NCBI GenBank assembly: GCA_965203095.1
Contig: OZ241877.1
Span: forward strand, 1,376,001 to 1,440,000
DNA length: 64,000 nucleotides
Direction: 5' to 3'
DNA from: Bdellovibrionales bacterium
GTDB taxonomy: Bacteria; Bdellovibrionota; Bdellovibrionia; Bdellovibrionales; UBA1609
Numbering within the stretch: position 1 is the first letter of the stretch; each line of letters opens with the position of its first letter. The translations under genes were made by a program, and so were the position numbers. Shown here one piece after another: positions 1 to 64,000 of this stretch. The notes under the pieces were generated by a model, which did not search any database, had not been told where the DNA came from, and saw only the letters and a program-made list of their open reading frames with translations.

Positions 1-47
1 GCCTGAGCCTCTCACTCCCTCTAAAACACAAAAACCACAACTCATAA

Positions 48-686
48 TCACTCCACCAAATATAACAAAGGGAAAAGATAAATCCAAATCAGATCCACTA
101 AATGCCAAAAAAGCCCCACATACTCTAAAGCATTGTAGCGATCCGGCCCAACTTGCCCTCTATAAGCCCGTATCAACATCCATAAAATCAAAGACAAACC
201 TATAATCACATGGCTGGCGTGCAAACCCGTCATCAAATAATAAAAAGAAAAATAAAGTGGCAAGCCCTCCACAAAGCCCTCTCCTGTGTAAGAAAAAAAT
301 CCCCCTGGAAAAATCCCTACATGAAATTTATGAGAATATTCCACATATTTTATAAACATAAACAAAAGCCCACAAACCAAAGTTGCTAAAAGCATATACC
401 GGCACTGAGGCAATTTGTTTTTTTGAGCAAAAAAGATGCTCATAGCCATTGTGAAAGAGCTGACTAAAAGAACAACGGTATTGATAGCCCCCTTTTTCCA
501 ATCTAAAAAATGAGAACCAGCTTTAAAAACCTCTGGATATTCCCCATGGTAGATAACATAGCCCACAAATAACCCGCCAAACATTAAGATCTCTGTTGCC
601 AAAAAAAGCCACATGCCCAATTTTTCAGCTGAAAGCTGTTGCTTATAATTATCAAAATGATGGGCCTTGTTTTCCGAGGGATTCAT
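48..686 (-). CDS. coxC: Cytochrome c oxidase subunit III
   Basis: GMWLFLATEILMFGGLF, TGLHASHV and FWHLVDLIWIYLFPLLY motifs; follows subunit I. Confidence 0.95.
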   Translation of the reverse strand: MNPSENKAHHFDNYKQQLSAEKLGMWLFLATEILMFGGLFVGYVIYHGEYPEVFKAGSHFLDWKKGAINTVVLLVSSFTMAMSIFFAQKNKLPQCRYMLLATLVCGLLFMFIKYVEYSHKFHVGIFPGGFFSYTGEGFVEGLPLYFSFYYLMTGLHASHVIIGLSLILWMLIRAYRGQVGPDRYNALEYVGLFWHLVDLIWIYLFPLLYLVE

Positions 687-692
687 AATGCT

Positions 693-2276
693 TTACTCAT
701 AAGCCTCTTTGCTCACATGAGGAGTTTGCTCAAAATTTTCATGAGGGGGAGGAGAAGAGGTTTGCCATTCCAAAGTTTTTGCCCCCCATGGGTTGGAGCT
801 GGCCTTCTTCCCTTTTAACATTCCATGAACTAAAGTCCAAAGAGCCACAATAAAGCCTGTGGCAATAAGCCAAGATCCCACAGTAGAAACTTGATTTAAA
901 GCCTCATAAGGGGGGATATAGTCCGCATAGCGCCGGGGCATTCCCTCAACGCCTAAAATAAATTGAGGGAAAAAAGTCACATTAAAGCCAATAAAAATAA
1001 AAGCAAAACTAATTTGCCCCGCCAGCTCATTATAAAGTCGCCCAAACATTTTAGGGAACCAGTAATAAAAACCACCCATAATCCCCATAATCGTCCCCCC
1101 CACCATGACATAATGAAAATGAGCCACAACAAAATAAGTGTCGTGGACATGAATATCAAAAGGGAGCACAGCTAACATAATGCCTGTGACTCCTCCTATC
1201 AAAAACAAAAATAAAAAACCCAAAGCGTAAAGGAAGGGAGTATCAAAACTAAGAGAACCTTTAACCATAGTGGCCACCCAGTTAAAAATTTTAACTGCTG
1301 TAGGAACACCCACTAAAACCGTGAGGAAAGAAAATATAATTCCCGCCCAAGCTGATTGTCCACTAACAAACATGTGATGCCCCCAAACAAAAAAACTCAC
1401 CCCCGCAATACCTAAGCTGGCAAAAACAACGGCCTTGTATCCAAAAATTTTCTGCCGGGAAAAGGCGGACATCAATTCGCTAATCACCCCCATAGCTGGC
1501 AAAATCATAATATAAACCGCTGGATGAGAATAAAACCAAAAAAAATGTTGAAACAATACAGGGTCGCCTCCTTTTTCTGGATTAAAAATCCCCACATCCA
1601 GTAGTCTTTCCCCAATGAGAAGTAAAAGAGTAATGGCCAAAACAGGTGTAGCCAAAATTTGAATGATAGCCGTAGAGTAAAGAGACCAAACAAAAAGAGG
1701 CATGCGAAAAAAAGACATCCCCGGTGCCCTCAGTTTGTGAATTGTCACGATAAAATTCAAACCTGTTAAAATAGAGGAAAAGCCAATAATAAAAGCTCCA
1801 AGGACTACAGGGATAACCGCAGTGTTTGTTTCAATGCTATAAGGGGTGTAAAATGTCCAGCCGGTATCCACTCCTCCAAGGAATAAAGACAGCACAGCCA
1901 CAAAAGATCCTATCAGCAAACAATACCAGCTGAGAAGATTGATCTTGGGGAAGGCCACATCTTTTGCTCCAATTTGAAGTGGCAAAACAAAGTTCCCCAG
2001 GAAGGCAGGGATGCCGGGAATAATGACCATAAAAACCATAATGGCCCCATGGTAGGTCATTATCTGATTGTAAAGGGCGGAGTTTACGATGGTTTCGCCC
2101 ACTTTAAAAAGCTCTAAGCGAATCAAAAGGGCAAAAATCCCACCCACCAAAAAGAAAGAAAAAACAGTGATCATATAAAGGATACCAATCCGCTTATGAT
2201 CCACTGTAAAAAGCCATGAACCGATGCCTTTTTTCCAGTTGAGATAGTTTTTTCCTTCAGGCATATTTCCTCTCAT
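693..2276 (-). CDS. coxA: Cytochrome c oxidase subunit I
   Basis: [24 protein letters not shown] and VVAHFHYV heme-copper motifs. Confidence 0.97.
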
Positions 2277-3160
2277 TTTAGGGTTTTGATATATTCCACC
2301 AAACCCGCGAGTTCCTCTTCCGACAGCAGTCCGGCAAAGGGGGTCATTTGGTTGGAATAACCTTGGACCAACTGGGCCCCAGGGTTCAGTATAGATTCTC
2401 TAATATAATTTTCATCTGCCATAATAGATTGCCCATTTTGTAAGAGTCTTGTCTTTTTATAAAGACCTGCAAGCCCTGGCCCAATCAGTTTTTCCGTTGT
2501 CACATGATGGCAAACCGCACAACGGCCCTGATAGGCTTTCTCCCCAACCTCTGACAAAGACAGCCCTTTATAAGGATCTGTTTTAAGCCAATTTTCCCAA
2601 TCCTTCAAGGGAAGAACATGAAGTTTAGCAATCATTTGTGAATGGCCCGTGCCACAAAGCTCCGCACAAAAAACATGAAAGCTCCCCTCTCTTTTTGCAT
2701 GAAACCAAAGGGCTGTGTATCGGCCAGGAACCGCATCCTGTTTGATTTTGAAAGCGGGGATAAAAAAACTATGGATGACATCTCTGGAAGTGAGAATCAG
2801 CCGGACCGGGCGATCAGAGGGAACATAAAGCTCATTTGTGGTTTTTCGCCCATTTTTATAGACAAACTCCCAACTCCACATTTGCCCAAAAACATGAATT
2901 TCTAAACTATTTGATGGTGTCCGGTTAAAATCTTTATAGAGAACCCACCCCCAAGCAAAGGCGACAATAAAAATCACAAAGGGAATAAAGCTCCACACTA
3001 TCTCCAAAGGGAGATGGTGGTGTTGCTGGGCATGGCCCTCTTCGTCAATGGTTTTCCTTCTATAACGAAAGGCAAAATACACAAAAGCAAAAATAATGAG
3101 GACACAAGAGATCAGGCTGGAATAGATCAAAAAATCCTCCAACCGGCCCAAGTGGGCCAC
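2273..3160 (-). CDS. coxB: Cytochrome c oxidase subunit II with C-terminal cytochrome c domain; true start uncertain
   Basis: DVIHSF...[12 protein letters not shown]uA motif and a CAVCH heme motif; frame stays open upstream of the GTG to about 3280. Confidence 0.93.
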
Positions 3161-3242
3161 ATAATCCGTAGGAGCTGAATCTTTTTTCTCAGCTAAAGAT
3201 TTCGCTAAAGATTTTCCAGGGCAATAAAAAAAAAATAAAATG

Positions 3243-4091
3243 TTAAGAATTTTTCCTCCCTTCTTTAATCCAAGTGGGGATTAAAAGAAAAAGTAAAGCC
3301 AATATGATCAACACCCCGCCAGCCTTCATGATGTTGCCCGCATAAAGGCTGTATTTGTTCTCCTCTGGATTAAAGCGATAGCAAAAAAGCACAATTCGAT
3401 CAATCATATTTCCTATTTTACCCGCCCCTCCCTCTAAAAGGGATAGTTTTAAAGTTTTGGCTGAAAATTGCACCCCATAGAGATAGCGGGATAGCTTTCC
3501 TTTAGGGCTGAGGACATAAGCCACAGGGCTGTGGGCAAACTGCAAAGTCTCCTCATCCCAGCGAAAAGCAAAACCTAAGCTTTTAGAGAGCTTTTTAATG
3601 TCCGGCTCTCTGCCTGTTAAAAAGTGAACTCTATCCTTTTTCAGTTGAGGAAATTTTTTAAGATAATTGGCTTTTTTCTCCTGGGCTAAAGGGGGCTTTT
3701 CTTTATGATCCATACTCACAATCACCAACTGATAGGGTATTCTTTGAGAGAGCTGGTTTAAGCCCTCAAACAGGCCGTTGAGATGAAAGTTGCAGAGGCT
3801 GGGGCAGTTGTAATAGACAATACTCATCAAAACCGGTTCTTTACCGAACCAACTTTTTAGAGCACGGCTTTGGCCCTGCTCATCCACAAAAGAGAGCTGA
3901 AGATCAATAAAAGTGCCCAACTGCTCTTTAACAGCCAAGTTTTGTAGGGCTTGTGGGGCTTCGTCTGCCCGGTAAGCCTTTTCCGCTAAAGAGGGCAAAG
4001 CCAAAAGCAGGCCACTATAAAGCTTGAGAGGCAAACTCTTCCAATTCCTTTTCATTATCCGGAACCTTATTTTTTGTGAGAGATCGAACAT
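3243..4091 (-). CDS. SCO family copper chaperone; likely start about 4055
   Basis: YYNCPSLC (CxxxC), FAHS, LSRYLYG; located in the cox operon. Confidence 0.9.
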   Translation of the reverse strand: MFDLSQKIRFRIMKRNWKSLPLKLYSGLLLALPSLAEKAYRADEAPQALQNLAVKEQLGTFIDLQLSFVDEQGQSRALKSWFGKEPVLMSIVYYNCPSLCNFHLNGLFEGLNQLSQRIPYQLVIVSMDHKEKPPLAQEKKANYLKKFPQLKKDRVHFLTGREPDIKKLSKSLGFAFRWDEETLQFAHSPVAYVLSPKGKLSRYLYGVQFSAKTLKLSLLEGGAGKIGNMIDRIVLFCYRFNPEENKYSLYAGNIMKAGGVLIILALLFLLIPTWIKEGRKNS

Positions 4092-4584
4092 AATGAACCA
4101 AAGCCCAGCGATCCAGCTTGGGCAAGTGTTTAAACGAAAGCATAGATGAACCAGTGATGCCTTTTTGCAAAGTAATAAACAGGTTTTTAGAAGAGCCTCC
4201 TTTTGTCCATTTCCCCTCCACTAAATCCCTGGGAGGGGGGATGAGGCCGGGGGTGCCATCCCCTAAACCATTAGGGCCATGGCAGAGGGCACATTGAGCT
4301 TTATAAACCTTGCTCCCATAAGCAATTAGATTGTCTGAAGGGTGCCAGGGCCGGGCCTCCTCCTCTGGACTCAAGTTGAGAGCTGGAGAAGAGGCTTGAG
4401 CACTATCTTTATATTCTCCTAAGTCAATAGAGTTTTTTACTGTCAGAAAATAAATGGCCCATAAGCAACTCAAACCCATAGTGCTTAGAAAAAAGAAAAA
4501 TCCCAACCTGTTGTAAAAGTTTTTAGATTGTCTTTGGTTCATTGTGATGGAATCCATATAGTCGCCCATTGGCATTTTTGTCAA
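4015..4584 (-). CDS. Membrane-anchored c-type cytochrome; likely start 4542
   Basis: N-terminal TM helix, CALCH heme motif, distal Met in GSSMLSF. Confidence 0.88.
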   Translation of the reverse strand: MTKMPMGDYMDSITMNQRQSKNFYNRLGFFFFLSTMGLSCLWAIYFLTVKNSIDLGEYKDSAQASSPALNLSPEEEARPWHPSDNLIAYGSKVYKAQCALCHGPNGLGDGTPGLIPPPRDLVEGKWTKGGSSKNLFITLQKGITGSSMLSFKHLPKLDRWALVHYVRSLTKNKVPDNEKELEEFASQAL

Positions 4585-4630
4585 GCTTTAGCTTTTGTGG
4601 AAAAAGAAGTTTTTTAGCCAATTCCATTTT

Positions 4631-4818
4631 ATCGCCTATGAAAAATCTCTATAATTCACAGGGGATTCTTCAGCTTCTTTGCCTAAAGGTCCGTCCCATT
4701 TCGGGACGGCAATACCTTGGACCATCACCGGACGGCCTTTAAGCAAAAGTGATTGAAAAGCCTGACCCTGTAAAAACAGGGGACGAGAGGGACTAACTGA
4801 GGATTTTTCACAGGCGAT
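4631..4818 (+). mobile_element. Palindromic MITE/RPE-like element, copy A (stem type I)
   Basis: Terminal IRs ATCGCCTATGAAAAATC / GATTTTTCACAGGCGAT; inner stem 4678-4696 with 4730-4747; core AATACCTTGGACC at 4711-4723. Confidence 0.8.
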
Positions 4819-4857
4819 TATTTAATTCTCTAAGTTCATCTTTCCCGTGAAATCCCA

Positions 4858-4884
4858 GTCATCCCCGTGAAAGCGGGAATCCAG
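4858..4884 (+). repeat. REP-like short palindrome (GTCATyCCCGTGAAAGCGGGAATCCAG family)
   Basis: Related copies at 20710, 20784, 38857, 58104 and 63480. Confidence 0.75.
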
Positions 4885-4966
4885 GAATCTTTGCCTTTGG
4901 GCAAAGCCTGCTAACAAAACTATTGACAAGCTCTTAAATCAGCGGATAGCTATTTAAAATAAGGGT

Positions 4967-5239
4967 ATGAATTTTAAAATCTTTTTCATTAGTTTTTGTC
5001 TTTTTTTGAGTGCTTGCCATACTCATTCTGTTATTCGTGATCTCCCTCATCGTGCCACCAAATCAAAAATTTTAAAAGTATTGGGCCAACCCTTTAAAAT
5101 AAAAAGAAAAGATGGTAATGACCATTGGATATATAAAATGGTCATTGATGGAAGGCATTACACCAGAACTTTGGTAATAAAACAGGGGCGACTTTACAAA
5201 AAGGGACCGCTCAAGCCTTTCTCTTTAAAAAAATTTTAG
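4967..5239 (+). CDS. Small lipoprotein, SmpA/BamE-like
   Basis: Lipobox LSAC; TKSKILKVLGQP...W.Y pattern. Confidence 0.6.
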   Translation: MNFKIFFISFCLFLSACHTHSVIRDLPHRATKSKILKVLGQPFKIKRKDGNDHWIYKMVIDGRHYTRTLVIKQGRLYKKGPLKPFSLKKF

Positions 5240-6045
5240 GGGCTGGCCGATCCAGCGTCTTCCACAGGGCTTTGCTCCCAAGAAATTTTTAAAGGACAAC
5301 CCATTAAAGAGAGCACAATAACATAAGCTTGAACAGGGGAGATTTTTGCTATTTTGATTTTTCCCTCTTTTATGAGGTCCTTCTCACTTGCTTCTTCAAA
5401 TAAAGGGAGATTTAAGTGCTCATCTTTTAAAACTGCCAGAACCTTCTCCTTTGTATCTTGAGAATTGATTTCGCTCAAAATCAAATCATACACAAAAGGG
5501 CCTTGTTCTGTAGATGAAGTGCCAGCAAATTGAGCCACTTCAGAAAAATCTTCTTTTTCCTTGTTTTCTGCCTCTGCCGAGCTTTCTACAGCAGGACCTT
5601 CTTCCTGAAAGGGGAAATCCTTCTCTTCATTATTTGATGAGGGTTCAGCCCCTTCAGCCGATTCGTTTTCTGACTCTGAGGAGGAGGGCACAGGCTCTTC
5701 CGGAGTTGGGGCTTCTTCCTCCTCTTTAACAGATGAAATTTCATCTGTTTTTGAGAGGGGGGACTCCTTTTCTATATCCGATTCTATATCAGCTTCTTCT
5801 GGCATTTTAAGCTCTGGAACTTTTGTGACTTCATCAGGAAAATCCTCCTCTTCTGGAAGAGGTTCTATGGAGGAGGGAGGCTTTTCTCCCTCCTCTGAGG
5901 GGTCCGGAATTTGGCCTTGGCTTAAAACTTCACATTGGCCTTTTTTTAATAGAAGGGAAGAGCCACAGTGAGGGCAATCATAATAAACTTCCTCCTGTGT
6001 GGGGGCAGGAGATTCCCATTCATTGGCACAAACAGGGCATTCCAT
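5236..6045 (-). CDS. Zinc-ribbon protein with long acidic linker
   Basis: CPVC...CPHC at N-terminus, E/P/S-rich middle, globular C-terminus. Confidence 0.7.
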   Translation of the reverse strand: MECPVCANEWESPAPTQEEVYYDCPHCGSSLLLKKGQCEVLSQGQIPDPSEEGEKPPSSIEPLPEEEDFPDEVTKVPELKMPEEADIESDIEKESPLSKTDEISSVKEEEEAPTPEEPVPSSSESENESAEGAEPSSNNEEKDFPFQEEGPAVESSAEAENKEKEDFSEVAQFAGTSSTEQGPFVYDLILSEINSQDTKEKVLAVLKDEHLNLPLFEEASEKDLIKEGKIKIAKISPVQAYVIVLSLMGCPLKISWEQSPVEDAGSASP

Positions 6046-6190
6046 AAAAAAACCTCTTTTTTATAAATGGCATATATTTTTATAATATAACATAAAAATT
6101 CTATCAAACTTTACATAGCTTCCCAGAAAAACCAGAAAAAACTATTTTCCCGACTTTTTCGTCTTATTTTGTAGGAAAAGTTTTGAGCTT

Positions 6191-7240
6191 ATGAAAAGAG
6201 GCTTTTTTTCCGATAAACTTATTAGGATGGTTTTTTTTAAAAAAAAATTCATAAAGCTCTCTAAAAGTAGGGGCCAAGCCACAATGGAATACATTTTGCT
6301 TATTGCTGTGGTTGTGGCCATTTTTGTTGTTTTTAAAAAATATGGAGAGGGATTGATGGGTTTTTCTGCAAGGATGGTTGGTCCAGATGGCTATTACGGT
6401 TGCTTGCTAAAGAAGGGGCAGTTGCCCGGAAACCCTTGTGGTTCCCAAAACCTCGATCCACAGGCACTTTTTGACCAACATGTATCAGGAGCTCTCAGCA
6501 GTTATGACTCTTCCCAGCAGGGTCCTGGTTCCAGATCGGGGCCGGGATCCCAACCTGGCAGTCTCAACGGGGGACCAAATTCTTCCACAGATTCGGGGGA
6601 AAATGCTTTCAGCAGTGCTAATTCTTCTTCAGCTGGCAATAATTCTCGAAATAGGAGATCCCATAGGCATAAGATAGGCAAGGCTCGCTCTTTGTCCAGT
6701 AAAAGTAAAGTGGGAGGAGAAGGCAGTGGAGGGAGCACAGATGGAGAATCGGCCAGCTCAGATGATGGGAGTTTTGCTGGAAGTTCCTCCTTCCCCGCCA
6801 TTTCATCTGATGAAAAAAGAAGGGCAAAAAGAAAGAAAAAGCGAAAAAAAAGAAGTCGAGCCAGAAGAGGTGACGGGAATATTGCCGGAGGCTTTAAAAA
6901 GAAAAAAAAGCAGAGAAGAGCCTCTGCCCGGTTCCCGGTGGCCAGAGGAGAGGGCTACTTAGGCGATCAGTTTTATGAAGAGGATATGGAAGAAAGAGAA
7001 GATAAAGGCTTTAAAGGGGGGACAACAAGCCAAAAAAAAGGTTCTGATGGCATAGAAGAAAAACAAGATAAACAATTAATTTCAGATAAAAAAGCCTCAG
7101 CCACAAACCAAGGGCTAAAAGATGATGAATATGGCTTTAAATTCAATAAATTTTTAAAATATTTGGTGATCGCGGCTATGATTATCGCTGTAATTATTGT
7201 GGTTTTCTCTCAAATAATGGAATATCAGAGTCGGGATTGA
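6191..7240 (+). CDS. Flp/Tad prepilin-like N-terminus, low-complexity body, C-terminal TM; likely start 6227
   Basis: RGQATMEYILLIAVVV class III signal motif; S/G-rich and K/R-rich tracts. Confidence 0.7.
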   Translation: MKRGFFSDKLIRMVFFKKKFIKLSKSRGQATMEYILLIAVVVAIFVVFKKYGEGLMGFSARMVGPDGYYGCLLKKGQLPGNPCGSQNLDPQALFDQHVSGALSSYDSSQQGPGSRSGPGSQPGSLNGGPNSSTDSGENAFSSANSSSAGNNSRNRRSHRHKIGKARSLSSKSKVGGEGSGGSTDGESASSDDGSFAGSSSFPAISSDEKRRAKRKKKRKKRSRARRGDGNIAGGFKKKKKQRRASARFPVARGEGYLGDQFYEEDMEEREDKGFKGGTTSQKKGSDGIEEKQDKQLISDKKASATNQGLKDDEYGFKFNKFLKYLVIAAMIIAVIIVVFSQIMEYQSRD

Positions 7241-7376
7241 TCTGTTAACAAAACTTCAGGTGTTATACAGCTCCAAAAAAGCGAACTGATAGGGGCTTTT
7301 AACCCGCAACTGACTTTTAAAGATTGACGGGAAAAAACTCCCGCCAATCTTACATAAATGACTTCGTCATTAAAAT

Positions 7377-7673
7377 TCAGGTTTTGATCATAGCTATTAC
7401 TAAGCAAAACAGCACAAGGGACTCAATCATAGCCAAAGCGACCATAAAAGGAACAAACATGCTTTTCCCCGCTTGGGGATTTCGAGCAATACCCTCCATT
7501 GCTGAAGCGGCCACTCTCCCTTGGGCCAAAGCTCCACCCAGTGCACCAAGAGAAATGGCCAGTGCAGAGGCCAGGGCCTTCATGCCAACATCTCCCCCGC
7601 TGGCAGATGATACATCCGCCGCATAAACACTGAATGGTAAAAGGCTAAAAACAGCCCATATCCAAAATCTCAT
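7377..7673 (-). CDS. atpE: ATP synthase F0 subunit c with N-terminal extension
   Basis: GALGGALAQG, ARNP loop and IES carboxylate; SD AGGAGG before ATG at 7673. Confidence 0.93.
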   Translation of the reverse strand: MRFWIWAVFSLLPFSVYAADVSSASGGDVGMKALASALAISLGALGGALAQGRVAASAMEGIARNPQAGKSMFVPFMVALAMIESLVLFCLVIAMIKT

Positions 7674-7703
7674 TTTTCCTCCTTTTTTTAAAGGTTTTGC
7701 CAC

Positions 7704-8393
7704 TTAATGATCATGAGAGATCGCCAAAGCCACATAAACCATAGAGAGAATAGTAAAAACAAAAGCCTGCAAAGTGCAAACAAAAAGTCCAAGAAAATAA
7801 AATATTATAGGGACGAGAAAGGGGGCCATATCCAAAAAAATGCTGATCACAACATGATCTCCCATCATATTGCCAAAAAGGCGAAAACCCAAACTGACAG
7901 AGCGAAACACATGGGATAACACTTCAATAAAGACAAATAGAGGAGCTAAAAAAAGAACAGGACCCAAAAACTGCTTAAAATAAGCCCAGCCATGCTCTTT
8001 TAAGCCATAATAATTGTAAGCTAAAAAGGAGAACAAGCCCAAAGCCAAAGTGGTATTGAGGTTTTGGCTGGGAGGCAAAAATCCAGGAACAAGCCCTAAA
8101 AGGTTTTGGACCCAAACAAACAAAAAGAAAAAGCAAAATAAAGGAATCATTTTCTGGCCATAAGGCCCGATTATGGAATCAGAAAGCTGGCTTATTTGCT
8201 CTACAAAAAGCTCAAAAAAGCCTTTAAGGTTAAATTTTCCTTCAGGGATATATCCTTTTTTTTTGTTTTTTAAAGCTCTGCTCGCAAAAAAAACCAAACA
8301 GAGTAAAAAAATGGCACAAAGCAGGCTGTAAATCCAATGATAAGAATCATGGGGAATCCAAGAAATCAAATCCACCCAAGTAAAATGGGACAT
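7704..8393 (-). CDS. atpB: ATP synthase F0 subunit a
   Basis: SLGFRLFGNM, LQAFVFTILS. Confidence 0.95.
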   Translation of the reverse strand: MSHFTWVDLISWIPHDSYHWIYSLLCAIFLLCLVFFASRALKNKKKGYIPEGKFNLKGFFELFVEQISQLSDSIIGPYGQKMIPLFCFFFLFVWVQNLLGLVPGFLPPSQNLNTTLALGLFSFLAYNYYGLKEHGWAYFKQFLGPVLFLAPLFVFIEVLSHVFRSVSLGFRLFGNMMGDHVVISIFLDMAPFLVPIIFYFLGLFVCTLQAFVFTILSMVYVALAISHDH

Positions 8394-8451
8394 ATATAGA
8401 CAGCTCCTTTTAACTGAGGGGGCCTCTTATAGAGACACCTTTGTTAATAAC

Positions 8452-8588
8452 TATTCCCCCATGAAAAAGTCCACTTTTTATAGATCGCATAAGCAAAAGT
8501 CCAGCTTGTTCGCGGGAAAAATACCTTGGACCCTCACCGCTGGCTTTTGCTTATGCGATAAAAGGCAGAGGCTTTTCACAGGCAACTA
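8452..8588 (+). mobile_element. Palindromic element copy B (stem type II)
   Basis: Stem ATCGCATAAGCAAAAGTCCAGC (8484-8505) / GCTGGCTTTTGCTTATGCGAT (8539-8559); core at 8520-8532; degenerate TIRs. Confidence 0.8.
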
Positions 8589-8689
8589 ACTCTTGTTTAT
8601 AGAAAAAAATTTTTTAAGCCAAGAAAAAACAGAGGCAAAAAGATTTTTTCAAAAAAGCAGGTCTTTCCCTCCTCTGGATTTTCAGCCTT

Positions 8690-10066
8690 TTATGGAATAG
8701 GCTCATTTATTACACGAGAAAATTCCGATTTAATTTGCTTAAGTTTTTTTTGATCAGAAGCAGAAAACCGCATGGACAAAAGGGGCTGAGTTTTCGAGAC
8801 TCTAAAAAGAGCATAACTTGAACTTCTGGAGAGGCGAACACCATCAATGGCGACAAAACTCTCTCCTCTTTGTTGAAGATAGGATTGAATTTGAGACAAT
8901 TTTTTTTTTGCCTCAGCCCAGGACATGTTTATGCGGATCTCCCTCGTCCCTACCCCAACAGTTTGAGGCATTAAAGCTTTTAAAGGTTGATTTTTTAAAG
9001 ATAAAAGCTCTAAAAGCCTTAAACTGGCATAAAGGGCATCATCTGATTCCCCTTGAGAGCCTTTTCGGTCATTAAAAAAAATATGCCCGCTAAACTCTAT
9101 CGCCAACTGGGCCTGAGTCCTCTCCATCTCTGCCCTTATCCTTGCATGCCCACTGGGGATCATTAAAATTTTAAAACCCTCTTTTTTTGCCAAGTTAAAA
9201 AACCAGTCAGAACATTTAACATCGGCTAAAATTAAAGCTCCTCTTTTTTTATCAAGACTTTTCAAAAATAAATAACCTAACTCATCTCCAAAAAGAAGTC
9301 GCCCTGCTTTATCCATCACAGACAAACGATCCCCGTCTCCGTCAAAACCTATACCTAACTCAAAACTCCCTTTTTTGATTTCCTTTTTGAGTTGAGAGAG
9401 ATTTTCTTCCAAAGTGGGATCGGGATGGTGATAAGGGAATCGGCCATCGGGCTGGTCAAAAAGAATTTTGGGATTTAACTGCAAAGCGGAAAATACTTTT
9501 TTAGCTAAAGGGCCTAAAGCCCCGCTACCGGTATCTATAACAAAGGGAGGAAATTTTTTTGCAGAAAATTCTTTTTTAATCCATTCAATATAAGCCTTTT
9601 CTTTTTCCAAGTTTAAATAAGTTCCCGATCTTTTTAAGGCTTTTTGCCTAACTGATTTTTTATTGAGCAGGAGATTTTTAATCCTTTTTATAGGATAAGG
9701 AATTTTATAGTTATGATGGAAAAGTATTTTAAAGCCGTTGTCTTCTGGAGGGTTATGGCTGGCTGTCACCACAACACAAGCAGTCAAATTGTAATGGTTC
9801 AGCAAAAAATAGCAGAGGGGGGAGGGGGCAAGCCCTATAAAAGCGACTTGAGCACCTTGGGCTACCAAATTCTTTGTGAGAGCTTGACTGATCTCCGGGC
9901 TGGAGAGGCGAGCGTCATGCCCCACTAAAAATTGAGGAGGCGAGGCCCCTTTTTGAAAAGACAGCTGGAAAAGGGCTAAGCTCAGATCTTTTGTAAAAGA
10001 GAGATCAAAATCTTTGTTATAGACACCGCGAATATCGTTGGCCCGAAAAATATGAGAAGAAAACAT
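8690..10066 (-). CDS. Phosphomannomutase/phosphoglucomutase
   Basis: IFRANDIRG, TASHNP, FDGDGDR, EFSGH. Confidence 0.93.
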   Translation of the reverse strand: MFSSHIFRANDIRGVYNKDFDLSFTKDLSLALFQLSFQKGASPPQFLVGHDARLSSPEISQALTKNLVAQGAQVAFIGLAPSPLCYFLLNHYNLTACVVVTASHNPPEDNGFKILFHHNYKIPYPIKRIKNLLLNKKSVRQKALKRSGTYLNLEKEKAYIEWIKKEFSAKKFPPFVIDTGSGALGPLAKKVFSALQLNPKILFDQPDGRFPYHHPDPTLEENLSQLKKEIKKGSFELGIGFDGDGDRLSVMDKAGRLLFGDELGYLFLKSLDKKRGALILADVKCSDWFFNLAKKEGFKILMIPSGHARIRAEMERTQAQLAIEFSGHIFFNDRKGSQGESDDALYASLRLLELLSLKNQPLKALMPQTVGVGTREIRINMSWAEAKKKLSQIQSYLQQRGESFVAIDGVRLSRSSSYALFRVSKTQPLLSMRFSASDQKKLKQIKSEFSRVINEPIP

Positions 10067-10290
10067 AAAAATTTTAAACCTGCTCTTTAGTTAAGTTAAG
10101 CCAGCCTATAGTCTGTAAAACAGGACTTAAGCTGATTTATACCCCCCTTTAGTCTAAAATGATAGCACTAAAAAAACCTCATTCCAAAAGGTTAAAGGAG
10201 ATAAAATAAAAAACTCTTAATAATTAAAGAGTTTAAGAAACAGATCTCTTAAAGCATTTTTTTGAAAGCAGGTTTTTGCCATTTTATTTT

Positions 10291-11262
10291 ATGAAAAAAC
10301 ATATCATTCGGCTTTTTAAAAATCTTCTTCCACCGAGCTTTTTATTATGGATAAAAAATGGCATTCGTAAATTGCTCTTTTTAACTCAAAAGCACGGGCA
10401 AATTATACTTATTGTTGGGATTGCTTTTTTGATTTCTGATTTGCTGGTAATAAAAAGCCACAATTTTTTGCTGGCAGACAATAACTTGCCTCCTATTCGC
10501 CTGTCCCGTCAAAGCTCTGTTTCCGGCTCATCGGTTTCCGATTACAACAACTTATGGGAAAACAATATTTTTCACACAGGGCCTATCCCTCAGCAGTTGG
10601 AAGAACCCCCAAGCAATGCGGAACCGGAAAAAAGCTCTTTGCCCTTTAAATTGAAAGGGACTATCATTCACGCCAACCCTAACCGATCCGTGGCCACTAT
10701 AGACGGAGGGCTAAAAAATAAAACTTCCTCCTATCAAGTGGGAGATGTGATAGAAAATCAGGCAGAAATCCGTCATATTCAAAGAGGTAAAGTGATTATT
10801 TTTAATCAAAACAACAATCGATTAGAATATATTGAGCTACCTGAAGAAAAATACTCCCTGGACATTTCCTACCAAGAGGACAAGCCTCAAGTTGAGGACA
10901 GAGGCATTGTTAAAAAAACTGGTGGCAATAGCTTTCAAGTGAATCGATCAGATGTTTACTCGCATTTACAAAAACTTCCTGAGATTTTAAATCAAGCAAA
11001 AGTTGTCCCTCACTATGAAGATGGAAAGATTATTGGTTGGCGATTTTCATCTGTAGATAAAGGCAGTGTGATTGAGAGTTTGGGCTTTTCCAAAGGGCAT
11101 ATTATTAGAGAGGTGGATGGAGAGACCATCACATCGCCTGAGAAAGCTATTGAGCTTTATGAAAGGCTGAAGTCCAGAAGTGCTGTAAAAATACTTGTCG
11201 AAAAAAACGGTAAGGAAGTATATTATGAATACAATGTCAATGAGGATGCTCCTATAAATTGA
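10291..11262 (+). CDS. gspC: Type II secretion protein C with PDZ domain
   Basis: N-terminal TM, LKGTI HR domain, C-terminal PDZ; first gene of the gsp cluster. Confidence 0.85.
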   Translation: MKKHIIRLFKNLLPPSFLLWIKNGIRKLLFLTQKHGQIILIVGIAFLISDLLVIKSHNFLLADNNLPPIRLSRQSSVSGSSVSDYNNLWENNIFHTGPIPQQLEEPPSNAEPEKSSLPFKLKGTIIHANPNRSVATIDGGLKNKTSSYQVGDVIENQAEIRHIQRGKVIIFNQNNNRLEYIELPEEKYSLDISYQEDKPQVEDRGIVKKTGGNSFQVNRSDVYSHLQKLPEILNQAKVVPHYEDGKIIGWRFSSVDKGSVIESLGFSKGHIIREVDGETITSPEKAIELYERLKSRSAVKILVEKNGKEVYYEYNVNEDAPIN

Positions 11263-11270
11263 GGAAAAAC

Positions 11271-14018
11271 ATGTTGTATAAGGGACAACTGCTTATTTTT
11301 TGTTTTGGTCTTCTCTGCTATGTGGGGCCAGCCTTTTCTGATACTAAAGGAAAAGCTGTTTCCCCAATTCCCACAAAATCGATTCCTTTAGGGGGACCCC
11401 CTCCTTCAGTTCCAAAAGGAAAAACAGCTCCTCCGATTCAAAAAAAATCGCTATCTTCAAAAGAGCCTTCCTCAGCTCCAAAAGGGAAAACAACTTTCCC
11501 CATCCGGACAAAATCGTTTTCTTCAAAAGAATCTTCCTCCCCACTGAAAGGGAAAATCACTAAAGTGACTTTTGATAAAGCTTTGCCGGAGGATATTTCC
11601 AATGAGAACTTTCCGGATCGGATTGATAGTTTTGATTTCCCCAATGCCAATCTTCTTGATTTGGTTAAAGCCATAAGCAAACTGACAGGGATCAATTTTA
11701 TTGTTGATCCCAATTTAAAAAGCAAAAAAATTTCCATCATCTCTCCCTCCTCCATCACAGTGGCTGAGGCTTATAAAGCCTTTTTGTCTGCTTTAGCGGC
11801 TAATAATTACACTGTGGTTAAATCCGGAGCTTTTTGGAAAATCAAAAAATCCGAAGATGCCCACAGTGACAATATAGAGGTTTATAGCGGAGATTATTTC
11901 CCCAACACCGATCAGCTGATCACGCGAATTATCAAATTAAAACATATCAATGCAAAAAACTTTTCCACTTCTATTAAATGGCTTTTATCAAAAGAAAATA
12001 AAGATCGAATCTCTGCTTATGAGGGTTCTAACAGTATTATTCTCTCTGACTATGGTTCAGTGATAGAGCGAATTATGAAAATCGTCTATGAAATGGATGT
12101 TCCCGGTTCTGAAGAAACTGTTGAAATTATCCCCATCCAACATGCCTCTGCCGAAGAGTTATCTGGTCTTTTGATAGAGCTTCTCTCCATTAACCGCCCA
12201 TCCTCTCGATCTGCTTATAACCGGCCCAGGGGGAAATCTCGCATGGCTCTTTCTCCTAATGTCAAAAAATCTTCTTCAGGAAATGTAAAAATATCCACAA
12301 TTGTATCGGATTCGCGAACCAACTCTCTTGTGGTTTCTGCTAATGAAAGCGGTTTAGAAAGGGTCTATACGTTAGTCAAAAAATTAGACACCCCAGTAGA
12401 CGCAGGGAGGACTGGAGGGGTTTATGTCTACAATGTCCTGTATGGAACAGCGGAAGAAATTTATAATACCCTTATGGGGATCAAACCCTCTTCAAAACAA
12501 AGCAATAAACAAAACCGGCAGGATGTTTTTTCCCAACCAAAAAGTTCTCGCCCTCGCTCCTTTTCCTCCTTTGGCCGGAGAACTAACAACTCTCCACTAT
12601 TTGATGAAAGTGTGGGCATCCTTTCAGATACTAATACCAATAGCTTAATTATTAGTGCAAAAAGCAAATACGATTATGAGAGAGTCTTGTCTGTTTTAAA
12701 AAAAATTGATGTTCCAAGGGATCAGGTTTTTATACAAGCCATTATTATTGAAATGTTAGTTAGTAAGGGGAATAGTAGGGAATTTAATTTGGCAGGAGCT
12801 GTGGGCAATCTTTTTGAAAACAGTTTTCTGGCAGAAATTGGTTTTAAAAACATTTTAGGTTCTTCTATAGCTGGTTTTTTAAGTCAGTCTTTTGGTTTAG
12901 ATAATCTGAAACCTGCTGGCATAGGGCCGGGCCTTATTTTGAGTGCTCCTTTAAGCAGTTTTTTATCGGATTCTCAAGGGACGGCTTTTCCTCCAATAGA
13001 TTCTGTAGTCTCCAGTGAAAGGGCGGCAACAATTCAAAGTCGAAGAGATGATATGTATCTTAAAGAAAATCGCCTTCTTCGGTATTCTCAAATTCCTTTA
13101 TTAAAAATGTTAAAAACAGCTACCAATATCAATATTCTCTCCACTCCACAATTAACCACCTTAGACAATGTGAAAGCCTTTATCGAAGTAGGGGAAAATG
13201 CCCCTGTGGGATTAACCAGCACAGCTACAGCGGGGGCCTTGGCTCAAAATTCTGTAGATAGAGAGGACATTACATTGCGGTTAGATATACTCCCCCGAAT
13301 CAATCCTGAATCGGGAACTGTGCAAATGGATATTACTCAAAAATTTGACGATTTTTCCGATAGAAATCCCACAGCCAGTGAGTTGGCCGCTCGTAGTGTG
13401 AACATTGTAAAAAGACAAATAAAGACTAAAATGGTTTTAAACGACGGGGAAACAGCAGTTTTAGGAGGGCTTTTAACCGATAAAGAAATTCAAAAAGACA
13501 ATAAAGTGCCTTTGTTAGGTGATCTTCCGGTTATAGGTTGGCTGTTTAAAGGTTCATCAGTTCAAAAAGAAAAACGGAATCTGATGGTTTTTATTACTCC
13601 TACTATTATCAAAGGGGAAATACATAAGGAAAAAACAAAAGAAATTTTAGGTAAAAAACTGGAAGAGAGAATACAATTCATCAAACAGAATGCAAAGGGA
13701 ACAGACCCTCACGGGATAACTTTAAAAAAATTAATTTCTGAACCTGAGTCTTTTTTAAACAGTAATAAAAAGAGTGAGATGGAACAAAACTCCTCTTTTG
13801 AAAAAACTCCTGAGCAACAAGATCAAACCTTGCCTATTGATGAATTTGATTTTCAAGAAATAGTGCCTGATGAATCCGAGGAGTTAAGGCCGGAAGATTA
13901 TTCGCCAGCTCTTCCGGAAGAAGATCCCTCTCCAGGGACAGACAATGAGTTTTTAGAGGAATCGGAAGTTGAAGATTCTGATTATAATCCTATTCCTTCA
14001 TCTCCAGAAAATTTTTAG
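11271..14018 (+). CDS. gspD: Type II secretion secretin
   Basis: N-domain repeats (RTNSLVV, NTNSLII), NILSTPQL, KVPLLGDLPVIGWLF. Confidence 0.93.
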   Translation: MLYKGQLLIFCFGLLCYVGPAFSDTKGKAVSPIPTKSIPLGGPPPSVPKGKTAPPIQKKSLSSKEPSSAPKGKTTFPIRTKSFSSKESSSPLKGKITKVTFDKALPEDISNENFPDRIDSFDFPNANLLDLVKAISKLTGINFIVDPNLKSKKISIISPSSITVAEAYKAFLSALAANNYTVVKSGAFWKIKKSEDAHSDNIEVYSGDYFPNTDQLITRIIKLKHINAKNFSTSIKWLLSKENKDRISAYEGSNSIILSDYGSVIERIMKIVYEMDVPGSEETVEIIPIQHASAEELSGLLIELLSINRPSSRSAYNRPRGKSRMALSPNVKKSSSGNVKISTIVSDSRTNSLVVSANESGLERVYTLVKKLDTPVDAGRTGGVYVYNVLYGTAEEIYNTLMGIKPSSKQSNKQNRQDVFSQPKSSRPRSFSSFGRRTNNSPLFDESVGILSDTNTNSLIISAKSKYDYERVLSVLKKIDVPRDQVFIQAIIIEMLVSKGNSREFNLAGAVGNLFENSFLAEIGFKNILGSSIAGFLSQSFGLDNLKPAGIGPGLILSAPLSSFLSDSQGTAFPPIDSVVSSERAATIQSRRDDMYLKENRLLRYSQIPLLKMLKTATNINILSTPQLTTLDNVKAFIEVGENAPVGLTSTATAGALAQNSVDREDITLRLDILPRINPESGTVQMDITQKFDDFSDRNPTASELAARSVNIVKRQIKTKMVLNDGETAVLGGLLTDKEIQKDNKVPLLGDLPVIGWLFKGSSVQKEKRNLMVFITPTIIKGEIHKEKTKEILGKKLEERIQFIKQNAKGTDPHGITLKKLISEPESFLNSNKKSEMEQNSSFEKTPEQQDQTLPIDEFDFQEIVPDESEELRPEDYSPALPEEDPSPGTDNEFLEESEVEDSDYNPIPSSPENF

Positions 14019-14042
14019 TTTTTAAAAGGAGGCACTTTTACC

Positions 14043-15719
14043 GTGGCAATGGAGCAGGAAAAAATTGAGCAAATCTTTCTTAAGTCCACCTCCTTAACAG
14101 CAACTCAAATCCAGCAAATTTTGGAAATGAAAAATCAAAAAGGGACCAGCTTGCGGAAATCTTTAGAAAACAAAAAAACAGCCAACAGTGCATTGATGGA
14201 GCTGTGCCGAAGGTTAGATATTGTTTTTTTGCCGGACATTCCTTTTTCTGAAATCCCTTTAGATCTTATTTCCGGTATCCCCATTCAATACGCAAAAAGC
14301 CATAACATTTTACCTTATAAAGCCAGTGAAAAAAGCATTCAAATTTTAACCAGCAATCCTTTAAACTTTGAAGTTTTTAATAGTTTAAAAGTAAAATTTA
14401 AAAAACCTATAGAACCAGTAATGAGTTTTAATTATAAAATTCAAGAAGCCATAAACAGGGTTTATGAAAAAAGTGCACAAGATTTTGATGAGTTTGAAGA
14501 CATACAAGCAGAAGAATACAGCTTGCAAGATCCTGTGATTGACCTTTTAGATGCACACGATGAGGCCCCTATTATTAAGTTAGTGAATACCATATTGGTT
14601 CGTGCTGTAAAGGAAAGAGCCTCAGACATTCACTTAGAGCCTTATGAAAAGGAGTTTTTGATTCGATTTCGTGTGGACGGGAATCTTTACTCTGTTTTAA
14701 AACTCAAAAAACGACTTCAAAGTGCTATTAGCTCTCGAATCAAAATTATGGGAAAACTCAATATTGCAGAAAAGCGACTCCCTCAAGATGGAAGCATCCC
14801 TTTAAGGTTGGCGGGAAAAGATATTGACATTCGTTTAAACACCATCCCCACAGCTTTTGGAGAAAGATTAGTGTTGCGACTGCAAGATCGCTCTCAAACT
14901 TTTTTGCAAATCGATCAGTTAGGTTTTTCTCAAAAAAACAGAGAGCAGTTGGAAGGGCTTTTAGGGAAAAGCTACGGGATCATTTTAGCTACCGGCCCTA
15001 CGGGAAGTGGTAAATCTTCAACTCTTTATGCTTGCCTTTCGCGTATCAATTCTAATGACATAAATATTATCACTATTGAAGATCCTGTAGAGCAAAGGAT
15101 CCAGGGCTTAGGGCAAATTCAAGTGAACTCCAAAATTGGTTTAACTTTTGCTAAAGGCTTGAGATCCATTTTAAGGCAAGACCCTGATGTAATTATGGTT
15201 GGTGAGATTAGAGATCTGGAGACTATGAAAATATCTATAAACGCCTCTTTAACAGGGCATTTGGTGCTTTCTACATTGCACACTAACGATTCTGCTGGAG
15301 TATTTCCTCGGCTGATAGATATGGGTTGTGAACCGTTTTTAATTGCCACTTCCCTTTTAGGGGTGATCTCACAAAGGTTAGTGAGACTGCTTTGCTCGCA
15401 CTGTAAAATCCCTCATCAACCAACAAAAAATGAACTGAATGCTCTTGCCGGATATGGGATCAAAAAAACATTTTATAAAACAAAAGGTTGTGCCAAATGC
15501 AATTATAAAGGCTATCTTGGCAGGACCGCCATATCTGAAATTCTTATTGTTAATGATGAAATTCGCTCTTTAATTTTGCAAAACTCTACTGGAAACGATA
15601 TAAAAAAGAAAGCCATTGAGCAGGGGATGATCACTTTTAGAGAGCATGGTTTTGAAAAGGCAGTAGAGGGCTTAACAACTATTGAAGAAGTTTTATCCAA
15701 CACACAGTTAGATATTTAA
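14043..15719 (+). CDS. gspE: Type II secretion ATPase
   Basis: ASDIHLEP, GPTGSGKS, LRQDPDVIMVGEIRD, Cys4 motif. Confidence 0.95.
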   Translation: MAMEQEKIEQIFLKSTSLTATQIQQILEMKNQKGTSLRKSLENKKTANSALMELCRRLDIVFLPDIPFSEIPLDLISGIPIQYAKSHNILPYKASEKSIQILTSNPLNFEVFNSLKVKFKKPIEPVMSFNYKIQEAINRVYEKSAQDFDEFEDIQAEEYSLQDPVIDLLDAHDEAPIIKLVNTILVRAVKERASDIHLEPYEKEFLIRFRVDGNLYSVLKLKKRLQSAISSRIKIMGKLNIAEKRLPQDGSIPLRLAGKDIDIRLNTIPTAFGERLVLRLQDRSQTFLQIDQLGFSQKNREQLEGLLGKSYGIILATGPTGSGKSSTLYACLSRINSNDINIITIEDPVEQRIQGLGQIQVNSKIGLTFAKGLRSILRQDPDVIMVGEIRDLETMKISINASLTGHLVLSTLHTNDSAGVFPRLIDMGCEPFLIATSLLGVISQRLVRLLCSHCKIPHQPTKNELNALAGYGIKKTFYKTKGCAKCNYKGYLGRTAISEILIVNDEIRSLILQNSTGNDIKKKAIEQGMITFREHGFEKAVEGLTTIEEVLSNTQLDI

Positions 15720-15733
15720 AAATCTATTTTCCC

Positions 15734-16945
15734 ATGTCTGTATTTGAATATAAAGGGTTAAATTCATCAGGTCGCTTGATCAAAGGGCGATGGGAGGCAG
15801 AAAACCTATCGACAGCCAAAAGAGAATTAAAAAGCCAGGGGATTTTTCTTCAAGAAATCAAAAGCCAAAGTCATGAGGAGCGAGGGGTTGTTCTCCCTTT
15901 TGGATCAAAAAAAATTAAGACAAAAGAGTTAGCTATTTTCACTCGTCTTTTATCTTCTCTGTTAAGGGCTGGTGTCCCTTTAGTGGAAGCATTAGATTCC
16001 ATATCGCAACAGTTGCCCAATGCTCGCTTTCGTTTAACTGTGGCCCGATTGAAAGATCAGGTCAATGAGGGAAAGCCCTTTCACTTGGCTTTAAAAGAAT
16101 ACCCTTTGATTTTTGATATGATTTATGTCTCTTTATGCGAATCGGGAGAGGCCAGCGGTTCTTTAGACAATATTTTAGAGCAAATTGCCGATTTAATGGA
16201 AAAGCGATCGGCTGTTCAAAATAAAGTTTTAATGGCTTTATTTTATCCAGGAATACTGCTGACTATTGCTCTGTCTGTGATGATTATCCTTTGTGTTTAT
16301 GTAATACCTAACTTAATGGATCTGTTTGAAAGTGCTGAAGATCTTCCTTGGATGACTAAAGTGACATTAAGCTTAAGTCATTTTCTTGTTAATTATTGGT
16401 TGGTTCTCATTATAACAAGTTTTGCTTTTTTTTATGCCTTTCTCAAATGGAAAAAATCTTTAAGAGGGAGAAAATCTTGGGATCGTTTAATTTTATCTTT
16501 CCCTGTAATAGGGCGATTGATTAGAGCCGCGGATATTGCTATGTTTTCAAAAACTTTATCCACTTTGCTTAAAGGGGGAGTGCCTGTTTTAAAGTCTATG
16601 GAAATTGTTCAAAATGTATTGAGCAATAGCCTCATTCAACAAGCTGTTCAAAAAGCAAGAGAAAACATTAAAGAGGGAGAACCAGTGGTTGAGCCTTTAG
16701 CCCGATCGGGCCAGTTCCCGCCAGTGGTTTTGCAAATGATACGAGTAGGGGAAAAAACAGGGGAATTAGAAAGCATGTTGGAGCAGATCAGCCAATCTTA
16801 TGATCGGCAAGTGGAGGTGGAAGTCTCTGCTCTAACAGCACTTTTAGGCCCTGTGATGATCCTCTTTATGGCTTTAATAATTGCTTTTATTTTAATGTCT
16901 GTTCTTATGCCTATGATGAGCAGTTTTGATGCTATTGGAGGCTGA
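15734..16945 (+). CDS. gspF: Type II secretion inner-membrane protein F
   Basis: Two GspF domains (GEASGSL, GEKTGEL). Confidence 0.93.
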   Translation: MSVFEYKGLNSSGRLIKGRWEAENLSTAKRELKSQGIFLQEIKSQSHEERGVVLPFGSKKIKTKELAIFTRLLSSLLRAGVPLVEALDSISQQLPNARFRLTVARLKDQVNEGKPFHLALKEYPLIFDMIYVSLCESGEASGSLDNILEQIADLMEKRSAVQNKVLMALFYPGILLTIALSVMIILCVYVIPNLMDLFESAEDLPWMTKVTLSLSHFLVNYWLVLIITSFAFFYAFLKWKKSLRGRKSWDRLILSFPVIGRLIRAADIAMFSKTLSTLLKGGVPVLKSMEIVQNVLSNSLIQQAVQKARENIKEGEPVVEPLARSGQFPPVVLQMIRVGEKTGELESMLEQISQSYDRQVEVEVSALTALLGPVMILFMALIIAFILMSVLMPMMSSFDAIGG

Positions 16946-17011
16946 GCTTTATTTATAATATCTTGATAATTAGTCTTGACTTTTTATCAATAGGCTGAAT
17001 AATAATTATAT

Positions 17012-18187
17012 ATGAAAATCCGCTACTTGAACTCTGTAATATGTGATGATGCTTTTAAAAGCCGGAAAATAGCCTTTGTCAGTGGCCCTCGACAAGTGGG
17101 CAAAACCACTTTGGGCCAACAATTATTGAAAGATAAAAATAATTATTTTTCATGGGATCAAACAGAGTTTAGAAGGCTATGGGCAAAAAATCCTGAAAAG
17201 ATATTAGAACAAATAGGCTCTGGTCCGGTCTTATTTGATGAAATTCATAAAGACCGATTTTGGAAATTAAAAATTAAGAGTATTTATGATAGTCATTCCG
17301 ATCAGCTTTCTATTTTAGTGACAGGAAGTGCTCGTCTTGATATATACCGTAAAGGAAGTGATAGCCTTTTGGGGAGATATATCCCTTATCGCTTGCATCC
17401 TTTTTCTGTTTCGGAAAGTTTAACTCCTCCGGCTCCAAGTGAAGTTTTAAAAAAATTTAAAGTCTCTTATCCATGGAAAGATCTGATAGTTTTAGGGGGT
17501 TATCCTGAGCCTTTATTATCCGGTCGGGAACAAAAAGCAAGAAGATGGTCTCGCCTTCGTTTAGATCGCTTGGCTTATGAAGACACAAGAGACATTAAAG
17601 TCATTTCTAATTTAAACGCTTTTAGAACTCTTTTAGATTTAGTTCCTGAAAAAGTAGGTTCTCTTTTCTCTTTTCACTCTTTGAGAGAGGATATAGGAAC
17701 AGCTTATGCCACTGTGAGAGATTGGATTTTGCTGTCGGAAATGCTTTATTACGGTTTTTTTATAAAACCTTATTCTAAAAAATTTAAAAGATCAATTAAA
17801 GCTCTACCAAAATTTTATCTTTATGATATTTTACAAATTCCAAAAACAGAAAATTCTAAACGGTTGGAAAATTTAACAGCACTTCATCTTTTGAAGGCTT
17901 GTCATTTTTGGACAGACATTGGAGAGGATTTTTTTGAATTGTCTTTTGTAAGAGATAAAGAAAAAAGAGAGGTGGATTTTTTAATCATTAAAGACAAAAA
18001 ACCTTGGATGTTGATAGAATGCAAATCCAATTCAAAAAAGCCGACTCCTAATCTGCTTTATTACTCAAAAAAGCTAAAAACAGCTTTAAACTTTCAGCTC
18101 ATTGACTGCAAAAACTATGATAGAAAATATCGGCTACCCAATGTGCGAGTGATGGACTATGAAAAGTTTTTCTCTGGATTCTTATAA
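17012..18187 (+). CDS. AAA+ ATPase with DUF4143-type C-terminal domain
   Basis: GPRQVGKTT, FDEIH, TGSA, GGYPE, EVDF...IECK. Confidence 0.88.
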   Translation: MKIRYLNSVICDDAFKSRKIAFVSGPRQVGKTTLGQQLLKDKNNYFSWDQTEFRRLWAKNPEKILEQIGSGPVLFDEIHKDRFWKLKIKSIYDSHSDQLSILVTGSARLDIYRKGSDSLLGRYIPYRLHPFSVSESLTPPAPSEVLKKFKVSYPWKDLIVLGGYPEPLLSGREQKARRWSRLRLDRLAYEDTRDIKVISNLNAFRTLLDLVPEKVGSLFSFHSLREDIGTAYATVRDWILLSEMLYYGFFIKPYSKKFKRSIKALPKFYLYDILQIPKTENSKRLENLTALHLLKACHFWTDIGEDFFELSFVRDKEKREVDFLIIKDKKPWMLIECKSNSKKPTPNLLYYSKKLKTALNFQLIDCKNYDRKYRLPNVRVMDYEKFFSGFL

Positions 18188-18231
18188 GACAGGTTTCACC
18201 TCAAAGAAGGCGAATTTGAGCTATTCATAGT

Positions 18232-18981
18232 TTAGGTAAAGGCTTTGGGTTTAAAGTCTGGCTTATTGATCAAACTGGCACTATCTCCCACAGCCTTTAT
18301 CACAAATAAACCCTCTGCTTCCGATAAAACATGAGCCTTGCCTTCGCTCTTTAAATAAGCCACAGCTCCATACAAAGTGTCAGCCTTAAATTTTGGAAAA
18401 TAAGATTTAAAATCTTGTAAATTGGATAAAAAATGATGAAGGTCTTTTGGAGATAAAACTGTTTTCACCTCCACAATCACTACTTCCTTCCCATTGGCTA
18501 CAATAATGTCAAACTCTGTCCTTTTTTGAACAGTGCCATCTTTATTTGTTAACTGTGCCTCCACATTGGGTAAGGTTTGATTTACTTGGATACCCCTTTC
18601 CCTTAATAAATGAACCAGCTTGCCCTTAACCAAGGATTCCACTAAGTGACCCCATCGTTTATTAAAACGACCACCCACTTTTTGTATCATACGATCTGTC
18701 CTTTCCTGTTGGGCTTGAAATCTTTTCATCTCTTTTTCAGCTTTTTCAGCTCTTTTTTCCCAAGCTTCTTGATAGGCTTTCTGACTGGCTTGAAACTCTT
18801 TTTGCCGAGCTTCTCGCTCTTTTTCAGCTTTTTCAGCTCTTTTTTCCCAAGCTTCTTGATAGGCTTTCTGACTGGCTTGAAACTCTTTTTGGCGGACTGA
18901 GATGTCTTTTAAGTTTTTTTGTGTCTCTCGGACAAGTTTCCAGACTTCATCTAAATCAGGAAAAGTGGGTTTATTGTTCAT
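18232..18981 (-). CDS. Coiled-coil plus PD-(D/E)XK-like domain protein (DUF3782-like)
   Basis: Coiled coil with a 29-aa repeat, then WGHLVESLV and EFDIIV...VEVKT motifs. Confidence 0.7.
   Translation of the reverse strand: MNNKPTFPDLDEVWKLVRETQKNLKDISVRQKEFQASQKAYQEAWEKRAEKAEKEREARQKEFQASQKAYQEAWEKRAEKAEKEMKRFQAQQERTDRMIQKVGGRFNKRWGHLVESLVKGKLVHLLRERGIQVNQTLPNVEAQLTNKDGTVQKRTEFDIIVANGKEVVIVEVKTVLSPKDLHHFLSNLQDFKSYFPKFKADTLYGAVAYLKSEGKAHVLSEAEGLFVIKAVGDSASLINKPDFKPKAFT
18730..18891. repeat. Intragenic direct repeat, period 87 bp, about 75 bp identical
   Basis: 18730-18804 matches 18817-18891. Confidence 0.9.
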
Positions 18982-19141
18982 TATATTTCTCCTTTTGGCA
19001 TTATTATACTGAAAAACTTTAAAAAAGCTATCCTCAATTTATTTTTTTGATTTATTAGAGGCAGGAAATCTCTGATAGTGGCTTTTCTGCCCATGAGCTT
19101 ATCAAAATAAAAGTCTTTTAAAACTATTCCAACAGGAATCC

Positions 19142-19996
19142 TTATGGTTTCAGCTGATTGATATGGGATATTTTGGACACAATGTCTCCAAGATAGAGTT
19201 CGAGTTCATAGCCAAGCTTGGCCACACTAATACCTACATAAACACCTATAACTTCTCCTCTATCATTCATTGCTGGACCGCCACTCATTCCCTCAGTTTC
19301 TTTTCTGAATCCATTAAAATTTGGATTTTTTTTAAGTTCTTCAATGATCAGATCAGATTTTGCAAATTGTGTAAGTTCAGCTAAAGAAAATCTCAAAGGA
19401 ATTCTAATTACTTTAAAGTGCCTCTCCCTATATGTAGTAGATTCAATTTCACTCTTAAGACTTGTAAAAGATCCATCAGCATAACCTAAAATGTAAATAA
19501 TATCTCCTTCTTGGGCTGGTCTTGAGCTGAGTTTTAGAAAAGGAATTTCCACTTCTCCCTTGTCAATCCTTTCCACCTCAATTAAGGCTATATCATGCTC
19601 TTTTGAAAAAGCTATAATTTTTTTAAAACGAAAATGACCTATTGCCCCAAGAATCCACATTTCGGACAACCCGTTTTCCAAACCTTCTATAACATGATGG
19701 GCCGTGACTAAAGTTGTAGGACTGATAAAAAAACCTGTCCCTTGCCTTCGTTCTTCATTGGATGTGATGGTAAGAGAACGGATAGCATTTTGTTGTTGTT
19801 GAATTGAAATAGGTGTTTTTGAGTAAGAGTAAAAAATTCTATTTTGACCAAAATTAGTATCAAGCTCCTCTGGCTTCACAGATTGCAAGCCAGAAGATTG
19901 CAAGCCAGAATACTCAAACTCAATTTCATTAGAAAAGGCAAGGCTTGTAATAAAGCAAGAAAAAATAAGAATTGTCCAAATAAAGATTTTTTTCAT
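19142..19996 (-). CDS. Secreted trypsin-like serine protease
   Basis: Signal peptide MKKIFIW...; GTGF, TAHHV, DIAL and GMSGGP catalytic-triad motifs. Confidence 0.88.
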   Translation of the reverse strand: MKKIFIWTILIFSCFITSLAFSNEIEFEYSGLQSSGLQSVKPEELDTNFGQNRIFYSYSKTPISIQQQQNAIRSLTITSNEERRQGTGFFISPTTLVTAHHVIEGLENGLSEMWILGAIGHFRFKKIIAFSKEHDIALIEVERIDKGEVEIPFLKLSSRPAQEGDIIYILGYADGSFTSLKSEIESTTYRERHFKVIRIPLRFSLAELTQFAKSDLIIEELKKNPNFNGFRKETEGMSGGPAMNDRGEVIGVYVGISVAKLGYELELYLGDIVSKISHINQLKP

Positions 19997-20092
19997 TATG
20001 AAATAATAACTAAAACAAAAAAGTTGAAAAATCAAGATCAAAATCCAAAAATGGAAAAATTTACAATTTTCATCTAAATTTTAGAAAAAATA

Positions 20093-20169
20093 TGGTAGGG
20101 GCTGAAGGACTCGAACCTTCGATCCTCCGGTTATGAGCCGGATGCTTTAACCAACTAAGCTAAGCCCCC
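20093..20169 (-). tRNA. tRNA with CAU anticodon, probably tRNA-Ile2 (lysidine) rather than Met
   Basis: Full cloverleaf GGGGGCT TA GCTT..AAGC A TCCGG CTCATAA CCGGA .. GAAGG TTCGAGT CCTTC AGCCCCT A CCA. Confidence 0.92.
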
Positions 20170-20196
20170 AAAAAATCAAAAATGTTTGAACTGTGT

Positions 20197-20727
20197 TTAT
20201 ATTCTTTTTATAATTTGCATAAGCATTCTCAGCCCACCGAATATTTTAAATCGACAATTCTTGTAATGATAATCTGGTTTTTTTAAAAAAACATGGTTTA
20301 TTTTTTTAACATCCTTCCATTCTTTTTCCGGCATGTAAGACCATTCCTCATACCCTGTGTTGTCAGTATATCTAATAATATAATGATTTTCCACAATTTT
20401 ATGCCCCTTACAAGCCAAATGGATATTTTTTTTCATCTCCTCACGGTTGTCACAATGAACAGTTTTTTGAGAATACACAATTAAAAAACCATCCCCTTTG
20501 ACAATCATTTTTTTGACCCAGTCATATTTTTCGTGAAAGGTGGGGTAAGCCCCTATATCCACTGTTTTTAATATGGGATCAAAGTCAAAAAAAACTCCTT
20601 GCTGGCTGTCCTCCTTAGTGCACAGCATGGAGCTACAACCTAACAAAGGAAAAGAAAACAAAAAAAGAATAATACTTTTTGGTAAGCCTTGTAGGAAAGA
20701 CAGAGATTTCTGGATTCCCGTTTTCAT
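20197..20727 (-). CDS. Hypothetical lipoprotein; ORF-track 5' extension to 20949 is repeat-derived
   Basis: Hydrophobic stretch plus LLGC lipobox; nearest in-frame ATG lies within a REP-like repeat. Confidence 0.55.
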   Translation of the reverse strand: MKTGIQKSLSFLQGLPKSIILFLFSFPLLGCSSMLCTKEDSQQGVFFDFDPILKTVDIGAYPTFHEKYDWVKKMIVKGDGFLIVYSQKTVHCDNREEMKKNIHLACKGHKIVENHYIIRYTDNTGYEEWSYMPEKEWKDVKKINHVFLKKPDYHYKNCRFKIFGGLRMLMQIIKRI

Positions 20728-20958
20728 GGGATTGAGGATTGCCGGGGGCCATCCGAAAAGGTTCGCGGGAAAGATAGATTTCTCTGGATTCCCGTTTTCA
20801 TGGGATTGAGGATTGCCGGGGGCCATCCGAAAAACTAAGTGGGATTGACTTGGTTCACGGGAGCCAAAAAGTTTGGGGATTTTTTTGGCAAACTTGCTGG
20901 GGTCCAGCCGAAAAGGTTCGCGGGATCGATTAAATGTAGACTTTTTCACGGAGGACTA
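20704..20958. repeat. Composite repeat: two REP-containing units (period 74 bp), a G-rich hairpin unit and an element terminus
   Basis: CTGGATTCCCGTTTTCATGGGATTGAGGATTGCCGGGGGCCATCCGAAAA at 20710 and 20784; 20924-20958 is the reverse complement of the type II element left end. Confidence 0.8.
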
Positions 20959-20959
20959 T

Positions 20960-22741
20960 TTACTTATCCATAAAGTTTTTTAATTTATCTGATCGGCTGG
21001 AATGTTGGAGTTTTTTCAAAGCCTTGGCTTCAATTTGCCGGATCCTTTCTCTGGTGACATTAAAATCTTGCCCCACTTCCTCTAAAGTGTGATGGCTTTC
21101 CTCCCCAATACCAAAACGCATCCTTAAAACCTTTTCCTCTCTGGGAGTCAATGTGGCCAAAACTTTTCGTGTCTGATTAACTAAATTCAAATTGGACATA
21201 GCAAAAGAGGGATTGATGACATTAACATCCTCAAGAAAATCTCCTAAATGCGAATCGTCCTCCTCCCCTACAGGAGTTTCCAGGCTGATGGGCTCTTTTG
21301 CGATTTTCATAACTTTTCGCACTTTATCTGGGGAGGTATCCATCTTGTCTGCAATTTCCTCCGGTGTGGGATCTCTTCCTAACTCTTGCACAAGATAGCG
21401 GGACGCACGAACCAGCTTGTTGATAGTTTCAATCATGTGAACGGGAACTCGAATGGTTCGTGCCTGATCAGCAATAGCCCTTGTAATGGCCTGACGGATC
21501 CACCAAGTGGCATAAGTAGAAAACTTATACCCTCTCCGATACTCAAATTTATCTACTGCTTTCATAAGGCCAATGTTGCCCTCCTGAATCAGATCTAAAA
21601 ACTGAAGACCACGATTGGTGTATTTTTTCGCTATAGACACAACCAACCTCAAATTGGCTTGAACTAATTTTGATTTTGCTTTGTCCGCCTCTTGCTCACT
21701 TCTCCAAATCTCTGTGGAAATATGCCTCAAATAAAATTTACTCATCTCCGTTTGCTCTGCCAATTTTTTTAACCTTAGTCTTGCATCTCTCCCTCCAATG
21801 TAAAGTTCGCTAATTTTTTGAAATGAAAGACCTGTGTCTTTTTCCATTTTCTCCAAAGCAGATTCACTATCAATAATCTTAAAATAGCTTTGCTCCGCCT
21901 GTTGGAAATTTTCAGAAAAAGTTCTCTCAATGGCTTTTCTTACCCGATTCTCCAACTCATTGATGCGATTTAAAGTGTTACGAAATTTTGTGATAATACG
22001 ATTGATGATTTTTCTGTTAAAATTAACTTTATTGAGCTTTTTCATCAGCTCTTCATTAAGGGTTTCAACAGCTTGCATGGCTTGTTTGCTTTTTTCACTA
22101 CCCCATTCGTTCTCATTGATAGCTTTAAAAAACTCTTTCGTTTTGTCGTAATATTTTTGAACATATTGAACGGTCTGATTGATGGATTCTAAAAAAACCT
22201 CTTCTTTAGCTCTTTCTTCATCTTGTTCGTCTAAACCTCGAATCATATTTTTGACCTTAAACCTTGACTTTTGCAAATGTTCTTTAAACCGAATCACCTC
22301 TCTTGCACCTAAGGGACACATTAAAATAGCTTTCATTATCTTTTTTTCGCCCTTTTCAATGTTTTTAGAAATTTGCACTTCGCCTTTGCGATCCAAAAGG
22401 GAAACACTTCCGATTTTTCTAAGGTAAAGCCTCACTGGATCATGAACACGAGGGAGGCCCTTCCTCTCACTCATGTCAGGTTGAAAAAGATTTCGCTCTG
22501 TCTCTCCCTTATCTTTCTTTTTCTTGAGTTGAACACTAACACCTTTTTTTATAAGCATATCCATGAGTCTGTTGAGAATTGCTGGATGAGTGATTTCCGG
22601 TGAAAAAGCCTCATTCAATTCTCTGGCGTAAATTACATCTTTTTTAAAAAAGCCCTTTTTTTCCAAATTTTGAAATTCTAAAGAAAACAGCTTTTTTTGA
22701 GATGATAATTTTAATTTTTTAATTTCTGTTTTGTTTTGCAT
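20960..22741 (-). CDS. rpoD: RNA polymerase primary sigma factor
   Basis: [43 protein letters not shown]. Confidence 0.97.
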
Positions 22742-22772
22742 AAAAAACTCCTTATTTTTAATAGGCTATTTT

Positions 22773-24545
22773 TTATTTGAGCCTTTGTTTGGTTAATTGA
22801 AAAACCCTTTCTAAACCGTGCATGTCCTCTTTAGTCTCCATTTTCATTTTTGCCAACAAAATATTGGCTTCAGATTGTTTTTGCCTCCTCTTTAAAAAAT
22901 CCATACAGTTCTGAAATATCTTTTCCTGGCCTTCCTGACTAACTGAATTAAATATCGGATAACTGGACTTAAAAGCTGAGTGAGGATCAGATATTTCATC
23001 CATTACTAAGTGAACGAGTTTATCAAAGCCTGTATGGCTTTGTCTATAGTGATCTTCTATTTTTTTAAAAAGGTCTTGCATTCCCTGAGTGTTCAGGAGA
23101 GAAAGCCCATTTTGATCCCTAAAAGAATTTAAAAAAACCTCAGACTCCATGCACAAAATGAGAAGGAGTCGCTCAGCCTCTAAAGCTGTTGAAAGGCAAA
23201 AGCCTTTTTTTAGTGGTGGTGCTAACTCTAAACTTTTTTTTAGAGGAGGTTGTTTTAAAGGGGCTTTGAGTTTTGCTTTTAGGGCCTTTTCAGCTAAGCC
23301 TCTGTCACTTCCAAAAAGATCCAAAAGCCTTTGCTTATAAATAGCCTGTAAGGTTTTGTTTTGAGTAATGGCCAAAAGAGGGGCTATTTCCTGAATGAGA
23401 GACAGCAAATCCCGCCCTTTGCTTTTTATCTCCTCATGCTTTTTTTGAAGGACAAAAAAGAAAAGATCTTTTGCGGAAAGCAAGAGGGACTGAAAAGCCT
23501 CTTTTCCATTAGAGCGGATAAACTCATCAGGATCTTGCCCTTTGGGAATCTCCAAAAACTTCACCCTTAAACCTGCGGAAAGCAAAATGGGTAAACTTCG
23601 CTCACTGGCCCGAAGTCCCGCTGGGTCTCCATCAAAAACAAGGATGGCCCTTTCCGCATATCGCTTTATGAGCTGAGCCTGATGGTTTGTAAGGGCGGTC
23701 CCTAATGTGGCTGTAAGATTTTTAAAGCCTTCCTTATAAAGGGATAAAAAATCAGTATAACCCTCCACAATAATAGCAGAAGACTCTTGCCTTAAATAGC
23801 GAGCGGACTCGCTCAAACCATAAAGAATTTGCCCTTTATGAAAAATGGCTGAATCTTTAGAGTTAATGTATTTTGGAAAGGCATTGTCCAAAGTTCTGGC
23901 TCCAAAACCCACTATTTGACGACGAACAGAGATAATGGGAAAGATTAACCTATGGCGAAAATTATCATAAAATTCCATAGAGGAAGAGTGATTAAGCAAA
24001 CCCAGTTCAAGAGCCTGTTGTTTTTTTTCTGATGTTTTTAAAAAAGAGAGAAGGGCATTTTTGTTGGGAGCGTATCCTAAACGAAATTGCTGAACCAGCT
24101 CCTTAGTCCAGCCCCGTTTTTGCAAATAGGATAAAACTGAGGCTGGGGCCTGTTTTAACTTTTGCTCGTAGAATTGGCCCACTTCCTCACTTAATTTTAA
24201 AAAATCAGGAACAGGGGAAGAGGTTTTGAATGAATAAGAGCTTTTTTTAGGAATGGAGATCCCTTTTTGCCGGGCCAGCTCTTCCACAGCGTCACTAAAA
24301 CTCATCCCTCTTTGTTTTTGGAGATAAGTAAAAATATTTCCAGAATTTTGACAGCCAAAACAATAGTAAACCTGTTTGCTGGCAGATACGGAAAAGCTGG
24401 GAGTTTTTTCATTATGTTCTGGAAATGGGCAAAGGCCCATAAATTGATCGCCCCGACCTTTAAGCAAGGTGTCTTCACTGATCAGAGCCACAATATCGCT
24501 GGCAAAAAGCACCTGATCCAAAAAAGCCCTGGAGTAATTACTCAT
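22773..24545 (-). CDS. dnaG: DNA primase
   Basis: CPF..H.EKTPSF...CFGC zinc finger, KYINS, VEGYTD, DGDPAG, DPD. Confidence 0.96.
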   Translation of the reverse strand: MSNYSRAFLDQVLFASDIVALISEDTLLKGRGDQFMGLCPFPEHNEKTPSFSVSASKQVYYCFGCQNSGNIFTYLQKQRGMSFSDAVEELARQKGISIPKKSSYSFKTSSPVPDFLKLSEEVGQFYEQKLKQAPASVLSYLQKRGWTKELVQQFRLGYAPNKNALLSFLKTSEKKQQALELGLLNHSSSMEFYDNFRHRLIFPIISVRRQIVGFGARTLDNAFPKYINSKDSAIFHKGQILYGLSESARYLRQESSAIIVEGYTDFLSLYKEGFKNLTATLGTALTNHQAQLIKRYAERAILVFDGDPAGLRASERSLPILLSAGLRVKFLEIPKGQDPDEFIRSNGKEAFQSLLLSAKDLFFFVLQKKHEEIKSKGRDLLSLIQEIAPLLAITQNKTLQAIYKQRLLDLFGSDRGLAEKALKAKLKAPLKQPPLKKSLELAPPLKKGFCLSTALEAERLLLILCMESEVFLNSFRDQNGLSLLNTQGMQDLFKKIEDHYRQSHTGFDKLVHLVMDEISDPHSAFKSSYPIFNSVSQEGQEKIFQNCMDFLKRRQKQSEANILLAKMKMETKEDMHGLERVFQLTKQRLK

Positions 24546-25009
24546 AATTTGGAAAGCTCTTCACGAACGATTTGAGCCAGCTTTTTCCCCTCAACAGAGC
24601 CTTTGGCCTGGCCCATTGTGGCTTTAACCACCTGAGCCATGTCTTTAAGAGATGAGGCTTTGAGCTGTTTTATATTCTGCCGGACTATAGAAGTTATCTC
24701 TTCTTCAGACAAAGCGGGAGGTAAATAGGACTTCCAAACAGAGATTTGGCTTTTTTCCTCCTGAACCGACTCTTCACGACCTGCTTTTTCATAATATTGC
24801 AAAGCCTCTTCCGCTTGTTTGATTTGCTTTCTCAAAATCCCGAAAAAGTGATTTTCGGTTAAGGGTTTGGGCCTCAGCTCTATCTCTTTGTTTTTGATAG
24901 CGGAGCCCAGAAGGCGTAAAGCTTTGAGGCGGGGTTTGTCCTTAGCCTTTAAGGCTTTTGCCGTATCTTTTATAATTTGTTTTTGTAAAGACATTATAGT
25001 CTTCCTCAT
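24542..25009 (-). CDS. GatB/YqeY domain protein
   Basis: AIKNKEIE, YLPPALSEEEI; position between rpsU and dnaG. Confidence 0.9.
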   Translation of the reverse strand: MRKTIMSLQKQIIKDTAKALKAKDKPRLKALRLLGSAIKNKEIELRPKPLTENHFFGILRKQIKQAEEALQYYEKAGREESVQEEKSQISVWKSYLPPALSEEEITSIVRQNIKQLKASSLKDMAQVVKATMGQAKGSVEGKKLAQIVREELSKL

Positions 25010-25025
25010 CAGGCTAAAAGCTTTT

Positions 25026-25229
25026 TTATCGTGAAAATTGTGAAAATCGGCCTTTTTTACGAGTTCTTTTACGGGCGGCTATAGATTTCTTTTTTTTAGC
25101 CACACTGGGCTTTTCAAAATACTCTCTTTTTTTGATTTCTGACAAAATGCCTAACTTTTCACAAGATTTTTTAAAACGGCGAAGGGCCTGTTCTAAGTGA
25201 TCACCCTCTCTAATTTTTATTTGTGGCAC
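25026..25229 (-). CDS. rpsU: 30S ribosomal protein S21
   Basis: ALRRFKK...REYFEKPS. Confidence 0.96.
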
Positions 25230-25410
25230 AGAGCTTCACCTCCTTATATTGACAGCCTATAACAAACTCTTTAAAAGAAGTCCAGCCGGCTTGGGAGTTT
25301 ATGTCATTATCATTGAGAAGGCTATTTTTTGAGCTTTTTTGTCAAATTTTGGGGCAAAAATCAAGTCTATCGGTTGACTTTAAGGGCAAAAATCAAACAT
25401 GGTGCTTGAT

Positions 25411-25746
25411 ATGTCAGGGGTTTTTACAAAAATTATCAATAAAGAGATACCGGCGGATATTGTTTATGAGGATGAGAAATGCCTGGCTTTTAAAGACATT
25501 AATCCACAGGCTCCAGTGCATATTCTGCTGATTCCTAAAAAAGAGATTCCCTCCACCCAGGAGATTCTACTGGAAGATCAGGCTCTTATGGGGCATTTGA
25601 TGGTCAAAATCCCTGAAATTGCAAAAAAAGTGGGGTTATCCGATTACCGTTTGGTGGTGAATACTGGTGAAGGGGCAGGGCAAACGGTTTTTCATCTTCA
25701 TATTCATATTATAGGTGGGAGAAAACTCAGCTGGCCCCCGGGCTAA
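25411..25746 (+). CDS. HIT family nucleotide-binding protein
   Basis: DINPQAPVH, GQTVFHLHIHIIGG, WPPG. Confidence 0.94.
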   Translation: MSGVFTKIINKEIPADIVYEDEKCLAFKDINPQAPVHILLIPKKEIPSTQEILLEDQALMGHLMVKIPEIAKKVGLSDYRLVVNTGEGAGQTVFHLHIHIIGGRKLSWPPG

Positions 25747-25811
25747 AAATATCGGGTTAAAAATATCCCTGATGAGACAAGCTCAGGTGGGACCGGGTAA
25801 GCTGTTAAATG

Positions 25812-26135
25812 TCAATTTGGTTTTGAGTTAGCTAAAAGCTGGTCCAGTTTGGATTTAATATCGTCCATTTTAATATCTATACCGTCCATTCTGCTCTCTA
25901 TACCGTCCATTCTGCTCTCTATACCATCCATCCTACTCTCTATACCATCCATCCTACTCTCTATCTTAGCTTGCCCTACTTTTAAGTGCTCTATGTCTTT
26001 AGATAATGGGCTTAATTGCCAACTAACAAAAAAACCTAAAGCCGCAAAACTGCCTAAAACGGCAATAACCGTTGTGACAATAAGCTGTAAACCTTCTTTT
26101 TCTTTCATCCTGCCCATACTATAACACAGGCACAA
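25812..26135 (-). CDS. Small TM plus heptad-repeat coiled-coil protein
   Basis: One TM helix, then four ESRMDGI repeats (21-bp units, 25876-25959). Confidence 0.65.
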   Translation of the reverse strand: MCLCYSMGRMKEKEGLQLIVTTVIAVLGSFAALGFFVSWQLSPLSKDIEHLKVGQAKIESRMDGIESRMDGIESRMDGIESRMDGIDIKMDDIKSKLDQLLANSKPN

Positions 26136-26223
26136 TTATAAATCAATCTATATTGAGAAAAAAATATCGATTTTTCATAAAAGCTCAAGCTTTTTCACGG
26201 AGGACTAAACAAGCCCTTAATTC

Positions 26224-26694
26224 TTACTGAAATGCAGTGTTTTTCCTTCTTAAGCCTTTAAAAAAGCTCTGTAAAAGCTTTTGGCTTGCTTCCTCGCCTA
26301 TTCCTCTACTGATTTTTATTTTGCCTAAGGAGCTTGTTTTGTGATCCAGCCCATATTTAGAGGAAAAACCTGTTTTTGGATCCGGACAGGCATAAATTAT
26401 ACGAGATATGCGAGATTGTAAAATGGCCCCAAAGCACATCAAACAAGGCTCTAAACTCACATAAAGAGAGCAAGAAGAAAGTCGCCAGGAGTTCAGTTTT
26501 TTAGCTGTCTCTTCAATAGCTAAAAGCTCTGCATGACCCAAAGGATTTTGAGCCTTTTCCCTGAGATTATGAGTCCGACTTAAAATCACATCCCCTTTAA
26601 CCAGCAAGGCACCTACAGGGACTTCTGCCTTCTGAAAAGCTTTTTTTGCCTCATCTATGGCCAAGCTCATAAAAAAATCATCTGTCCCGCTCAT
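26224..26694 (-). CDS. tadA: tRNA adenosine deaminase
   Basis: EVPVGA, HAE, LEPCLMC. Confidence 0.93.
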   Translation of the reverse strand: MSGTDDFFMSLAIDEAKKAFQKAEVPVGALLVKGDVILSRTHNLREKAQNPLGHAELLAIEETAKKLNSWRLSSCSLYVSLEPCLMCFGAILQSRISRIIYACPDPKTGFSSKYGLDHKTSSLGKIKISRGIGEEASQKLLQSFFKGLRRKNTAFQ

Positions 26695-26736
26695 GAGTAT
26701 TTAAGGCTTTGTCCTAACTTAATCCCTATAAAAATT

Positions 26737-27702
26737 TTAGCCAATGGAGAGGCCAAGGCTTTTTCGCATAGTGATCACAGAGTTTTCAAAACAAAGTGAA
26801 GGATCAGCCCCCGCTTGCAGATCCCTTTCCATTTCCAAAACTTTTTGAATCCATAAATCCAACACAGTATTGGGAAAGCGAGAAAGTTTTTGAACCTCCT
26901 CTACTTCCGGGCCATGGATCAGTTGATCCTCACAAGCCCATTTTAACAAACGAGCGTCCCTTAAAATCTCTTGCCAAAACCGAACCACTGTCAGAGCCTC
27001 TTTTCTATTAGAAATCCTTTTGGAAAAATCTCCGGCTAAGGTGGAAAAAGAGCTTTTCAATATGTCAGACCACAAAACTAAAGCCAGCTTTCGGGCTGTG
27101 CCTACCTCCTTCAACTCCTCTAAAAGATCCAAACGACCTTTGGCCGATCGAATCATCCATTGTGGGAGATCACCACTTATTTCCCTTATCACTTCCTCTG
27201 GCAGAGCTTGAAAGCGTAAATTTTGAAGGCGAGATTTAAGAGTTAAAGGGAGTTTAGAGGGAGATGAAGATATAAAAAAGAAATAAGACTTAGGGGGAGG
27301 TTCCTCCACAATTTTTAAAAGAAAGTTTCCGGCCTGGCGATTAAGCTTTTCCGCCGAGTCCAGGACAACCACTTTGGCTCGGGCGAAAGACTGAAGGGCT
27401 AAAAAAGGCGGAATGGGCTGAACATCCTGAAGGCGAATTTGCAAAGTTTTATGAGTCACGGCCCAAACATGTTCACTTTGCCTGTTAAAAACTCTTTTGC
27501 AGTGGGAACAAGCCCCACAAGGGGGATCTTCCCCCTCACAGAGTAGGATTTGAGCCACAGCATAAGCCATCATTTTTTTGCCCACTCCAGAAGGGCCAGA
27601 AAACAAAAGAGCCGAGTTGAGCCGGCCCTTTTTTAAAATGGGCCGGAGCCGGGCTTTTAACATGTCATGCCCTTTGATTTGCTCTATGATTTTGATAAGC
27701 AT
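26737..27702 (-). CDS. holB: DNA polymerase III delta' subunit
   Basis: LFSGPSGVGK, CGACSHC, LLKIVEEPP. Confidence 0.88.
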   Translation of the reverse strand: MLIKIIEQIKGHDMLKARLRPILKKGRLNSALLFSGPSGVGKKMMAYAVAQILLCEGEDPPCGACSHCKRVFNRQSEHVWAVTHKTLQIRLQDVQPIPPFLALQSFARAKVVVLDSAEKLNRQAGNFLLKIVEEPPPKSYFFFISSSPSKLPLTLKSRLQNLRFQALPEEVIREISGDLPQWMIRSAKGRLDLLEELKEVGTARKLALVLWSDILKSSFSTLAGDFSKRISNRKEALTVVRFWQEILRDARLLKWACEDQLIHGPEVEEVQKLSRFPNTVLDLWIQKVLEMERDLQAGADPSLCFENSVITMRKSLGLSIG

Positions 27703-28466
27703 TACTCCCCCTTTTTATGTCCTGCAACTGATCCGACCCTTTGCCAAGCCTTTAAAGCCCATTTTACCATCCAAGGCAGTCCGGCCAGCAATATAAACGA
27801 TAAAATAATTGAAGGGCTGAGTATATCAGAAAAGGATTTTATGTTAGCCAATTGCCGTCCGGCATGAACATAGACAAAGGTTCCTGGCAACATCCCTAAA
27901 AAGCTGGCCAAAAGGAACTGCCTTGAGGAAATAGGGCTAACCCCCATCATCACATTGACTGCTAAAAAAGGCAAAATAGGGACAAGCCTTAAGGAAAACA
28001 AATAAAAAGCCCCATCTTTTTTTAATCCTTTGTTTATGACTTTTAGACGTTTGTGGAATTTTTTTTGCACAAACTCCCTTAACAAAAATCGGGAAATTAA
28101 AAAACAAAAAAAAGCCCCTGTGAGACCTCCTATAGAGACCACAAAACTGGCCAAAACAAAATTAAACAAAGAGCCGGCAATTAAAGTCAGAACAGCCGCT
28201 CCGGGAATGCTGAGAGTGGCACAAAATACATAAAAGGCCAAAAAACATAAAACAAAAATAATTGTGGCGTTTTTGTAAAGAGAGAGCAGATCTTCTTGTC
28301 TGTTTATAAAAAACTCTAACTGAAACCATCGATCGAGATCAAAATAAAAAAACAAAACTAAAGACAAAATAAGGCCAACAAAAATAGCAACCTTTGTTTT
28401 GGGCAGGGCCTTTAAAAAATCCCGCCCCCGCTTTAAAATGGAGATGGAAGTTTTTAGCATTATCAA
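27702..28466 (-). CDS. TVP38/TMEM64 (DedA/VTT) membrane protein
   Basis: SIPGAAVLTL.AG, YLFSLRLVP, GMLPGT. Confidence 0.9.
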   Translation of the reverse strand: MIMLKTSISILKRGRDFLKALPKTKVAIFVGLILSLVLFFYFDLDRWFQLEFFINRQEDLLSLYKNATIIFVLCFLAFYVFCATLSIPGAAVLTLIAGSLFNFVLASFVVSIGGLTGAFFCFLISRFLLREFVQKKFHKRLKVINKGLKKDGAFYLFSLRLVPILPFLAVNVMMGVSPISSRQFLLASFLGMLPGTFVYVHAGRQLANIKSFSDILSPSIILSFILLAGLPWMVKWALKAWQRVGSVAGHKKGE

Positions 28467-29500
28467 GAGGGTTTTATTATCTTACTTTTCCTCTGTTTCC
28501 ATTGTTTTAAAGCCTGTTCTCGCAAGTCGGCCACAGAGTCCAACTCATCTACAATCTCAGTGCCTAAGATAGTCTCCACAACATCTTCCATAGAGACCAA
28601 ACCGGACAAAGATCCATATTCATCCACAACTAAAAAAATATGCTCCTTTCTGTTAATAAACTGATGGAGTGCGGCTGTGACAGAAATGCTCTCCGGCACA
28701 GTGTGAATGGGCTTTAAATAATTGTCTACAGTAATATTTTCATAAGATTGGGAACGAGCCTCTAAAATTTTATAGCGATGGACTAAGCCAATAATATGGT
28801 CTAAATCATCTTCATAAACAGGGATCCGGGCAAAACGGAGAGGCTGATATTTGTCTAAAATCTTTTTGACTGTCATTTTCCTCTCAAAAGCAGTGATCAC
28901 TGTTCGCGGAGTCATAATTTCAGAAACTTTTTTGCTTTTCAGCTTTAATATGTTTTGCACCAATTCCCCTTCATTTTTGTAAATAGCCCCTTCATTAACT
29001 CCCATTTTAGCGGCACCAATAATATCCTCTCTGGTAATATGGCGGGAGCGAACACGAAAAACCTTTTGCGTGAGCCGGGAGAGCCGGACAAAAGGATAAC
29101 AAAGCACAATAAAAACCTGAATGATATAAACAGAGGGGAATAAGAGATTTCGCCAGTAAGATGCCCCAAGGGTTTTGGGCAAAATTTCAGAAAAAATCAA
29201 AATCACAAGAGTCAAAATAATGGAAAACACTGTCACAAAATGGCTACCGTAAAGCTTGTGGGCCTGAGCACCCACCCCCACAGCCCCTAAAGTGTTGGCT
29301 ATGGTGTTGACTGTCAAAATGGCAGAAAGTGGGCGGGATATTTGATACTTCATCTTCTTCAGCAAAAGGGCTGAGCGAGTGCCTTGGCGGGAGAGATTTT
29401 CAATATGAGTGTAGCTGGCAGATAAAATTACAGACTCTAAAAGGCTACAGAGGAAGGATATAAAAACCGCCAGAGCAAAGAAAAATATAAGCAAAAACAC
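28463..29500 (-). CDS. CNNM/DUF21-CBS domain membrane protein
   Basis: SFLCSLLES, SEILPKT, IMTPR, VVDEYG. Confidence 0.92.
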   Translation of the reverse strand: MFLLIFFFALAVFISFLCSLLESVILSASYTHIENLSRQGTRSALLLKKMKYQISRPLSAILTVNTIANTLGAVGVGAQAHKLYGSHFVTVFSIILTLVILIFSEILPKTLGASYWRNLLFPSVYIIQVFIVLCYPFVRLSRLTQKVFRVRSRHITREDIIGAAKMGVNEGAIYKNEGELVQNILKLKSKKVSEIMTPRTVITAFERKMTVKKILDKYQPLRFARIPVYEDDLDHIIGLVHRYKILEARSQSYENITVDNYLKPIHTVPESISVTAALHQFINRKEHIFLVVDEYGSLSGLVSMEDVVETILGTEIVDELDSVADLREQALKQWKQRKSKIIKPS

Positions 29501-30050
29501 TAAAACTCCCTATACTGCCCGCTGACTTTTGAAAAAAGGCTTCTTCCTCTTAAAGTGGAAGACTTTAAAGGAGAGCTTAATGTGCCGACCCTTGCTTTTT
29601 CCCTAAAGATAGACGTTGCATAAAAACCAGTGGAATGAAAAATAAAAGGCTGGATAAAAAAATACAGTGAATTTTCAAACATAAAGCTATAGAGGGCCTT
29701 TCTCAGGCCATTTTCATCTGCTCCCTTGTGAAAATAAATAAAATAGAACTCAGGGGCTGAATCCCCGACGACTCTTCAGAACTTTCTTGAAACATATTTC
29801 TTTTATTAGATATAGCATAAAGAAAAAGGATTTTATAGACTTTTTTTGTTTTTTTTAAAAAAATTGCTAAAAAAACAGGATTTTATGATTTTTTAAGGCT
29901 TTAAACTCCTAAAACTACAGAATAATGCCTTTTGATAGGCTTTTTCACAGGCGACTAACTCAAACTATCCTTTTAACTTCTTTTGCCTTTGGGCAAAGAA
30001 ACTAAAGAATTGTCTATGAAAAAGCTCTGCCAAAAAGCATATTCTAAAAT

Positions 30051-30695
30051 TCAAGAAAAGAGGTTCTTAAAAAAACTTAAACCATCCTTTCCCCCCATAT
30101 CCTCTGCAATGGCCCGCTCTGGATGAGGCATAAGCCCTGTCACATTTCCTTCCTCATTCATAAGCCCTGCAATATGAGCTGTGGATCCGTTGGGGTTTTC
30201 CTTATAAGAAAGCCATATTTGCCCTTTATCTTGAAGTTTTTTTAAAATCGGCTCAGAGGCATAATATCGGCCCTCTCCATGGGCTATGGGGAGATGGATT
30301 TCTCCTTGGGGGGCTGGCCAAAAGGGGTTTAAACTTTCCACCCGCAAGGCCGACCATTCATCTATAAATCGCCCGGAGGCATTGGGCAAAAGAGCACCCT
30401 CAAGCAGGCGAGCGGAACACAAAATTTGAAAGCCATTGCATATACCTAACACCGGCCAGCCTTTTCGGCCCGCTCGAATCAAATCTCTCATCGCAGGGGA
30501 AAAACAAGCTAAAGCCCCAGCCCTTAAATAATCCCCATAAGAAAAGCCCCCAGGAATAACAAAAGCTTTATAATTTTTGACATCAATAGCCTCTGAACTA
30601 TGTAAAATCTCAGGATGAGCATTTTTTAAAGCCTTAAAAACATCCCGTTCACAGTTGCTTCCAGGGAATCGTAATATACCTACTTTTTTCATCAT
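30051..30695 (-). CDS. purQ: Phosphoribosylformylglycinamidine synthase subunit PurQ
   Basis: FPGSNC, PGGFSYGDY, GICNGFQ, MPHPER. Confidence 0.95.
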   Translation of the reverse strand: MMKKVGILRFPGSNCERDVFKALKNAHPEILHSSEAIDVKNYKAFVIPGGFSYGDYLRAGALACFSPAMRDLIRAGRKGWPVLGICNGFQILCSARLLEGALLPNASGRFIDEWSALRVESLNPFWPAPQGEIHLPIAHGEGRYYASEPILKKLQDKGQIWLSYKENPNGSTAHIAGLMNEEGNVTGLMPHPERAIAEDMGGKDGLSFFKNLFS

Positions 30696-30709
30696 TATTT
30701 TTTAATAAC

Positions 30710-30845
30710 TAATTAACTGTGAAAAAGTCTACATTTAATAGATCGCATAAGCAAAAATCCATCTGGTTTGTGGGAAAAACACCTTGGACCATCACCGGAC
30801 GGCTTTTAGGCAAAAGCGATTGAAAAGCTTGTCCCCTGTGAAAGA
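30710..30845 (+). mobile_element. Palindromic element copy C (chimeric: type II left half, type I right half)
   Basis: Left half matches copy B and right half matches copy A; core AACACCTTGGACC at 30778-30790. Confidence 0.75.
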
Positions 30846-30890
30846 AAATGTCTGTTTTATTTCGTGGGGAGATACCTTCCATCAAGTTTT

Positions 30891-31502
30891 TTATGTAATT
30901 CCTCCAATGACTGTTCGGATAAAAAACTCCTTTATTTTAAAAGACCAATGCTTGAAATAGGATATGTTGTAGCATTGCCAGCGGGTTTTGTCCCAACCTA
31001 TTCGGACATAGCCCTCTGGCGGTTCTTTTTCAATCAGTGCAAAAAGAAAGGGGAAATTGTAAGGGACAAACATATCATTGTTAAAATTTTTATTAAAATC
31101 TTCAGGATGAAGGTAATAAACATAAGAATGAGTTAAAACCCTGGTTTTTATATGAAAGCGAAAAACATCAAAAATCTCCCTATAAAAACCCCTCTGCTTT
31201 CTTGCAGTGGTAAGATAGCTGTTGGATATAATCCCTTCTTCTTTATTGAATTTTAAACCTATAGCTTTACCAAAATGAGAAAAGCCCGCCCTATATCCTT
31301 GGCTTGTTTTTTCATAATAAAAAGGCCGATCAAAATAATTAAACTTCCCGTCAAAAGGACGGTGAGGGTCAATGGCTTTATTTATATCACCTTTTATCAT
31401 ATCACAAAAAAAGTATTTTTTGTCATAATCTTCCTCTGCATAAGAGAAGAAAGTAAAAAATAAAAAAAATATTTTTACCATTACTTGTTTTTTTAAAATC
31501 AT
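30891..31502 (-). CDS. Hypothetical secreted protein
   Basis: Signal-peptide-like MVKIFFLFFTFFSYA; no recognisable family. Confidence 0.55.
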   Translation of the reverse strand: MILKKQVMVKIFFLFFTFFSYAEEDYDKKYFFCDMIKGDINKAIDPHRPFDGKFNYFDRPFYYEKTSQGYRAGFSHFGKAIGLKFNKEEGIISNSYLTTARKQRGFYREIFDVFRFHIKTRVLTHSYVYYLHPEDFNKNFNNDMFVPYNFPFLFALIEKEPPEGYVRIGWDKTRWQCYNISYFKHWSFKIKEFFIRTVIGGIT

Positions 31503-31523
31503 TTTTAGACAATGTCAATTTCT

Positions 31524-33374
31524 TTATTTTTTAGAGGAGTTAGAAAAATGTTTCCGGATCCGTTGGGCTAAAGTTTTTGAGATAAAACTTAATTTAGAAA
31601 GTTCTTTTTCACTCTGTTTTTTTAAGGCTGAAAGAGAACCAAATTGCCTTAACAAACTCGCTTTGATATTGGGACTTAAGCCTTTAATGGAATCCAAACC
31701 TCCTTTTAAAAACATTTTCCTCCTTCTTTTTCTATGAGTTTTTATGGCCATGCGATGGGCCTCATCCCTTAAATGCAAGAGGATAGAAAAGGCTTTAGAT
31801 TGAGGGGGGAACAGCACAGGGTTTTTTCGCCCCAATAAATAAAACCTCTCTCCGGAAGACAAAGCTTTAGTATGGTAAGTGCCTTTGTTTTTTATTTTGT
31901 CCTTAGCTAAAGAGGCCAAGGCAATGCCTTTTCGCCCCACTTCCCTTAAAACTTTTTTTGCCACTTGAAGTTGCCCCTTCCCGCCGTCAATAAGAATTAG
32001 ATCCGGATCTTCGTCCTCTTTATGGTTCAGCCGGCGGGAGAGAGCCTCCCTTAGGGCGGAGTAATCATCCTCTCTCCTTGCAGATTTTAACTTATAGAGC
32101 CGATACTCTTTTTTAGCTGGTTGCCCCTTTTCAAAAACCACTTTTGCACCAAAAGCCTCACTGCCTCGCCAATGGGAAATGTCAAAGCATTCCATTCTTA
32201 AAGGGATTTTTGGAAGGGATAAGCGTTTTTTTATTTCCATAAGAGCGTCTTGAAGGCTTTGCTCCTTTTGAATTTCACTTTGTAAGTGGCTTTGAGCGTT
32301 TTTTTCAGCAATATGAATGAGAGCCTTATCCTCATCATTAAAAACATGTAGGATCCGGCAAGGCTCGCCTTTTCTGGACTGTAAAGCCTGTTCTAAAATT
32401 TTTAATTTGGAAACAGAAACCGGCATTTTAAGCAATAACTCATCGGGAATTAAATTTTCTGAATAGTATTGATTGAGGAAAGAGAGCAATATCTCCTCCT
32501 CCACAAAAGAGGATTTAAAAAAGTGGAAGCGATTCCCAATAAGGCGACCTTTCCTAAAGTGCAGAACTTCCATTAGTGAGCCTTCAGGTCCTGGTTGAAA
32601 GGCCAAAACATCTTTATCTTTTACACTTTTTTGAACCACAGATTGGCTTTGCTCTATCATCTCAATCGCCTTTAAGCGATCCCTTAAGCGACCCGCCTCT
32701 TCAAACCTCAGTTGCTTGGCACGAAGTCGCATTTGGGATTTTAATTGTTGAGCTAAGTTTTTTGGATTCCCTTTTAAAAAACTTAAGGCTTTTTTGCAAT
32801 TTTTTTTGTATTCCTTTGAGCTGATTTTTTTTACACAGGGGGCGGGGCATACTCCCATATCCCAGGAAAGGCAGGGCCTTTTGCGAGATCGAAACTCTGA
32901 ATCCGAACAGTCCCTTAAATGAAAATTCTGATTTAAAAAATCCAAAAGGGAACGAACTGTCCAACCCTCTGTGTAAGGGCCAAAATAAACACTGCGGGAG
33001 TCTTTAACTCTTCTTTCAAAATAAAGCCGGGGAAAATCGTCTTGAAGGCTAAAGCGAATATAAGGATAAGCTTTATCGTCTTTAAGACGAATGTTGTAAC
33101 GGGGTTTGTGTTTTTTTATAAGAGAGGCTTCCAGTAAAAAAGCCTCCACTTCATTTTTTGTGACAATGTAATCTATATCCTCTGCTTGACGAAGCAAAAA
33201 CTCTGTTTTTAAGCCTGTAAGCTTTTTGTTAAAGTAAGAGCTGGCCCTATGCCTTAGGGATTTGGCTTTGCCCACATAGAGGATCTGATCCTCAGCTTTT
33301 TTTATCAAATAGACCCCAGGAAGAGGGGGGAATTTTCTGGCTTTGGCCTTAAGTGATTTTGTTTTGTCCTCCAT
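31524..33374 (-). CDS. uvrC: Excinuclease ABC subunit C
   Basis: GVY...YVGKAK GIY-YIG domain, FDISH, DGGKGQ, RDEAHR. Confidence 0.96.
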   Translation of the reverse strand: MEDKTKSLKAKARKFPPLPGVYLIKKAEDQILYVGKAKSLRHRASSYFNKKLTGLKTEFLLRQAEDIDYIVTKNEVEAFLLEASLIKKHKPRYNIRLKDDKAYPYIRFSLQDDFPRLYFERRVKDSRSVYFGPYTEGWTVRSLLDFLNQNFHLRDCSDSEFRSRKRPCLSWDMGVCPAPCVKKISSKEYKKNCKKALSFLKGNPKNLAQQLKSQMRLRAKQLRFEEAGRLRDRLKAIEMIEQSQSVVQKSVKDKDVLAFQPGPEGSLMEVLHFRKGRLIGNRFHFFKSSFVEEEILLSFLNQYYSENLIPDELLLKMPVSVSKLKILEQALQSRKGEPCRILHVFNDEDKALIHIAEKNAQSHLQSEIQKEQSLQDALMEIKKRLSLPKIPLRMECFDISHWRGSEAFGAKVVFEKGQPAKKEYRLYKLKSARREDDYSALREALSRRLNHKEDEDPDLILIDGGKGQLQVAKKVLREVGRKGIALASLAKDKIKNKGTYHTKALSSGERFYLLGRKNPVLFPPQSKAFSILLHLRDEAHRMAIKTHRKRRRKMFLKGGLDSIKGLSPNIKASLLRQFGSLSALKKQSEKELSKLSFISKTLAQRIRKHFSNSSKK

Positions 33375-33543
33375 GTTGGAAAGTATAGCTCAGTAGGGGA
33401 GGGTTTGTCATGTTAAGTAAAAACTTTAAGGTGGGTTAGGCAAAAACCTCTGCAAAAAAACAGGGGCTATGCCAAGATTTTTAGGGAAAGATTTTTTAAA
33501 AATCCCTCTTGTGTTTTTCAAAAAAGTAAAATACAGTGCTTTG

Positions 33544-34080
33544 ATGATGGAAAAACATCAGCTGGCAAAAAAAATATATTCTAAATGTTATCTTAAAGGG
33601 GATTTTTTGTTGAGGTCGGGCCTTCGCTCTTCAGAGTATTTTGACAAATACTGTATGGAGTCGGACCCTGCCCTTCTGTCAGCCACAGTAGAGCTTATGG
33701 CCCCTCTCATTCCTAAAGGGACAGAAGTTTTAGCTGGTTTGGAAATGGGAGGTATCCCCTTAGGGACAGCTCTTTCCTTAAAAACACATATCCCGATTTG
33801 TTTCGTCCGGAAAAAGGCCAAAGCCTACGGCACTATGAGGATTTGTGAGGGGGGATCTGTTAAGGGGAAAAGGCTTTGTATTATAGAAGATGTTATCAGC
33901 ACAGGGGGGCAGGTTTTGCAATCCGCTCAAGCACTGAGGGCTGAGGGAGCTATAGTCTCTTCTGTTTTATGTGTGATCTTTAGGGGGGAGAGTTTAAAAT
34001 TGATAGAAGATGAGAGCCTTAAACTTTTTTATCTCTTCAGTAAAGAGGAACTGACTGGTTTTCAAACTAAAAAACCTTAG
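33544..34080 (+). CDS. pyrE: Orotate phosphoribosyltransferase
   Basis: GDFLLRSG..S..YFD, RKKAKAYG, IIEDVISTGG. Confidence 0.92.
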   Translation: MMEKHQLAKKIYSKCYLKGDFLLRSGLRSSEYFDKYCMESDPALLSATVELMAPLIPKGTEVLAGLEMGGIPLGTALSLKTHIPICFVRKKAKAYGTMRICEGGSVKGKRLCIIEDVISTGGQVLQSAQALRAEGAIVSSVLCVIFRGESLKLIEDESLKLFYLFSKEELTGFQTKKP

Positions 34081-34142
34081 GCGACCGTCGTTTTTTTTGA
34101 GAACGAGAATCCACTCCATAAAACCAATAAGGAAATTATTTT

Positions 34143-34250
34143 TAGTCGCCTGTGAAAAAGCTTACATTTAATGGATCGCCCAAGCAAAAAGTCCAGCTTG
34201 TTCGCGGGAAAAATACCTTGGACCATCACCGGACAGCCTGTAGGCAAAAG
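34143..34250 (+). mobile_element. Palindromic element copy D (chimeric, right end truncated)
   Basis: Left TIR TAGTCGCCTGTGAAAAAG; type II left arm; core at 34212-34224; type I right arm. Confidence 0.75.
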
Positions 34251-34351
34251 AAGTATGGGCAAGCGGTCAGGTAAAAGGGGTTAAAAAGCATAGGCTTTGC
34301 AGGGCTTTGGTATAGATAGAGATTAGAGAGAAAAATAGAGAGTTCTGAGGC

Positions 34352-35464
34352 TTAATCCACCCATTTAATCTTGTCTGTGTTCAATGCTCCTGGCAATTTG
34401 CCACGATATCTTGATTTCATGATTGCTCCTTGAAAGTCTGCTCCCCGCACATCCGCTCCCCGCATTTCCGCTCCCCGCAAGTCTGCTCCTTGCAACTTTG
34501 CGCCCTGGAATATAACATGTCGCAAGTCGGTTCCCCGCAAATTTTGCCTCCGCAAGTCGGCTCCCCAAAAATTCGCCACTTTATACTTCTTGACTTTTGA
34601 GGTAAATGCTCCCCCTGCCCACACTCTGGCTATATATTCAAGAGAAATTTTTGCTCCCTGTAAGTCTGCTCCCCGCAAGTCTGCATTATGGAATTGCCCA
34701 AACCATAGTTTTGCTCCTCGCATTTTTGCTCCCCGCAAGTTCGCTTTTGATAAGTTTGCATGATGAAAAACCGCAAGTCTCAAGTCCGCCCCTTGCAAGT
34801 TTGCTCCCTGCATTTTAGCATGTTGCAAGTCTGCCCCTCTCAAGTCTGCTCCCTGTAAGTTTGCTCCCTGTAAGTTTGCTTCCCTCAAGTCCGCATTTAG
34901 CAACATTGCTTTTTGTAAATTCACTTTTTCCAAGTTTGCTTTCCATAACTCTCCATTTCGCAAGTTCGCCTCTTGCAAGTTTGCTCCCCGGAAGTCCATC
35001 ATCCATAATTTAGTTCCTAACAGGTCGGCTTTTTGTAAGTCGGCTCTCTGTAAGTTTGCTTGTCGTCTGACAGCCGGCTTGACTTTGCTACCTAACATGG
35101 CATTAAATTCAATCTTACTATTTTCAATCACAAAATAGAATCTTACACCCCTTAAGTTTGTTTTTTGTAAGTTTGCTCCCCGCAAGTCTGCTCCCAGAAA
35201 GTCTGCTCCCGATAAGTTTGCATCTCGCAAATTCGCATTCCGCAAATCCGCCTCCTGGAATTTCGCCCCCCGCAAGTCTGCTCCCCGCAAGTTCGCCCCC
35301 CGCAACTTTGCATGCCAAAAATCTACTCCTCGCAAGTTTGCCCCCGATAGGTTTGCTCCCGACAAGTTCTTTTTCCCTTGTTTGATTTTTTTTATCAGCT
35401 CTGCTTGATTTTGAGCCTGAGCTGGGATTGCAAAACATAAGAGGATTAAAAACAGACCTTTCAT
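34352..35464 (-). CDS. Secreted pentapeptide-repeat protein (PRP1)
   Basis: Signal peptide ...FAIPAQA, A(N/D)LxG repeats, C-terminal cap GALNTDKIKWVD. Confidence 0.9.
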   Translation of the reverse strand: MKGLFLILLCFAIPAQAQNQAELIKKIKQGKKNLSGANLSGANLRGVDFWHAKLRGANLRGADLRGAKFQEADLRNANLRDANLSGADFLGADLRGANLQKTNLRGVRFYFVIENSKIEFNAMLGSKVKPAVRRQANLQRADLQKADLLGTKLWMMDFRGANLQEANLRNGELWKANLEKVNLQKAMLLNADLREANLQGANLQGADLRGADLQHAKMQGANLQGADLRLAVFHHANLSKANLRGAKMRGAKLWFGQFHNADLRGADLQGAKISLEYIARVWAGGAFTSKVKKYKVANFWGADLRRQNLRGTDLRHVIFQGAKLQGADLRGAEMRGADVRGADFQGAIMKSRYRGKLPGALNTDKIKWVD

Positions 35465-35471
35465 ACTTATC

Positions 35472-35499
35472 TTATCGGGTTATTGTCCGGGAAAATAAA
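35472..35499 (-). promoter_or_regulatory. Putative sigma28/FliA-type promoter, ATG 7 nt downstream
   Basis: Minus strand TTTA-N16-CCCGATAA-N7-ATG; near-identical copy at 59358-59385. Confidence 0.5.
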
Positions 35500-35571
35500 G
35501 GCTTTTGTAAATTTTTCACACAAAGGGCAGAGCTTATAGCAAAAAACTCAAAAGCCTTGCTGGTAAAGGCT

Positions 35572-36264
35572 TTAACATCCGTTATCCCTGGGTGCTATGT
35601 TTATCTTCTCTGGGTCAAAATTTTGAGGCAAAGTCCGTCTGGGGGTCTGGCTTAGTATTGCTCCAATAAAATTTTTTCTCTTATCAAAAAAAACTTCACA
35701 CTCTGTTTTAGATATTTCCCTCCCCAAAAAAGAATTGATAATGGCATGTTTTGTTTTATGATTGTTTTCTGAGTCTTCTAATAAGAAAGGGATTTTAAAT
35801 CTTATCGCTCTGCTATAATCAAAAACAACTCCCACACCATAAAACAAGTTTTTGTTTGGGTGTTCGTCTTCTCTGGTATACTTCTCATTGCTCCCTTTTG
35901 GCCCTACCCGCTGGGGGTCCCATGTGTTTGTGCTCTCAATATAATATCGGCTGGCACAAATAGTAAACATATCATCAGGATTGGATTCGCATTCTGTAGG
36001 ATTAGGGCTTTTAAAACTATCCTTAAAAAATTTAGAATGAAGTTTTTGATAATGATTTGTTAGGACAATGTTTTCAATAAAATCTTGAGATTTGTTCTCT
36101 GCCCCCAAAGCCAGTTTCCGGGAAGTGGAATAAGCCATGTATTGAGCCACACTGGCATGAACCAAAGTAATGGTTAATCTAAAAAAAGAGAGAATTAAAA
36201 ATAAAATAATGATTGAAACCAAAAGAAAAGGGATAGTCACAAAAGCTTTTGAATTTAAAGTCAT
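35572..36264 (-). CDS. TadE-like pilus-associated protein
   Basis: Degenerate prepilin-like hydrophobic N-terminus, YMAYSTSR helix; downstream of the TadG-like gene. Confidence 0.55.
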   Translation of the reverse strand: MTLNSKAFVTIPFLLVSIIILFLILSFFRLTITLVHASVAQYMAYSTSRKLALGAENKSQDFIENIVLTNHYQKLHSKFFKDSFKSPNPTECESNPDDMFTICASRYYIESTNTWDPQRVGPKGSNEKYTREDEHPNKNLFYGVGVVFDYSRAIRFKIPFLLEDSENNHKTKHAIINSFLGREISKTECEVFFDKRKNFIGAILSQTPRRTLPQNFDPEKINIAPRDNGC

Positions 36265-36286
36265 TGTTAAGGCTATGTCTTTAAGT

Positions 36287-38734
36287 CTACTGACTACAGT
36301 AAAATCTATCTCTGCCGGGGAAGCTCCCCAAAACATTGCATGAGATCAACTTAACAGAATAACCGCTCCGCCCCCCAGCAATACAGCCAGAAGTGTTGGA
36401 GCGATCTTTTTTTCTTACTGGGGCATGGCATCTCATAAATAGTTTTCCTGGGTCGTTTTTTTTATACTCTAAGTTATAATCTGAATAATCCATTTGTTCG
36501 CCTTTAGGGATAGCCGGTGCCCATGAGCTTAAAATGCTAAAAATCGTTTCTGGGCCTTTTAGGTCTTGAATGTTGGGAGGGGGAAAAGTTGCCAACCAAT
36601 TATATCCAAAATGATTTCCCCTTGTTAAGCCGGCCTGTCCTGTGGGGGGGGATGGATTAGATGACATTGAAGGGCCTATTGTTTTAAACCTTTGTCCCAT
36701 GGAATGGGGAAAATGTTGGGGATTATAGGCAAGAACTTTAATTTCATTTTGGTTTATTTGATCGGAAGGGCTGTTTTTTCTTAAAAAAATAGGAGCAATA
36801 GATATAGCCAATTTATTATCATTCTTTTCTAAGACATCAGGATAGGGCCAGCCCAAATCCCCCCGAATATAATATCCGCCCCCCTGAGCTTTATTGTTTT
36901 TGTAGGGATCGCAATTCTGCCCACTTAATAGTTTGCAAATCCTGGGGAAAAAAGTCTCCATATAATTCCCAGCAATGGAGTAATGGGATAAATCAAAAAC
37001 ATCGGGATAAATGGCCACAAGCTCCATCATCCTCATAAAAGATTGGCTGGGGTCACTTGAAGGACTTCGAGCAAAAGGCCAGGCTAAAGGGTCCCTTGGC
37101 TTACTATCATCAGGGTATAAATTCCATAAGAAAAAGGCGTCCATAGAGTAGGCTCTTTTATATTTATATTGACTGGATATTTTGTTTAAAAAACTATCTG
37201 GCCCATCATGCAGGGAGTATTCCACAAGCCCCCACGGATCCCCAGGATAGCGGGAATAGTTTGGTTGATTAAAAAAAGGATTAAATTCGCTTAGGTCTAT
37301 ATCTCCCGGCCTGTTAGGGATTTCAGGGATAAATCTATCTGCATTGAGGCCGGGGCCAAAAACTCCCCCAAAAGGCTTAGCCAAAGCACTGGCCTTAAAC
37401 CAAACCCCATTAGGCAAGTCAAACAATGAGTTGGGAGCATAATCAAATTGTTTTGTTAGCCCATAATAAATTATTTTATCTGGTATTTTTCTATAACCCA
37501 AAAGCAATTCATTGTCTTTATGAAAAAAAGCCCCTGGGTCATTGGAAAAAAGAGCCATCCTGTCCTTTACATATTGGCTATCTCTTAGATGTTGCCCTAA
37601 AGGATGGCCAGTCAATCTGGTTATAATCTTCTGATAATTTATATTATTGTCATAATGCAGTCTTACTTTGTCGGAGCAGGATGTGGGGGTGGGGTCGTTA
37701 TTTCCGTTTGATTCAAAATCTAAAACCTGTAAAACAGGGAGCACCCGGATAGGCTCAAAAAATTGATCAAACTTTTTATCGTCTTGTTTACCTTTTATAG
37801 TATTGAAACTGAACTCTATTGGTTCTTTTTTGCCTTCTTTTTCAATACTCTTTTGATTCCTTCTGCTTAAATTATGCCAAAAAACTTTATGTGCCCCATC
37901 CAAAATAGGATTCCCATCCAAGTCATTCATTTTATCTCTTTTATTTAAAGTTTTGTTCCAAATCCCTTCCATCATTTCTTTTCTATCTAACTGATCCTCC
38001 ATAAAACTGATTAAAAAAAGATGGGCCAACAATGCATTTAAAGCCCCTTCCATAGGACAACTGGAATTCATTTGATTTCTCAATTCTATTATAGCCCTGC
38101 TGGCAAGTTGGGGGACTCCCAAAGGCCCTCCGGGGATAGCAGGATCGGGAATGGGCGGAATATCAACCCCTTCAGTTTTACATAAGTTTTGATCGTCTTT
38201 TTTGTTAATCCCTCTAATCCATGCATTGCTTGAAATACAAACAAAATATCTATAGTCACAGTAATTTTTAGAGTCGGACCTTCTGGGGTTAAAATAAATT
38301 TTATGGTTTTGATCTTTATTGTAAAGGCGGTCAGCTTCTGAACACTTGGTTTTTAGTGCCCGCTTAGTTATCCTTTGAAAATCACAAGTGACTGTTTTTT
38401 GCCTATTTTGAGGACACCAATAATCTTTTTGCCCCTGATCTTTATGATAGCCTTCATTTTGGGTCAAATTCCCTAAAATGCGGTATCGCCAGGAAAGGAG
38501 TTTCCAGTTTTGTCGCATCTGATAATTAATGTGGGCCATAGCGTTTAAAACTTCTGCCTGTTGTTTTGCCCCATAATAAGTCGCAAAATCTAAGGCATTT
38601 TGAAAATTGATTTTATCATAAACCGTCATGGCAACATTAAGGGTCATGCCAAACAGAATAAAAAGAACTGAAAAAATCAAAACTATAAAAATAGCTATCT
38701 GGCCCTTACTATTCTCTATAATTCTCTTAATCAT
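36287..38734 (-). CDS. Large Tad/TadG-like pilus-associated protein
   Basis: KGQIAIFIVLIF prepilin motif, KINFQNALDFATYYGA Tad motif, Cys-rich body. Confidence 0.75.
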   Translation of the reverse strand: MIKRIIENSKGQIAIFIVLIFSVLFILFGMTLNVAMTVYDKINFQNALDFATYYGAKQQAEVLNAMAHINYQMRQNWKLLSWRYRILGNLTQNEGYHKDQGQKDYWCPQNRQKTVTCDFQRITKRALKTKCSEADRLYNKDQNHKIYFNPRRSDSKNYCDYRYFVCISSNAWIRGINKKDDQNLCKTEGVDIPPIPDPAIPGGPLGVPQLASRAIIELRNQMNSSCPMEGALNALLAHLFLISFMEDQLDRKEMMEGIWNKTLNKRDKMNDLDGNPILDGAHKVFWHNLSRRNQKSIEKEGKKEPIEFSFNTIKGKQDDKKFDQFFEPIRVLPVLQVLDFESNGNNDPTPTSCSDKVRLHYDNNINYQKIITRLTGHPLGQHLRDSQYVKDRMALFSNDPGAFFHKDNELLLGYRKIPDKIIYYGLTKQFDYAPNSLFDLPNGVWFKASALAKPFGGVFGPGLNADRFIPEIPNRPGDIDLSEFNPFFNQPNYSRYPGDPWGLVEYSLHDGPDSFLNKISSQYKYKRAYSMDAFFLWNLYPDDSKPRDPLAWPFARSPSSDPSQSFMRMMELVAIYPDVFDLSHYSIAGNYMETFFPRICKLLSGQNCDPYKNNKAQGGGYYIRGDLGWPYPDVLEKNDNKLAISIAPIFLRKNSPSDQINQNEIKVLAYNPQHFPHSMGQRFKTIGPSMSSNPSPPTGQAGLTRGNHFGYNWLATFPPPNIQDLKGPETIFSILSSWAPAIPKGEQMDYSDYNLEYKKNDPGKLFMRCHAPVRKKDRSNTSGCIAGGRSGYSVKLISCNVLGSFPGRDRFYCSQ

Positions 38735-38856
38735 AAGGTCACTTTGTTTGAGCTATCTTTTTTTGGCCCATATCCCTGATTGCAATTCAGTTGAAAGGGA
38801 ATAAGCTTTAGACAAAACTGAAGAAGAACAATTGATTTTTTTTAAGGCCGACTTTT

Positions 38857-39050
38857 CTGGATTCCCGTTTTCACGGGATTGTAAATGCTCTAAACTATTG
38901 AATTTACAGCATTTTCGGGGGGGGGGGGGGGGGGATTTTCTGTGGGTGATTTGAGAGTCTGGATGACTGCTTTCGCGGGAGTTGACTTTTTTCGCAAGAG
39001 CTAAAAAGTCCGGGGGACTTTTAGGCAAAGTCTGACTGCTTTTGGGCAGG
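38857..39050. repeat. REP-like palindrome, G18 homopolymer and degenerate G-rich repeat units
   Basis: CTGGATTCCCGTTTTCACGGGATTG at 38857; G18 at 38917-38934; similar to 63480-63660. Confidence 0.7.
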
Positions 39051-39196
39051 ATTTGTAAAAAAACTCTCATACCAGTTATTTATATCCATTTTTTATCCTA
39101 AATAAAATCTTTTTTTGAAAAAAATATAGATATTCTTCCTTTTATAAGGTATAAACTAAAAGTGTTATGAACCGCAATTTAAAAAAACTTTAAAAA

Positions 39197-40216
39197 ATGA
39201 ACAAAGCTTTATATTTAATACCTGTTTTGTTTTTTCTTTCTCTCTTTTTCCAGCCTCTATGGGGCCTGAATGAAGAGAGCTTTCGTTCAAAAATCATCGA
39301 AGATCTCTATCCCTCTGTAGAGGAATGGTCGTGGACGGGTTTTTTTAAAGGGGTCTCTAATCTTCAAATTCACTATCGCATTTATGGGACTGCCCAGCCA
39401 CAAAGTCGCCCCGTAGTGATCTCTCCAGGTTGGACAGAGTTTTCCCTAAAATATATGGAACTGGCCCATGATTTGATCTCGCAGTCTTTTTCACCGGTTT
39501 ATGTTTTGGATCATAGAGGGCAGGGGGCCTCTGGCCGTCGCTTAAGTGACCCGGAAAAAGGCTATGTGGAGGATTTTGGCTTTTATGTTCAAGATTTTAA
39601 AACTTTTTTAGATAAGGTGGTGATCCCCCGCCATCCCGAAAAAAACTTGCACTTGATAGCCCATTCCATGGGAGGGGCTGTAAGCTTGCTCTATATGTTG
39701 GAGGAGCCTAACACTTTTCGTTCAGCCGCTATGACTTCCCCTATGTTGCAAGTGGCCATTCACTCCTGCCTTGAGTTTATAGCCTCCCTTTTATCTCCTC
39801 CGGTGGATTTTTTAATGCCTCATCAGCCCTTTCTTGTGAGCAGTCGCAAAAAGGAGATAACCTTTGACCCTAATAATAAAGTCAGCCACAGCCCGGCCCG
39901 TTATGAGTTCAACAAATTTCTTGAAAACGAACATTCGTTTTATATCAAGGGGGCCACTTTAAAATGGTTGAACGAGGCCACTGGCCAGCCCAAACAGTTG
40001 GTGGAACAAGCGGAAGGCTTTGCTGTCCCTCTTTTAATTTTGAGCGGAGGGCAAGATCAGGTGGTAGATAACAGTGCCATTTATTCCTTTTGTGAAAGAG
40101 CAAAAAATTGCTCTCATATCCCTTTTGCAGGAGCAAAACATGAGATTCTTATGGAAAAAGACGAAATCCGAACCCCGGCCCTGCAAAAGATTTTGCAGTT
40201 TTTTAACAGCCATTAA
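39197..40216 (+). CDS. Lysophospholipase L2-like alpha/beta hydrolase
   Basis: DHRGQGAS, AHSMGG, GAKHEILME. Confidence 0.88.
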   Translation: MNKALYLIPVLFFLSLFFQPLWGLNEESFRSKIIEDLYPSVEEWSWTGFFKGVSNLQIHYRIYGTAQPQSRPVVISPGWTEFSLKYMELAHDLISQSFSPVYVLDHRGQGASGRRLSDPEKGYVEDFGFYVQDFKTFLDKVVIPRHPEKNLHLIAHSMGGAVSLLYMLEEPNTFRSAAMTSPMLQVAIHSCLEFIASLLSPPVDFLMPHQPFLVSSRKKEITFDPNNKVSHSPARYEFNKFLENEHSFYIKGATLKWLNEATGQPKQLVEQAEGFAVPLLILSGGQDQVVDNSAIYSFCERAKNCSHIPFAGAKHEILMEKDEIRTPALQKILQFFNSH

Positions 40217-40324
40217 AAGATCTTGACTTTTCCCTTTTTTTTGAACCTGTGTTTGAACCTGAAATTTCAAAACAAAACAGTATAAAAACAGTTTTTGAAA
40301 TTCCCGCAGAAGGTTAGGGAAAGT

Positions 40325-40849
40325 TTAAAGCCCCGCTTTGATTCGCTCTTTATCATCCACCACACTTAAAACACCGGAAGAACCCAGCTCTTTCCGGTAA
40401 GCCAATTTTTTAATGTCGTAGACTGTATCTTCACCGGAAAGTGCGGGGGTTTGCCACTGAGGCCCCATGCGGATAGCATCCACAGGGCAAGCCTCCTCAC
40501 AAAAACCACAAAAAACACAGCGAAGCATATCAATTTCATAAGAGATAGGATATTTTTCCACTTCTGGATCAGAGCTTTCCCCCGCTGTAATTTTAATGCA
40601 ATGGGCGGGGCAGTTGGTTGCACAAAGCATACAGGCAGTGCATCTTAAGGAACCGTCTTTTTTTACAGTGAGAACATGATTGCCTTTAAACCTCGGGCCA
40701 TAAGAGTAATATTCTTCCGGGTAGTTTAAAGTGATTCTTTGTTTTTTATTAAACCAGTTTAAAAAAAACTTTTTAAGTGTCAGCCCCATCCCTTTTAAAA
40801 TGGCAGGGAGGTAATGAGTTTGGCTGGCCTCTTTCCTTTGGACTTGCAT
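40325..40849 (-). CDS. nuoI: NADH-quinone oxidoreductase subunit I (isolated)
   Basis: TLNYPEE, CTACMLCATNCP, CVFCGFCEEACPVDAI. Confidence 0.93.
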   Translation of the reverse strand: MQVQRKEASQTHYLPAILKGMGLTLKKFFLNWFNKKQRITLNYPEEYYSYGPRFKGNHVLTVKKDGSLRCTACMLCATNCPAHCIKITAGESSDPEVEKYPISYEIDMLRCVFCGFCEEACPVDAIRMGPQWQTPALSGEDTVYDIKKLAYRKELGSSGVLSVVDDKERIKAGL

Positions 40850-41165
40850 TAAAAAACCCCCTTCTGATTATAAAAACTTCCTCTTTTACTCTTAAAAGTC
40901 AAGTTCTTCCTTCAAAAATCTTAAATTTTTTAAAAAATGAAAAAAATCTATTTTTAAAAAAAACAATGCATATCGATTGAGTTTTCAAAAAAAATGATTA
41001 AAAAAAAATGATTAAAAAATGAGCAATAAAAAAGTATTGACAGAAGTCTTTTGTTTAAAATAGGATGAGGTCCTTCAAGCTAAAAGGTTAAAAAGGCACT
41101 TCAGGGACGAATTCCTTATAGACAACTCGGCAGGAAGCCTAACAAAACAAAAAGGAAGGTGAATC

Positions 41166-41660
41166 GTGAATACAGCAGATGTCCCTGGTGATAAAAAGCA
41201 CAAACCCAAAGTCATTAAAAAATATGGTAATAGAAAGCTTTATGATACAGAGTTAAGCTCTTATATTGTTCTAAAGGATATTGAAAAAATGATCCGCAAA
41301 GGGTTAGAGATTCAAATTATTGATAATGAGACCAATGAGGATATCACCATAGCCACCCTTACACAGATCATTTTCAGTTCTGAAAGAAAATCCAAGCTGA
41401 ACCCTCCTGTCAATATTTTAAGATCCATCATTAGGGAAGGGGATGGCAGTTTATCCTCATTTTTGGCCAAGTTGGGGCTTTTTTCTATTACAGGAGGAAA
41501 AAGAAGGAACTTTAATGCCCGGGGCGAAAAAGAACAAGTGCTAACAGCTGAAATGTTAAATCAAAACATTGCTCGTTGGCTCAGCTCAGGTGATGAGTCC
41601 AGGGTGAACCGAGTAGAAGATTCTATTCCGGAATTGCCCGGTAGCCATAACAATTTGTGA
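41166..41660 (+). CDS. PhaR-like PHA synthesis regulator DNA-binding protein
   Basis: IKKYGNRKLYDT..SSY, EDIT..TLTQII. Confidence 0.85.
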   Translation: MNTADVPGDKKHKPKVIKKYGNRKLYDTELSSYIVLKDIEKMIRKGLEIQIIDNETNEDITIATLTQIIFSSERKSKLNPPVNILRSIIREGDGSLSSFLAKLGLFSITGGKRRNFNARGEKEQVLTAEMLNQNIARWLSSGDESRVNRVEDSIPELPGSHNNL

Positions 41661-41689
41661 GTTAAAATTCAAGGCAAGAAAAGCGGACC

Positions 41690-42211
41690 TCAGTTAAGGT
41701 CGTTCAACTGGGCGAAGTATCTAAAATTTCTGCCTTCATCACCATAGTCTACACCATAGCCCACAACAAAAGCCGATTGATCCACCTCAAAACCTTTAAA
41801 ATCAATAGTGGTTTTTTTAAGAGCCATTGGCTTTACAAGTAAGGCTGTTGTTTTTATGGAGTGAGGTTCCCTTTGTTGTAAATGCTTTTTAACATAATCA
41901 ATGCTCAGCCCTTGATCTGCGATGCAGTCCACCAGCAAAATCTTTTTTCCCTGGACAGAGCTTTTGACATCTAAAGATAAGACGGCCTCTTTTGAGGCAC
42001 TTTTAGAACCCCCATAAAAGGAGACAGAACAAAAATCACATGTCAGCTCCATATCTAACTGCCTGAGCAATTTTGTATAAAACATAAAAGCTCCTTTTAA
42101 GATCCCAATGGCCAATACCTCCTCTTTGCCATAAGTTTTGTTGATCTGCTGGGCCAGCTCAGTGATTTTTTCTTGAATCTGCTTTTCAGAAAATAAAATA
42201 GATGTGTTCAC
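41690..42211 (-). CDS. hpt: Hypoxanthine phosphoribosyltransferase
   Basis: GILKGAFMF, FVVGYGVDY; PRPP loop is divergent (LVDCIADQG). Confidence 0.85.
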   Translation of the reverse strand: MNTSILFSEKQIQEKITELAQQINKTYGKEEVLAIGILKGAFMFYTKLLRQLDMELTCDFCSVSFYGGSKSASKEAVLSLDVKSSVQGKKILLVDCIADQGLSIDYVKKHLQQREPHSIKTTALLVKPMALKKTTIDFKGFEVDQSAFVVGYGVDYGDEGRNFRYFAQLNDLN

Positions 42212-42454
42212 ATTTTCCCCTTTTTACCTAATGGCCCCGGAAAGCTCACAAAAGCTTTAAAATGTCCAAAGCGAAAAGGACTTCTAAAAAATGAGTTAAA
42301 ATAATAAAAACCCATACCTCAACGGATTAGTTTTTTGCTCAAGCCCAAAGTTTCTTTTTAAAAGAATTCCATTTTTCATGAGGTTTGTCAATAACTAAAA
42401 TCTTTGATAAAAATAAGTAATTTTTATACACTTTAGAATAAATCCATTTTTAAA

Positions 42455-42659
42455 TACTCGCTTGTGAAAAAACCCCTAAAAAGCATTATTCTTAAATTTC
42501 TTTATCCAAAGGCCACAGCATTTCGGGACGGCAATACCTTGGACCCTCATGCTGTGGCCTTTAGATAAAAGCAGTTAAAAGGATGGTTTTCCATAAATTT
42601 GCCACTGAGAAATCAGGAAGTGGAGATGAATGGCTAAGGGCTTTTTTCACGAATGAGTA
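42455..42659 (+). mobile_element. Palindromic element copy E (stem type III)
   Basis: TIRs TACTCGCTTGTGAAAAAA / TTTTTTCACGAATGAGTA; stem 42501-42521 with 42549-42569; core at 42533-42545. Confidence 0.8.
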
Positions 42660-42729
42660 AATAGTGGACTTTTTTCATTGAGAGATCACTTTTCTTGATT
42701 TTTTCTCCTTATTTAGCTATTTTTTTGTT

Positions 42730-43878
42730 ATGAAGTATTTTTTGAATTTTTTTTGTTTGAGCCTTTTTTACAGTCCTCCATCTTTTTCTTATATCCCAAA
42801 AGATCCTTTTTTAGAAAACCCCTTAGAGAGACCATATTCAGTTGTTCCGATTATGGGCACTGAGGAGGATCTTTCCCCTAATCAGCTTTTTTTTATGGGG
42901 CAAAAATACCTGTATGGGGATGATGGAGCACCTCAAAACTATAACAGGGCGGCGGAATGGTTCCTCAAAGCTACAAAAAGAGGACATGTAAAAGCTCAAA
43001 CTCAACTTGGGCTTTTGTTTCTTAATGGTATGGGGGTTCATTTGGATTACTCTTTGGCCAGGGAATTGTTTTTAAAATCTGCTGAGCGAGGCGACATAAT
43101 CGCCTATTTTAACCTTGGATATATGCAGTTCAAAGGGTTTTTAGGCCCTCAGAATTATAAGCAAGCTGAGCTATGGCTCAGTAAGGCCGCTCGCCAGGGC
43201 CATGTTCCAGCTCAAACCCTGTTAGGCTGGATATATTATGAAGGTCAAGAAGGTTTGTTCCCCAAGGATTATGAACGGGCTATGATGTGGATGGAAAAGG
43301 CAGGAAATCAAGGGGACAAGCTCGCTCAAAGTTATATGGCCACTGCTTTTTACTACGGATCATGGGGGGTGACTTTAAATCATGAGCAAGCCAGAAAATG
43401 GTATAAGAAAGTGGCAGAACAAGGGGATCAGACGGCCCAATCCAATCTGGCTCATATGTATTTTACAGGTCAAGGAGGACCGGTGGATATTGATCAGGCT
43501 TTCAAATGGTATAAAAAATCAGCAGAGCAGGGTTTTAGCCGGGCACAAAATGACCTCGCCGGCATGTATTTGTATGGCTTAGGCATTCCTCAGGACTATG
43601 AAAAGGCAGTGGAGTGGTATGAAAAAGCGGCAGAACAAGGGGACTCCAAGGCCGCCTACAGACTGGGGGACATATATAGCCAAGAACCTCTTTATGATCT
43701 TGTTCTTGCTTTTTACTGGTCCACTATTTCTATATCCCTTGGGCGAAAAGAAGAAGGCTTAAGCTTAAGGGACTATGTTTTGAGCCTGATGTCACCGGCA
43801 GAAAAAGAGATGGCCCTTCAACTCTTTACCCCTCCTACCAGATCCCATTTTTTGATGGATTCCCAAAAAAAGTTTTAG
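42730..43878 (+). CDS. Secreted Sel1-like repeat protein
   Basis: Signal peptide; about 8 repeats of AQ..LG.MY..G.G...DY..A..W..KAAEQG. Confidence 0.93.
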   Translation: MKYFLNFFCLSLFYSPPSFSYIPKDPFLENPLERPYSVVPIMGTEEDLSPNQLFFMGQKYLYGDDGAPQNYNRAAEWFLKATKRGHVKAQTQLGLLFLNGMGVHLDYSLARELFLKSAERGDIIAYFNLGYMQFKGFLGPQNYKQAELWLSKAARQGHVPAQTLLGWIYYEGQEGLFPKDYERAMMWMEKAGNQGDKLAQSYMATAFYYGSWGVTLNHEQARKWYKKVAEQGDQTAQSNLAHMYFTGQGGPVDIDQAFKWYKKSAEQGFSRAQNDLAGMYLYGLGIPQDYEKAVEWYEKAAEQGDSKAAYRLGDIYSQEPLYDLVLAFYWSTISISLGRKEEGLSLRDYVLSLMSPAEKEMALQLFTPPTRSHFLMDSQKKF

Positions 43879-43951
43879 CACTCAATTTAATAGTTGCATT
43901 TTCTTTTTTTCCCTCTTAGGCTGATTTCATAAACCTTAAGGAACTTCTTTA

Positions 43952-44425
43952 ATGAATAAAATGATTAAAAAAAAAGCCCCCAATTTAACACTTCCGGCCA
44001 CAAGCGGGAAGACAGTGAACCTTCAACAGACCCAAGGTAAAAATATAATTTTATATTTTTACCCTAAAGATGCCACTCCCGGTTGCACTCAAGAGGGAGG
44101 GGATTTTCGAGATCTGTATAAACAAATACAAGAGATAGGGGGGGAAGTTTTTGGAGTATCCCAAGACTCCCTTTCGTCCCATGAAAAATTTAAAAAAAAG
44201 CAAAATTATCCGTTTGAATTGATCAGTGATGGGGCCGGGGTGCTGTGCAGGGCTTTTGATGTTTTAACTGAAAAGTCCATAGCGGGGAAGATATTTAAAG
44301 GCATTTCCCGAAGCACTTTTGTTATTTCTAAAGAGGCTTTTATTGAAAAAGAGTGGAGAGAGGTTAAAGTCCAGGGGCATGCTCAGGAAGTGTTTGACTT
44401 CCTAAAAAGCCTCTCTATTATGTAG
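43952..44425 (+). CDS. bcp: Peroxiredoxin Bcp/PrxQ
   Basis: YFYPKDATPGCTQE. Confidence 0.93.
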   Translation: MNKMIKKKAPNLTLPATSGKTVNLQQTQGKNIILYFYPKDATPGCTQEGGDFRDLYKQIQEIGGEVFGVSQDSLSSHEKFKKKQNYPFELISDGAGVLCRAFDVLTEKSIAGKIFKGISRSTFVISKEAFIEKEWREVKVQGHAQEVFDFLKSLSIM

Positions 44426-44428
44426 GTA

Positions 44429-44633
44429 ATGGATGAAAAAAAATCTCTCCCAAAAAAATCCAAAAATGGAAAAAAAGAAATGTCTCTAAATGATAATCTC
44501 ATCATTCATGGGGACAACCTTCCAAAATTTATTTTGGAATGGAGCTTGTTTCAGAAAAGGAACAAAAAATGATCTTTAAAATCCTTATGGAAAAAACATG
44601 GAAGGAAGATTTAGGTCATTTGATGAGGAAATA
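44429..44633 (+). pseudogene. Probable deletion remnant of a type III R-M locus (Mod N-terminus joined to a 3' gene fragment)
   Basis: 47-aa ORF 44429-44572 contains NDNLIIHGDNL; an overlapping frame ends ...MIFKILMEKTWKEDLGHLMRK*. Confidence 0.55.
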
Positions 44634-44685
44634 ATAAAATAAACTTTTTACTTAAGGACATGGATTAAAAAAACTTTTGTTTATT

Positions 44686-45576
44686 ATGGAATTGGAGATT
44701 CAACAAAACTTTTCCCATAAGCCTGTTTTGACAGAGGAGCTGTTGTCTTTGTTTTCCAAAAAAAATCCACCACAAAAAATTTTGGACTGCTCTTTTGGAA
44801 GAGGAGGGCACAGCCTGGCCTTTTTAAAAGAATTTCCCTTTATGGGAGTCATGGCTTTAGACTGTGATGAACAGGCCATTCAAAGTGGGCTTTCCCTAAA
44901 AGAAACAAAGGAGGGAAAAATAACATTGTTGAAAAAGAATTTTCATAACTTCCCCTCCTCAGCACAAAAAGAGGAATATGATATTATCATTATGGACTTA
45001 GGCCCCAGCTCTCCTCAAATAGATGATAAAAACAGAGGTTTTAGTTTTTATCAGGACGGCCCCTTAGATATGAGAATGGACAGGTCACAAAAATTTAAAG
45101 CCAGCGATATTGTGAATTTTTATAGCAAAAAAGAGCTGGTCCGGCTCTTTCAATCTTATGGAGAGATCAAAAGTCCCTATAAAATTACAGAAAAGCTTTT
45201 GCGAAGACGGCGGGAGAAAAAGTTTGAGCGGACTTTAGAGCTTTCCCAATGGATTCAAAAACATTGGCCTCGGAGGTTTAGCAAAAAACACCCCGCTACT
45301 CCTTGGTTTTTGGCTTTAAGAATAGAAGTCAACCGGGAGTTAGAGGGCCTTCAAAACTCTCTTCCTCAATTTGTGCCTCTGCTAAAACCCGGAGGTTATT
45401 TGGCTGTGATATCCTTTCATTCCCTTGAAGATCGCATTGTGAAAAAGGCTTTTCGCCAATTTGTGACTGCTGGGCAGGGGAGGCTTTTTAATAAAAAAGT
45501 GATCCGCCCTCAGCTTGAGGAAAAACAAAAAAACTATAGAAGCCGTAGTGCCCGGCTGAGGGTTTTTCAAAAATAA
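44686..45576 (+). CDS. rsmH: 16S rRNA m4C1402 methyltransferase
   Basis: HKPVL, DCSFGRGGHS, RGFSF, PLDMRM, SFHSLEDRIVK. Confidence 0.95.
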   Translation: MELEIQQNFSHKPVLTEELLSLFSKKNPPQKILDCSFGRGGHSLAFLKEFPFMGVMALDCDEQAIQSGLSLKETKEGKITLLKKNFHNFPSSAQKEEYDIIIMDLGPSSPQIDDKNRGFSFYQDGPLDMRMDRSQKFKASDIVNFYSKKELVRLFQSYGEIKSPYKITEKLLRRRREKKFERTLELSQWIQKHWPRRFSKKHPATPWFLALRIEVNRELEGLQNSLPQFVPLLKPGGYLAVISFHSLEDRIVKKAFRQFVTAGQGRLFNKKVIRPQLEEKQKNYRSRSARLRVFQK

Positions 45577-45582
45577 AAAACT

Positions 45583-45885
45583 ATGCCTAATAGAATTTTT
45601 AAAAACACAGATTTTAAACCTTTGCTGAGTCTTCTCATCATTTTGAGCACTCTTTTTGCGACTGCTTTTTTAAAAATCACTGGACTTCGCCTGAGCTATT
45701 CCCTCTATCAAGAAAACCAGACATTTGATCAGATTCAGGATAAGCACTACTCCCAACTCAAAATTTATGGGAAAATGACAAAGCCCAGCAGATTGGAGAG
45801 CCTGGCCAAACAACAGGCACTGAGCAAAAAGAAAAAGGGGCAGGTCATACAGGTTATTGATGGCAAAGCACTTATAGTGGATTGA
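45583..45885 (+). CDS. ftsL: FtsL-like cell division protein
   Basis: TM plus coiled coil, PSRLESLA; between rsmH and ftsI. Confidence 0.7.
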   Translation: MPNRIFKNTDFKPLLSLLIILSTLFATAFLKITGLRLSYSLYQENQTFDQIQDKHYSQLKIYGKMTKPSRLESLAKQQALSKKKKGQVIQVIDGKALIVD

Positions 45886-45993
45886 ATGCCCTTGTAATTT
45901 ATGGGAAACTTTAAGGGGTAAAAAACCTAAAGATTTTATGTAAAACTAATCCCCCTTAGTTTTTTTAAAAAATCCAAGGAGGGTGGGCAAAAA

Positions 45994-48000
45994 ATGCTTA
46001 AAGGGAAGTCCATTTCCGACAGAATCTCCGTAGTGATTTTAGTTTTTGCTCTTTTATGGGTGGGGCTGATTTTAAAAAGTGCTTCTCTCCAAATGGGAGG
46101 GCATAAAAAGCTTTCGCAACTTAAAAATAAACTTTTTGAACGGACAGTCACCTTAAAACCCCGGCGAGGGAGCATTTATGATCGATATGGCCGGGAGCTG
46201 GCCATATCCATTCCCTCACTTTCTTTATTTGCTGATCCTTATAAAATGAGTGAGCCTTATTGGGCTGGCAAAAAACTGGCCCCGCTTTTAGATATTCCAA
46301 AAAAAAAATTGATAAAAAAATTAATTGATAAAAAAAGACGATTTGTTTGGCTAAAAAGGCATTTGAGCCAGAGGCAGGCTCAGCAAATCAAATCATGGGG
46401 GATTAAGGGGCTTTATTTTATTAAGGAAAGCCAACGGTTTTATCCTAATGAAAGCTCTCTTTCCCAAGTTTTAGGCTTTACCGGAGTTGAGGGGCAGGGT
46501 TTAGAGGGTGTTGAGAAGCAATATGACTCAGCCCTTAAAGGGGAGACACAAAAAATTTTAATTCAAAGAGATGCCAGAGGTCGCCCTCTGTTTATGGATT
46601 TTTCGCCCTTCATTTCAAAAGTCAGTGGCTTTGATGTGCATTTGACTATAGATAGCGACTTGCAGTTTTATGTGGAAAAGGGCCTCCAGCGGGCTGTGGC
46701 CAGGTCCCAAGCCGAATCGGCTGTGGCCATTGTTCTTTTAGCTAAAAATTCAGAGGTTTTGGCTATGGCTAATATTCCCAACTACAACCCCAATCAGCCT
46801 AAAAAAAGCCCTCTCTCTTACCGGAGGAATCGAGCCGTTACAGATATGTTTGAGCCGGGGAGTGCTCTTAAAACTTTTACTGTGATTTCTGCCTTGCAAA
46901 AAGGTTTGAGTCCTACAGAGCTTTACTCCAGCCATCAGGGGCGGTTAAAAATTGGACAGTCGGTTATCACTGAGGCGGATGAGAAAAAAAAGTTCAAAGC
47001 TCAACTGAATATGTCAGAAATTTTAGCTCTCTCATCCAATGTGGGGGCCGGATCTATAGCCTTGAAGGTAGGCCCAGAGGCTTTGAGGAAAACCTTGAGT
47101 CGTTTTGGTTTTGGAGAAAAAACAGGTTTGGATTTTCCCGGAGAGGCCAAGGGGATTTTAAGGCCCCTGCCTTGGCGAAAGATAGAGACAGCCACCATTG
47201 GTTTTGGCCATGGTATTGCCGGAACGGCTTTGCAAGTGGCCAATGCTTATGCCACTATAGCCAGGGGTGGGGAGTTGAAAAAACCTTTTTTGGTTAAAAA
47301 AATCAGAAACCCTTATACTAATGAAGAAAAACATTTTAAAGGCCAAAGCCTTCGCCGAGTCCTTACTCCGGAAACCGCTCGCTCTATTGCCCTGTTATTA
47401 CTGCCCGTCACAGAGGAGAAAGGCACCGGCTCCAAAGCCGCTGTTCCGGGATATTTTGTGGCTGGCAAAACAGGGACAGCTCAAAAAGTGGACTTCAAAA
47501 ATAAAGGTTATAAAAAAGGGGAATATATAAGTAGTTTTGCCGGCTTTATTCCTGCTCATAAGCCCCAGTTTGTAATTTATTTAATGATTGATGGGGCAAA
47601 AGACAATTTTTATGCCTCCTCTTTAGCGGCCCCTTTGTTTTCTCAAATAGCCTCTTATGCTGTCAGAAGGGCAGGGCTTTCCCCTGCGGTTTTAGATAAA
47701 AAGCTTGTGCTCAACAATAGGGAAAAGGATTTGCCCTTAAAATCTGCCCAGAGGGAAACGGCTGGATTAAAACCGATTCCTAAAGCCGGAGGACCAGCTT
47801 TAAATTCACTTTTAAAAAACAGTGGGGAAAGATCACTTGTTCCCAACCTTATTGGTCTCAGCTTGAGAGAAGTTTTAAACCAAACGCAAGGCCAGGGCTG
47901 GAAGTTAAAAATTTATGGATCGGGCTGGCTCACTCAAACAAAGCCTTCTGTAGGAGAACCTCTTTTAGAAGGCAAAACCCTTCACTTGATTTTTAATTAG
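45994..48000 (+). CDS. ftsI: Class B PBP with PASTA domain
   Basis: RGSIYDR, FEPGSALK, SSN, KTGTAQ, C-terminal VPNLIG. Confidence 0.93.
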   Translation: MLKGKSISDRISVVILVFALLWVGLILKSASLQMGGHKKLSQLKNKLFERTVTLKPRRGSIYDRYGRELAISIPSLSLFADPYKMSEPYWAGKKLAPLLDIPKKKLIKKLIDKKRRFVWLKRHLSQRQAQQIKSWGIKGLYFIKESQRFYPNESSLSQVLGFTGVEGQGLEGVEKQYDSALKGETQKILIQRDARGRPLFMDFSPFISKVSGFDVHLTIDSDLQFYVEKGLQRAVARSQAESAVAIVLLAKNSEVLAMANIPNYNPNQPKKSPLSYRRNRAVTDMFEPGSALKTFTVISALQKGLSPTELYSSHQGRLKIGQSVITEADEKKKFKAQLNMSEILALSSNVGAGSIALKVGPEALRKTLSRFGFGEKTGLDFPGEAKGILRPLPWRKIETATIGFGHGIAGTALQVANAYATIARGGELKKPFLVKKIRNPYTNEEKHFKGQSLRRVLTPETARSIALLLLPVTEEKGTGSKAAVPGYFVAGKTGTAQKVDFKNKGYKKGEYISSFAGFIPAHKPQFVIYLMIDGAKDNFYASSLAAPLFSQIASYAVRRAGLSPAVLDKKLVLNNREKDLPLKSAQRETAGLKPIPKAGGPALNSLLKNSGERSLVPNLIGLSLREVLNQTQGQGWKLKIYGSGWLTQTKPSVGEPLLEGKTLHLIFN

Positions 48001-48250
48001 TCCTTTGTGAAAAAGTCTTCTTATGGAAAAACATAGATCAGATTCTTAAGTAAATTTTTCTTTGTCTTTAAATAAAGGATCATACCTTGACAGCCATAAT
48101 CCTAAAGAGTATCAGTCAAAATATGGCTTTTTATTGGCAGGAGTTCAGCATAATGTTAAAATTCCAAGGGAATCCTTACAGGGCTTTCCTCATCCTTCAA
48201 AATCTTGAGACTCAACACAAGTTTTTGCGAAAGTAGAGGGCTATATTTCC

Positions 48251-49327
48251 ATGATTTACAAATGGCTTTTTGAGCTTTCCTCTTCTTTTCCCGCTTTTAA
48301 TCTCTTCCAATACATTACTTTTCGGTCTTTTTTGGCTTTTTTCACCTCTTTTTTTGTCTGTCTGATTTTAGCTCACTTCTTTATTCGCAAAAGTGCGAAA
48401 AAAGGGATAGGGGAGAAGATCAATGCGGAAGGCCCCAGCTCTCACCACAAAAAAAAAGGCACGCCCACAATGGGAGGGAGTTTTATTTTGTTGGGCCTAC
48501 TCCCTGTCTGTTTGCTGTGGGTAGATATCTCCGAACCTCTGATACAGGCCACAATGATTTTGGTTTATGGCTTTGCAGGTATTGGCCTTTGGGATGATCT
48601 TTTAAAATTCAGAAGGGAAAACAGCCGGGGGATTAAAATCCGATGGAGGCTCTTAATGGAGTTCAGCCTGTCGTTTGCTGTTTTAGCTGGAATGGCTTAT
48701 GAAGGCCATATTTCCACAAACTTGTTTTTGCCTTTTTTTAAAGACTTGAGCCTAAATATGGGTTGGGCCTACTTGCTATTTGGTTCTTTAGTTATTACTG
48801 GTTCTGCCAATGCTGTAAATTTGACAGATGGTTTGGATGGTTTGGCTATTTTCCCCGTAATGATTTGTGCCTCCACACTGTTTGTTTTATCTTATTTGGC
48901 AGGCCACCATGAGCTGGCCGGATATTTGCATATTCCCTTTGTTGCGGGAGCTGGTGAGTTAAGCCCGCTCGCGGCCTCTGTAGTGGCATGTTGCTTGGGC
49001 TTTTTGTGGTATAACTCTTACCCTGCACAGGTCTTTATGGGAGATGTGGGATCTTTAGGGCTGGGGAGTTTTTTAGGTATTACTGCTGTTTTAACAAAAA
49101 ATGAAATTTTATTGTCTATTTTTGGAGGAGTTTTTACAGCAGAGGCCCTTTCTGTTATTTTTCAAGTTTTTTCTTACAAATTGACGGGGAAAAGAATTTT
49201 CAAAATGGCCCCTTTGCACCACCACTTTGAGCTGAAGGGGATGGAGGAGTCCAAAATTATTGTCCGGTTTTGGATTATCTCCATTTTATTGGCTGTTTTT
49301 AGCCTGGCGGCTTTAAAGATCCGCTAA
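48251..49327 (+). CDS. mraY: Phospho-N-acetylmuramoyl-pentapeptide transferase
   Basis: GTPTMGG, NAVNLTDGLDG, FMGDVGS, MAPLHHHFE. Confidence 0.97.
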   Translation: MIYKWLFELSSSFPAFNLFQYITFRSFLAFFTSFFVCLILAHFFIRKSAKKGIGEKINAEGPSSHHKKKGTPTMGGSFILLGLLPVCLLWVDISEPLIQATMILVYGFAGIGLWDDLLKFRRENSRGIKIRWRLLMEFSLSFAVLAGMAYEGHISTNLFLPFFKDLSLNMGWAYLLFGSLVITGSANAVNLTDGLDGLAIFPVMICASTLFVLSYLAGHHELAGYLHIPFVAGAGELSPLAASVVACCLGFLWYNSYPAQVFMGDVGSLGLGSFLGITAVLTKNEILLSIFGGVFTAEALSVIFQVFSYKLTGKRIFKMAPLHHHFELKGMEESKIIVRFWIISILLAVFSLAALKIR

Positions 49328-49375
49328 GTTGAAAGCTTGCAAAGTTTTTTTTTATATGATAGGAAGTTGATCATA

Positions 49376-50764
49376 ATGCCCGCTCCACTCAGTGATCTTG
49401 CAGGAAAAAAGGTAGCCGTTATCGGTTTAGGGAAAACGGGTAGGGCCCTTTCGCGTTTTTTGTTAAAACATGGAGCAGAGGTCTTAATCAGTGACCATAA
49501 ATCCGAGGCGGAGCTTTCTTCCAGTTTAGAGGCCGTTCAGGATTTGCCTCTCAAGTTTGAATTGGAGGGGCACAACCCTAAAAGCCTCATTCAACAAGAC
49601 TATGTTATCCTCAGTCCGGGGATCCCACTCCATCTCAAACTTTTTGATTATATAAAAAGCCATGGGGTTCAGGTCACAGGAGAATTTGAGTTTGCCTCTC
49701 GCTTTATTGAAGAGCCGATGGTGGTGATTACAGGCACTAATGGGAAAACCACTGTTTTAGAGTTGGCTCAGCTGTTTTTAAAAAAATCCGGTGTGAATGT
49801 TTGGTGTGGGGGGAATTATAAAACCCCGCTCAGCCAATACCTCTATGAAGGGGAAAAGGCAGATGTTCTTCTGGTGGAAGCCTCCAGTTTTATGCTGGAA
49901 CATGTCCAACAGATGGCCCCCACTAACATTGTATTTACCAACTTGGCACAAAGCCACTTGGACCGATACGCCAGTATGCAGGATTATATGCAGGCTAAAA
50001 GAAAGGTTTTTACAAATACTCATGAAAAAACCACCAGTATTTTGAATGCAGACAGCAATGCCATAATAGAGATGGCCCGGGATCCTTTGGTTCAAAGAGG
50101 AAAAATTTTTTACTTCTCCACCAGAAAAATTTTAAAACCGCAAATTATGAATATTGGGGGGGCTGTGGCCATTGATGGCGAAGTGCATGCACGAACCCGC
50201 CCGGAAATAGAGTTTTATAACTTAAAAAACACTCCTCTTAAGGGAAGGCACTCTCAGGAAAACATTATGGCGGCCATCCTTATTGCCAAAGAGCACGGAG
50301 GGACATGGATGCATATTCAAAGAGGAATTGATGAGTATAAGGGAAGTGCTCACCGCATGGAGTATGTTCGCCGTGTGGGCGGGGTGAATTTTTATAATGA
50401 TTCCAAAGCCACTAATGTTCATGCTGTTAGCCGAGCCTTAGAATCTTTTGAGGACAATGTAATTTTAATCATGGGGGGGAAGGACATTGGCTTAAACTAC
50501 AAGCCCTTAGCAGAAAGTATTCGCCGGAAAGTCAAAAGCCTGATTCTTGTGGGCGAAGCTAAAGAGAGCATCAACCGCCATATTGGAGATTATAGCGAAA
50601 CTTTTTTGATTGGGACTTTTGACGAGGCCATTTTTATCAGTTATCAAAAATCTCGTATTAAGGACATTGTGCTTTTGTCCCCTGGTTGCCCCAGTTTTGA
50701 CACCTTTAGCTCTTATGAGGAGCGAGGTAATTATTTTAAAAATTTAGTTCAAAAATTTAAATAA
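49376..50764 (+). CDS. murD: UDP-N-acetylmuramoyl-L-alanine--D-glutamate ligase
   Basis: GLGKTG, ITGTNGKTT, HLDRY, NDSKATN, LLSPGCPSFD. Confidence 0.95.
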   Translation: MPAPLSDLAGKKVAVIGLGKTGRALSRFLLKHGAEVLISDHKSEAELSSSLEAVQDLPLKFELEGHNPKSLIQQDYVILSPGIPLHLKLFDYIKSHGVQVTGEFEFASRFIEEPMVVITGTNGKTTVLELAQLFLKKSGVNVWCGGNYKTPLSQYLYEGEKADVLLVEASSFMLEHVQQMAPTNIVFTNLAQSHLDRYASMQDYMQAKRKVFTNTHEKTTSILNADSNAIIEMARDPLVQRGKIFYFSTRKILKPQIMNIGGAVAIDGEVHARTRPEIEFYNLKNTPLKGRHSQENIMAAILIAKEHGGTWMHIQRGIDEYKGSAHRMEYVRRVGGVNFYNDSKATNVHAVSRALESFEDNVILIMGGKDIGLNYKPLAESIRRKVKSLILVGEAKESINRHIGDYSETFLIGTFDEAIFISYQKSRIKDIVLLSPGCPSFDTFSSYEERGNYFKNLVQKFK

Positions 50765-50782
50765 TTCTGTTATCTTTATTTT

Positions 50783-51466
50783 ATGAGATTTTTCTGTCTT
50801 TTATCGTTATCTCTTTTTTTGTTGGCTTGCGATGATCTTTATAGTTCCCCACCCTCTACAGTTTCTCCATATCAAACAACTCCATTTCAACAAGCTGAAG
50901 AAGATAAGGCCAGCTTAAAGAAAGCCCCTGCCGAAGAGAGGTTTGGGGTGGTCCGATGCAATAAGAGTCAATATTCCCACTTTAATAATGAATTGTTGGG
51001 TTTTTTATCCACTACAAAAAAACCTGAGGAGATACAAGGTCCTGTGAATTGTTTAAAAGACAGAAAAGATATTAAAGGGGGCATGTTGCTTACCGGTGAG
51101 ATCTTTTTTGAAGGTAATGAGCTTTTTGATCTTGAAAATCCCCCTTCTAATTTAGAACTTACTAAAAGTTCTTACTTAGAGATTCATATTGTAAATACAC
51201 ACAATAAGGCCATTGCGGTTTTGAAAATGCCTGCTGTTCCCACGGCCAGCACAGTTTCCGGAAACAGTGCGGTTTTGACTTTTGAAGACAAAAAAGGCCG
51301 GGTGTCCTTAGACGGAGTTGTTAATGAGAAGGATGTTTTCACAGGGCCTTTTAAATATGAAAACTTTGTGAATTGGCAGGGGGGAGCAGGAGCCAGCGGG
51401 ACCATTGGTTATTTTTATATTCCCGTTTGCCGTCTTTTTAAATGCCAGGTAGGGGATGAAGACTGA
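50783..51466 (+). CDS. Hypothetical lipoprotein
   Basis: Lipobox LLAC; beta-rich body; C-terminal C..F.C. Confidence 0.7.
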   Translation: MRFFCLLSLSLFLLACDDLYSSPPSTVSPYQTTPFQQAEEDKASLKKAPAEERFGVVRCNKSQYSHFNNELLGFLSTTKKPEEIQGPVNCLKDRKDIKGGMLLTGEIFFEGNELFDLENPPSNLELTKSSYLEIHIVNTHNKAIAVLKMPAVPTASTVSGNSAVLTFEDKKGRVSLDGVVNEKDVFTGPFKYENFVNWQGGAGASGTIGYFYIPVCRLFKCQVGDED

Positions 51467-51494
51467 CAATCCTCAGAAGGGAGGGCTGGCCTAT

Positions 51495-53774
51495 TCAATT
51501 CCCTCGCTCTCTATAAGCATGGGCTTTTAGGGCGGTTAAAATTAAGGTATTGATAATATCTTCCACGGTGCAGGTCCTTTGGACAATATTCACAGGCTTT
51601 TTAACACCCATTAAAAGAGGCCCTAAAACTTCACCTGCCCCTAACTGTTGAACCAGTTTATAGGCAATGTTCCCTGAATCCAAGTTGGGGAAAATCAACA
51701 CATTAGCTCCTTTTTTAAAAGTTTTATGAGGAAAAAGCTCTTGTGACAGCTCTTCGTTAACGGCAATGTCTGCCTGTATTTCCCCTTCCACTTTGAGCTT
51801 TGGTTTCCATTTTTGAATCAGCCGGACAGCCTTTTTTATTTTGAGAGGGGATGAAGGAGGGCTTTTTCTGTCAGTAAAATTTAAAAAACTAAGCAAAGCT
51901 ATCCGAGGTTCGATATGGAAATACTGAGCCATTCTGGCTGTGTAAATGGCTATATGGGCCAACTCTTTTGCTGTGGGATCAATGTTGACCGCAGTGTCAG
52001 CAAAAAACAAGATCCGATCCCTTAGCAAAACAATATTTACTCCGGCCACAGTTCCCCTCTTTCCAGTCCCTAAAACCCTTAACAGGGGCAAGATGCTGTT
52101 TAAGAAGCTGTCTGTAGCCCCAGTCACTAAACCATCTCCTAAGCCTTTTTGGACAGCCATGCTGGCAAAATAATTGTTTTGCCTCATAAGCTTTTTTGCT
52201 TGTTTTGAGCTTACTCCTTTAGCCTTTTTCATCTGAAAAAACTCCTCAGCAAAGGCATTAAAAGAACTGTGCTTTGAGGGCTGAATGATGGGAATATTTT
52301 TTAACTGCCTCCAACGATTTTTAGTAATGAGTTTTTGAATTTTATCTGTCCGGCCCAATAAAACAGGTTCTAAAATTTTTTCTGGAAGGACTGTGTTTAA
52401 GGCATTCAGCACTTTTTCACTTTCTCCTTCTGGCAAAAAAATCACTGGTTTTTTAAAACGGCTGTTATAAGCTGTGACTCTGTGGATGACATTTTTTACA
52501 AAAACTCGGCCTTCGCTTTGAAAAGCCTCCAACTGTTGAATGTATTTTTTAAAATTTTTTATAGGCTTTCTGGCCGATCCGCTTTTCATAGCGGCACGGG
52601 CCACTGCTGGGGCCACTGTGGTTAAAACTCTGAGGTCAAAAGGCTTAGGAATAATGTAATCAGGGCCAAAATGAAAGATCTCTCCAGAATAAGCCTTAGA
52701 AACACTGTGGGGAACGGTTTTTTTGGCCAAATCGGCTAAAGCTTGAACGGCGGCCAGTTTCATTTCCTTATTAATGTATCGGGCCTGAACATCTAAGGCC
52801 CCGCGAAACAAAAAGGGAAAGCCCAAAACATTGTTCACCTGATTAGGAAAATCACTTCGCCCTGTAGCAACAATCACATCGGGTCTGATTTTTTTGGCCT
52901 TTTCTGGATGAATCTCTGGATCCGGGTTGGCCATAGCAAACACAATGGGCCGGGGGGCCATGGATTTGAGCATGTCCGGCTTTAAGATCCCCCGGACACT
53001 GAGGCCAATAAAAACATCTGCCCCCTTCAGGGCCTCTTTTAATGTCATGCCGGTTGTGGCTTTAGCCCATTTTTTTTTGTATTTGTTCATCCCTTGTTTT
53101 CGCCCTTTATAAATGAGTCCCAGAGAATCACAGAGGCTAATATGAGCCTTAGGCACACCCAGCTCAGTGAGCAGTTGGGCACAAGATAGGGCCGCGGCCC
53201 CCGCACCGCTAAAAACCACTTTAATTTTTTTTATATGTTTTTTTTGAAGATAACAGGCGTTTAAAAGAGCTGATGAGGTGATAATGGCTGTCCCGTGCTG
53301 ATCGTCATGAAAAACCGGTATGTCCATTTCTTTTTCTAAAATTCTCTCAATTTCAAAACATTCTGGTGCCGCAATGTCCTCTAAGTTGATGCCACCAAAA
53401 GAAGGTTCAAGATTTTTGCAAACGGCCACAAATTCCTTAACGGATTGGGCTTTAATTTCAATATCAAAAACATTGATGCCAGCAAATTTTTTAAATAAAA
53501 CGGCCTTGCCCTCCATGACCGGCTTGGCCGACAGAGGGCCTATTCGGCCCAAACCCAAAACGGCACTCCCATTGCTAATCACAGCAACAAGATTGCCTTT
53601 GCCGGTATAGTTAAAAACCTCTTCTGGATGGCGAGCTATCTCCTTACAAGGCTCAGCCACTCCGGGGCTATAAGCCAAAGATAATTGTCGCTCGGAATCC
53701 ACTTTTTTAGTGGGCCGGATTTCCAACTTGCCGGGGGGCTTTTTCCGATGATAGTGTAAAGCTTCTTTCTTCAT
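51495..53774 (-). CDS. maeB: NADP-dependent malic enzyme with PTA domain
   Basis: LSLAYSPGVA, FHDDQHGT, TGRSDFPNQVNN, FPNLDSGNIAYK. Confidence 0.96.
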   Translation of the reverse strand: MKKEALHYHRKKPPGKLEIRPTKKVDSERQLSLAYSPGVAEPCKEIARHPEEVFNYTGKGNLVAVISNGSAVLGLGRIGPLSAKPVMEGKAVLFKKFAGINVFDIEIKAQSVKEFVAVCKNLEPSFGGINLEDIAAPECFEIERILEKEMDIPVFHDDQHGTAIITSSALLNACYLQKKHIKKIKVVFSGAGAAALSCAQLLTELGVPKAHISLCDSLGLIYKGRKQGMNKYKKKWAKATTGMTLKEALKGADVFIGLSVRGILKPDMLKSMAPRPIVFAMANPDPEIHPEKAKKIRPDVIVATGRSDFPNQVNNVLGFPFLFRGALDVQARYINKEMKLAAVQALADLAKKTVPHSVSKAYSGEIFHFGPDYIIPKPFDLRVLTTVAPAVARAAMKSGSARKPIKNFKKYIQQLEAFQSEGRVFVKNVIHRVTAYNSRFKKPVIFLPEGESEKVLNALNTVLPEKILEPVLLGRTDKIQKLITKNRWRQLKNIPIIQPSKHSSFNAFAEEFFQMKKAKGVSSKQAKKLMRQNNYFASMAVQKGLGDGLVTGATDSFLNSILPLLRVLGTGKRGTVAGVNIVLLRDRILFFADTAVNIDPTAKELAHIAIYTARMAQYFHIEPRIALLSFLNFTDRKSPPSSPLKIKKAVRLIQKWKPKLKVEGEIQADIAVNEELSQELFPHKTFKKGANVLIFPNLDSGNIAYKLVQQLGAGEVLGPLLMGVKKPVNIVQRTCTVEDIINTLILTALKAHAYRERGN

Positions 53775-53848
53775 GATATGCCTTAAATCAGCATAAATCT
53801 TATAGAATTTATTTTCAAGTGGTGAAAGGGCGGAGTGTCTACTCTATT

Positions 53849-54042
53849 TTAGTTGCTCGTGAAAAAGCTCTATAATTTACAGGGGATTCTTCAGTTTCTT
53901 TGCCTAAAGGTCCGTCCCATTTCGGGACGGCAATACCTTGGACCCTTATGGGACGGCCTTTAGGCAAAAGTGATTGAAAAGTCTGCCCCTGTAAAAGTAG
54001 AGAATGAGAAGGGCTAAGTGAGACTTTTTTACGGGCGACTAA
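53849..54042 (+). mobile_element. Palindromic element copy F (stem type I)
   Basis: TIRs TTAGTTGCTCGTGAAAAAG / CTTTTTTACGGGCGACTAA; stem 53899-53920 with 53948-53968; core at 53932-53944; closely similar to copy A. Confidence 0.85.
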
Positions 54043-54249
54043 TATGTAGTGAGATAAAGAAAACATAGTATGTCTAAATTTTCTGTCCGATTTTAAAAAA
54101 GGCTTGTTTCCAAGGGTTTCAAGCTTTTTTCCCTCCTCCAATAGGCGAACTCAAGGCAGAGATATTTTTTCATCTCTTTAAAAAAGCTCCTTTTTGAAGA
54201 GAACTTTTTCTGATTGTCCCGATTTTGACGCTTTGCAAGTTAATATTTG

Positions 54250-54420
54250 AGCTAATTAGTTGTCCGTGAAAAACCTTTGTTTTTTAACTTTTTTTGTCCA
54301 AAGGACCATTCCATTTCGGGACGGCAATACCTTGGACCCTCATGGAATGGCCTTTGGACAAAAGCAGGAAAAAGAGGACGAGGCTTTTTGTCCAGCTTTT
54401 TCACGGACGACTAATTAGCT
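54250..54420 (+). mobile_element. Palindromic element copy G (stem type IV)
   Basis: 24-bp TIR with 1 mismatch; stem 54292-54314 with 54342-54363; core at 54326-54338. Confidence 0.85.
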
Positions 54421-54592
54421 CCGATTCAAAGGAAAAAGCCCATAAATGCTGTGTTTGTGAGGATTCTGTAGGCTTTTTCTCTTATTTTTCTGCTTGGGGA
54501 TTAAAAAAAAGTTATTTATTCCTATATTTAGGGCTTGCTCCCACATAAAAATCTTGATAGGTTAAAAATATCTTTTACATAGGAGGTCTAAA

Positions 54593-55027
54593 ATGAAAAA
54601 ATATTTCTCAATACTTTTACTGGCCTGTTTTGCAATATTGTGGACAGGTTGCGATAAGACAGACGAACCAGAGGGTGGTTCAGCAGATGAACAATCGGCA
54701 GAAGAGTCAACATCAGGTGCTGATTCAGCAGAGGAAACAGTGGCAGAAGAGCCAACATCACTGGCTGGAAGGGTCCAAGTCGCATTAACAAAAGCTACGG
54801 AACTTATCAGTGCCAACTCAGATTGTGCATATAAGCTTGAAGTTTTCACGGCTACGGCACCTGGCAGTGTTACGCAAGCAACTGTTTCAACTCTTCAACA
54901 GGAAGCTCAAACTAAAGGATTTGCCTATAGAGTTTCAAAAGATGGCACCAACGAATGTAGCACAAAAGTCATCAATAGCCAAGTTTGTCATAATAAGTTT
55001 AAGAAATTATGTACTGAGGCCAGTTAG
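54593..55027 (+). CDS. Small acidic lipoprotein with four Cys in the C-terminal domain
   Basis: SD AGGAGG, lipobox WTGC, own terminator. Confidence 0.8.
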   Translation: MKKYFSILLLACFAILWTGCDKTDEPEGGSADEQSAEESTSGADSAEETVAEEPTSLAGRVQVALTKATELISANSDCAYKLEVFTATAPGSVTQATVSTLQQEAQTKGFAYRVSKDGTNECSTKVINSQVCHNKFKKLCTEAS

Positions 55028-55105
55028 ATCCTGACTTAAGTTTGCCGTTTAGAGAAGTGATTTGAAGAAGACTTAGATTATAAATTTTAGAGGATTCATA
55101 GTCAA

Positions 55106-55132
55106 AAAAGGACAGGTAAAATCTGTCCTTTT
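55106..55132. terminator. Intrinsic, potentially bidirectional terminator
   Basis: AAAAGGACAG-gtaaaat-CTGTCCTTTT. Confidence 0.75.
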
Positions 55133-55193
55133 AATAGAGCTTTTTGATAAATGAAAAGAGGTTTTTTTTAATTCAGCTCTGCCATGTGTCTTT

Positions 55194-57020
55194 ATGTTGA
55201 ATATTCTTATCGGGCACAGAGGGACAGGCAAAAGCCACTTTTTAAAGCTTTTGCAAGTGGCTTATGGCAATAAAGCCCTGGTTTTTGACTTAGATAAGGA
55301 AATCGAAAAATCAGAAGGCCAAAGCCTTTCCCTTTTATTTCAACAAAGTGAAAATAAATTCCGTAAAATAGAAAGCCAAACTTTTAAAAAGCTCATCAGC
55401 TCTATTCCAAAAAACAAAATTTGTTTTGTGGCTGTGGGTGCAGGTTTTATTTTTAAAAAAGATTTTTCTTGGAATATAATCCACCTTTGCCGTAACAGTG
55501 ACGAATCAGGAAGAGTGTTTTTTAATCGCCCACGGCTGAAACCCCATAAAGATCCTTTTAAGGAATACCATTTTTTTTATAAAAAAAGAGTGGGCTATTA
55601 CTTCCGACAAGCAGACGAACAGTGGTTCCGGCGAGAGCATTTTCCCGATCTGGAGGATTCTGATAAACTTTTTCTTTCTCTTAAAAAAAACATAAAACCT
55701 CATTTTGCTCTCCGGTTAGACCCTCAATTGTGCCCTAAAAATAAAAACCAACTCCGGCTTTTTTTGCAAAAAAGGCTGAACTGGGGGATAAGGTTTTTTG
55801 AGTTGAATGACCAAACCGCAAACAATGAGTTTGTTCAAGCGGTTCGATCTTTTGTCCCGGAGAGAAAAATTTTATTCTCTGCACAAGTTTCCAAAAAATT
55901 TTTATATATAAAAAACAAACAAAACTTCAGTTGGGATTTGAGTTTGGGCCGGCCCCCAAAATCAGCTCAATTTTTGAGCTGGCACAATAGGAACAAAAAA
56001 AGTTTGAAAGCCATTTTGCTGGAATTTTCCACTTACAAAAACCGTCATTTAAAATTAGCTGTGGAAATTTTTAACCTCAGAGAACTAAAAATGGCTTATG
56101 ACTGGCAAAAAGAAGATCCCAGGAACCGGAGTTTTTTGCCTCGTTCAAAAAAGGGCCGATGGCTTTGGTTTCGGCAAGTTTTTGGCCCTAAAATGCGACT
56201 TCACTTTATTAGGGAACGAGCATGTCATTTTAAAAAACCAGAAAAAGGCTCAAAGGATATTTTGGATCAGCCCTTCTTGTCCGAAGCTCTTCCTTATATA
56301 AAACCCTGGAAAGCTCTGGCCGGAGTTTTAGGCGATCCGGTCAGCCTTTCGGCCACACCGGCAGAGCAAAATCACTTTTTTTATGAAAAGAGATCAGTTC
56401 CCGTTTTGTCCCTCCCTCTCAAGCTGAAAGAGATGACAAAAGAGAATTTAAAAATTTTAAGTGATCTTCATTTTATTTTTTTTGCTGTCACATCCCCTTT
56501 AAAAAAGAAAGCTTTTTTATGTGTAAGTGCTACTGACAAAATCTCCCAGCAAGTGCAATCAGTTAACACCTTGATCTGGAATCAAAAAAAATGGTTGGCT
56601 TTTAATACAGACTTTGATGGCTCAAAAAAGTTAATCCCTTACTCTTCAAACACAACAGCTGTTTGGGGCGGAGGCGGTTTAAGGCCCGTTTTGCAAAAAA
56701 GATTGCCATTCGCTCGATTTTATTCTGCAAGGACTGGGCGAGAACTGCCCCGGCCAAAGCCCTCCAAAAGCTTTTCCCCAAAAACTGTGATTTGGGCTGT
56801 AGGGCGAGGGAGGATGAAAAAAGCCCTTATGCCACCTCAGCATTGGATGCCCACTCAAGTAATAGATATGAATTACACTGAAGACTCCCCTGGCCGTGAT
56901 TACGCCTTGAAAACTGGTGCCAATTACACTAATGGCTGGGCTTTTTTTAAGGAGCAAGCGAAAAAACAAAGGGATATATTTTTGCGAATAGAACGACAAA
57001 AGGATATACTCAAAAGATGA
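55194..57020 (+). CDS. Fused shikimate kinase / dehydroquinase-like / shikimate dehydrogenase
   Basis: IGHRGTGKS and DLDKEIE (kinase); LKLAV (AroD-like); VTSPLK, SVNTL and NTD (AroE); upstream of aroC. Confidence 0.8.
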   Translation: MLNILIGHRGTGKSHFLKLLQVAYGNKALVFDLDKEIEKSEGQSLSLLFQQSENKFRKIESQTFKKLISSIPKNKICFVAVGAGFIFKKDFSWNIIHLCRNSDESGRVFFNRPRLKPHKDPFKEYHFFYKKRVGYYFRQADEQWFRREHFPDLEDSDKLFLSLKKNIKPHFALRLDPQLCPKNKNQLRLFLQKRLNWGIRFFELNDQTANNEFVQAVRSFVPERKILFSAQVSKKFLYIKNKQNFSWDLSLGRPPKSAQFLSWHNRNKKSLKAILLEFSTYKNRHLKLAVEIFNLRELKMAYDWQKEDPRNRSFLPRSKKGRWLWFRQVFGPKMRLHFIRERACHFKKPEKGSKDILDQPFLSEALPYIKPWKALAGVLGDPVSLSATPAEQNHFFYEKRSVPVLSLPLKLKEMTKENLKILSDLHFIFFAVTSPLKKKAFLCVSATDKISQQVQSVNTLIWNQKKWLAFNTDFDGSKKLIPYSSNTTAVWGGGGLRPVLQKRLPFARFYSARTGRELPRPKPSKSFSPKTVIWAVGRGRMKKALMPPQHWMPTQVIDMNYTEDSPGRDYALKTGANYTNGWAFFKEQAKKQRDIFLRIERQKDILKR

Positions 57021-58063
57021 ATGCCAACAGTTCCGGTCATATTTTTAAATTTCACAGTTTTGGGGAGAGTCATGGCCCAGCTATGGGGGCAGTGATTGAG
57101 GGTTGTCCCGCAGACTTGCAGGTATCCACAAAGCTTTTGCAAGAAGAACTGAACCGCCGGCGACCCGGACGCCATCCTTGGGAGTCTTCCAGAAAAGAAC
57201 CCGATCAGGCAGAAATTTTGAGCGGGGTTTTTAAAGGAAAAACCTTGGGAACTCCTATAGCTGTCTTAGTTTTTAATAAAAATCAAAAAAGCAGAGATTA
57301 TCACTGGGCTGAAAAAAAACCTCGTGCAGGCCACAGCGAAGATCTTTGGAAAGCCAAGTTTTCGCATTATGATCCAAGGGGCGGGGGTCGCTCCTCTGGA
57401 AGAGAGACTGTGGCCCGTGTGATTGCCGGAGCCTTTGCACGAATGGCACTTCAAAAACTTTGCCCTGAGTTCAAAGTGATGGCTTTTGTCCGTCAGATCG
57501 GAAATATAAAGATCCTTCCCAAAGAGATGGCCACAGCGGAAATGCTCTTCCAAAAACAAGCCCTTTCAGAAACATTTAAAGCCTGTATCCCTCATAAGGA
57601 AAAATCAGAACAGGCGGTTCAACAGTTAATGAAAGCCAAAAAAGAGGGGAATAGCTTAGGTTCTCTTGTCCAGCTTTGGATAGGCAATTTGCCCAAAGGC
57701 TTGGGCCAGCCCCTATTTTGTAAGTTCAAATCGGATTTGGCTCAAAGGATTATGAGCCTTCCGGCCAGTATGGGCTTTGAGTTGGCTTTGGGCATGGATT
57801 CGGCTTCAGCTGAAGGAAAAGACTTTCACCGTTTTAAAGAAAATTATGGCGGTTTGAGAGGGGGTCTCACTACAGGAGAGAGGCTTTGCTTGAAAGTGGC
57901 TTTTAAGCCTCCTTCTTCTATAGGAGATATTTCTAAAAAAGGGCGACATGACCCTTGCATTGGCCCCAGAGCGGTCCCCGTTATAGAGGCCATTGCTCGC
58001 CTTGTCACAGTGGATCATCTTCTTTGGAAGCGATTGGACCGGATGGAAAAGCCTGTTTTTTAA
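57017..58063 (+). CDS. aroC: Chorismate synthase
   Basis: FGESHG, RRRPG, GGGRSSGRET, GRHDPCI. Confidence 0.96.
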   Translation: MNANSSGHIFKFHSFGESHGPAMGAVIEGCPADLQVSTKLLQEELNRRRPGRHPWESSRKEPDQAEILSGVFKGKTLGTPIAVLVFNKNQKSRDYHWAEKKPRAGHSEDLWKAKFSHYDPRGGGRSSGRETVARVIAGAFARMALQKLCPEFKVMAFVRQIGNIKILPKEMATAEMLFQKQALSETFKACIPHKEKSEQAVQQLMKAKKEGNSLGSLVQLWIGNLPKGLGQPLFCKFKSDLAQRIMSLPASMGFELALGMDSASAEGKDFHRFKENYGGLRGGLTTGERLCLKVAFKPPSSIGDISKKGRHDPCIGPRAVPVIEAIARLVTVDHLLWKRLDRMEKPVF

Positions 58064-58103
58064 AGATCGCCTAAGTAAAAACAAGCAATGAGGTCCAAGA
58101 GTG

Positions 58104-58131
58104 CTGGATTTCCGCAAAAGCAGGAATCCAG
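58104..58131 (+). repeat. REP-like palindrome
   Basis: CTGGATTTCCGCAAAAGCAGGAATCCAG. Confidence 0.65.
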
Positions 58132-58182
58132 AAAAGCCTGGAGATTTTTTCATTATGAACCTCATAGCTGTTTGACTTACAG

Positions 58183-58232
58183 ACACAAAATGATAAACTT
58201 GCAACATCCATTGTTGGTTTATCATTTTGTGT
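58183..58232. other. Perfect 16-bp inverted repeat with 18-nt spacer
   Basis: ACACAAAATGATAAAC-N18-GTTTATCATTTTGTGT. Confidence 0.85.
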
Positions 58233-58690
58233 TCTTATGTTGCTGGCCTCATTCCCTGAATGGGGCTTTTGACTATCCGAGTCCATAAGTGAAGTTTTTT
58301 TGTCAAGCTGACTGTCCCCTATGTCAAACTGGATTTTTCAGTAGGCAGAGTAGGATTATTTAAGTTTAGGATTTTGTTAAAAAAACTTAAAGCCTCCCGG
58401 CAAAAAAAGAGCCGTAAACTGTGGCCACCCCCTTTTGCTTGGGACTCCACACTTGTTTTTAAGGCTTATTTGCGTCTTGAAGGGCTGGATGTGGATGTGT
58501 TTTCAGAGGGATAAAGAACATATCGGCCACTGCCAATTCTGGTTTCGTCCCATTTCAATGTTTCCTTTGTCAAGTCTCTGCCTCTATCAAGCCATTTTTC
58601 CTTTGTCCAACTATCAGCCAGAATAGGCTTTTTTCCACAGCTGAGGCTTTTTGATAGAAGATTAGAGAGAAAAATAGAGGGGTCTTAGGC

Positions 58691-59350
58691 TTAATTCCCC
58701 CAGTTAATCTTGTCTGTGTTCAATGCTCCGCTGGCCATAATCATGTCACGATATGTTGAGTCTATAAAAACCCCCGCTAAGTCTGCTCCAGTCAGGGTTG
58801 CTTCTGTTAAGTTTGTTCCTGTTAAAGTCGCTCCCTCCAAGTTTGCCTCTGTCAAGTTTGCCTCTGTTAAGTTTGCTTTTTTTAAATTTGCCCTTGTCAA
58901 GTTTGCCTTTGTTAAGTCTGCCTTTGTCAGGTTTGCCTTTGTTAAGATCGCCTTAAACAAGTCTGCCCTAAACAAGTTTGCCTCTGTTAAGTTTGCTTTT
59001 TTTAAATTTGCCCTTGTCAAGTTTGCCTTTGTTAAGTCTGCCTTTGTCAGGTTTGCCTTTGTTAAGTTCGCTTTTATCAAGTTCGCCCCTTTCAAGTTCG
59101 CATTTATCAAGTTCGCCCTTTTCAAGTTCGCTGTCAGCAAGATCGCTTCCGCTAAATCTTTTTTCCCTTGTTTTATTTTTTTTATCAGCTCTGCTTGTTT
59201 TTTTCTCTCTTCTAAAGTGAGTTGTGGAATAGTCATATAAGTCCCCTTTTCAGTCTCTTCTAAGGTGATTTGATTAAGCTCTACCTTCCGTTGGTTTTGC
59301 CCCTGAGCTGGGATTGCAAACATAAAAAGAATTAAAATCAGACCTTTCAT
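58691..59350 (-). CDS. Secreted pentapeptide-repeat protein (PRP2)
   Basis: Signal peptide, ANLTK repeats with an internal duplication of 120-bp period, cap GALNTDKINW. Confidence 0.9.
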   Translation of the reverse strand: MKGLILILFMFAIPAQGQNQRKVELNQITLEETEKGTYMTIPQLTLEERKKQAELIKKIKQGKKDLAEAILLTANLKRANLINANLKGANLIKANLTKANLTKADLTKANLTRANLKKANLTEANLFRADLFKAILTKANLTKADLTKANLTRANLKKANLTEANLTEANLEGATLTGTNLTEATLTGADLAGVFIDSTYRDMIMASGALNTDKINWGN

Positions 59351-59411
59351 ACTTATCTTATCGGGTTATTGTCCGGGAATATAAAGAAAAAAGAACCGTA
59401 AACTTTTGCGT

Positions 59412-59662
59412 TCATACTTTTCCCCATAGTTTTTTATAGCGTTCAAGTTCTTTTTGTGAGAGTTCTGCGTCTTCACTGTTGTTGGGTTGATTTTGTTGCA
59501 GTTTTTTGGCTTTGATTTTTAGTGCTTGCATTTCTGGGGAAACACCTAAGAAGTGGGAGGCCATAGTTAAAGCGTGATTGGGGTCAATATCGCCTTCTAA
59601 TGATCTTTGTTTGCCTTTTGGTTTTCTGGCTGTCCGGGATTTTCTTAGTATTTTTTTCTCAT
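59412..59662 (-). pseudogene. Small ORF apparently frameshifted in an A7 run near its start
   Basis: TATAAT just upstream of ATG 59662; ATG AGA AAA AAA TAC TAA, while the shifted frame runs about 80 codons to TGA at 59412. Confidence 0.4.
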
Positions 59663-59781
59663 AATGTGCTATTATAGGCCATTTTAGATTGTTTTTTGTG
59701 AGTCTAAAGTCTTGGGTTTAAAGAGGGATAGAGCCGTATACTGTGGCCACCGGGAAAAAGCAAATAAAGGGAATAAAGAGG

Positions 59782-60051
59782 CTATTTGTTTTTGTGTGCT
59801 TGCTTTGACGGATTGTGAGAATGATTTTTAAACTCATAAAACAGCTGTTTAAGCTCCGCTTGCCCCTCTTTTATGCTATCTATATCACTTGATAGCTTGG
59901 CTTGGCCAGCCTCAATCCTGTCTATCCTCTTATCAAGATTAACCTGATTAGCCTTAACCGGAGCTAAAAGGAGATTAAAGACAATTCCTAAGCCAGTTAA
60001 AATAGCCACAAAAGCAATAACAGCTTGAAATAAAGGAGTAAAGATTTTCAT
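59782..60051 (-). CDS. Small TM plus coiled-coil protein, same architecture as 25812-26135
   Basis: TM helix, then LDKRIDRIEAGQAKL; perfect sigma70 promoter upstream. Confidence 0.7.
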   Translation of the reverse strand: MKIFTPLFQAVIAFVAILTGLGIVFNLLLAPVKANQVNLDKRIDRIEAGQAKLSSDIDSIKEGQAELKQLFYEFKNHSHNPSKQAHKNK

Positions 60052-60057
60052 ACATCC

Positions 60058-60086
60058 ATTATATGGACATTGGCCGGGAATGTCAA
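60058..60086 (-). promoter_or_regulatory. Consensus sigma70 promoter, predicted leaderless transcript
   Basis: TTGACA-N17-TATAAT-N6-ATG on the minus strand. Confidence 0.8.
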
Positions 60087-60190
60087 GTTTTTATTTCAAG
60101 TGCTCAAATATCAGCCAGAATAGGTTTTTTTCCCAGCTGAGGCTTTTGATATAGATAAAAATTAGAGAGAAAAATAGAGGGGTCTGAGGC

Positions 60191-60845
60191 TTAATCCACC
60201 CAGTTAATCTTGTCTGTGTTCAATGCTCCGCTGGCCATAATCATGTCACGATATTTTGAGTCTATAAAAGCATACAATAAGTTAGCCCCTTTAAAATCTG
60301 CTCCTTCCAATTTCGCCCCATGCAATTTTGTCGCATTCAAGTTAGCTTTTATTAAGACTGCCTCTGTTAGGTCTGCCTCTGTTAGGTCTGCTCCTACCAA
60401 GTTAGCCTTTGTTAAGTTTGCCTCATACATGGTCACCCATCTTAAGTCTGCCTCTGTTAAGATAGCCTTTGTCAAGGTTGTTGCGGGTATTCTTATCAGT
60501 TCCATTATTGCCCTTGTTAAGTTTGCCATTGTCAAGTTTGCCTTATAATAAGTCTGCCTCTCTCAAGTCTGCCTTCGTTAAGTTAGCCCTTGTTAGGTCT
60601 GCCCATCTCAATTTTGCCTTTGTTAAGTCCGCATTTGTCAAGTCCGCCTCTCTCAAGATTGCCCCTCTCAAATCAGCCCCTCTCAAGATTGCCTTTGTTA
60701 AGTCCGCATTCGTTAAGTCTGCCCTTCTCAAGTTTTCCCCTTCTAAGTCTTTACATTCCCCTTGTCTAATTTCGTCAATCAGGTCTGAGTCTAAGGCCAA
60801 CCCCGGCAAGTTCATTAAAAGGATAAGGCTTAATAGTATTTTCAT
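60191..60845 (-). pseudogene. Pentapeptide-repeat protein PRP3, +1 frameshift near 60545
   Basis: GAC TTA TTA TAA GGC; removing one T restores ADLYKANLT and joins ORFs 60543-60845 and 60191-60535. Confidence 0.8.
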
Positions 60846-60951
60846 TGTGTAGGGTTATAGCAGGATGGATCGGGAAGATAAAGTTTTTTTTAGTCTTTTG
60901 TAAAATTTTCACACAAAAGGGCAGACTTTATTGTGGGGCTTTGTCCTTTAA

Positions 60952-61018
60952 GCTGGTCTTTTGCTTATGCGATAACGGACAGAGCTTTTTCACGAGCGAC
61001 TTAATCGCCTGTGAAAAG
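60952..61018 (+). mobile_element. Right half of a type II element abutting a second left TIR
   Basis: GCTGGTCTTTTGCTTATGCGATA...CTTTTTCACGAGCGAC-TTAA-TCGCCTGTGAAAAG. Confidence 0.65.
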
Positions 61019-61149
61019 CCTTGTTAAAAAGATTGCATTATTCTTCAATTTCTTTAAAAGCCATAGCTTGCTTTTCCATAAAAAGCACTTTATACTATTT
61101 TTTTGGATTCTCAGTAAGTTAAACACCAACTAATAAGGAGAATATACCA

Positions 61150-62121
61150 ATGAAAATCAAAACTCAAAAAACCAGAAAAGAACTTGGGGAGTTTTCGGTA
61201 TTAAAGCCCGGAAACCATCACGACAAATTTTTTAAAAGATTCTATTCTCAGCCTCAATTTGCTGAGGAGATTGTGAGATTGATATTGTCTAAAGAGGAGT
61301 TAAAAGCCTGTAATCTATCAAAACTCAAAGTAGAAAAAAGCCTTTTTAAAGATAAGCAAATGGACTTGGTTTTGTCTTTTCCCCTAAAAAACTTTCCTAA
61401 AAGCCAGATCAGGATAGTCGTCCTGTTTGAGCACAAGTCCAAATATGACAAAAATCTCTTTAAGCAGGTTTTAAGGTATCAGACAAAGCTTTATGAGCAG
61501 TCCCAACAGAGGATAGTAGTAATTCCTGTTTTGTTTTATCACGGAAAAGTCCCTTGGAGTTGGAAGTTGTCTTTTCAGGAGGCTGTTTTAGGAGAGTTTT
61601 TTTTAAAAATTCCTCGATCTTTTAGAAAAAACATGTTAAATTATGGTTTGAGGTTATTGAATACAGGGGATAGGAGGGTTCAGAGGGTTTTTGATGATCG
61701 GAGTTTTAAGACGGGTCGGGTTTTACAGTTGTTGGACCGTGTGTGGTTTTTAAAGGATAATGAGCGGGAGTTGCGGGAGGTATTATTTGCTTTTTTTAGG
61801 GTTTTTAAGCGTGATGAGTGGATATTGGCTGTGGCCAAGTATTTGAGGTCGGCGGGGGTGAGTTTTAAACTTTGGAACAAGTTGGAGGAAGAGGCTATTA
61901 AGAAGGCTTTATTAAAGAAAGGAGGCTATATGGACATAAAAGAGGAAATTCGGCTGGAAGGTCGCTGGGAAGGCGAAAAAAAAGGCTTTAGAAAAGGCCG
62001 GCAAGAGGGACGGGAGGAAGTTATCCGGAATATGTTGAGAGAAAAGGTAGATTTGGCTTTCATCTCTAAAGTGACGGGCCTACCTGTTCGAGAGATTAAA
62101 AAGCTTAAAAACGGTTCTTGA
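61150..62121 (+). CDS. Rpn/YhgA-like PD-(D/E)XK nuclease
   Basis: HHDKFFK, MDLVL, LFEHKS, IPVLFYHG..PW, EGRWEG..KGRQEG repeats, ISKVTGL. Confidence 0.9.
   Translation: MKIKTQKTRKELGEFSVLKPGNHHDKFFKRFYSQPQFAEEIVRLILSKEELKACNLSKLKVEKSLFKDKQMDLVLSFPLKNFPKSQIRIVVLFEHKSKYDKNLFKQVLRYQTKLYEQSQQRIVVIPVLFYHGKVPWSWKLSFQEAVLGEFFLKIPRSFRKNMLNYGLRLLNTGDRRVQRVFDDRSFKTGRVLQLLDRVWFLKDNERELREVLFAFFRVFKRDEWILAVAKYLRSAGVSFKLWNKLEEEAIKKALLKKGGYMDIKEEIRLEGRWEGEKKGFRKGRQEGREEVIRNMLREKVDLAFISKVTGLPVREIKKLKNGS
61930..62121 (+). CDS. Putative internally initiated small C-terminal protein (RpnS-type antitoxin), 63 aa
   Basis: AAAGGAGG SD directly before an in-frame ATG at 61930. Confidence 0.65.
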   Translation: MDIKEEIRLEGRWEGEKKGFRKGRQEGREEVIRNMLREKVDLAFISKVTGLPVREIKKLKNGS

Positions 62122-62303
62122 TTCTTTTTTAGTTTGTTTGTCCGTGTTTTGTCACTTTAGAGATGGGCTTGTTTAAAAAGCCCCTTATAAAAAGCTCTTT
62201 GGCTTTGTCTTTTAAGCTGAATTTTTCGAGGTTTATTTTGTTGCCCTTCTGAGGGGAAGGAGTATAGATAAAGATCAGAGAGAAAAATAGAGGGTTTTGA
62301 GGC

Positions 62304-63070
62304 TTAATCCACCCAGTTAATCTTGTCTGCTTTCAATGCTCCTTTTAATGATCCAAGATATTGATATTTTGAGTCTATATAAGCTCCTTCCAAGTTTGCC
62401 TTTCTAAAGGTTGCCCCCCTCAAGATTGCCTCTCTCAAGTCTGCCCCTTTTAAGTTTGCCTTTGTCAAGTTTGCCTTTATCAAGCTTGCCCCTGTCAAGT
62501 TCGCCCTTGTCAAGTTCGCCTTTGTCAAGTTCGCCTTAAACAAGTTTGCCCTTCTCAAGTCTGCATTTGTCAAGTCTGCCTTATACAGGTTAGCCCATAC
62601 CAAATCTGCATTTGCAAGTTAGCCCTTCTCAAGGTTGTCTTATACAAGTTAGCCTTATACAACTTAGCCCCTTGCAAATTTGCCCCGGTTAAGTTTGCCT
62701 TATACAAGTTTGCTTGCCTCAAGTCTGCTCCTGTCAAGTCTGCCTCATTCAACATCGCCCTCCGCAAGTCCGCTCCCGCCAAATCTTTTTTTCCTTGTTT
62801 TATTTTTTGTATCAAAATCCCTTGTTTTTTTTGCTCTTCTGAAGTGAGGGGGGGCAAAACAAAAGCAGGGGATCCCCCACTATTTATCAAGTTAGCCCCT
62901 CTCAAGTCTGCTCCCGCCAAATCTTTTTCCCCTTTCTTTATTTGTGCAATAAGACTCCCTTGTTTTATTGGATCAACTGGTTTAAGCGACTCCCCCTGAG
63001 CTGGGATTGCAAAAAATAAAAGAATTAAAATGATTTGTTTCATGTTCCCTCCGTTTAAGGATTGTTTCAT
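62304..63070 (-). pseudogene. Pentapeptide-repeat protein PRP4, -1 frameshift near 62614
   Basis: AAC TTG CAA ATG; adding one A restores ANLTNADLVWANL and joins ORFs 62570-63070 and 62304-62603. Confidence 0.8.
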
Positions 63071-63077
63071 GTTTACT

Positions 63078-63104
63078 TTATCGGCTGGTTGTCCGTGTTT
63101 TTAA
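63078..63104 (-). promoter_or_regulatory. Putative sigma28/FliA-type promoter
   Basis: Minus strand TTAA-N15-GCCGATAA-N7-ATG. Confidence 0.6.
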
Positions 63105-63318
63105 AGTCCTGTTTTTTAAAACTTGACTTTAGTTCTTTAAGTTCTTTTGAGAGGCTGTCTATTTTTTCATTGGCTGATTTTAATTCCTGTTTTAGCTGAT
63201 CGTCCGTTTTGCTGAGGGCTTTTAGCTCTGAGTTTTGGACTTTAAACTTTGCCTCTATTGTGGATTTGTTTAAAAAACTTTAGAAAAAAATGGCCAGATC
63301 AGGCAAAAAAACTAAAAA

Positions 63319-63447
63319 ATTGCCTATAAAAAATCTCTGTTCTTTATCGCACAAGCAAAAGCCAGCGGTGAGGGTCCAAGGTATTTTTCCCGCGAACAAG
63401 CTGGACTTTTTGCTTGTGCGATCCATTAAATGTAGATTTTTTGCGAG
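63319..63447 (-). mobile_element. Palindromic element copy H (type II, inverted)
   Basis: Arms 63346-63366 and 63400-63422; core (reverse complement) at 63373-63385. Confidence 0.8.
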
Positions 63448-63479
63448 AAAAACCCCTGTTTTTACGAGAACAGGCTTTT

Positions 63480-63687
63480 CTGGATTCCCGTTTTCACGGG
63501 AATGACTGGTTTTGCGGGAGCCAGAAAGCCTGGGGAGCTTTCTGGCAAGGTTCGGCGGGAAATGACTGTTTTTGCGGGAGCTAAAAAGCCCAGTGGGCTT
63601 TCGGGCAAACTCGGCAAGAACTAAAAAGCCTGGGGAGCTTTCTGGCCAGCTCGGCGGGAACGACTTGCTTTTTCACGGAGGATCGTA
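63480..63687. repeat. REP-like palindrome, about three degenerate G-rich hairpin units and an element terminus
   Basis: CTGGATTCCCGTTTTCACGGGAATGAC; GCCAGAAAGC-N7-GCTTTCTGGC units; CTTTTTCACGGAGGA. Confidence 0.75.
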
Positions 63688-63776
63688 TTAGAATAAAAGC
63701 TACATATCAGAAATAAGGCTTTTACTTGAAAAAGCTTTACTGTCTTTAAGACTGAAAATTCCTTAAAGGAGGGTAA

Positions 63777-64000
63777 ATGGGTTTAAATGCTATTGTTTTA
63801 GCGGCAGGTCGTGGAGAGAGAATGGCCAGCCCACTGCCTAAAGTCATTCACCCTGTAGCGGGTGAGCCTATGCTGGCTCGAATTTTAAAAGCCATTTCTG
63901 CCATTCGTCCTCAACAGATTCGTGTTGTGGCCGGGCCAGCAAGCCATATTGTCAGCTCCATTGCAGGAAGATTTAATGCTCTTTGTTTTCAACAAAATGA
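63777..64000 (+). CDS. glmU: GlmU-like nucleotidyltransferase, runs off the window
   Basis: SD AAGGAG; MGLNAIVLAAGRGERMASPLPKVIHPVAGEPML. Confidence 0.85.
   Translation, partial: MGLNAIVLAAGRGERMASPLPKVIHPVAGEPMLARILKAISAIRPQQIRVVAGPASHIVSSIAGRFNALCFQQN

Follow-up and report, generated by a model that had tools for sequence, protein, structure and literature searches.

The locus considered here carries eight intergenic palindromic copies that display one short core on several different stems, and the question it raises is what these copies are and how they came to be dispersed. The window, by which we mean the whole 64,000-nucleotide stretch of a Bdellovibrionales genome that was analysed, had in an initial annotation been suggested as possibly carrying an undescribed structured RNA or single-stranded DNA recombination substrate rather than an inert MITE. 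Our reading, to which we give a probability of about 0.6, is that the copies are gene-less elements with IS5 ends, likely moved by an IS5 transposase from outside, around a shrunken TwoAYGGAY-like module. The genome under study is called G000 (assembly 90% complete), and related genomes have other G numbers.

The copies in the window

A search of the window for the core, allowing up to two mismatches, gave nine matches where a mean of 0.02 is expected by chance. All eight copies were found at the positions first reported, and the ninth match, at 62346, has no stem and was set aside as a chance match. The strand given below is the folded strand, i.e. the one that reads TGA..GAA.

Most copies had been said to have TIRs, and both TIRs are recognisable in five of the eight (A, B, E, F and G), all on the minus strand, which are MITEs of 133-201 bp with no transposase gene inside. 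Copy A (4631..4818, 188 bp, core 4700-4727) has a decayed target duplication with 2 mismatches and copy B (8454..8586, 133 bp, core 8509-8536) is flanked by TAACTA and TAACTC; each forms two of the three pairs of the inner helix described below. This helix is intact in copies E (42457..42657, 201 bp, core 42522-42549), F (53852..54039, 188 bp, core 53921-53948) and G (54259..54411, 153 bp, core 54315-54342). The duplication is exact in E (TAAATA) and G (TAATTA), while F has no exact one, and the stem of E has no unpaired base.

Copies C (30712..30860, core 30767-30794) and D (34145..34290, core 34201-34228), also on the minus strand and with approximate right ends, are chimeras. C is decayed, with a left arm of B type, a right arm of A type and a single degenerate TIR, and D has one TIR intact. 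Copy H (63317..63452, plus strand, core 63369-63396) has a B-type stem and its ends are both degenerate and approximate. There is also a half element without core at 60952..61018, with no strand assigned, made up of one B-type arm, a TIR and an abutting second TIR; it lies upstream of an Rpn gene, within a block that recurs at four Rpn copies.

The sequence does contain the four different stems and the compensatory T-A to C-G change between B and H, and three stem types have the unpaired base, all as described. The stems do stay paired in six copies, but not in C and D, where arms of different stem types are unpaired and the scores are 31.6 and 28.5 bits, as against 48.7-75 for the others. The core is not the invariant plain loop it was taken for: it varies, and contains a 3-bp helix that is fully paired in just three of the eight copies (E, F and G). 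The spacer after GGGA is N2 or N4 and not N3/4, and the terminal TA assigned to the TIR is part of a 6-bp target duplication. The statement that the window has no transposase needs correction, as the Rpn/YhgA-like gene at 61150-62121 matches Transposase_31 (76.5 bits, cut-off 21), although no tie of this gene to the element ends was found. In an Rfam scan of the window a tRNA was the only match.

Over the whole of G000 the core gave 124 matches (81 exact, 31 with one mismatch and 12 with two, of which two look like chance).

The outer shell

It is almost certain that the outer shell is an IS-derived MITE of the IS5 family, and to that extent the copies are ordinary MITEs after all. An exact 6-bp TANNTA duplication is present at 24 of 58 TIR pairs, whereas 2000 shuffles gave a mean of 5.1 and a maximum of 11, and three further pairs have a 7-bp duplication. 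Full IS5 elements share both the element ends, GTCGYCYGTGAAAAA, and the TANNTA duplications: among 122 loci elsewhere the same ends enclose 15 distinct elements of 1.42-1.55 kb with ORFs of 426-465 aa, eight of them with exact duplications of 6-7 bp. Two of the proteins were tested against NF033578, which has a cut-off of 275 bits, and scored 508 and 502, and the cognate IS5 transposase was found in G106, G111 and G017. A gene bounded by the TIRs of the element is thus known from other genomes, but in G000 no TIR pair with a matching duplication encloses a gene within 8 kb. The G000 assembly also has no match to NF033578, which counts against present activity, though a relic family would not need a cognate transposase in its own genome. 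The IS630, IS1634 and IS3 elements of G000 were rejected as parents, their ends being unrelated. As for empty sites, 58 junctions were rebuilt, and only two of them found a paralogous counterpart, at 75-86%.

The window elements resemble IS5-family elements (NF033578; Pfam DUF772 plus DDE_Tnp_1) and their MITEs in having TIRs, the TANNTA duplication, no coding capacity and a full-length partner with the same ends. The difference is that in one IS5 lineage the stop codon is followed by a conserved fold of several helices, which sister elements do not have. Intact 1.58-kb IS5 elements of G106 hold this module, in sense orientation, between the transposase stop codon and the right end; it lies behind the transposase coding sequence in six of the nine G106 loci retrieved, two of which have intact 445-aa ORFs. 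An IS5 remnant in G105 (protein 79% identical) has the module at the equivalent place, and a sister IS5 (56% identical) lacks it. We found no description in the literature of a conserved fold behind the IS5 stop codon.

The folded module

What had been seen as an invariant loop folds on the opposite strand into a long stem followed by a tandem GA/GA loop and a 3-bp helix, and then by a UCCAA/GU loop with a small hairpin above it. The sequence of the stem is changeable and the length of the apical hairpin is free. In G105 all but two of 110 copies pair the 3-bp helix, and four pair types are represented (GGG/CCC 50, GTG/CAC 25, GAG/CTC 24, AGG/CCT 9, unpaired 2). The covariation score was reached by none of 500 shuffles and slid controls were far lower, but as the sequences are related no probability can be attached to this. 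The proposal that structure is maintained, and that the element is more than an inert MITE, is borne out in that covariation extends into the supposed loop. The three double changes of the helix in G105 may represent just three events. Among 111 G105 copies, helices and junctions of different types are combined variously with one another and with six stem types.

In G000, by comparison with G105, the helix appears to be decaying: only 60 of 89 copies pair it fully, and compensatory changes are absent. Helix-broken variants have also been amplified there (GGG/CCA 8, GCG/CCC 6), and the fold is thus not strictly needed for IS5 transposition.

The module is not confined to the IS5 shell. It occurs without IS5 ends in G100, G112, G108 and G110, and in both orientations within ribosomal-protein and ATP-synthase operons of relatives; its stem overlaps a gene solely in the IS5. 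Whether or not IS5 ends are present, the junction has been conserved, as seen in 8 genomes, and the hairpin above it changes freely. NTS-type repeats frequently adjoin the module. Copying of the stem from the insertion site was considered and is not supported, as stems are common to several loci in G100, G112 and G108. In other genera there are copy-specific stems of 30-42 bp, which might have arisen by such copying.

Probable relationship to the TwoAYGGAY repeats

The folded module is quite probably the shrunken base of a TwoAYGGAY-like repeat, judging from sequence comparison of the forms found in relatives. In G111 and G110 the base GG-TGA-helix..helix-GAA-CAA is identical between short forms and forms with two AYGGAY loops, and it is near-identical in G112, G108, G007 and G125; it is the long forms of relatives with this base that bear the two loops. 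The cargo is therefore not wholly undescribed, as these intermediates join it to the TwoAYGGAY-like repeats. Scores on the Rfam model RF01731 all fall below its gathering score of 43 bits (35.5 bits for locus L342 and 37-42.3 bits for three other family loci), and four long G111 and G112 loci have no match at E<=1. The model has no match in the window, nor in 5 other genomes, where the test was uninformative. Of the 109 genomes of the family, 15 have the long form according to our model R3, with up to 28 scored copies; the model does not recover the short form in G000. With sub-threshold Rfam scores, and R3 missing the short form, the link rests on the shared junction sequence. AYGGAY loops are absent from the folded strand of all eight window copies and from G000.

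The likeness to TwoAYGGAY (RF01731; Weinberg et al. 2010, PMC2864571; Li et al. 2026) lies in the long basal stem, short helix and junction, in the multi-copy occurrence with variable number, and in the two hairpins with AYGGAY loops of the relatives' long forms. The window copies differ in lacking both loops and any match to the model, in the GA/GA loop and UCCAA, which are lineage features, and in the IS5 shell. Many bacteria have TwoAYGGAY repeats, in numbers from tens to hundreds, and the preprint describing them (bioRxiv 10.64898/2026.09.22.753630), in the part accessible, treats the way in which they spread as unresolved, without naming a mover or a mechanism of expansion.

Candidate helper enzymes and wider searches

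A tentative candidate for a second helper is in G125, where each of four Y1_Tnp paralogues is flanked by long forms. R3 matches occur at 4 of 33 Y1 loci, all in G125, and one further locus, in G024, was recognised by eye. The Y1 query found nothing in 15 genomes of genus g48, in 9 congeners or in G000, and none in G043, G019 and G047 though these have many long forms. In G000 no Y1_Tnp, reverse transcriptase or small GIY-YIG gene was found, and for small single-domain GIY-YIG genes the same is true of G105, the two genomes having only UvrC and GIY-YIG proteins of 234-270 aa. Reverse transcriptases of four relatives were rejected as helpers, as the three scanned are of unrelated defence types. 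Among proteins adjoining the module in 7 genomes the only recurrent mobile genes are IS5 and the abundant Rpn-type family, and Rpn genes were rejected as partner because they have many copies and flanking by the core is not consistent.

The strict core pattern, which is one base too long for the G105 forms, gave no match in the genome contig collection, one match in metagenomes, due to chance, and 47 and 2 matches in viral sequences, all without the fold. A loose 10-base pattern was at background level and served only for picking loci. Model R1 found nothing beyond the family in 151 genomes of the phylum, and model R2, in a search without positive control, nothing in 48 genomes of other TIR-sharing groups. 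Plasmid and phage records had no match, viral contigs had no relative of IS5 or Y1, and AYGGAY pattern scans of viral sequences gave nothing usable. Rfam gave only generic hairpin matches on the short forms. We did not find a description of the element in the literature, but the supplements of the preprint may show such variants.

Origin and role of the module

We suggest that one IS5 lineage acquired the module at its right end, and that recombination of palindromic arms then gave symmetrical mini-elements which the transposase could have spread. The stems of the subfamilies would differ mostly through arm-to-arm copying and module swaps and not through slow pair-by-pair change. In G000 both helper enzymes appear to be missing, and its copies would be decaying relics.

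Our tentative preference is that the junction that has been kept could be the folded single-stranded DNA site recognised by a nicking enzyme, which would spread and shuffle the TwoAYGGAY-like family; the enzyme would most likely be a RAYT-type Y1/HUH nuclease, with the AYGGAY loops as a dispensable RNA-level add-on. A more doubtful extension is that the minimal mobility signal of TwoAYGGAY-like repeats consists of the GA/GA loop, the 3-bp helix and the UCCAA/GU junction. This signal would be separable from the CsrA-type loops, and its structure would be read by a RAYT-like nuclease, or else one IS5 lineage would have taken it on as an RNA cofactor.

It is possible, with slightly lower probability, that within the same shell the junction acts as RNA, forming a protein-binding or protective structure at the 3' end of transposase and read-through transcripts, with long forms also binding CsrA. 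The sense orientation directly behind the IS5 stop codon fits this, as do the tandem GA and the excess of G.T-type mismatches on the TGA..GAA strand (24 v 12 in G000, 25 v 8 in G105), although G.T and GA pairs stabilise DNA hairpins as well. RNA folding z values of -2.9 to -7.8 and the presence of CsrA in 5 of 5 tested genomes point the same way. However the orientation relative to host genes is unbiased (23 v 23), and the window copies lack on their folded strand the AYGGAY loops that the preprint, in its accessible part, proposes as Csr/Rsm sites (bioRxiv 10.64898/2026.09.22.753630). With regard to the replication strand the bias is 70 v 52 (p 0.12), with GC skew poorly defined.

A less probable alternative is that the module is a neutral passenger, a few founder variants having been amplified by transposition and their arms homogenised by template switching, with the fold unread today. 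The decay, the amplified broken variants and the lack of any helper gene found in G000 are as expected for this, and independent double changes are few. Against it, nearly all G105 copies pair the helix while wobbles and bulges of the outer stem persist uncorrected, the same helix types turn up with different junction and stem types, and the junction is conserved both with IS5 ends and without them while the hairpin above it is free.

We consider it improbable that the module acts as a small ribozyme that cleaves itself, or that it serves this IS5 transposase as a new RNA cofactor. Two conserved asymmetric loops 3 bp apart, with variable helices around them, do have the compact layout of an active site, and the position within the IS is fixed; but Rfam ribozyme models have no match, the hammerhead CUGANGA core is absent by inspection, close IS5 relatives lack the module and it stands in both orientations inside the operons mentioned above. 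Likenesses to hammerhead, hairpin, twister, VS, K-turn and SECIS were considered and dropped on inspection. An attC-like cassette site read via the extrahelical base is largely refuted, for although this base has a near-fixed place in 61 of 79 G000 stems and two long copies flank the G111 retron locus in direct orientation, it is absent from 88 of 105 G105 stems (present in 17) and so is not conserved, GTTRRRY/RYYYAAC ends are absent by inspection, insertion leaves DDE-type duplications, and tandem units in G112 enclose repeats and not genes.

Comparison with other repeat families

The following comparisons hold for the parts of the cited papers that were accessible. REP/REPIN repeats with RAYT and TIR/TIRYT (Di Nocera et al. 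2013, PMC3733652) are likewise intergenic folded repeats in either orientation, and the flanking of the G125 Y1 genes recalls them, but our element has no GTAG or CGTC tag (its stem ends vary), is much longer and branched, and no Y1 gene was found in short-form genomes. NTS/SRM repeats with Ssn nucleases (Chenal et al. 2025, PMC11893778) are hairpin repeats read as single-stranded DNA; the element differs in fold and in sequence, which is not the NTS consensus, and no small cd10448 GIY-YIG gene was found in G000 or G105. In the case of bcr1, Correia/nemis, RPE and other structured MITEs of this sort (Delihas 2011, PMC3184786) size, TIRs and direct repeats are alike, and compensatory changes in the fold are stated for bcr1; here, in contrast, the parent IS is identified and the cargo belongs to a family of its own, which is found without the shell too.

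Significance

The family supplies a concrete vehicle for TwoAYGGAY with a footprint, an IS5 with its target duplications, and offers a series of natural deletions that runs from forms with two loops down to a junction of 28 nt in which covariation persists, plus a candidate nuclease. The shell and cut-down fold together would show one route by which TwoAYGGAY multiplies and the part that it retains. If the junction is indeed a minimal mobility signal, the spread of one structured element would involve both HUH nicking and DDE transposition, two unrelated machines, and the 28-nt core would make the multiplication of TwoAYGGAY directly testable.

Copies of the element

With up to two mismatches allowed, a search with the 17-base core gave nine window matches (chance mean 0.02), and eight of them are the copies A to H of the initial annotation; the ninth has no stem and was rejected as a family copy. 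Across the whole 1.8-Mb genome (G000) there are 124 core matches, two of which were judged to be due to chance and are left out of later counts. The four stem types and the compensatory pair distinguishing copies B and H are present as originally described. The stems were also said to stay paired, which is true of the other copies but not of C and D, where the arms come from two stem types and are unpaired. The unpaired stem base is likewise there, in 61 of 79 G000 stems, but in only 17 of 105 stems of a second genome, G105 (the same genome as G041).

The IS5-type shell

The shell is ordinary, its closest known counterparts being IS5 MITEs. Using a weight matrix of the element ends and accepting left-right pairs within 300 bp, we found 58 end pairs in G000. 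In 24 of them the 6-bp flanks to left and right are the same (2000 shuffles: mean 5.1, at most 11), the flanks seen being TATTTA, TAATTA, TAAATA, TATATA, TACATA, TAGTTA and TACTTA, and three further pairs have 7-bp duplications. As the six flanking bases are duplicated on both sides, the outer TA is target DNA. Paralogous DNA matched the rebuilt empty site of only 2 of the 58 elements. In one contig of sequencing run X5 (depth 2.5) the interior of copy G is replaced by 39 other letters.

Searching GTDB genomes with the end sequence gave 122 loci, among them 15 distinct elements of 1.42-1.55 kb between two such ends, encoding proteins of 426-465 aa and having exact duplications in eight cases. 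Both proteins tested are transposases of the IS5 family (NF033578, each near 500 bits, cut-off 275), a family for which a search of G000 gave no match. In other elements the same ends surround other hairpin repeats; L052, L087, L092 and L137, in unrelated bacteria, have GTAG-type, NTS-type and other repeats there.

In the case of G106 the module lies on the sense strand, from the last transposase codons to a point some 25 bp short of the right TIR, and is found behind the transposase at six of nine fetched loci. At two loci the element is 1.58 kb long and its 445-aa protein is intact; another of these loci shows an exact TATTTA duplication. A remnant in G105 (79% identical) carries a module variant in the same place, and the module is absent from the G017 IS5 (56% identical) and from further IS5 elements in G106 and G111. 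One G106 mini-element consists of two right ends, which suggests that the symmetrical MITEs arose by recombination in the palindromic arms.

Lone IS5-type TIRs without a core lie at 20958, 25081, 26207, 29957, 47998 and 63685 in the window, and G000 has 149 unpaired ends. At G000:C1:226059-226254 a left and a right TIR, whose flanks differ at a single base, enclose a tRNA-Asn gene together with its upstream region, which gives the appearance of capture by the shell. The Rpn/YhgA-like gene at 61150-62121 is one of 18 G000 matches; upstream of four near-identical Rpn copies there is a common half element in which two TIRs abut, and in G105 (L393:1468-2067) an IS5 N-terminal fragment continues in frame into a C-terminal tail of Rpn type. 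The 17-kb contig C2 of G000 consists of tandem copies of a unit of some 1.1 kb, has little coding content and may be foreign to this bacterium.

The folded module

The loop had been taken as invariant, and this no longer holds: G105, with 161 core matches, shows it folded around a 3-bp helix, which in 110 copies is GGG/CCC (50), GTG/CAC (25), GAG/CTC (24), AGG/CCT (9) or mispaired (2). On the strand opposite AATACC the layout is a long stem, a TGA/GAA loop, the 3-bp helix, a TCCAA/GT loop and a small hairpin of 2 to about 15 bp. In the window only copies E, F and G have the helix intact. The G105 copies combine the helix types, two junction types and six stem types in various ways, and in 5 of the 111 the arms differ in type; modules have thus been exchanged between copies.

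Probable relation to TwoAYGGAY

The known system closest to the cargo is TwoAYGGAY. Long forms in G111, G110, G112, G108, G007 and G125 keep the base (e.g. GG TGA GGG ... CCGT CCC GAA CAA) and add two hairpins with AYGGAY-type loops. Scoring against the TwoAYGGAY model RF01731 (gathering score 43) gave 35.5 bits for one of them, 37-42.3 for three loci of other genera, and no match for four other long loci. A model built from ten long forms found long forms in 15 of 109 family genomes, and missed the short G000 form. The window element resembles a truncated TwoAYGGAY base, given the shared base, yet the loops that define TwoAYGGAY do not make it a member.

Loci L499-L505, L581, L587, L591 and L605, from other genera of the family, have two-AYGGAY heads on copy-specific, near-perfect 30-45-bp stems. 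In G111 a retron-type RT with an upstream 237-aa gene lies between two directly oriented long variants (L471:248-398 and 2836-3052).

In the available text of Weinberg et al. (2010; PMC2864571) the motif is merely listed. Li et al. (bioRxiv 10.64898/2026.09.22.753630) describe, in their main text, strongly varying copy number, adjoining REP arrays and a mobile-like expansion whose mechanism they leave unresolved; IS5 and MITE are absent from that main text.

Distribution

Among 109 family genomes the model R1 matched G000, 7 of the 15 genomes in genus g48 and, at a weak level, one more; over 151 phylum genomes it found the module nowhere else. Fetched copies in G100, G112, G108 and G110 are without IS5 ends, often beside NTS-type repeats, and are found in both orientations within ribosomal and ATP-synthase operons as well. 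In G112 six tandem 235-261-bp units each comprise one module and an NTS repeat (L466:4112-5500). The thyA-folA gap holds modules differing in stem and head type in G100 (L335) and G112 (L478), through either in-place replacement or repeated insertion.

NTS/dRS3-type hairpin repeats are at 4858, 20711, 20785, 38858 and 63481 in the window, and no small SsnA-like gene was found in the G000 assembly. Cores adjoin all three G000 arrays that encode a secreted-looking protein of 319-323 aa (11 copies; C1:204081-208371, 512092-517421 and 1593492-1595540).

Possible function

We give a probability of roughly 0.35 to a RAYT-type nuclease recognising the module in the form of folded single-stranded DNA. 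Of the proteins beside long forms (52 of 128 examined), two are Y1/HUH transposases of G125, where four Y1 paralogues (79-100% alike) each have long forms on both sides. Flanking of this kind was seen at none of the 29 Y1 loci in other genomes; one further locus, in G024, has a long form 237 bp away. Searches for the G125-type Y1 family in G000, its congeners and genus g48 gave no match.

It is possible, if doubtful, that the module acts as RNA: G.T-type mismatches favour the strand opposite AATACC (24 against 12 in G000, 25 against 8 in G105), and CsrA is present in all five genomes tested. The even orientation relative to co-directional host genes, 23 against 23, speaks against such a role. 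That the module is neutral is unlikely. None of 500 shuffles and none of the slid controls reaches the observed pair counts, but the rows are related to one another and alignment A2 was fitted to the structure. Pairing of the 3-bp helix in only 60 of 89 G000 copies, without compensatory change, counts against a strict need for it.

With regard to known systems, REP/RAYT and TIRYT (PMC3733652), NTS/Ssn (PMC11893778) and bcr1 (PMC3184786), in the text available of each, are analogies only, and our literature search found no description of this element. The family is real, and is a variant on already known kinds. Its interest is in a covarying, conserved 28-nt junction that has outlived the loss of both AYGGAY loops, and that travels with one IS5 lineage, at its right end, but spreads without it too.
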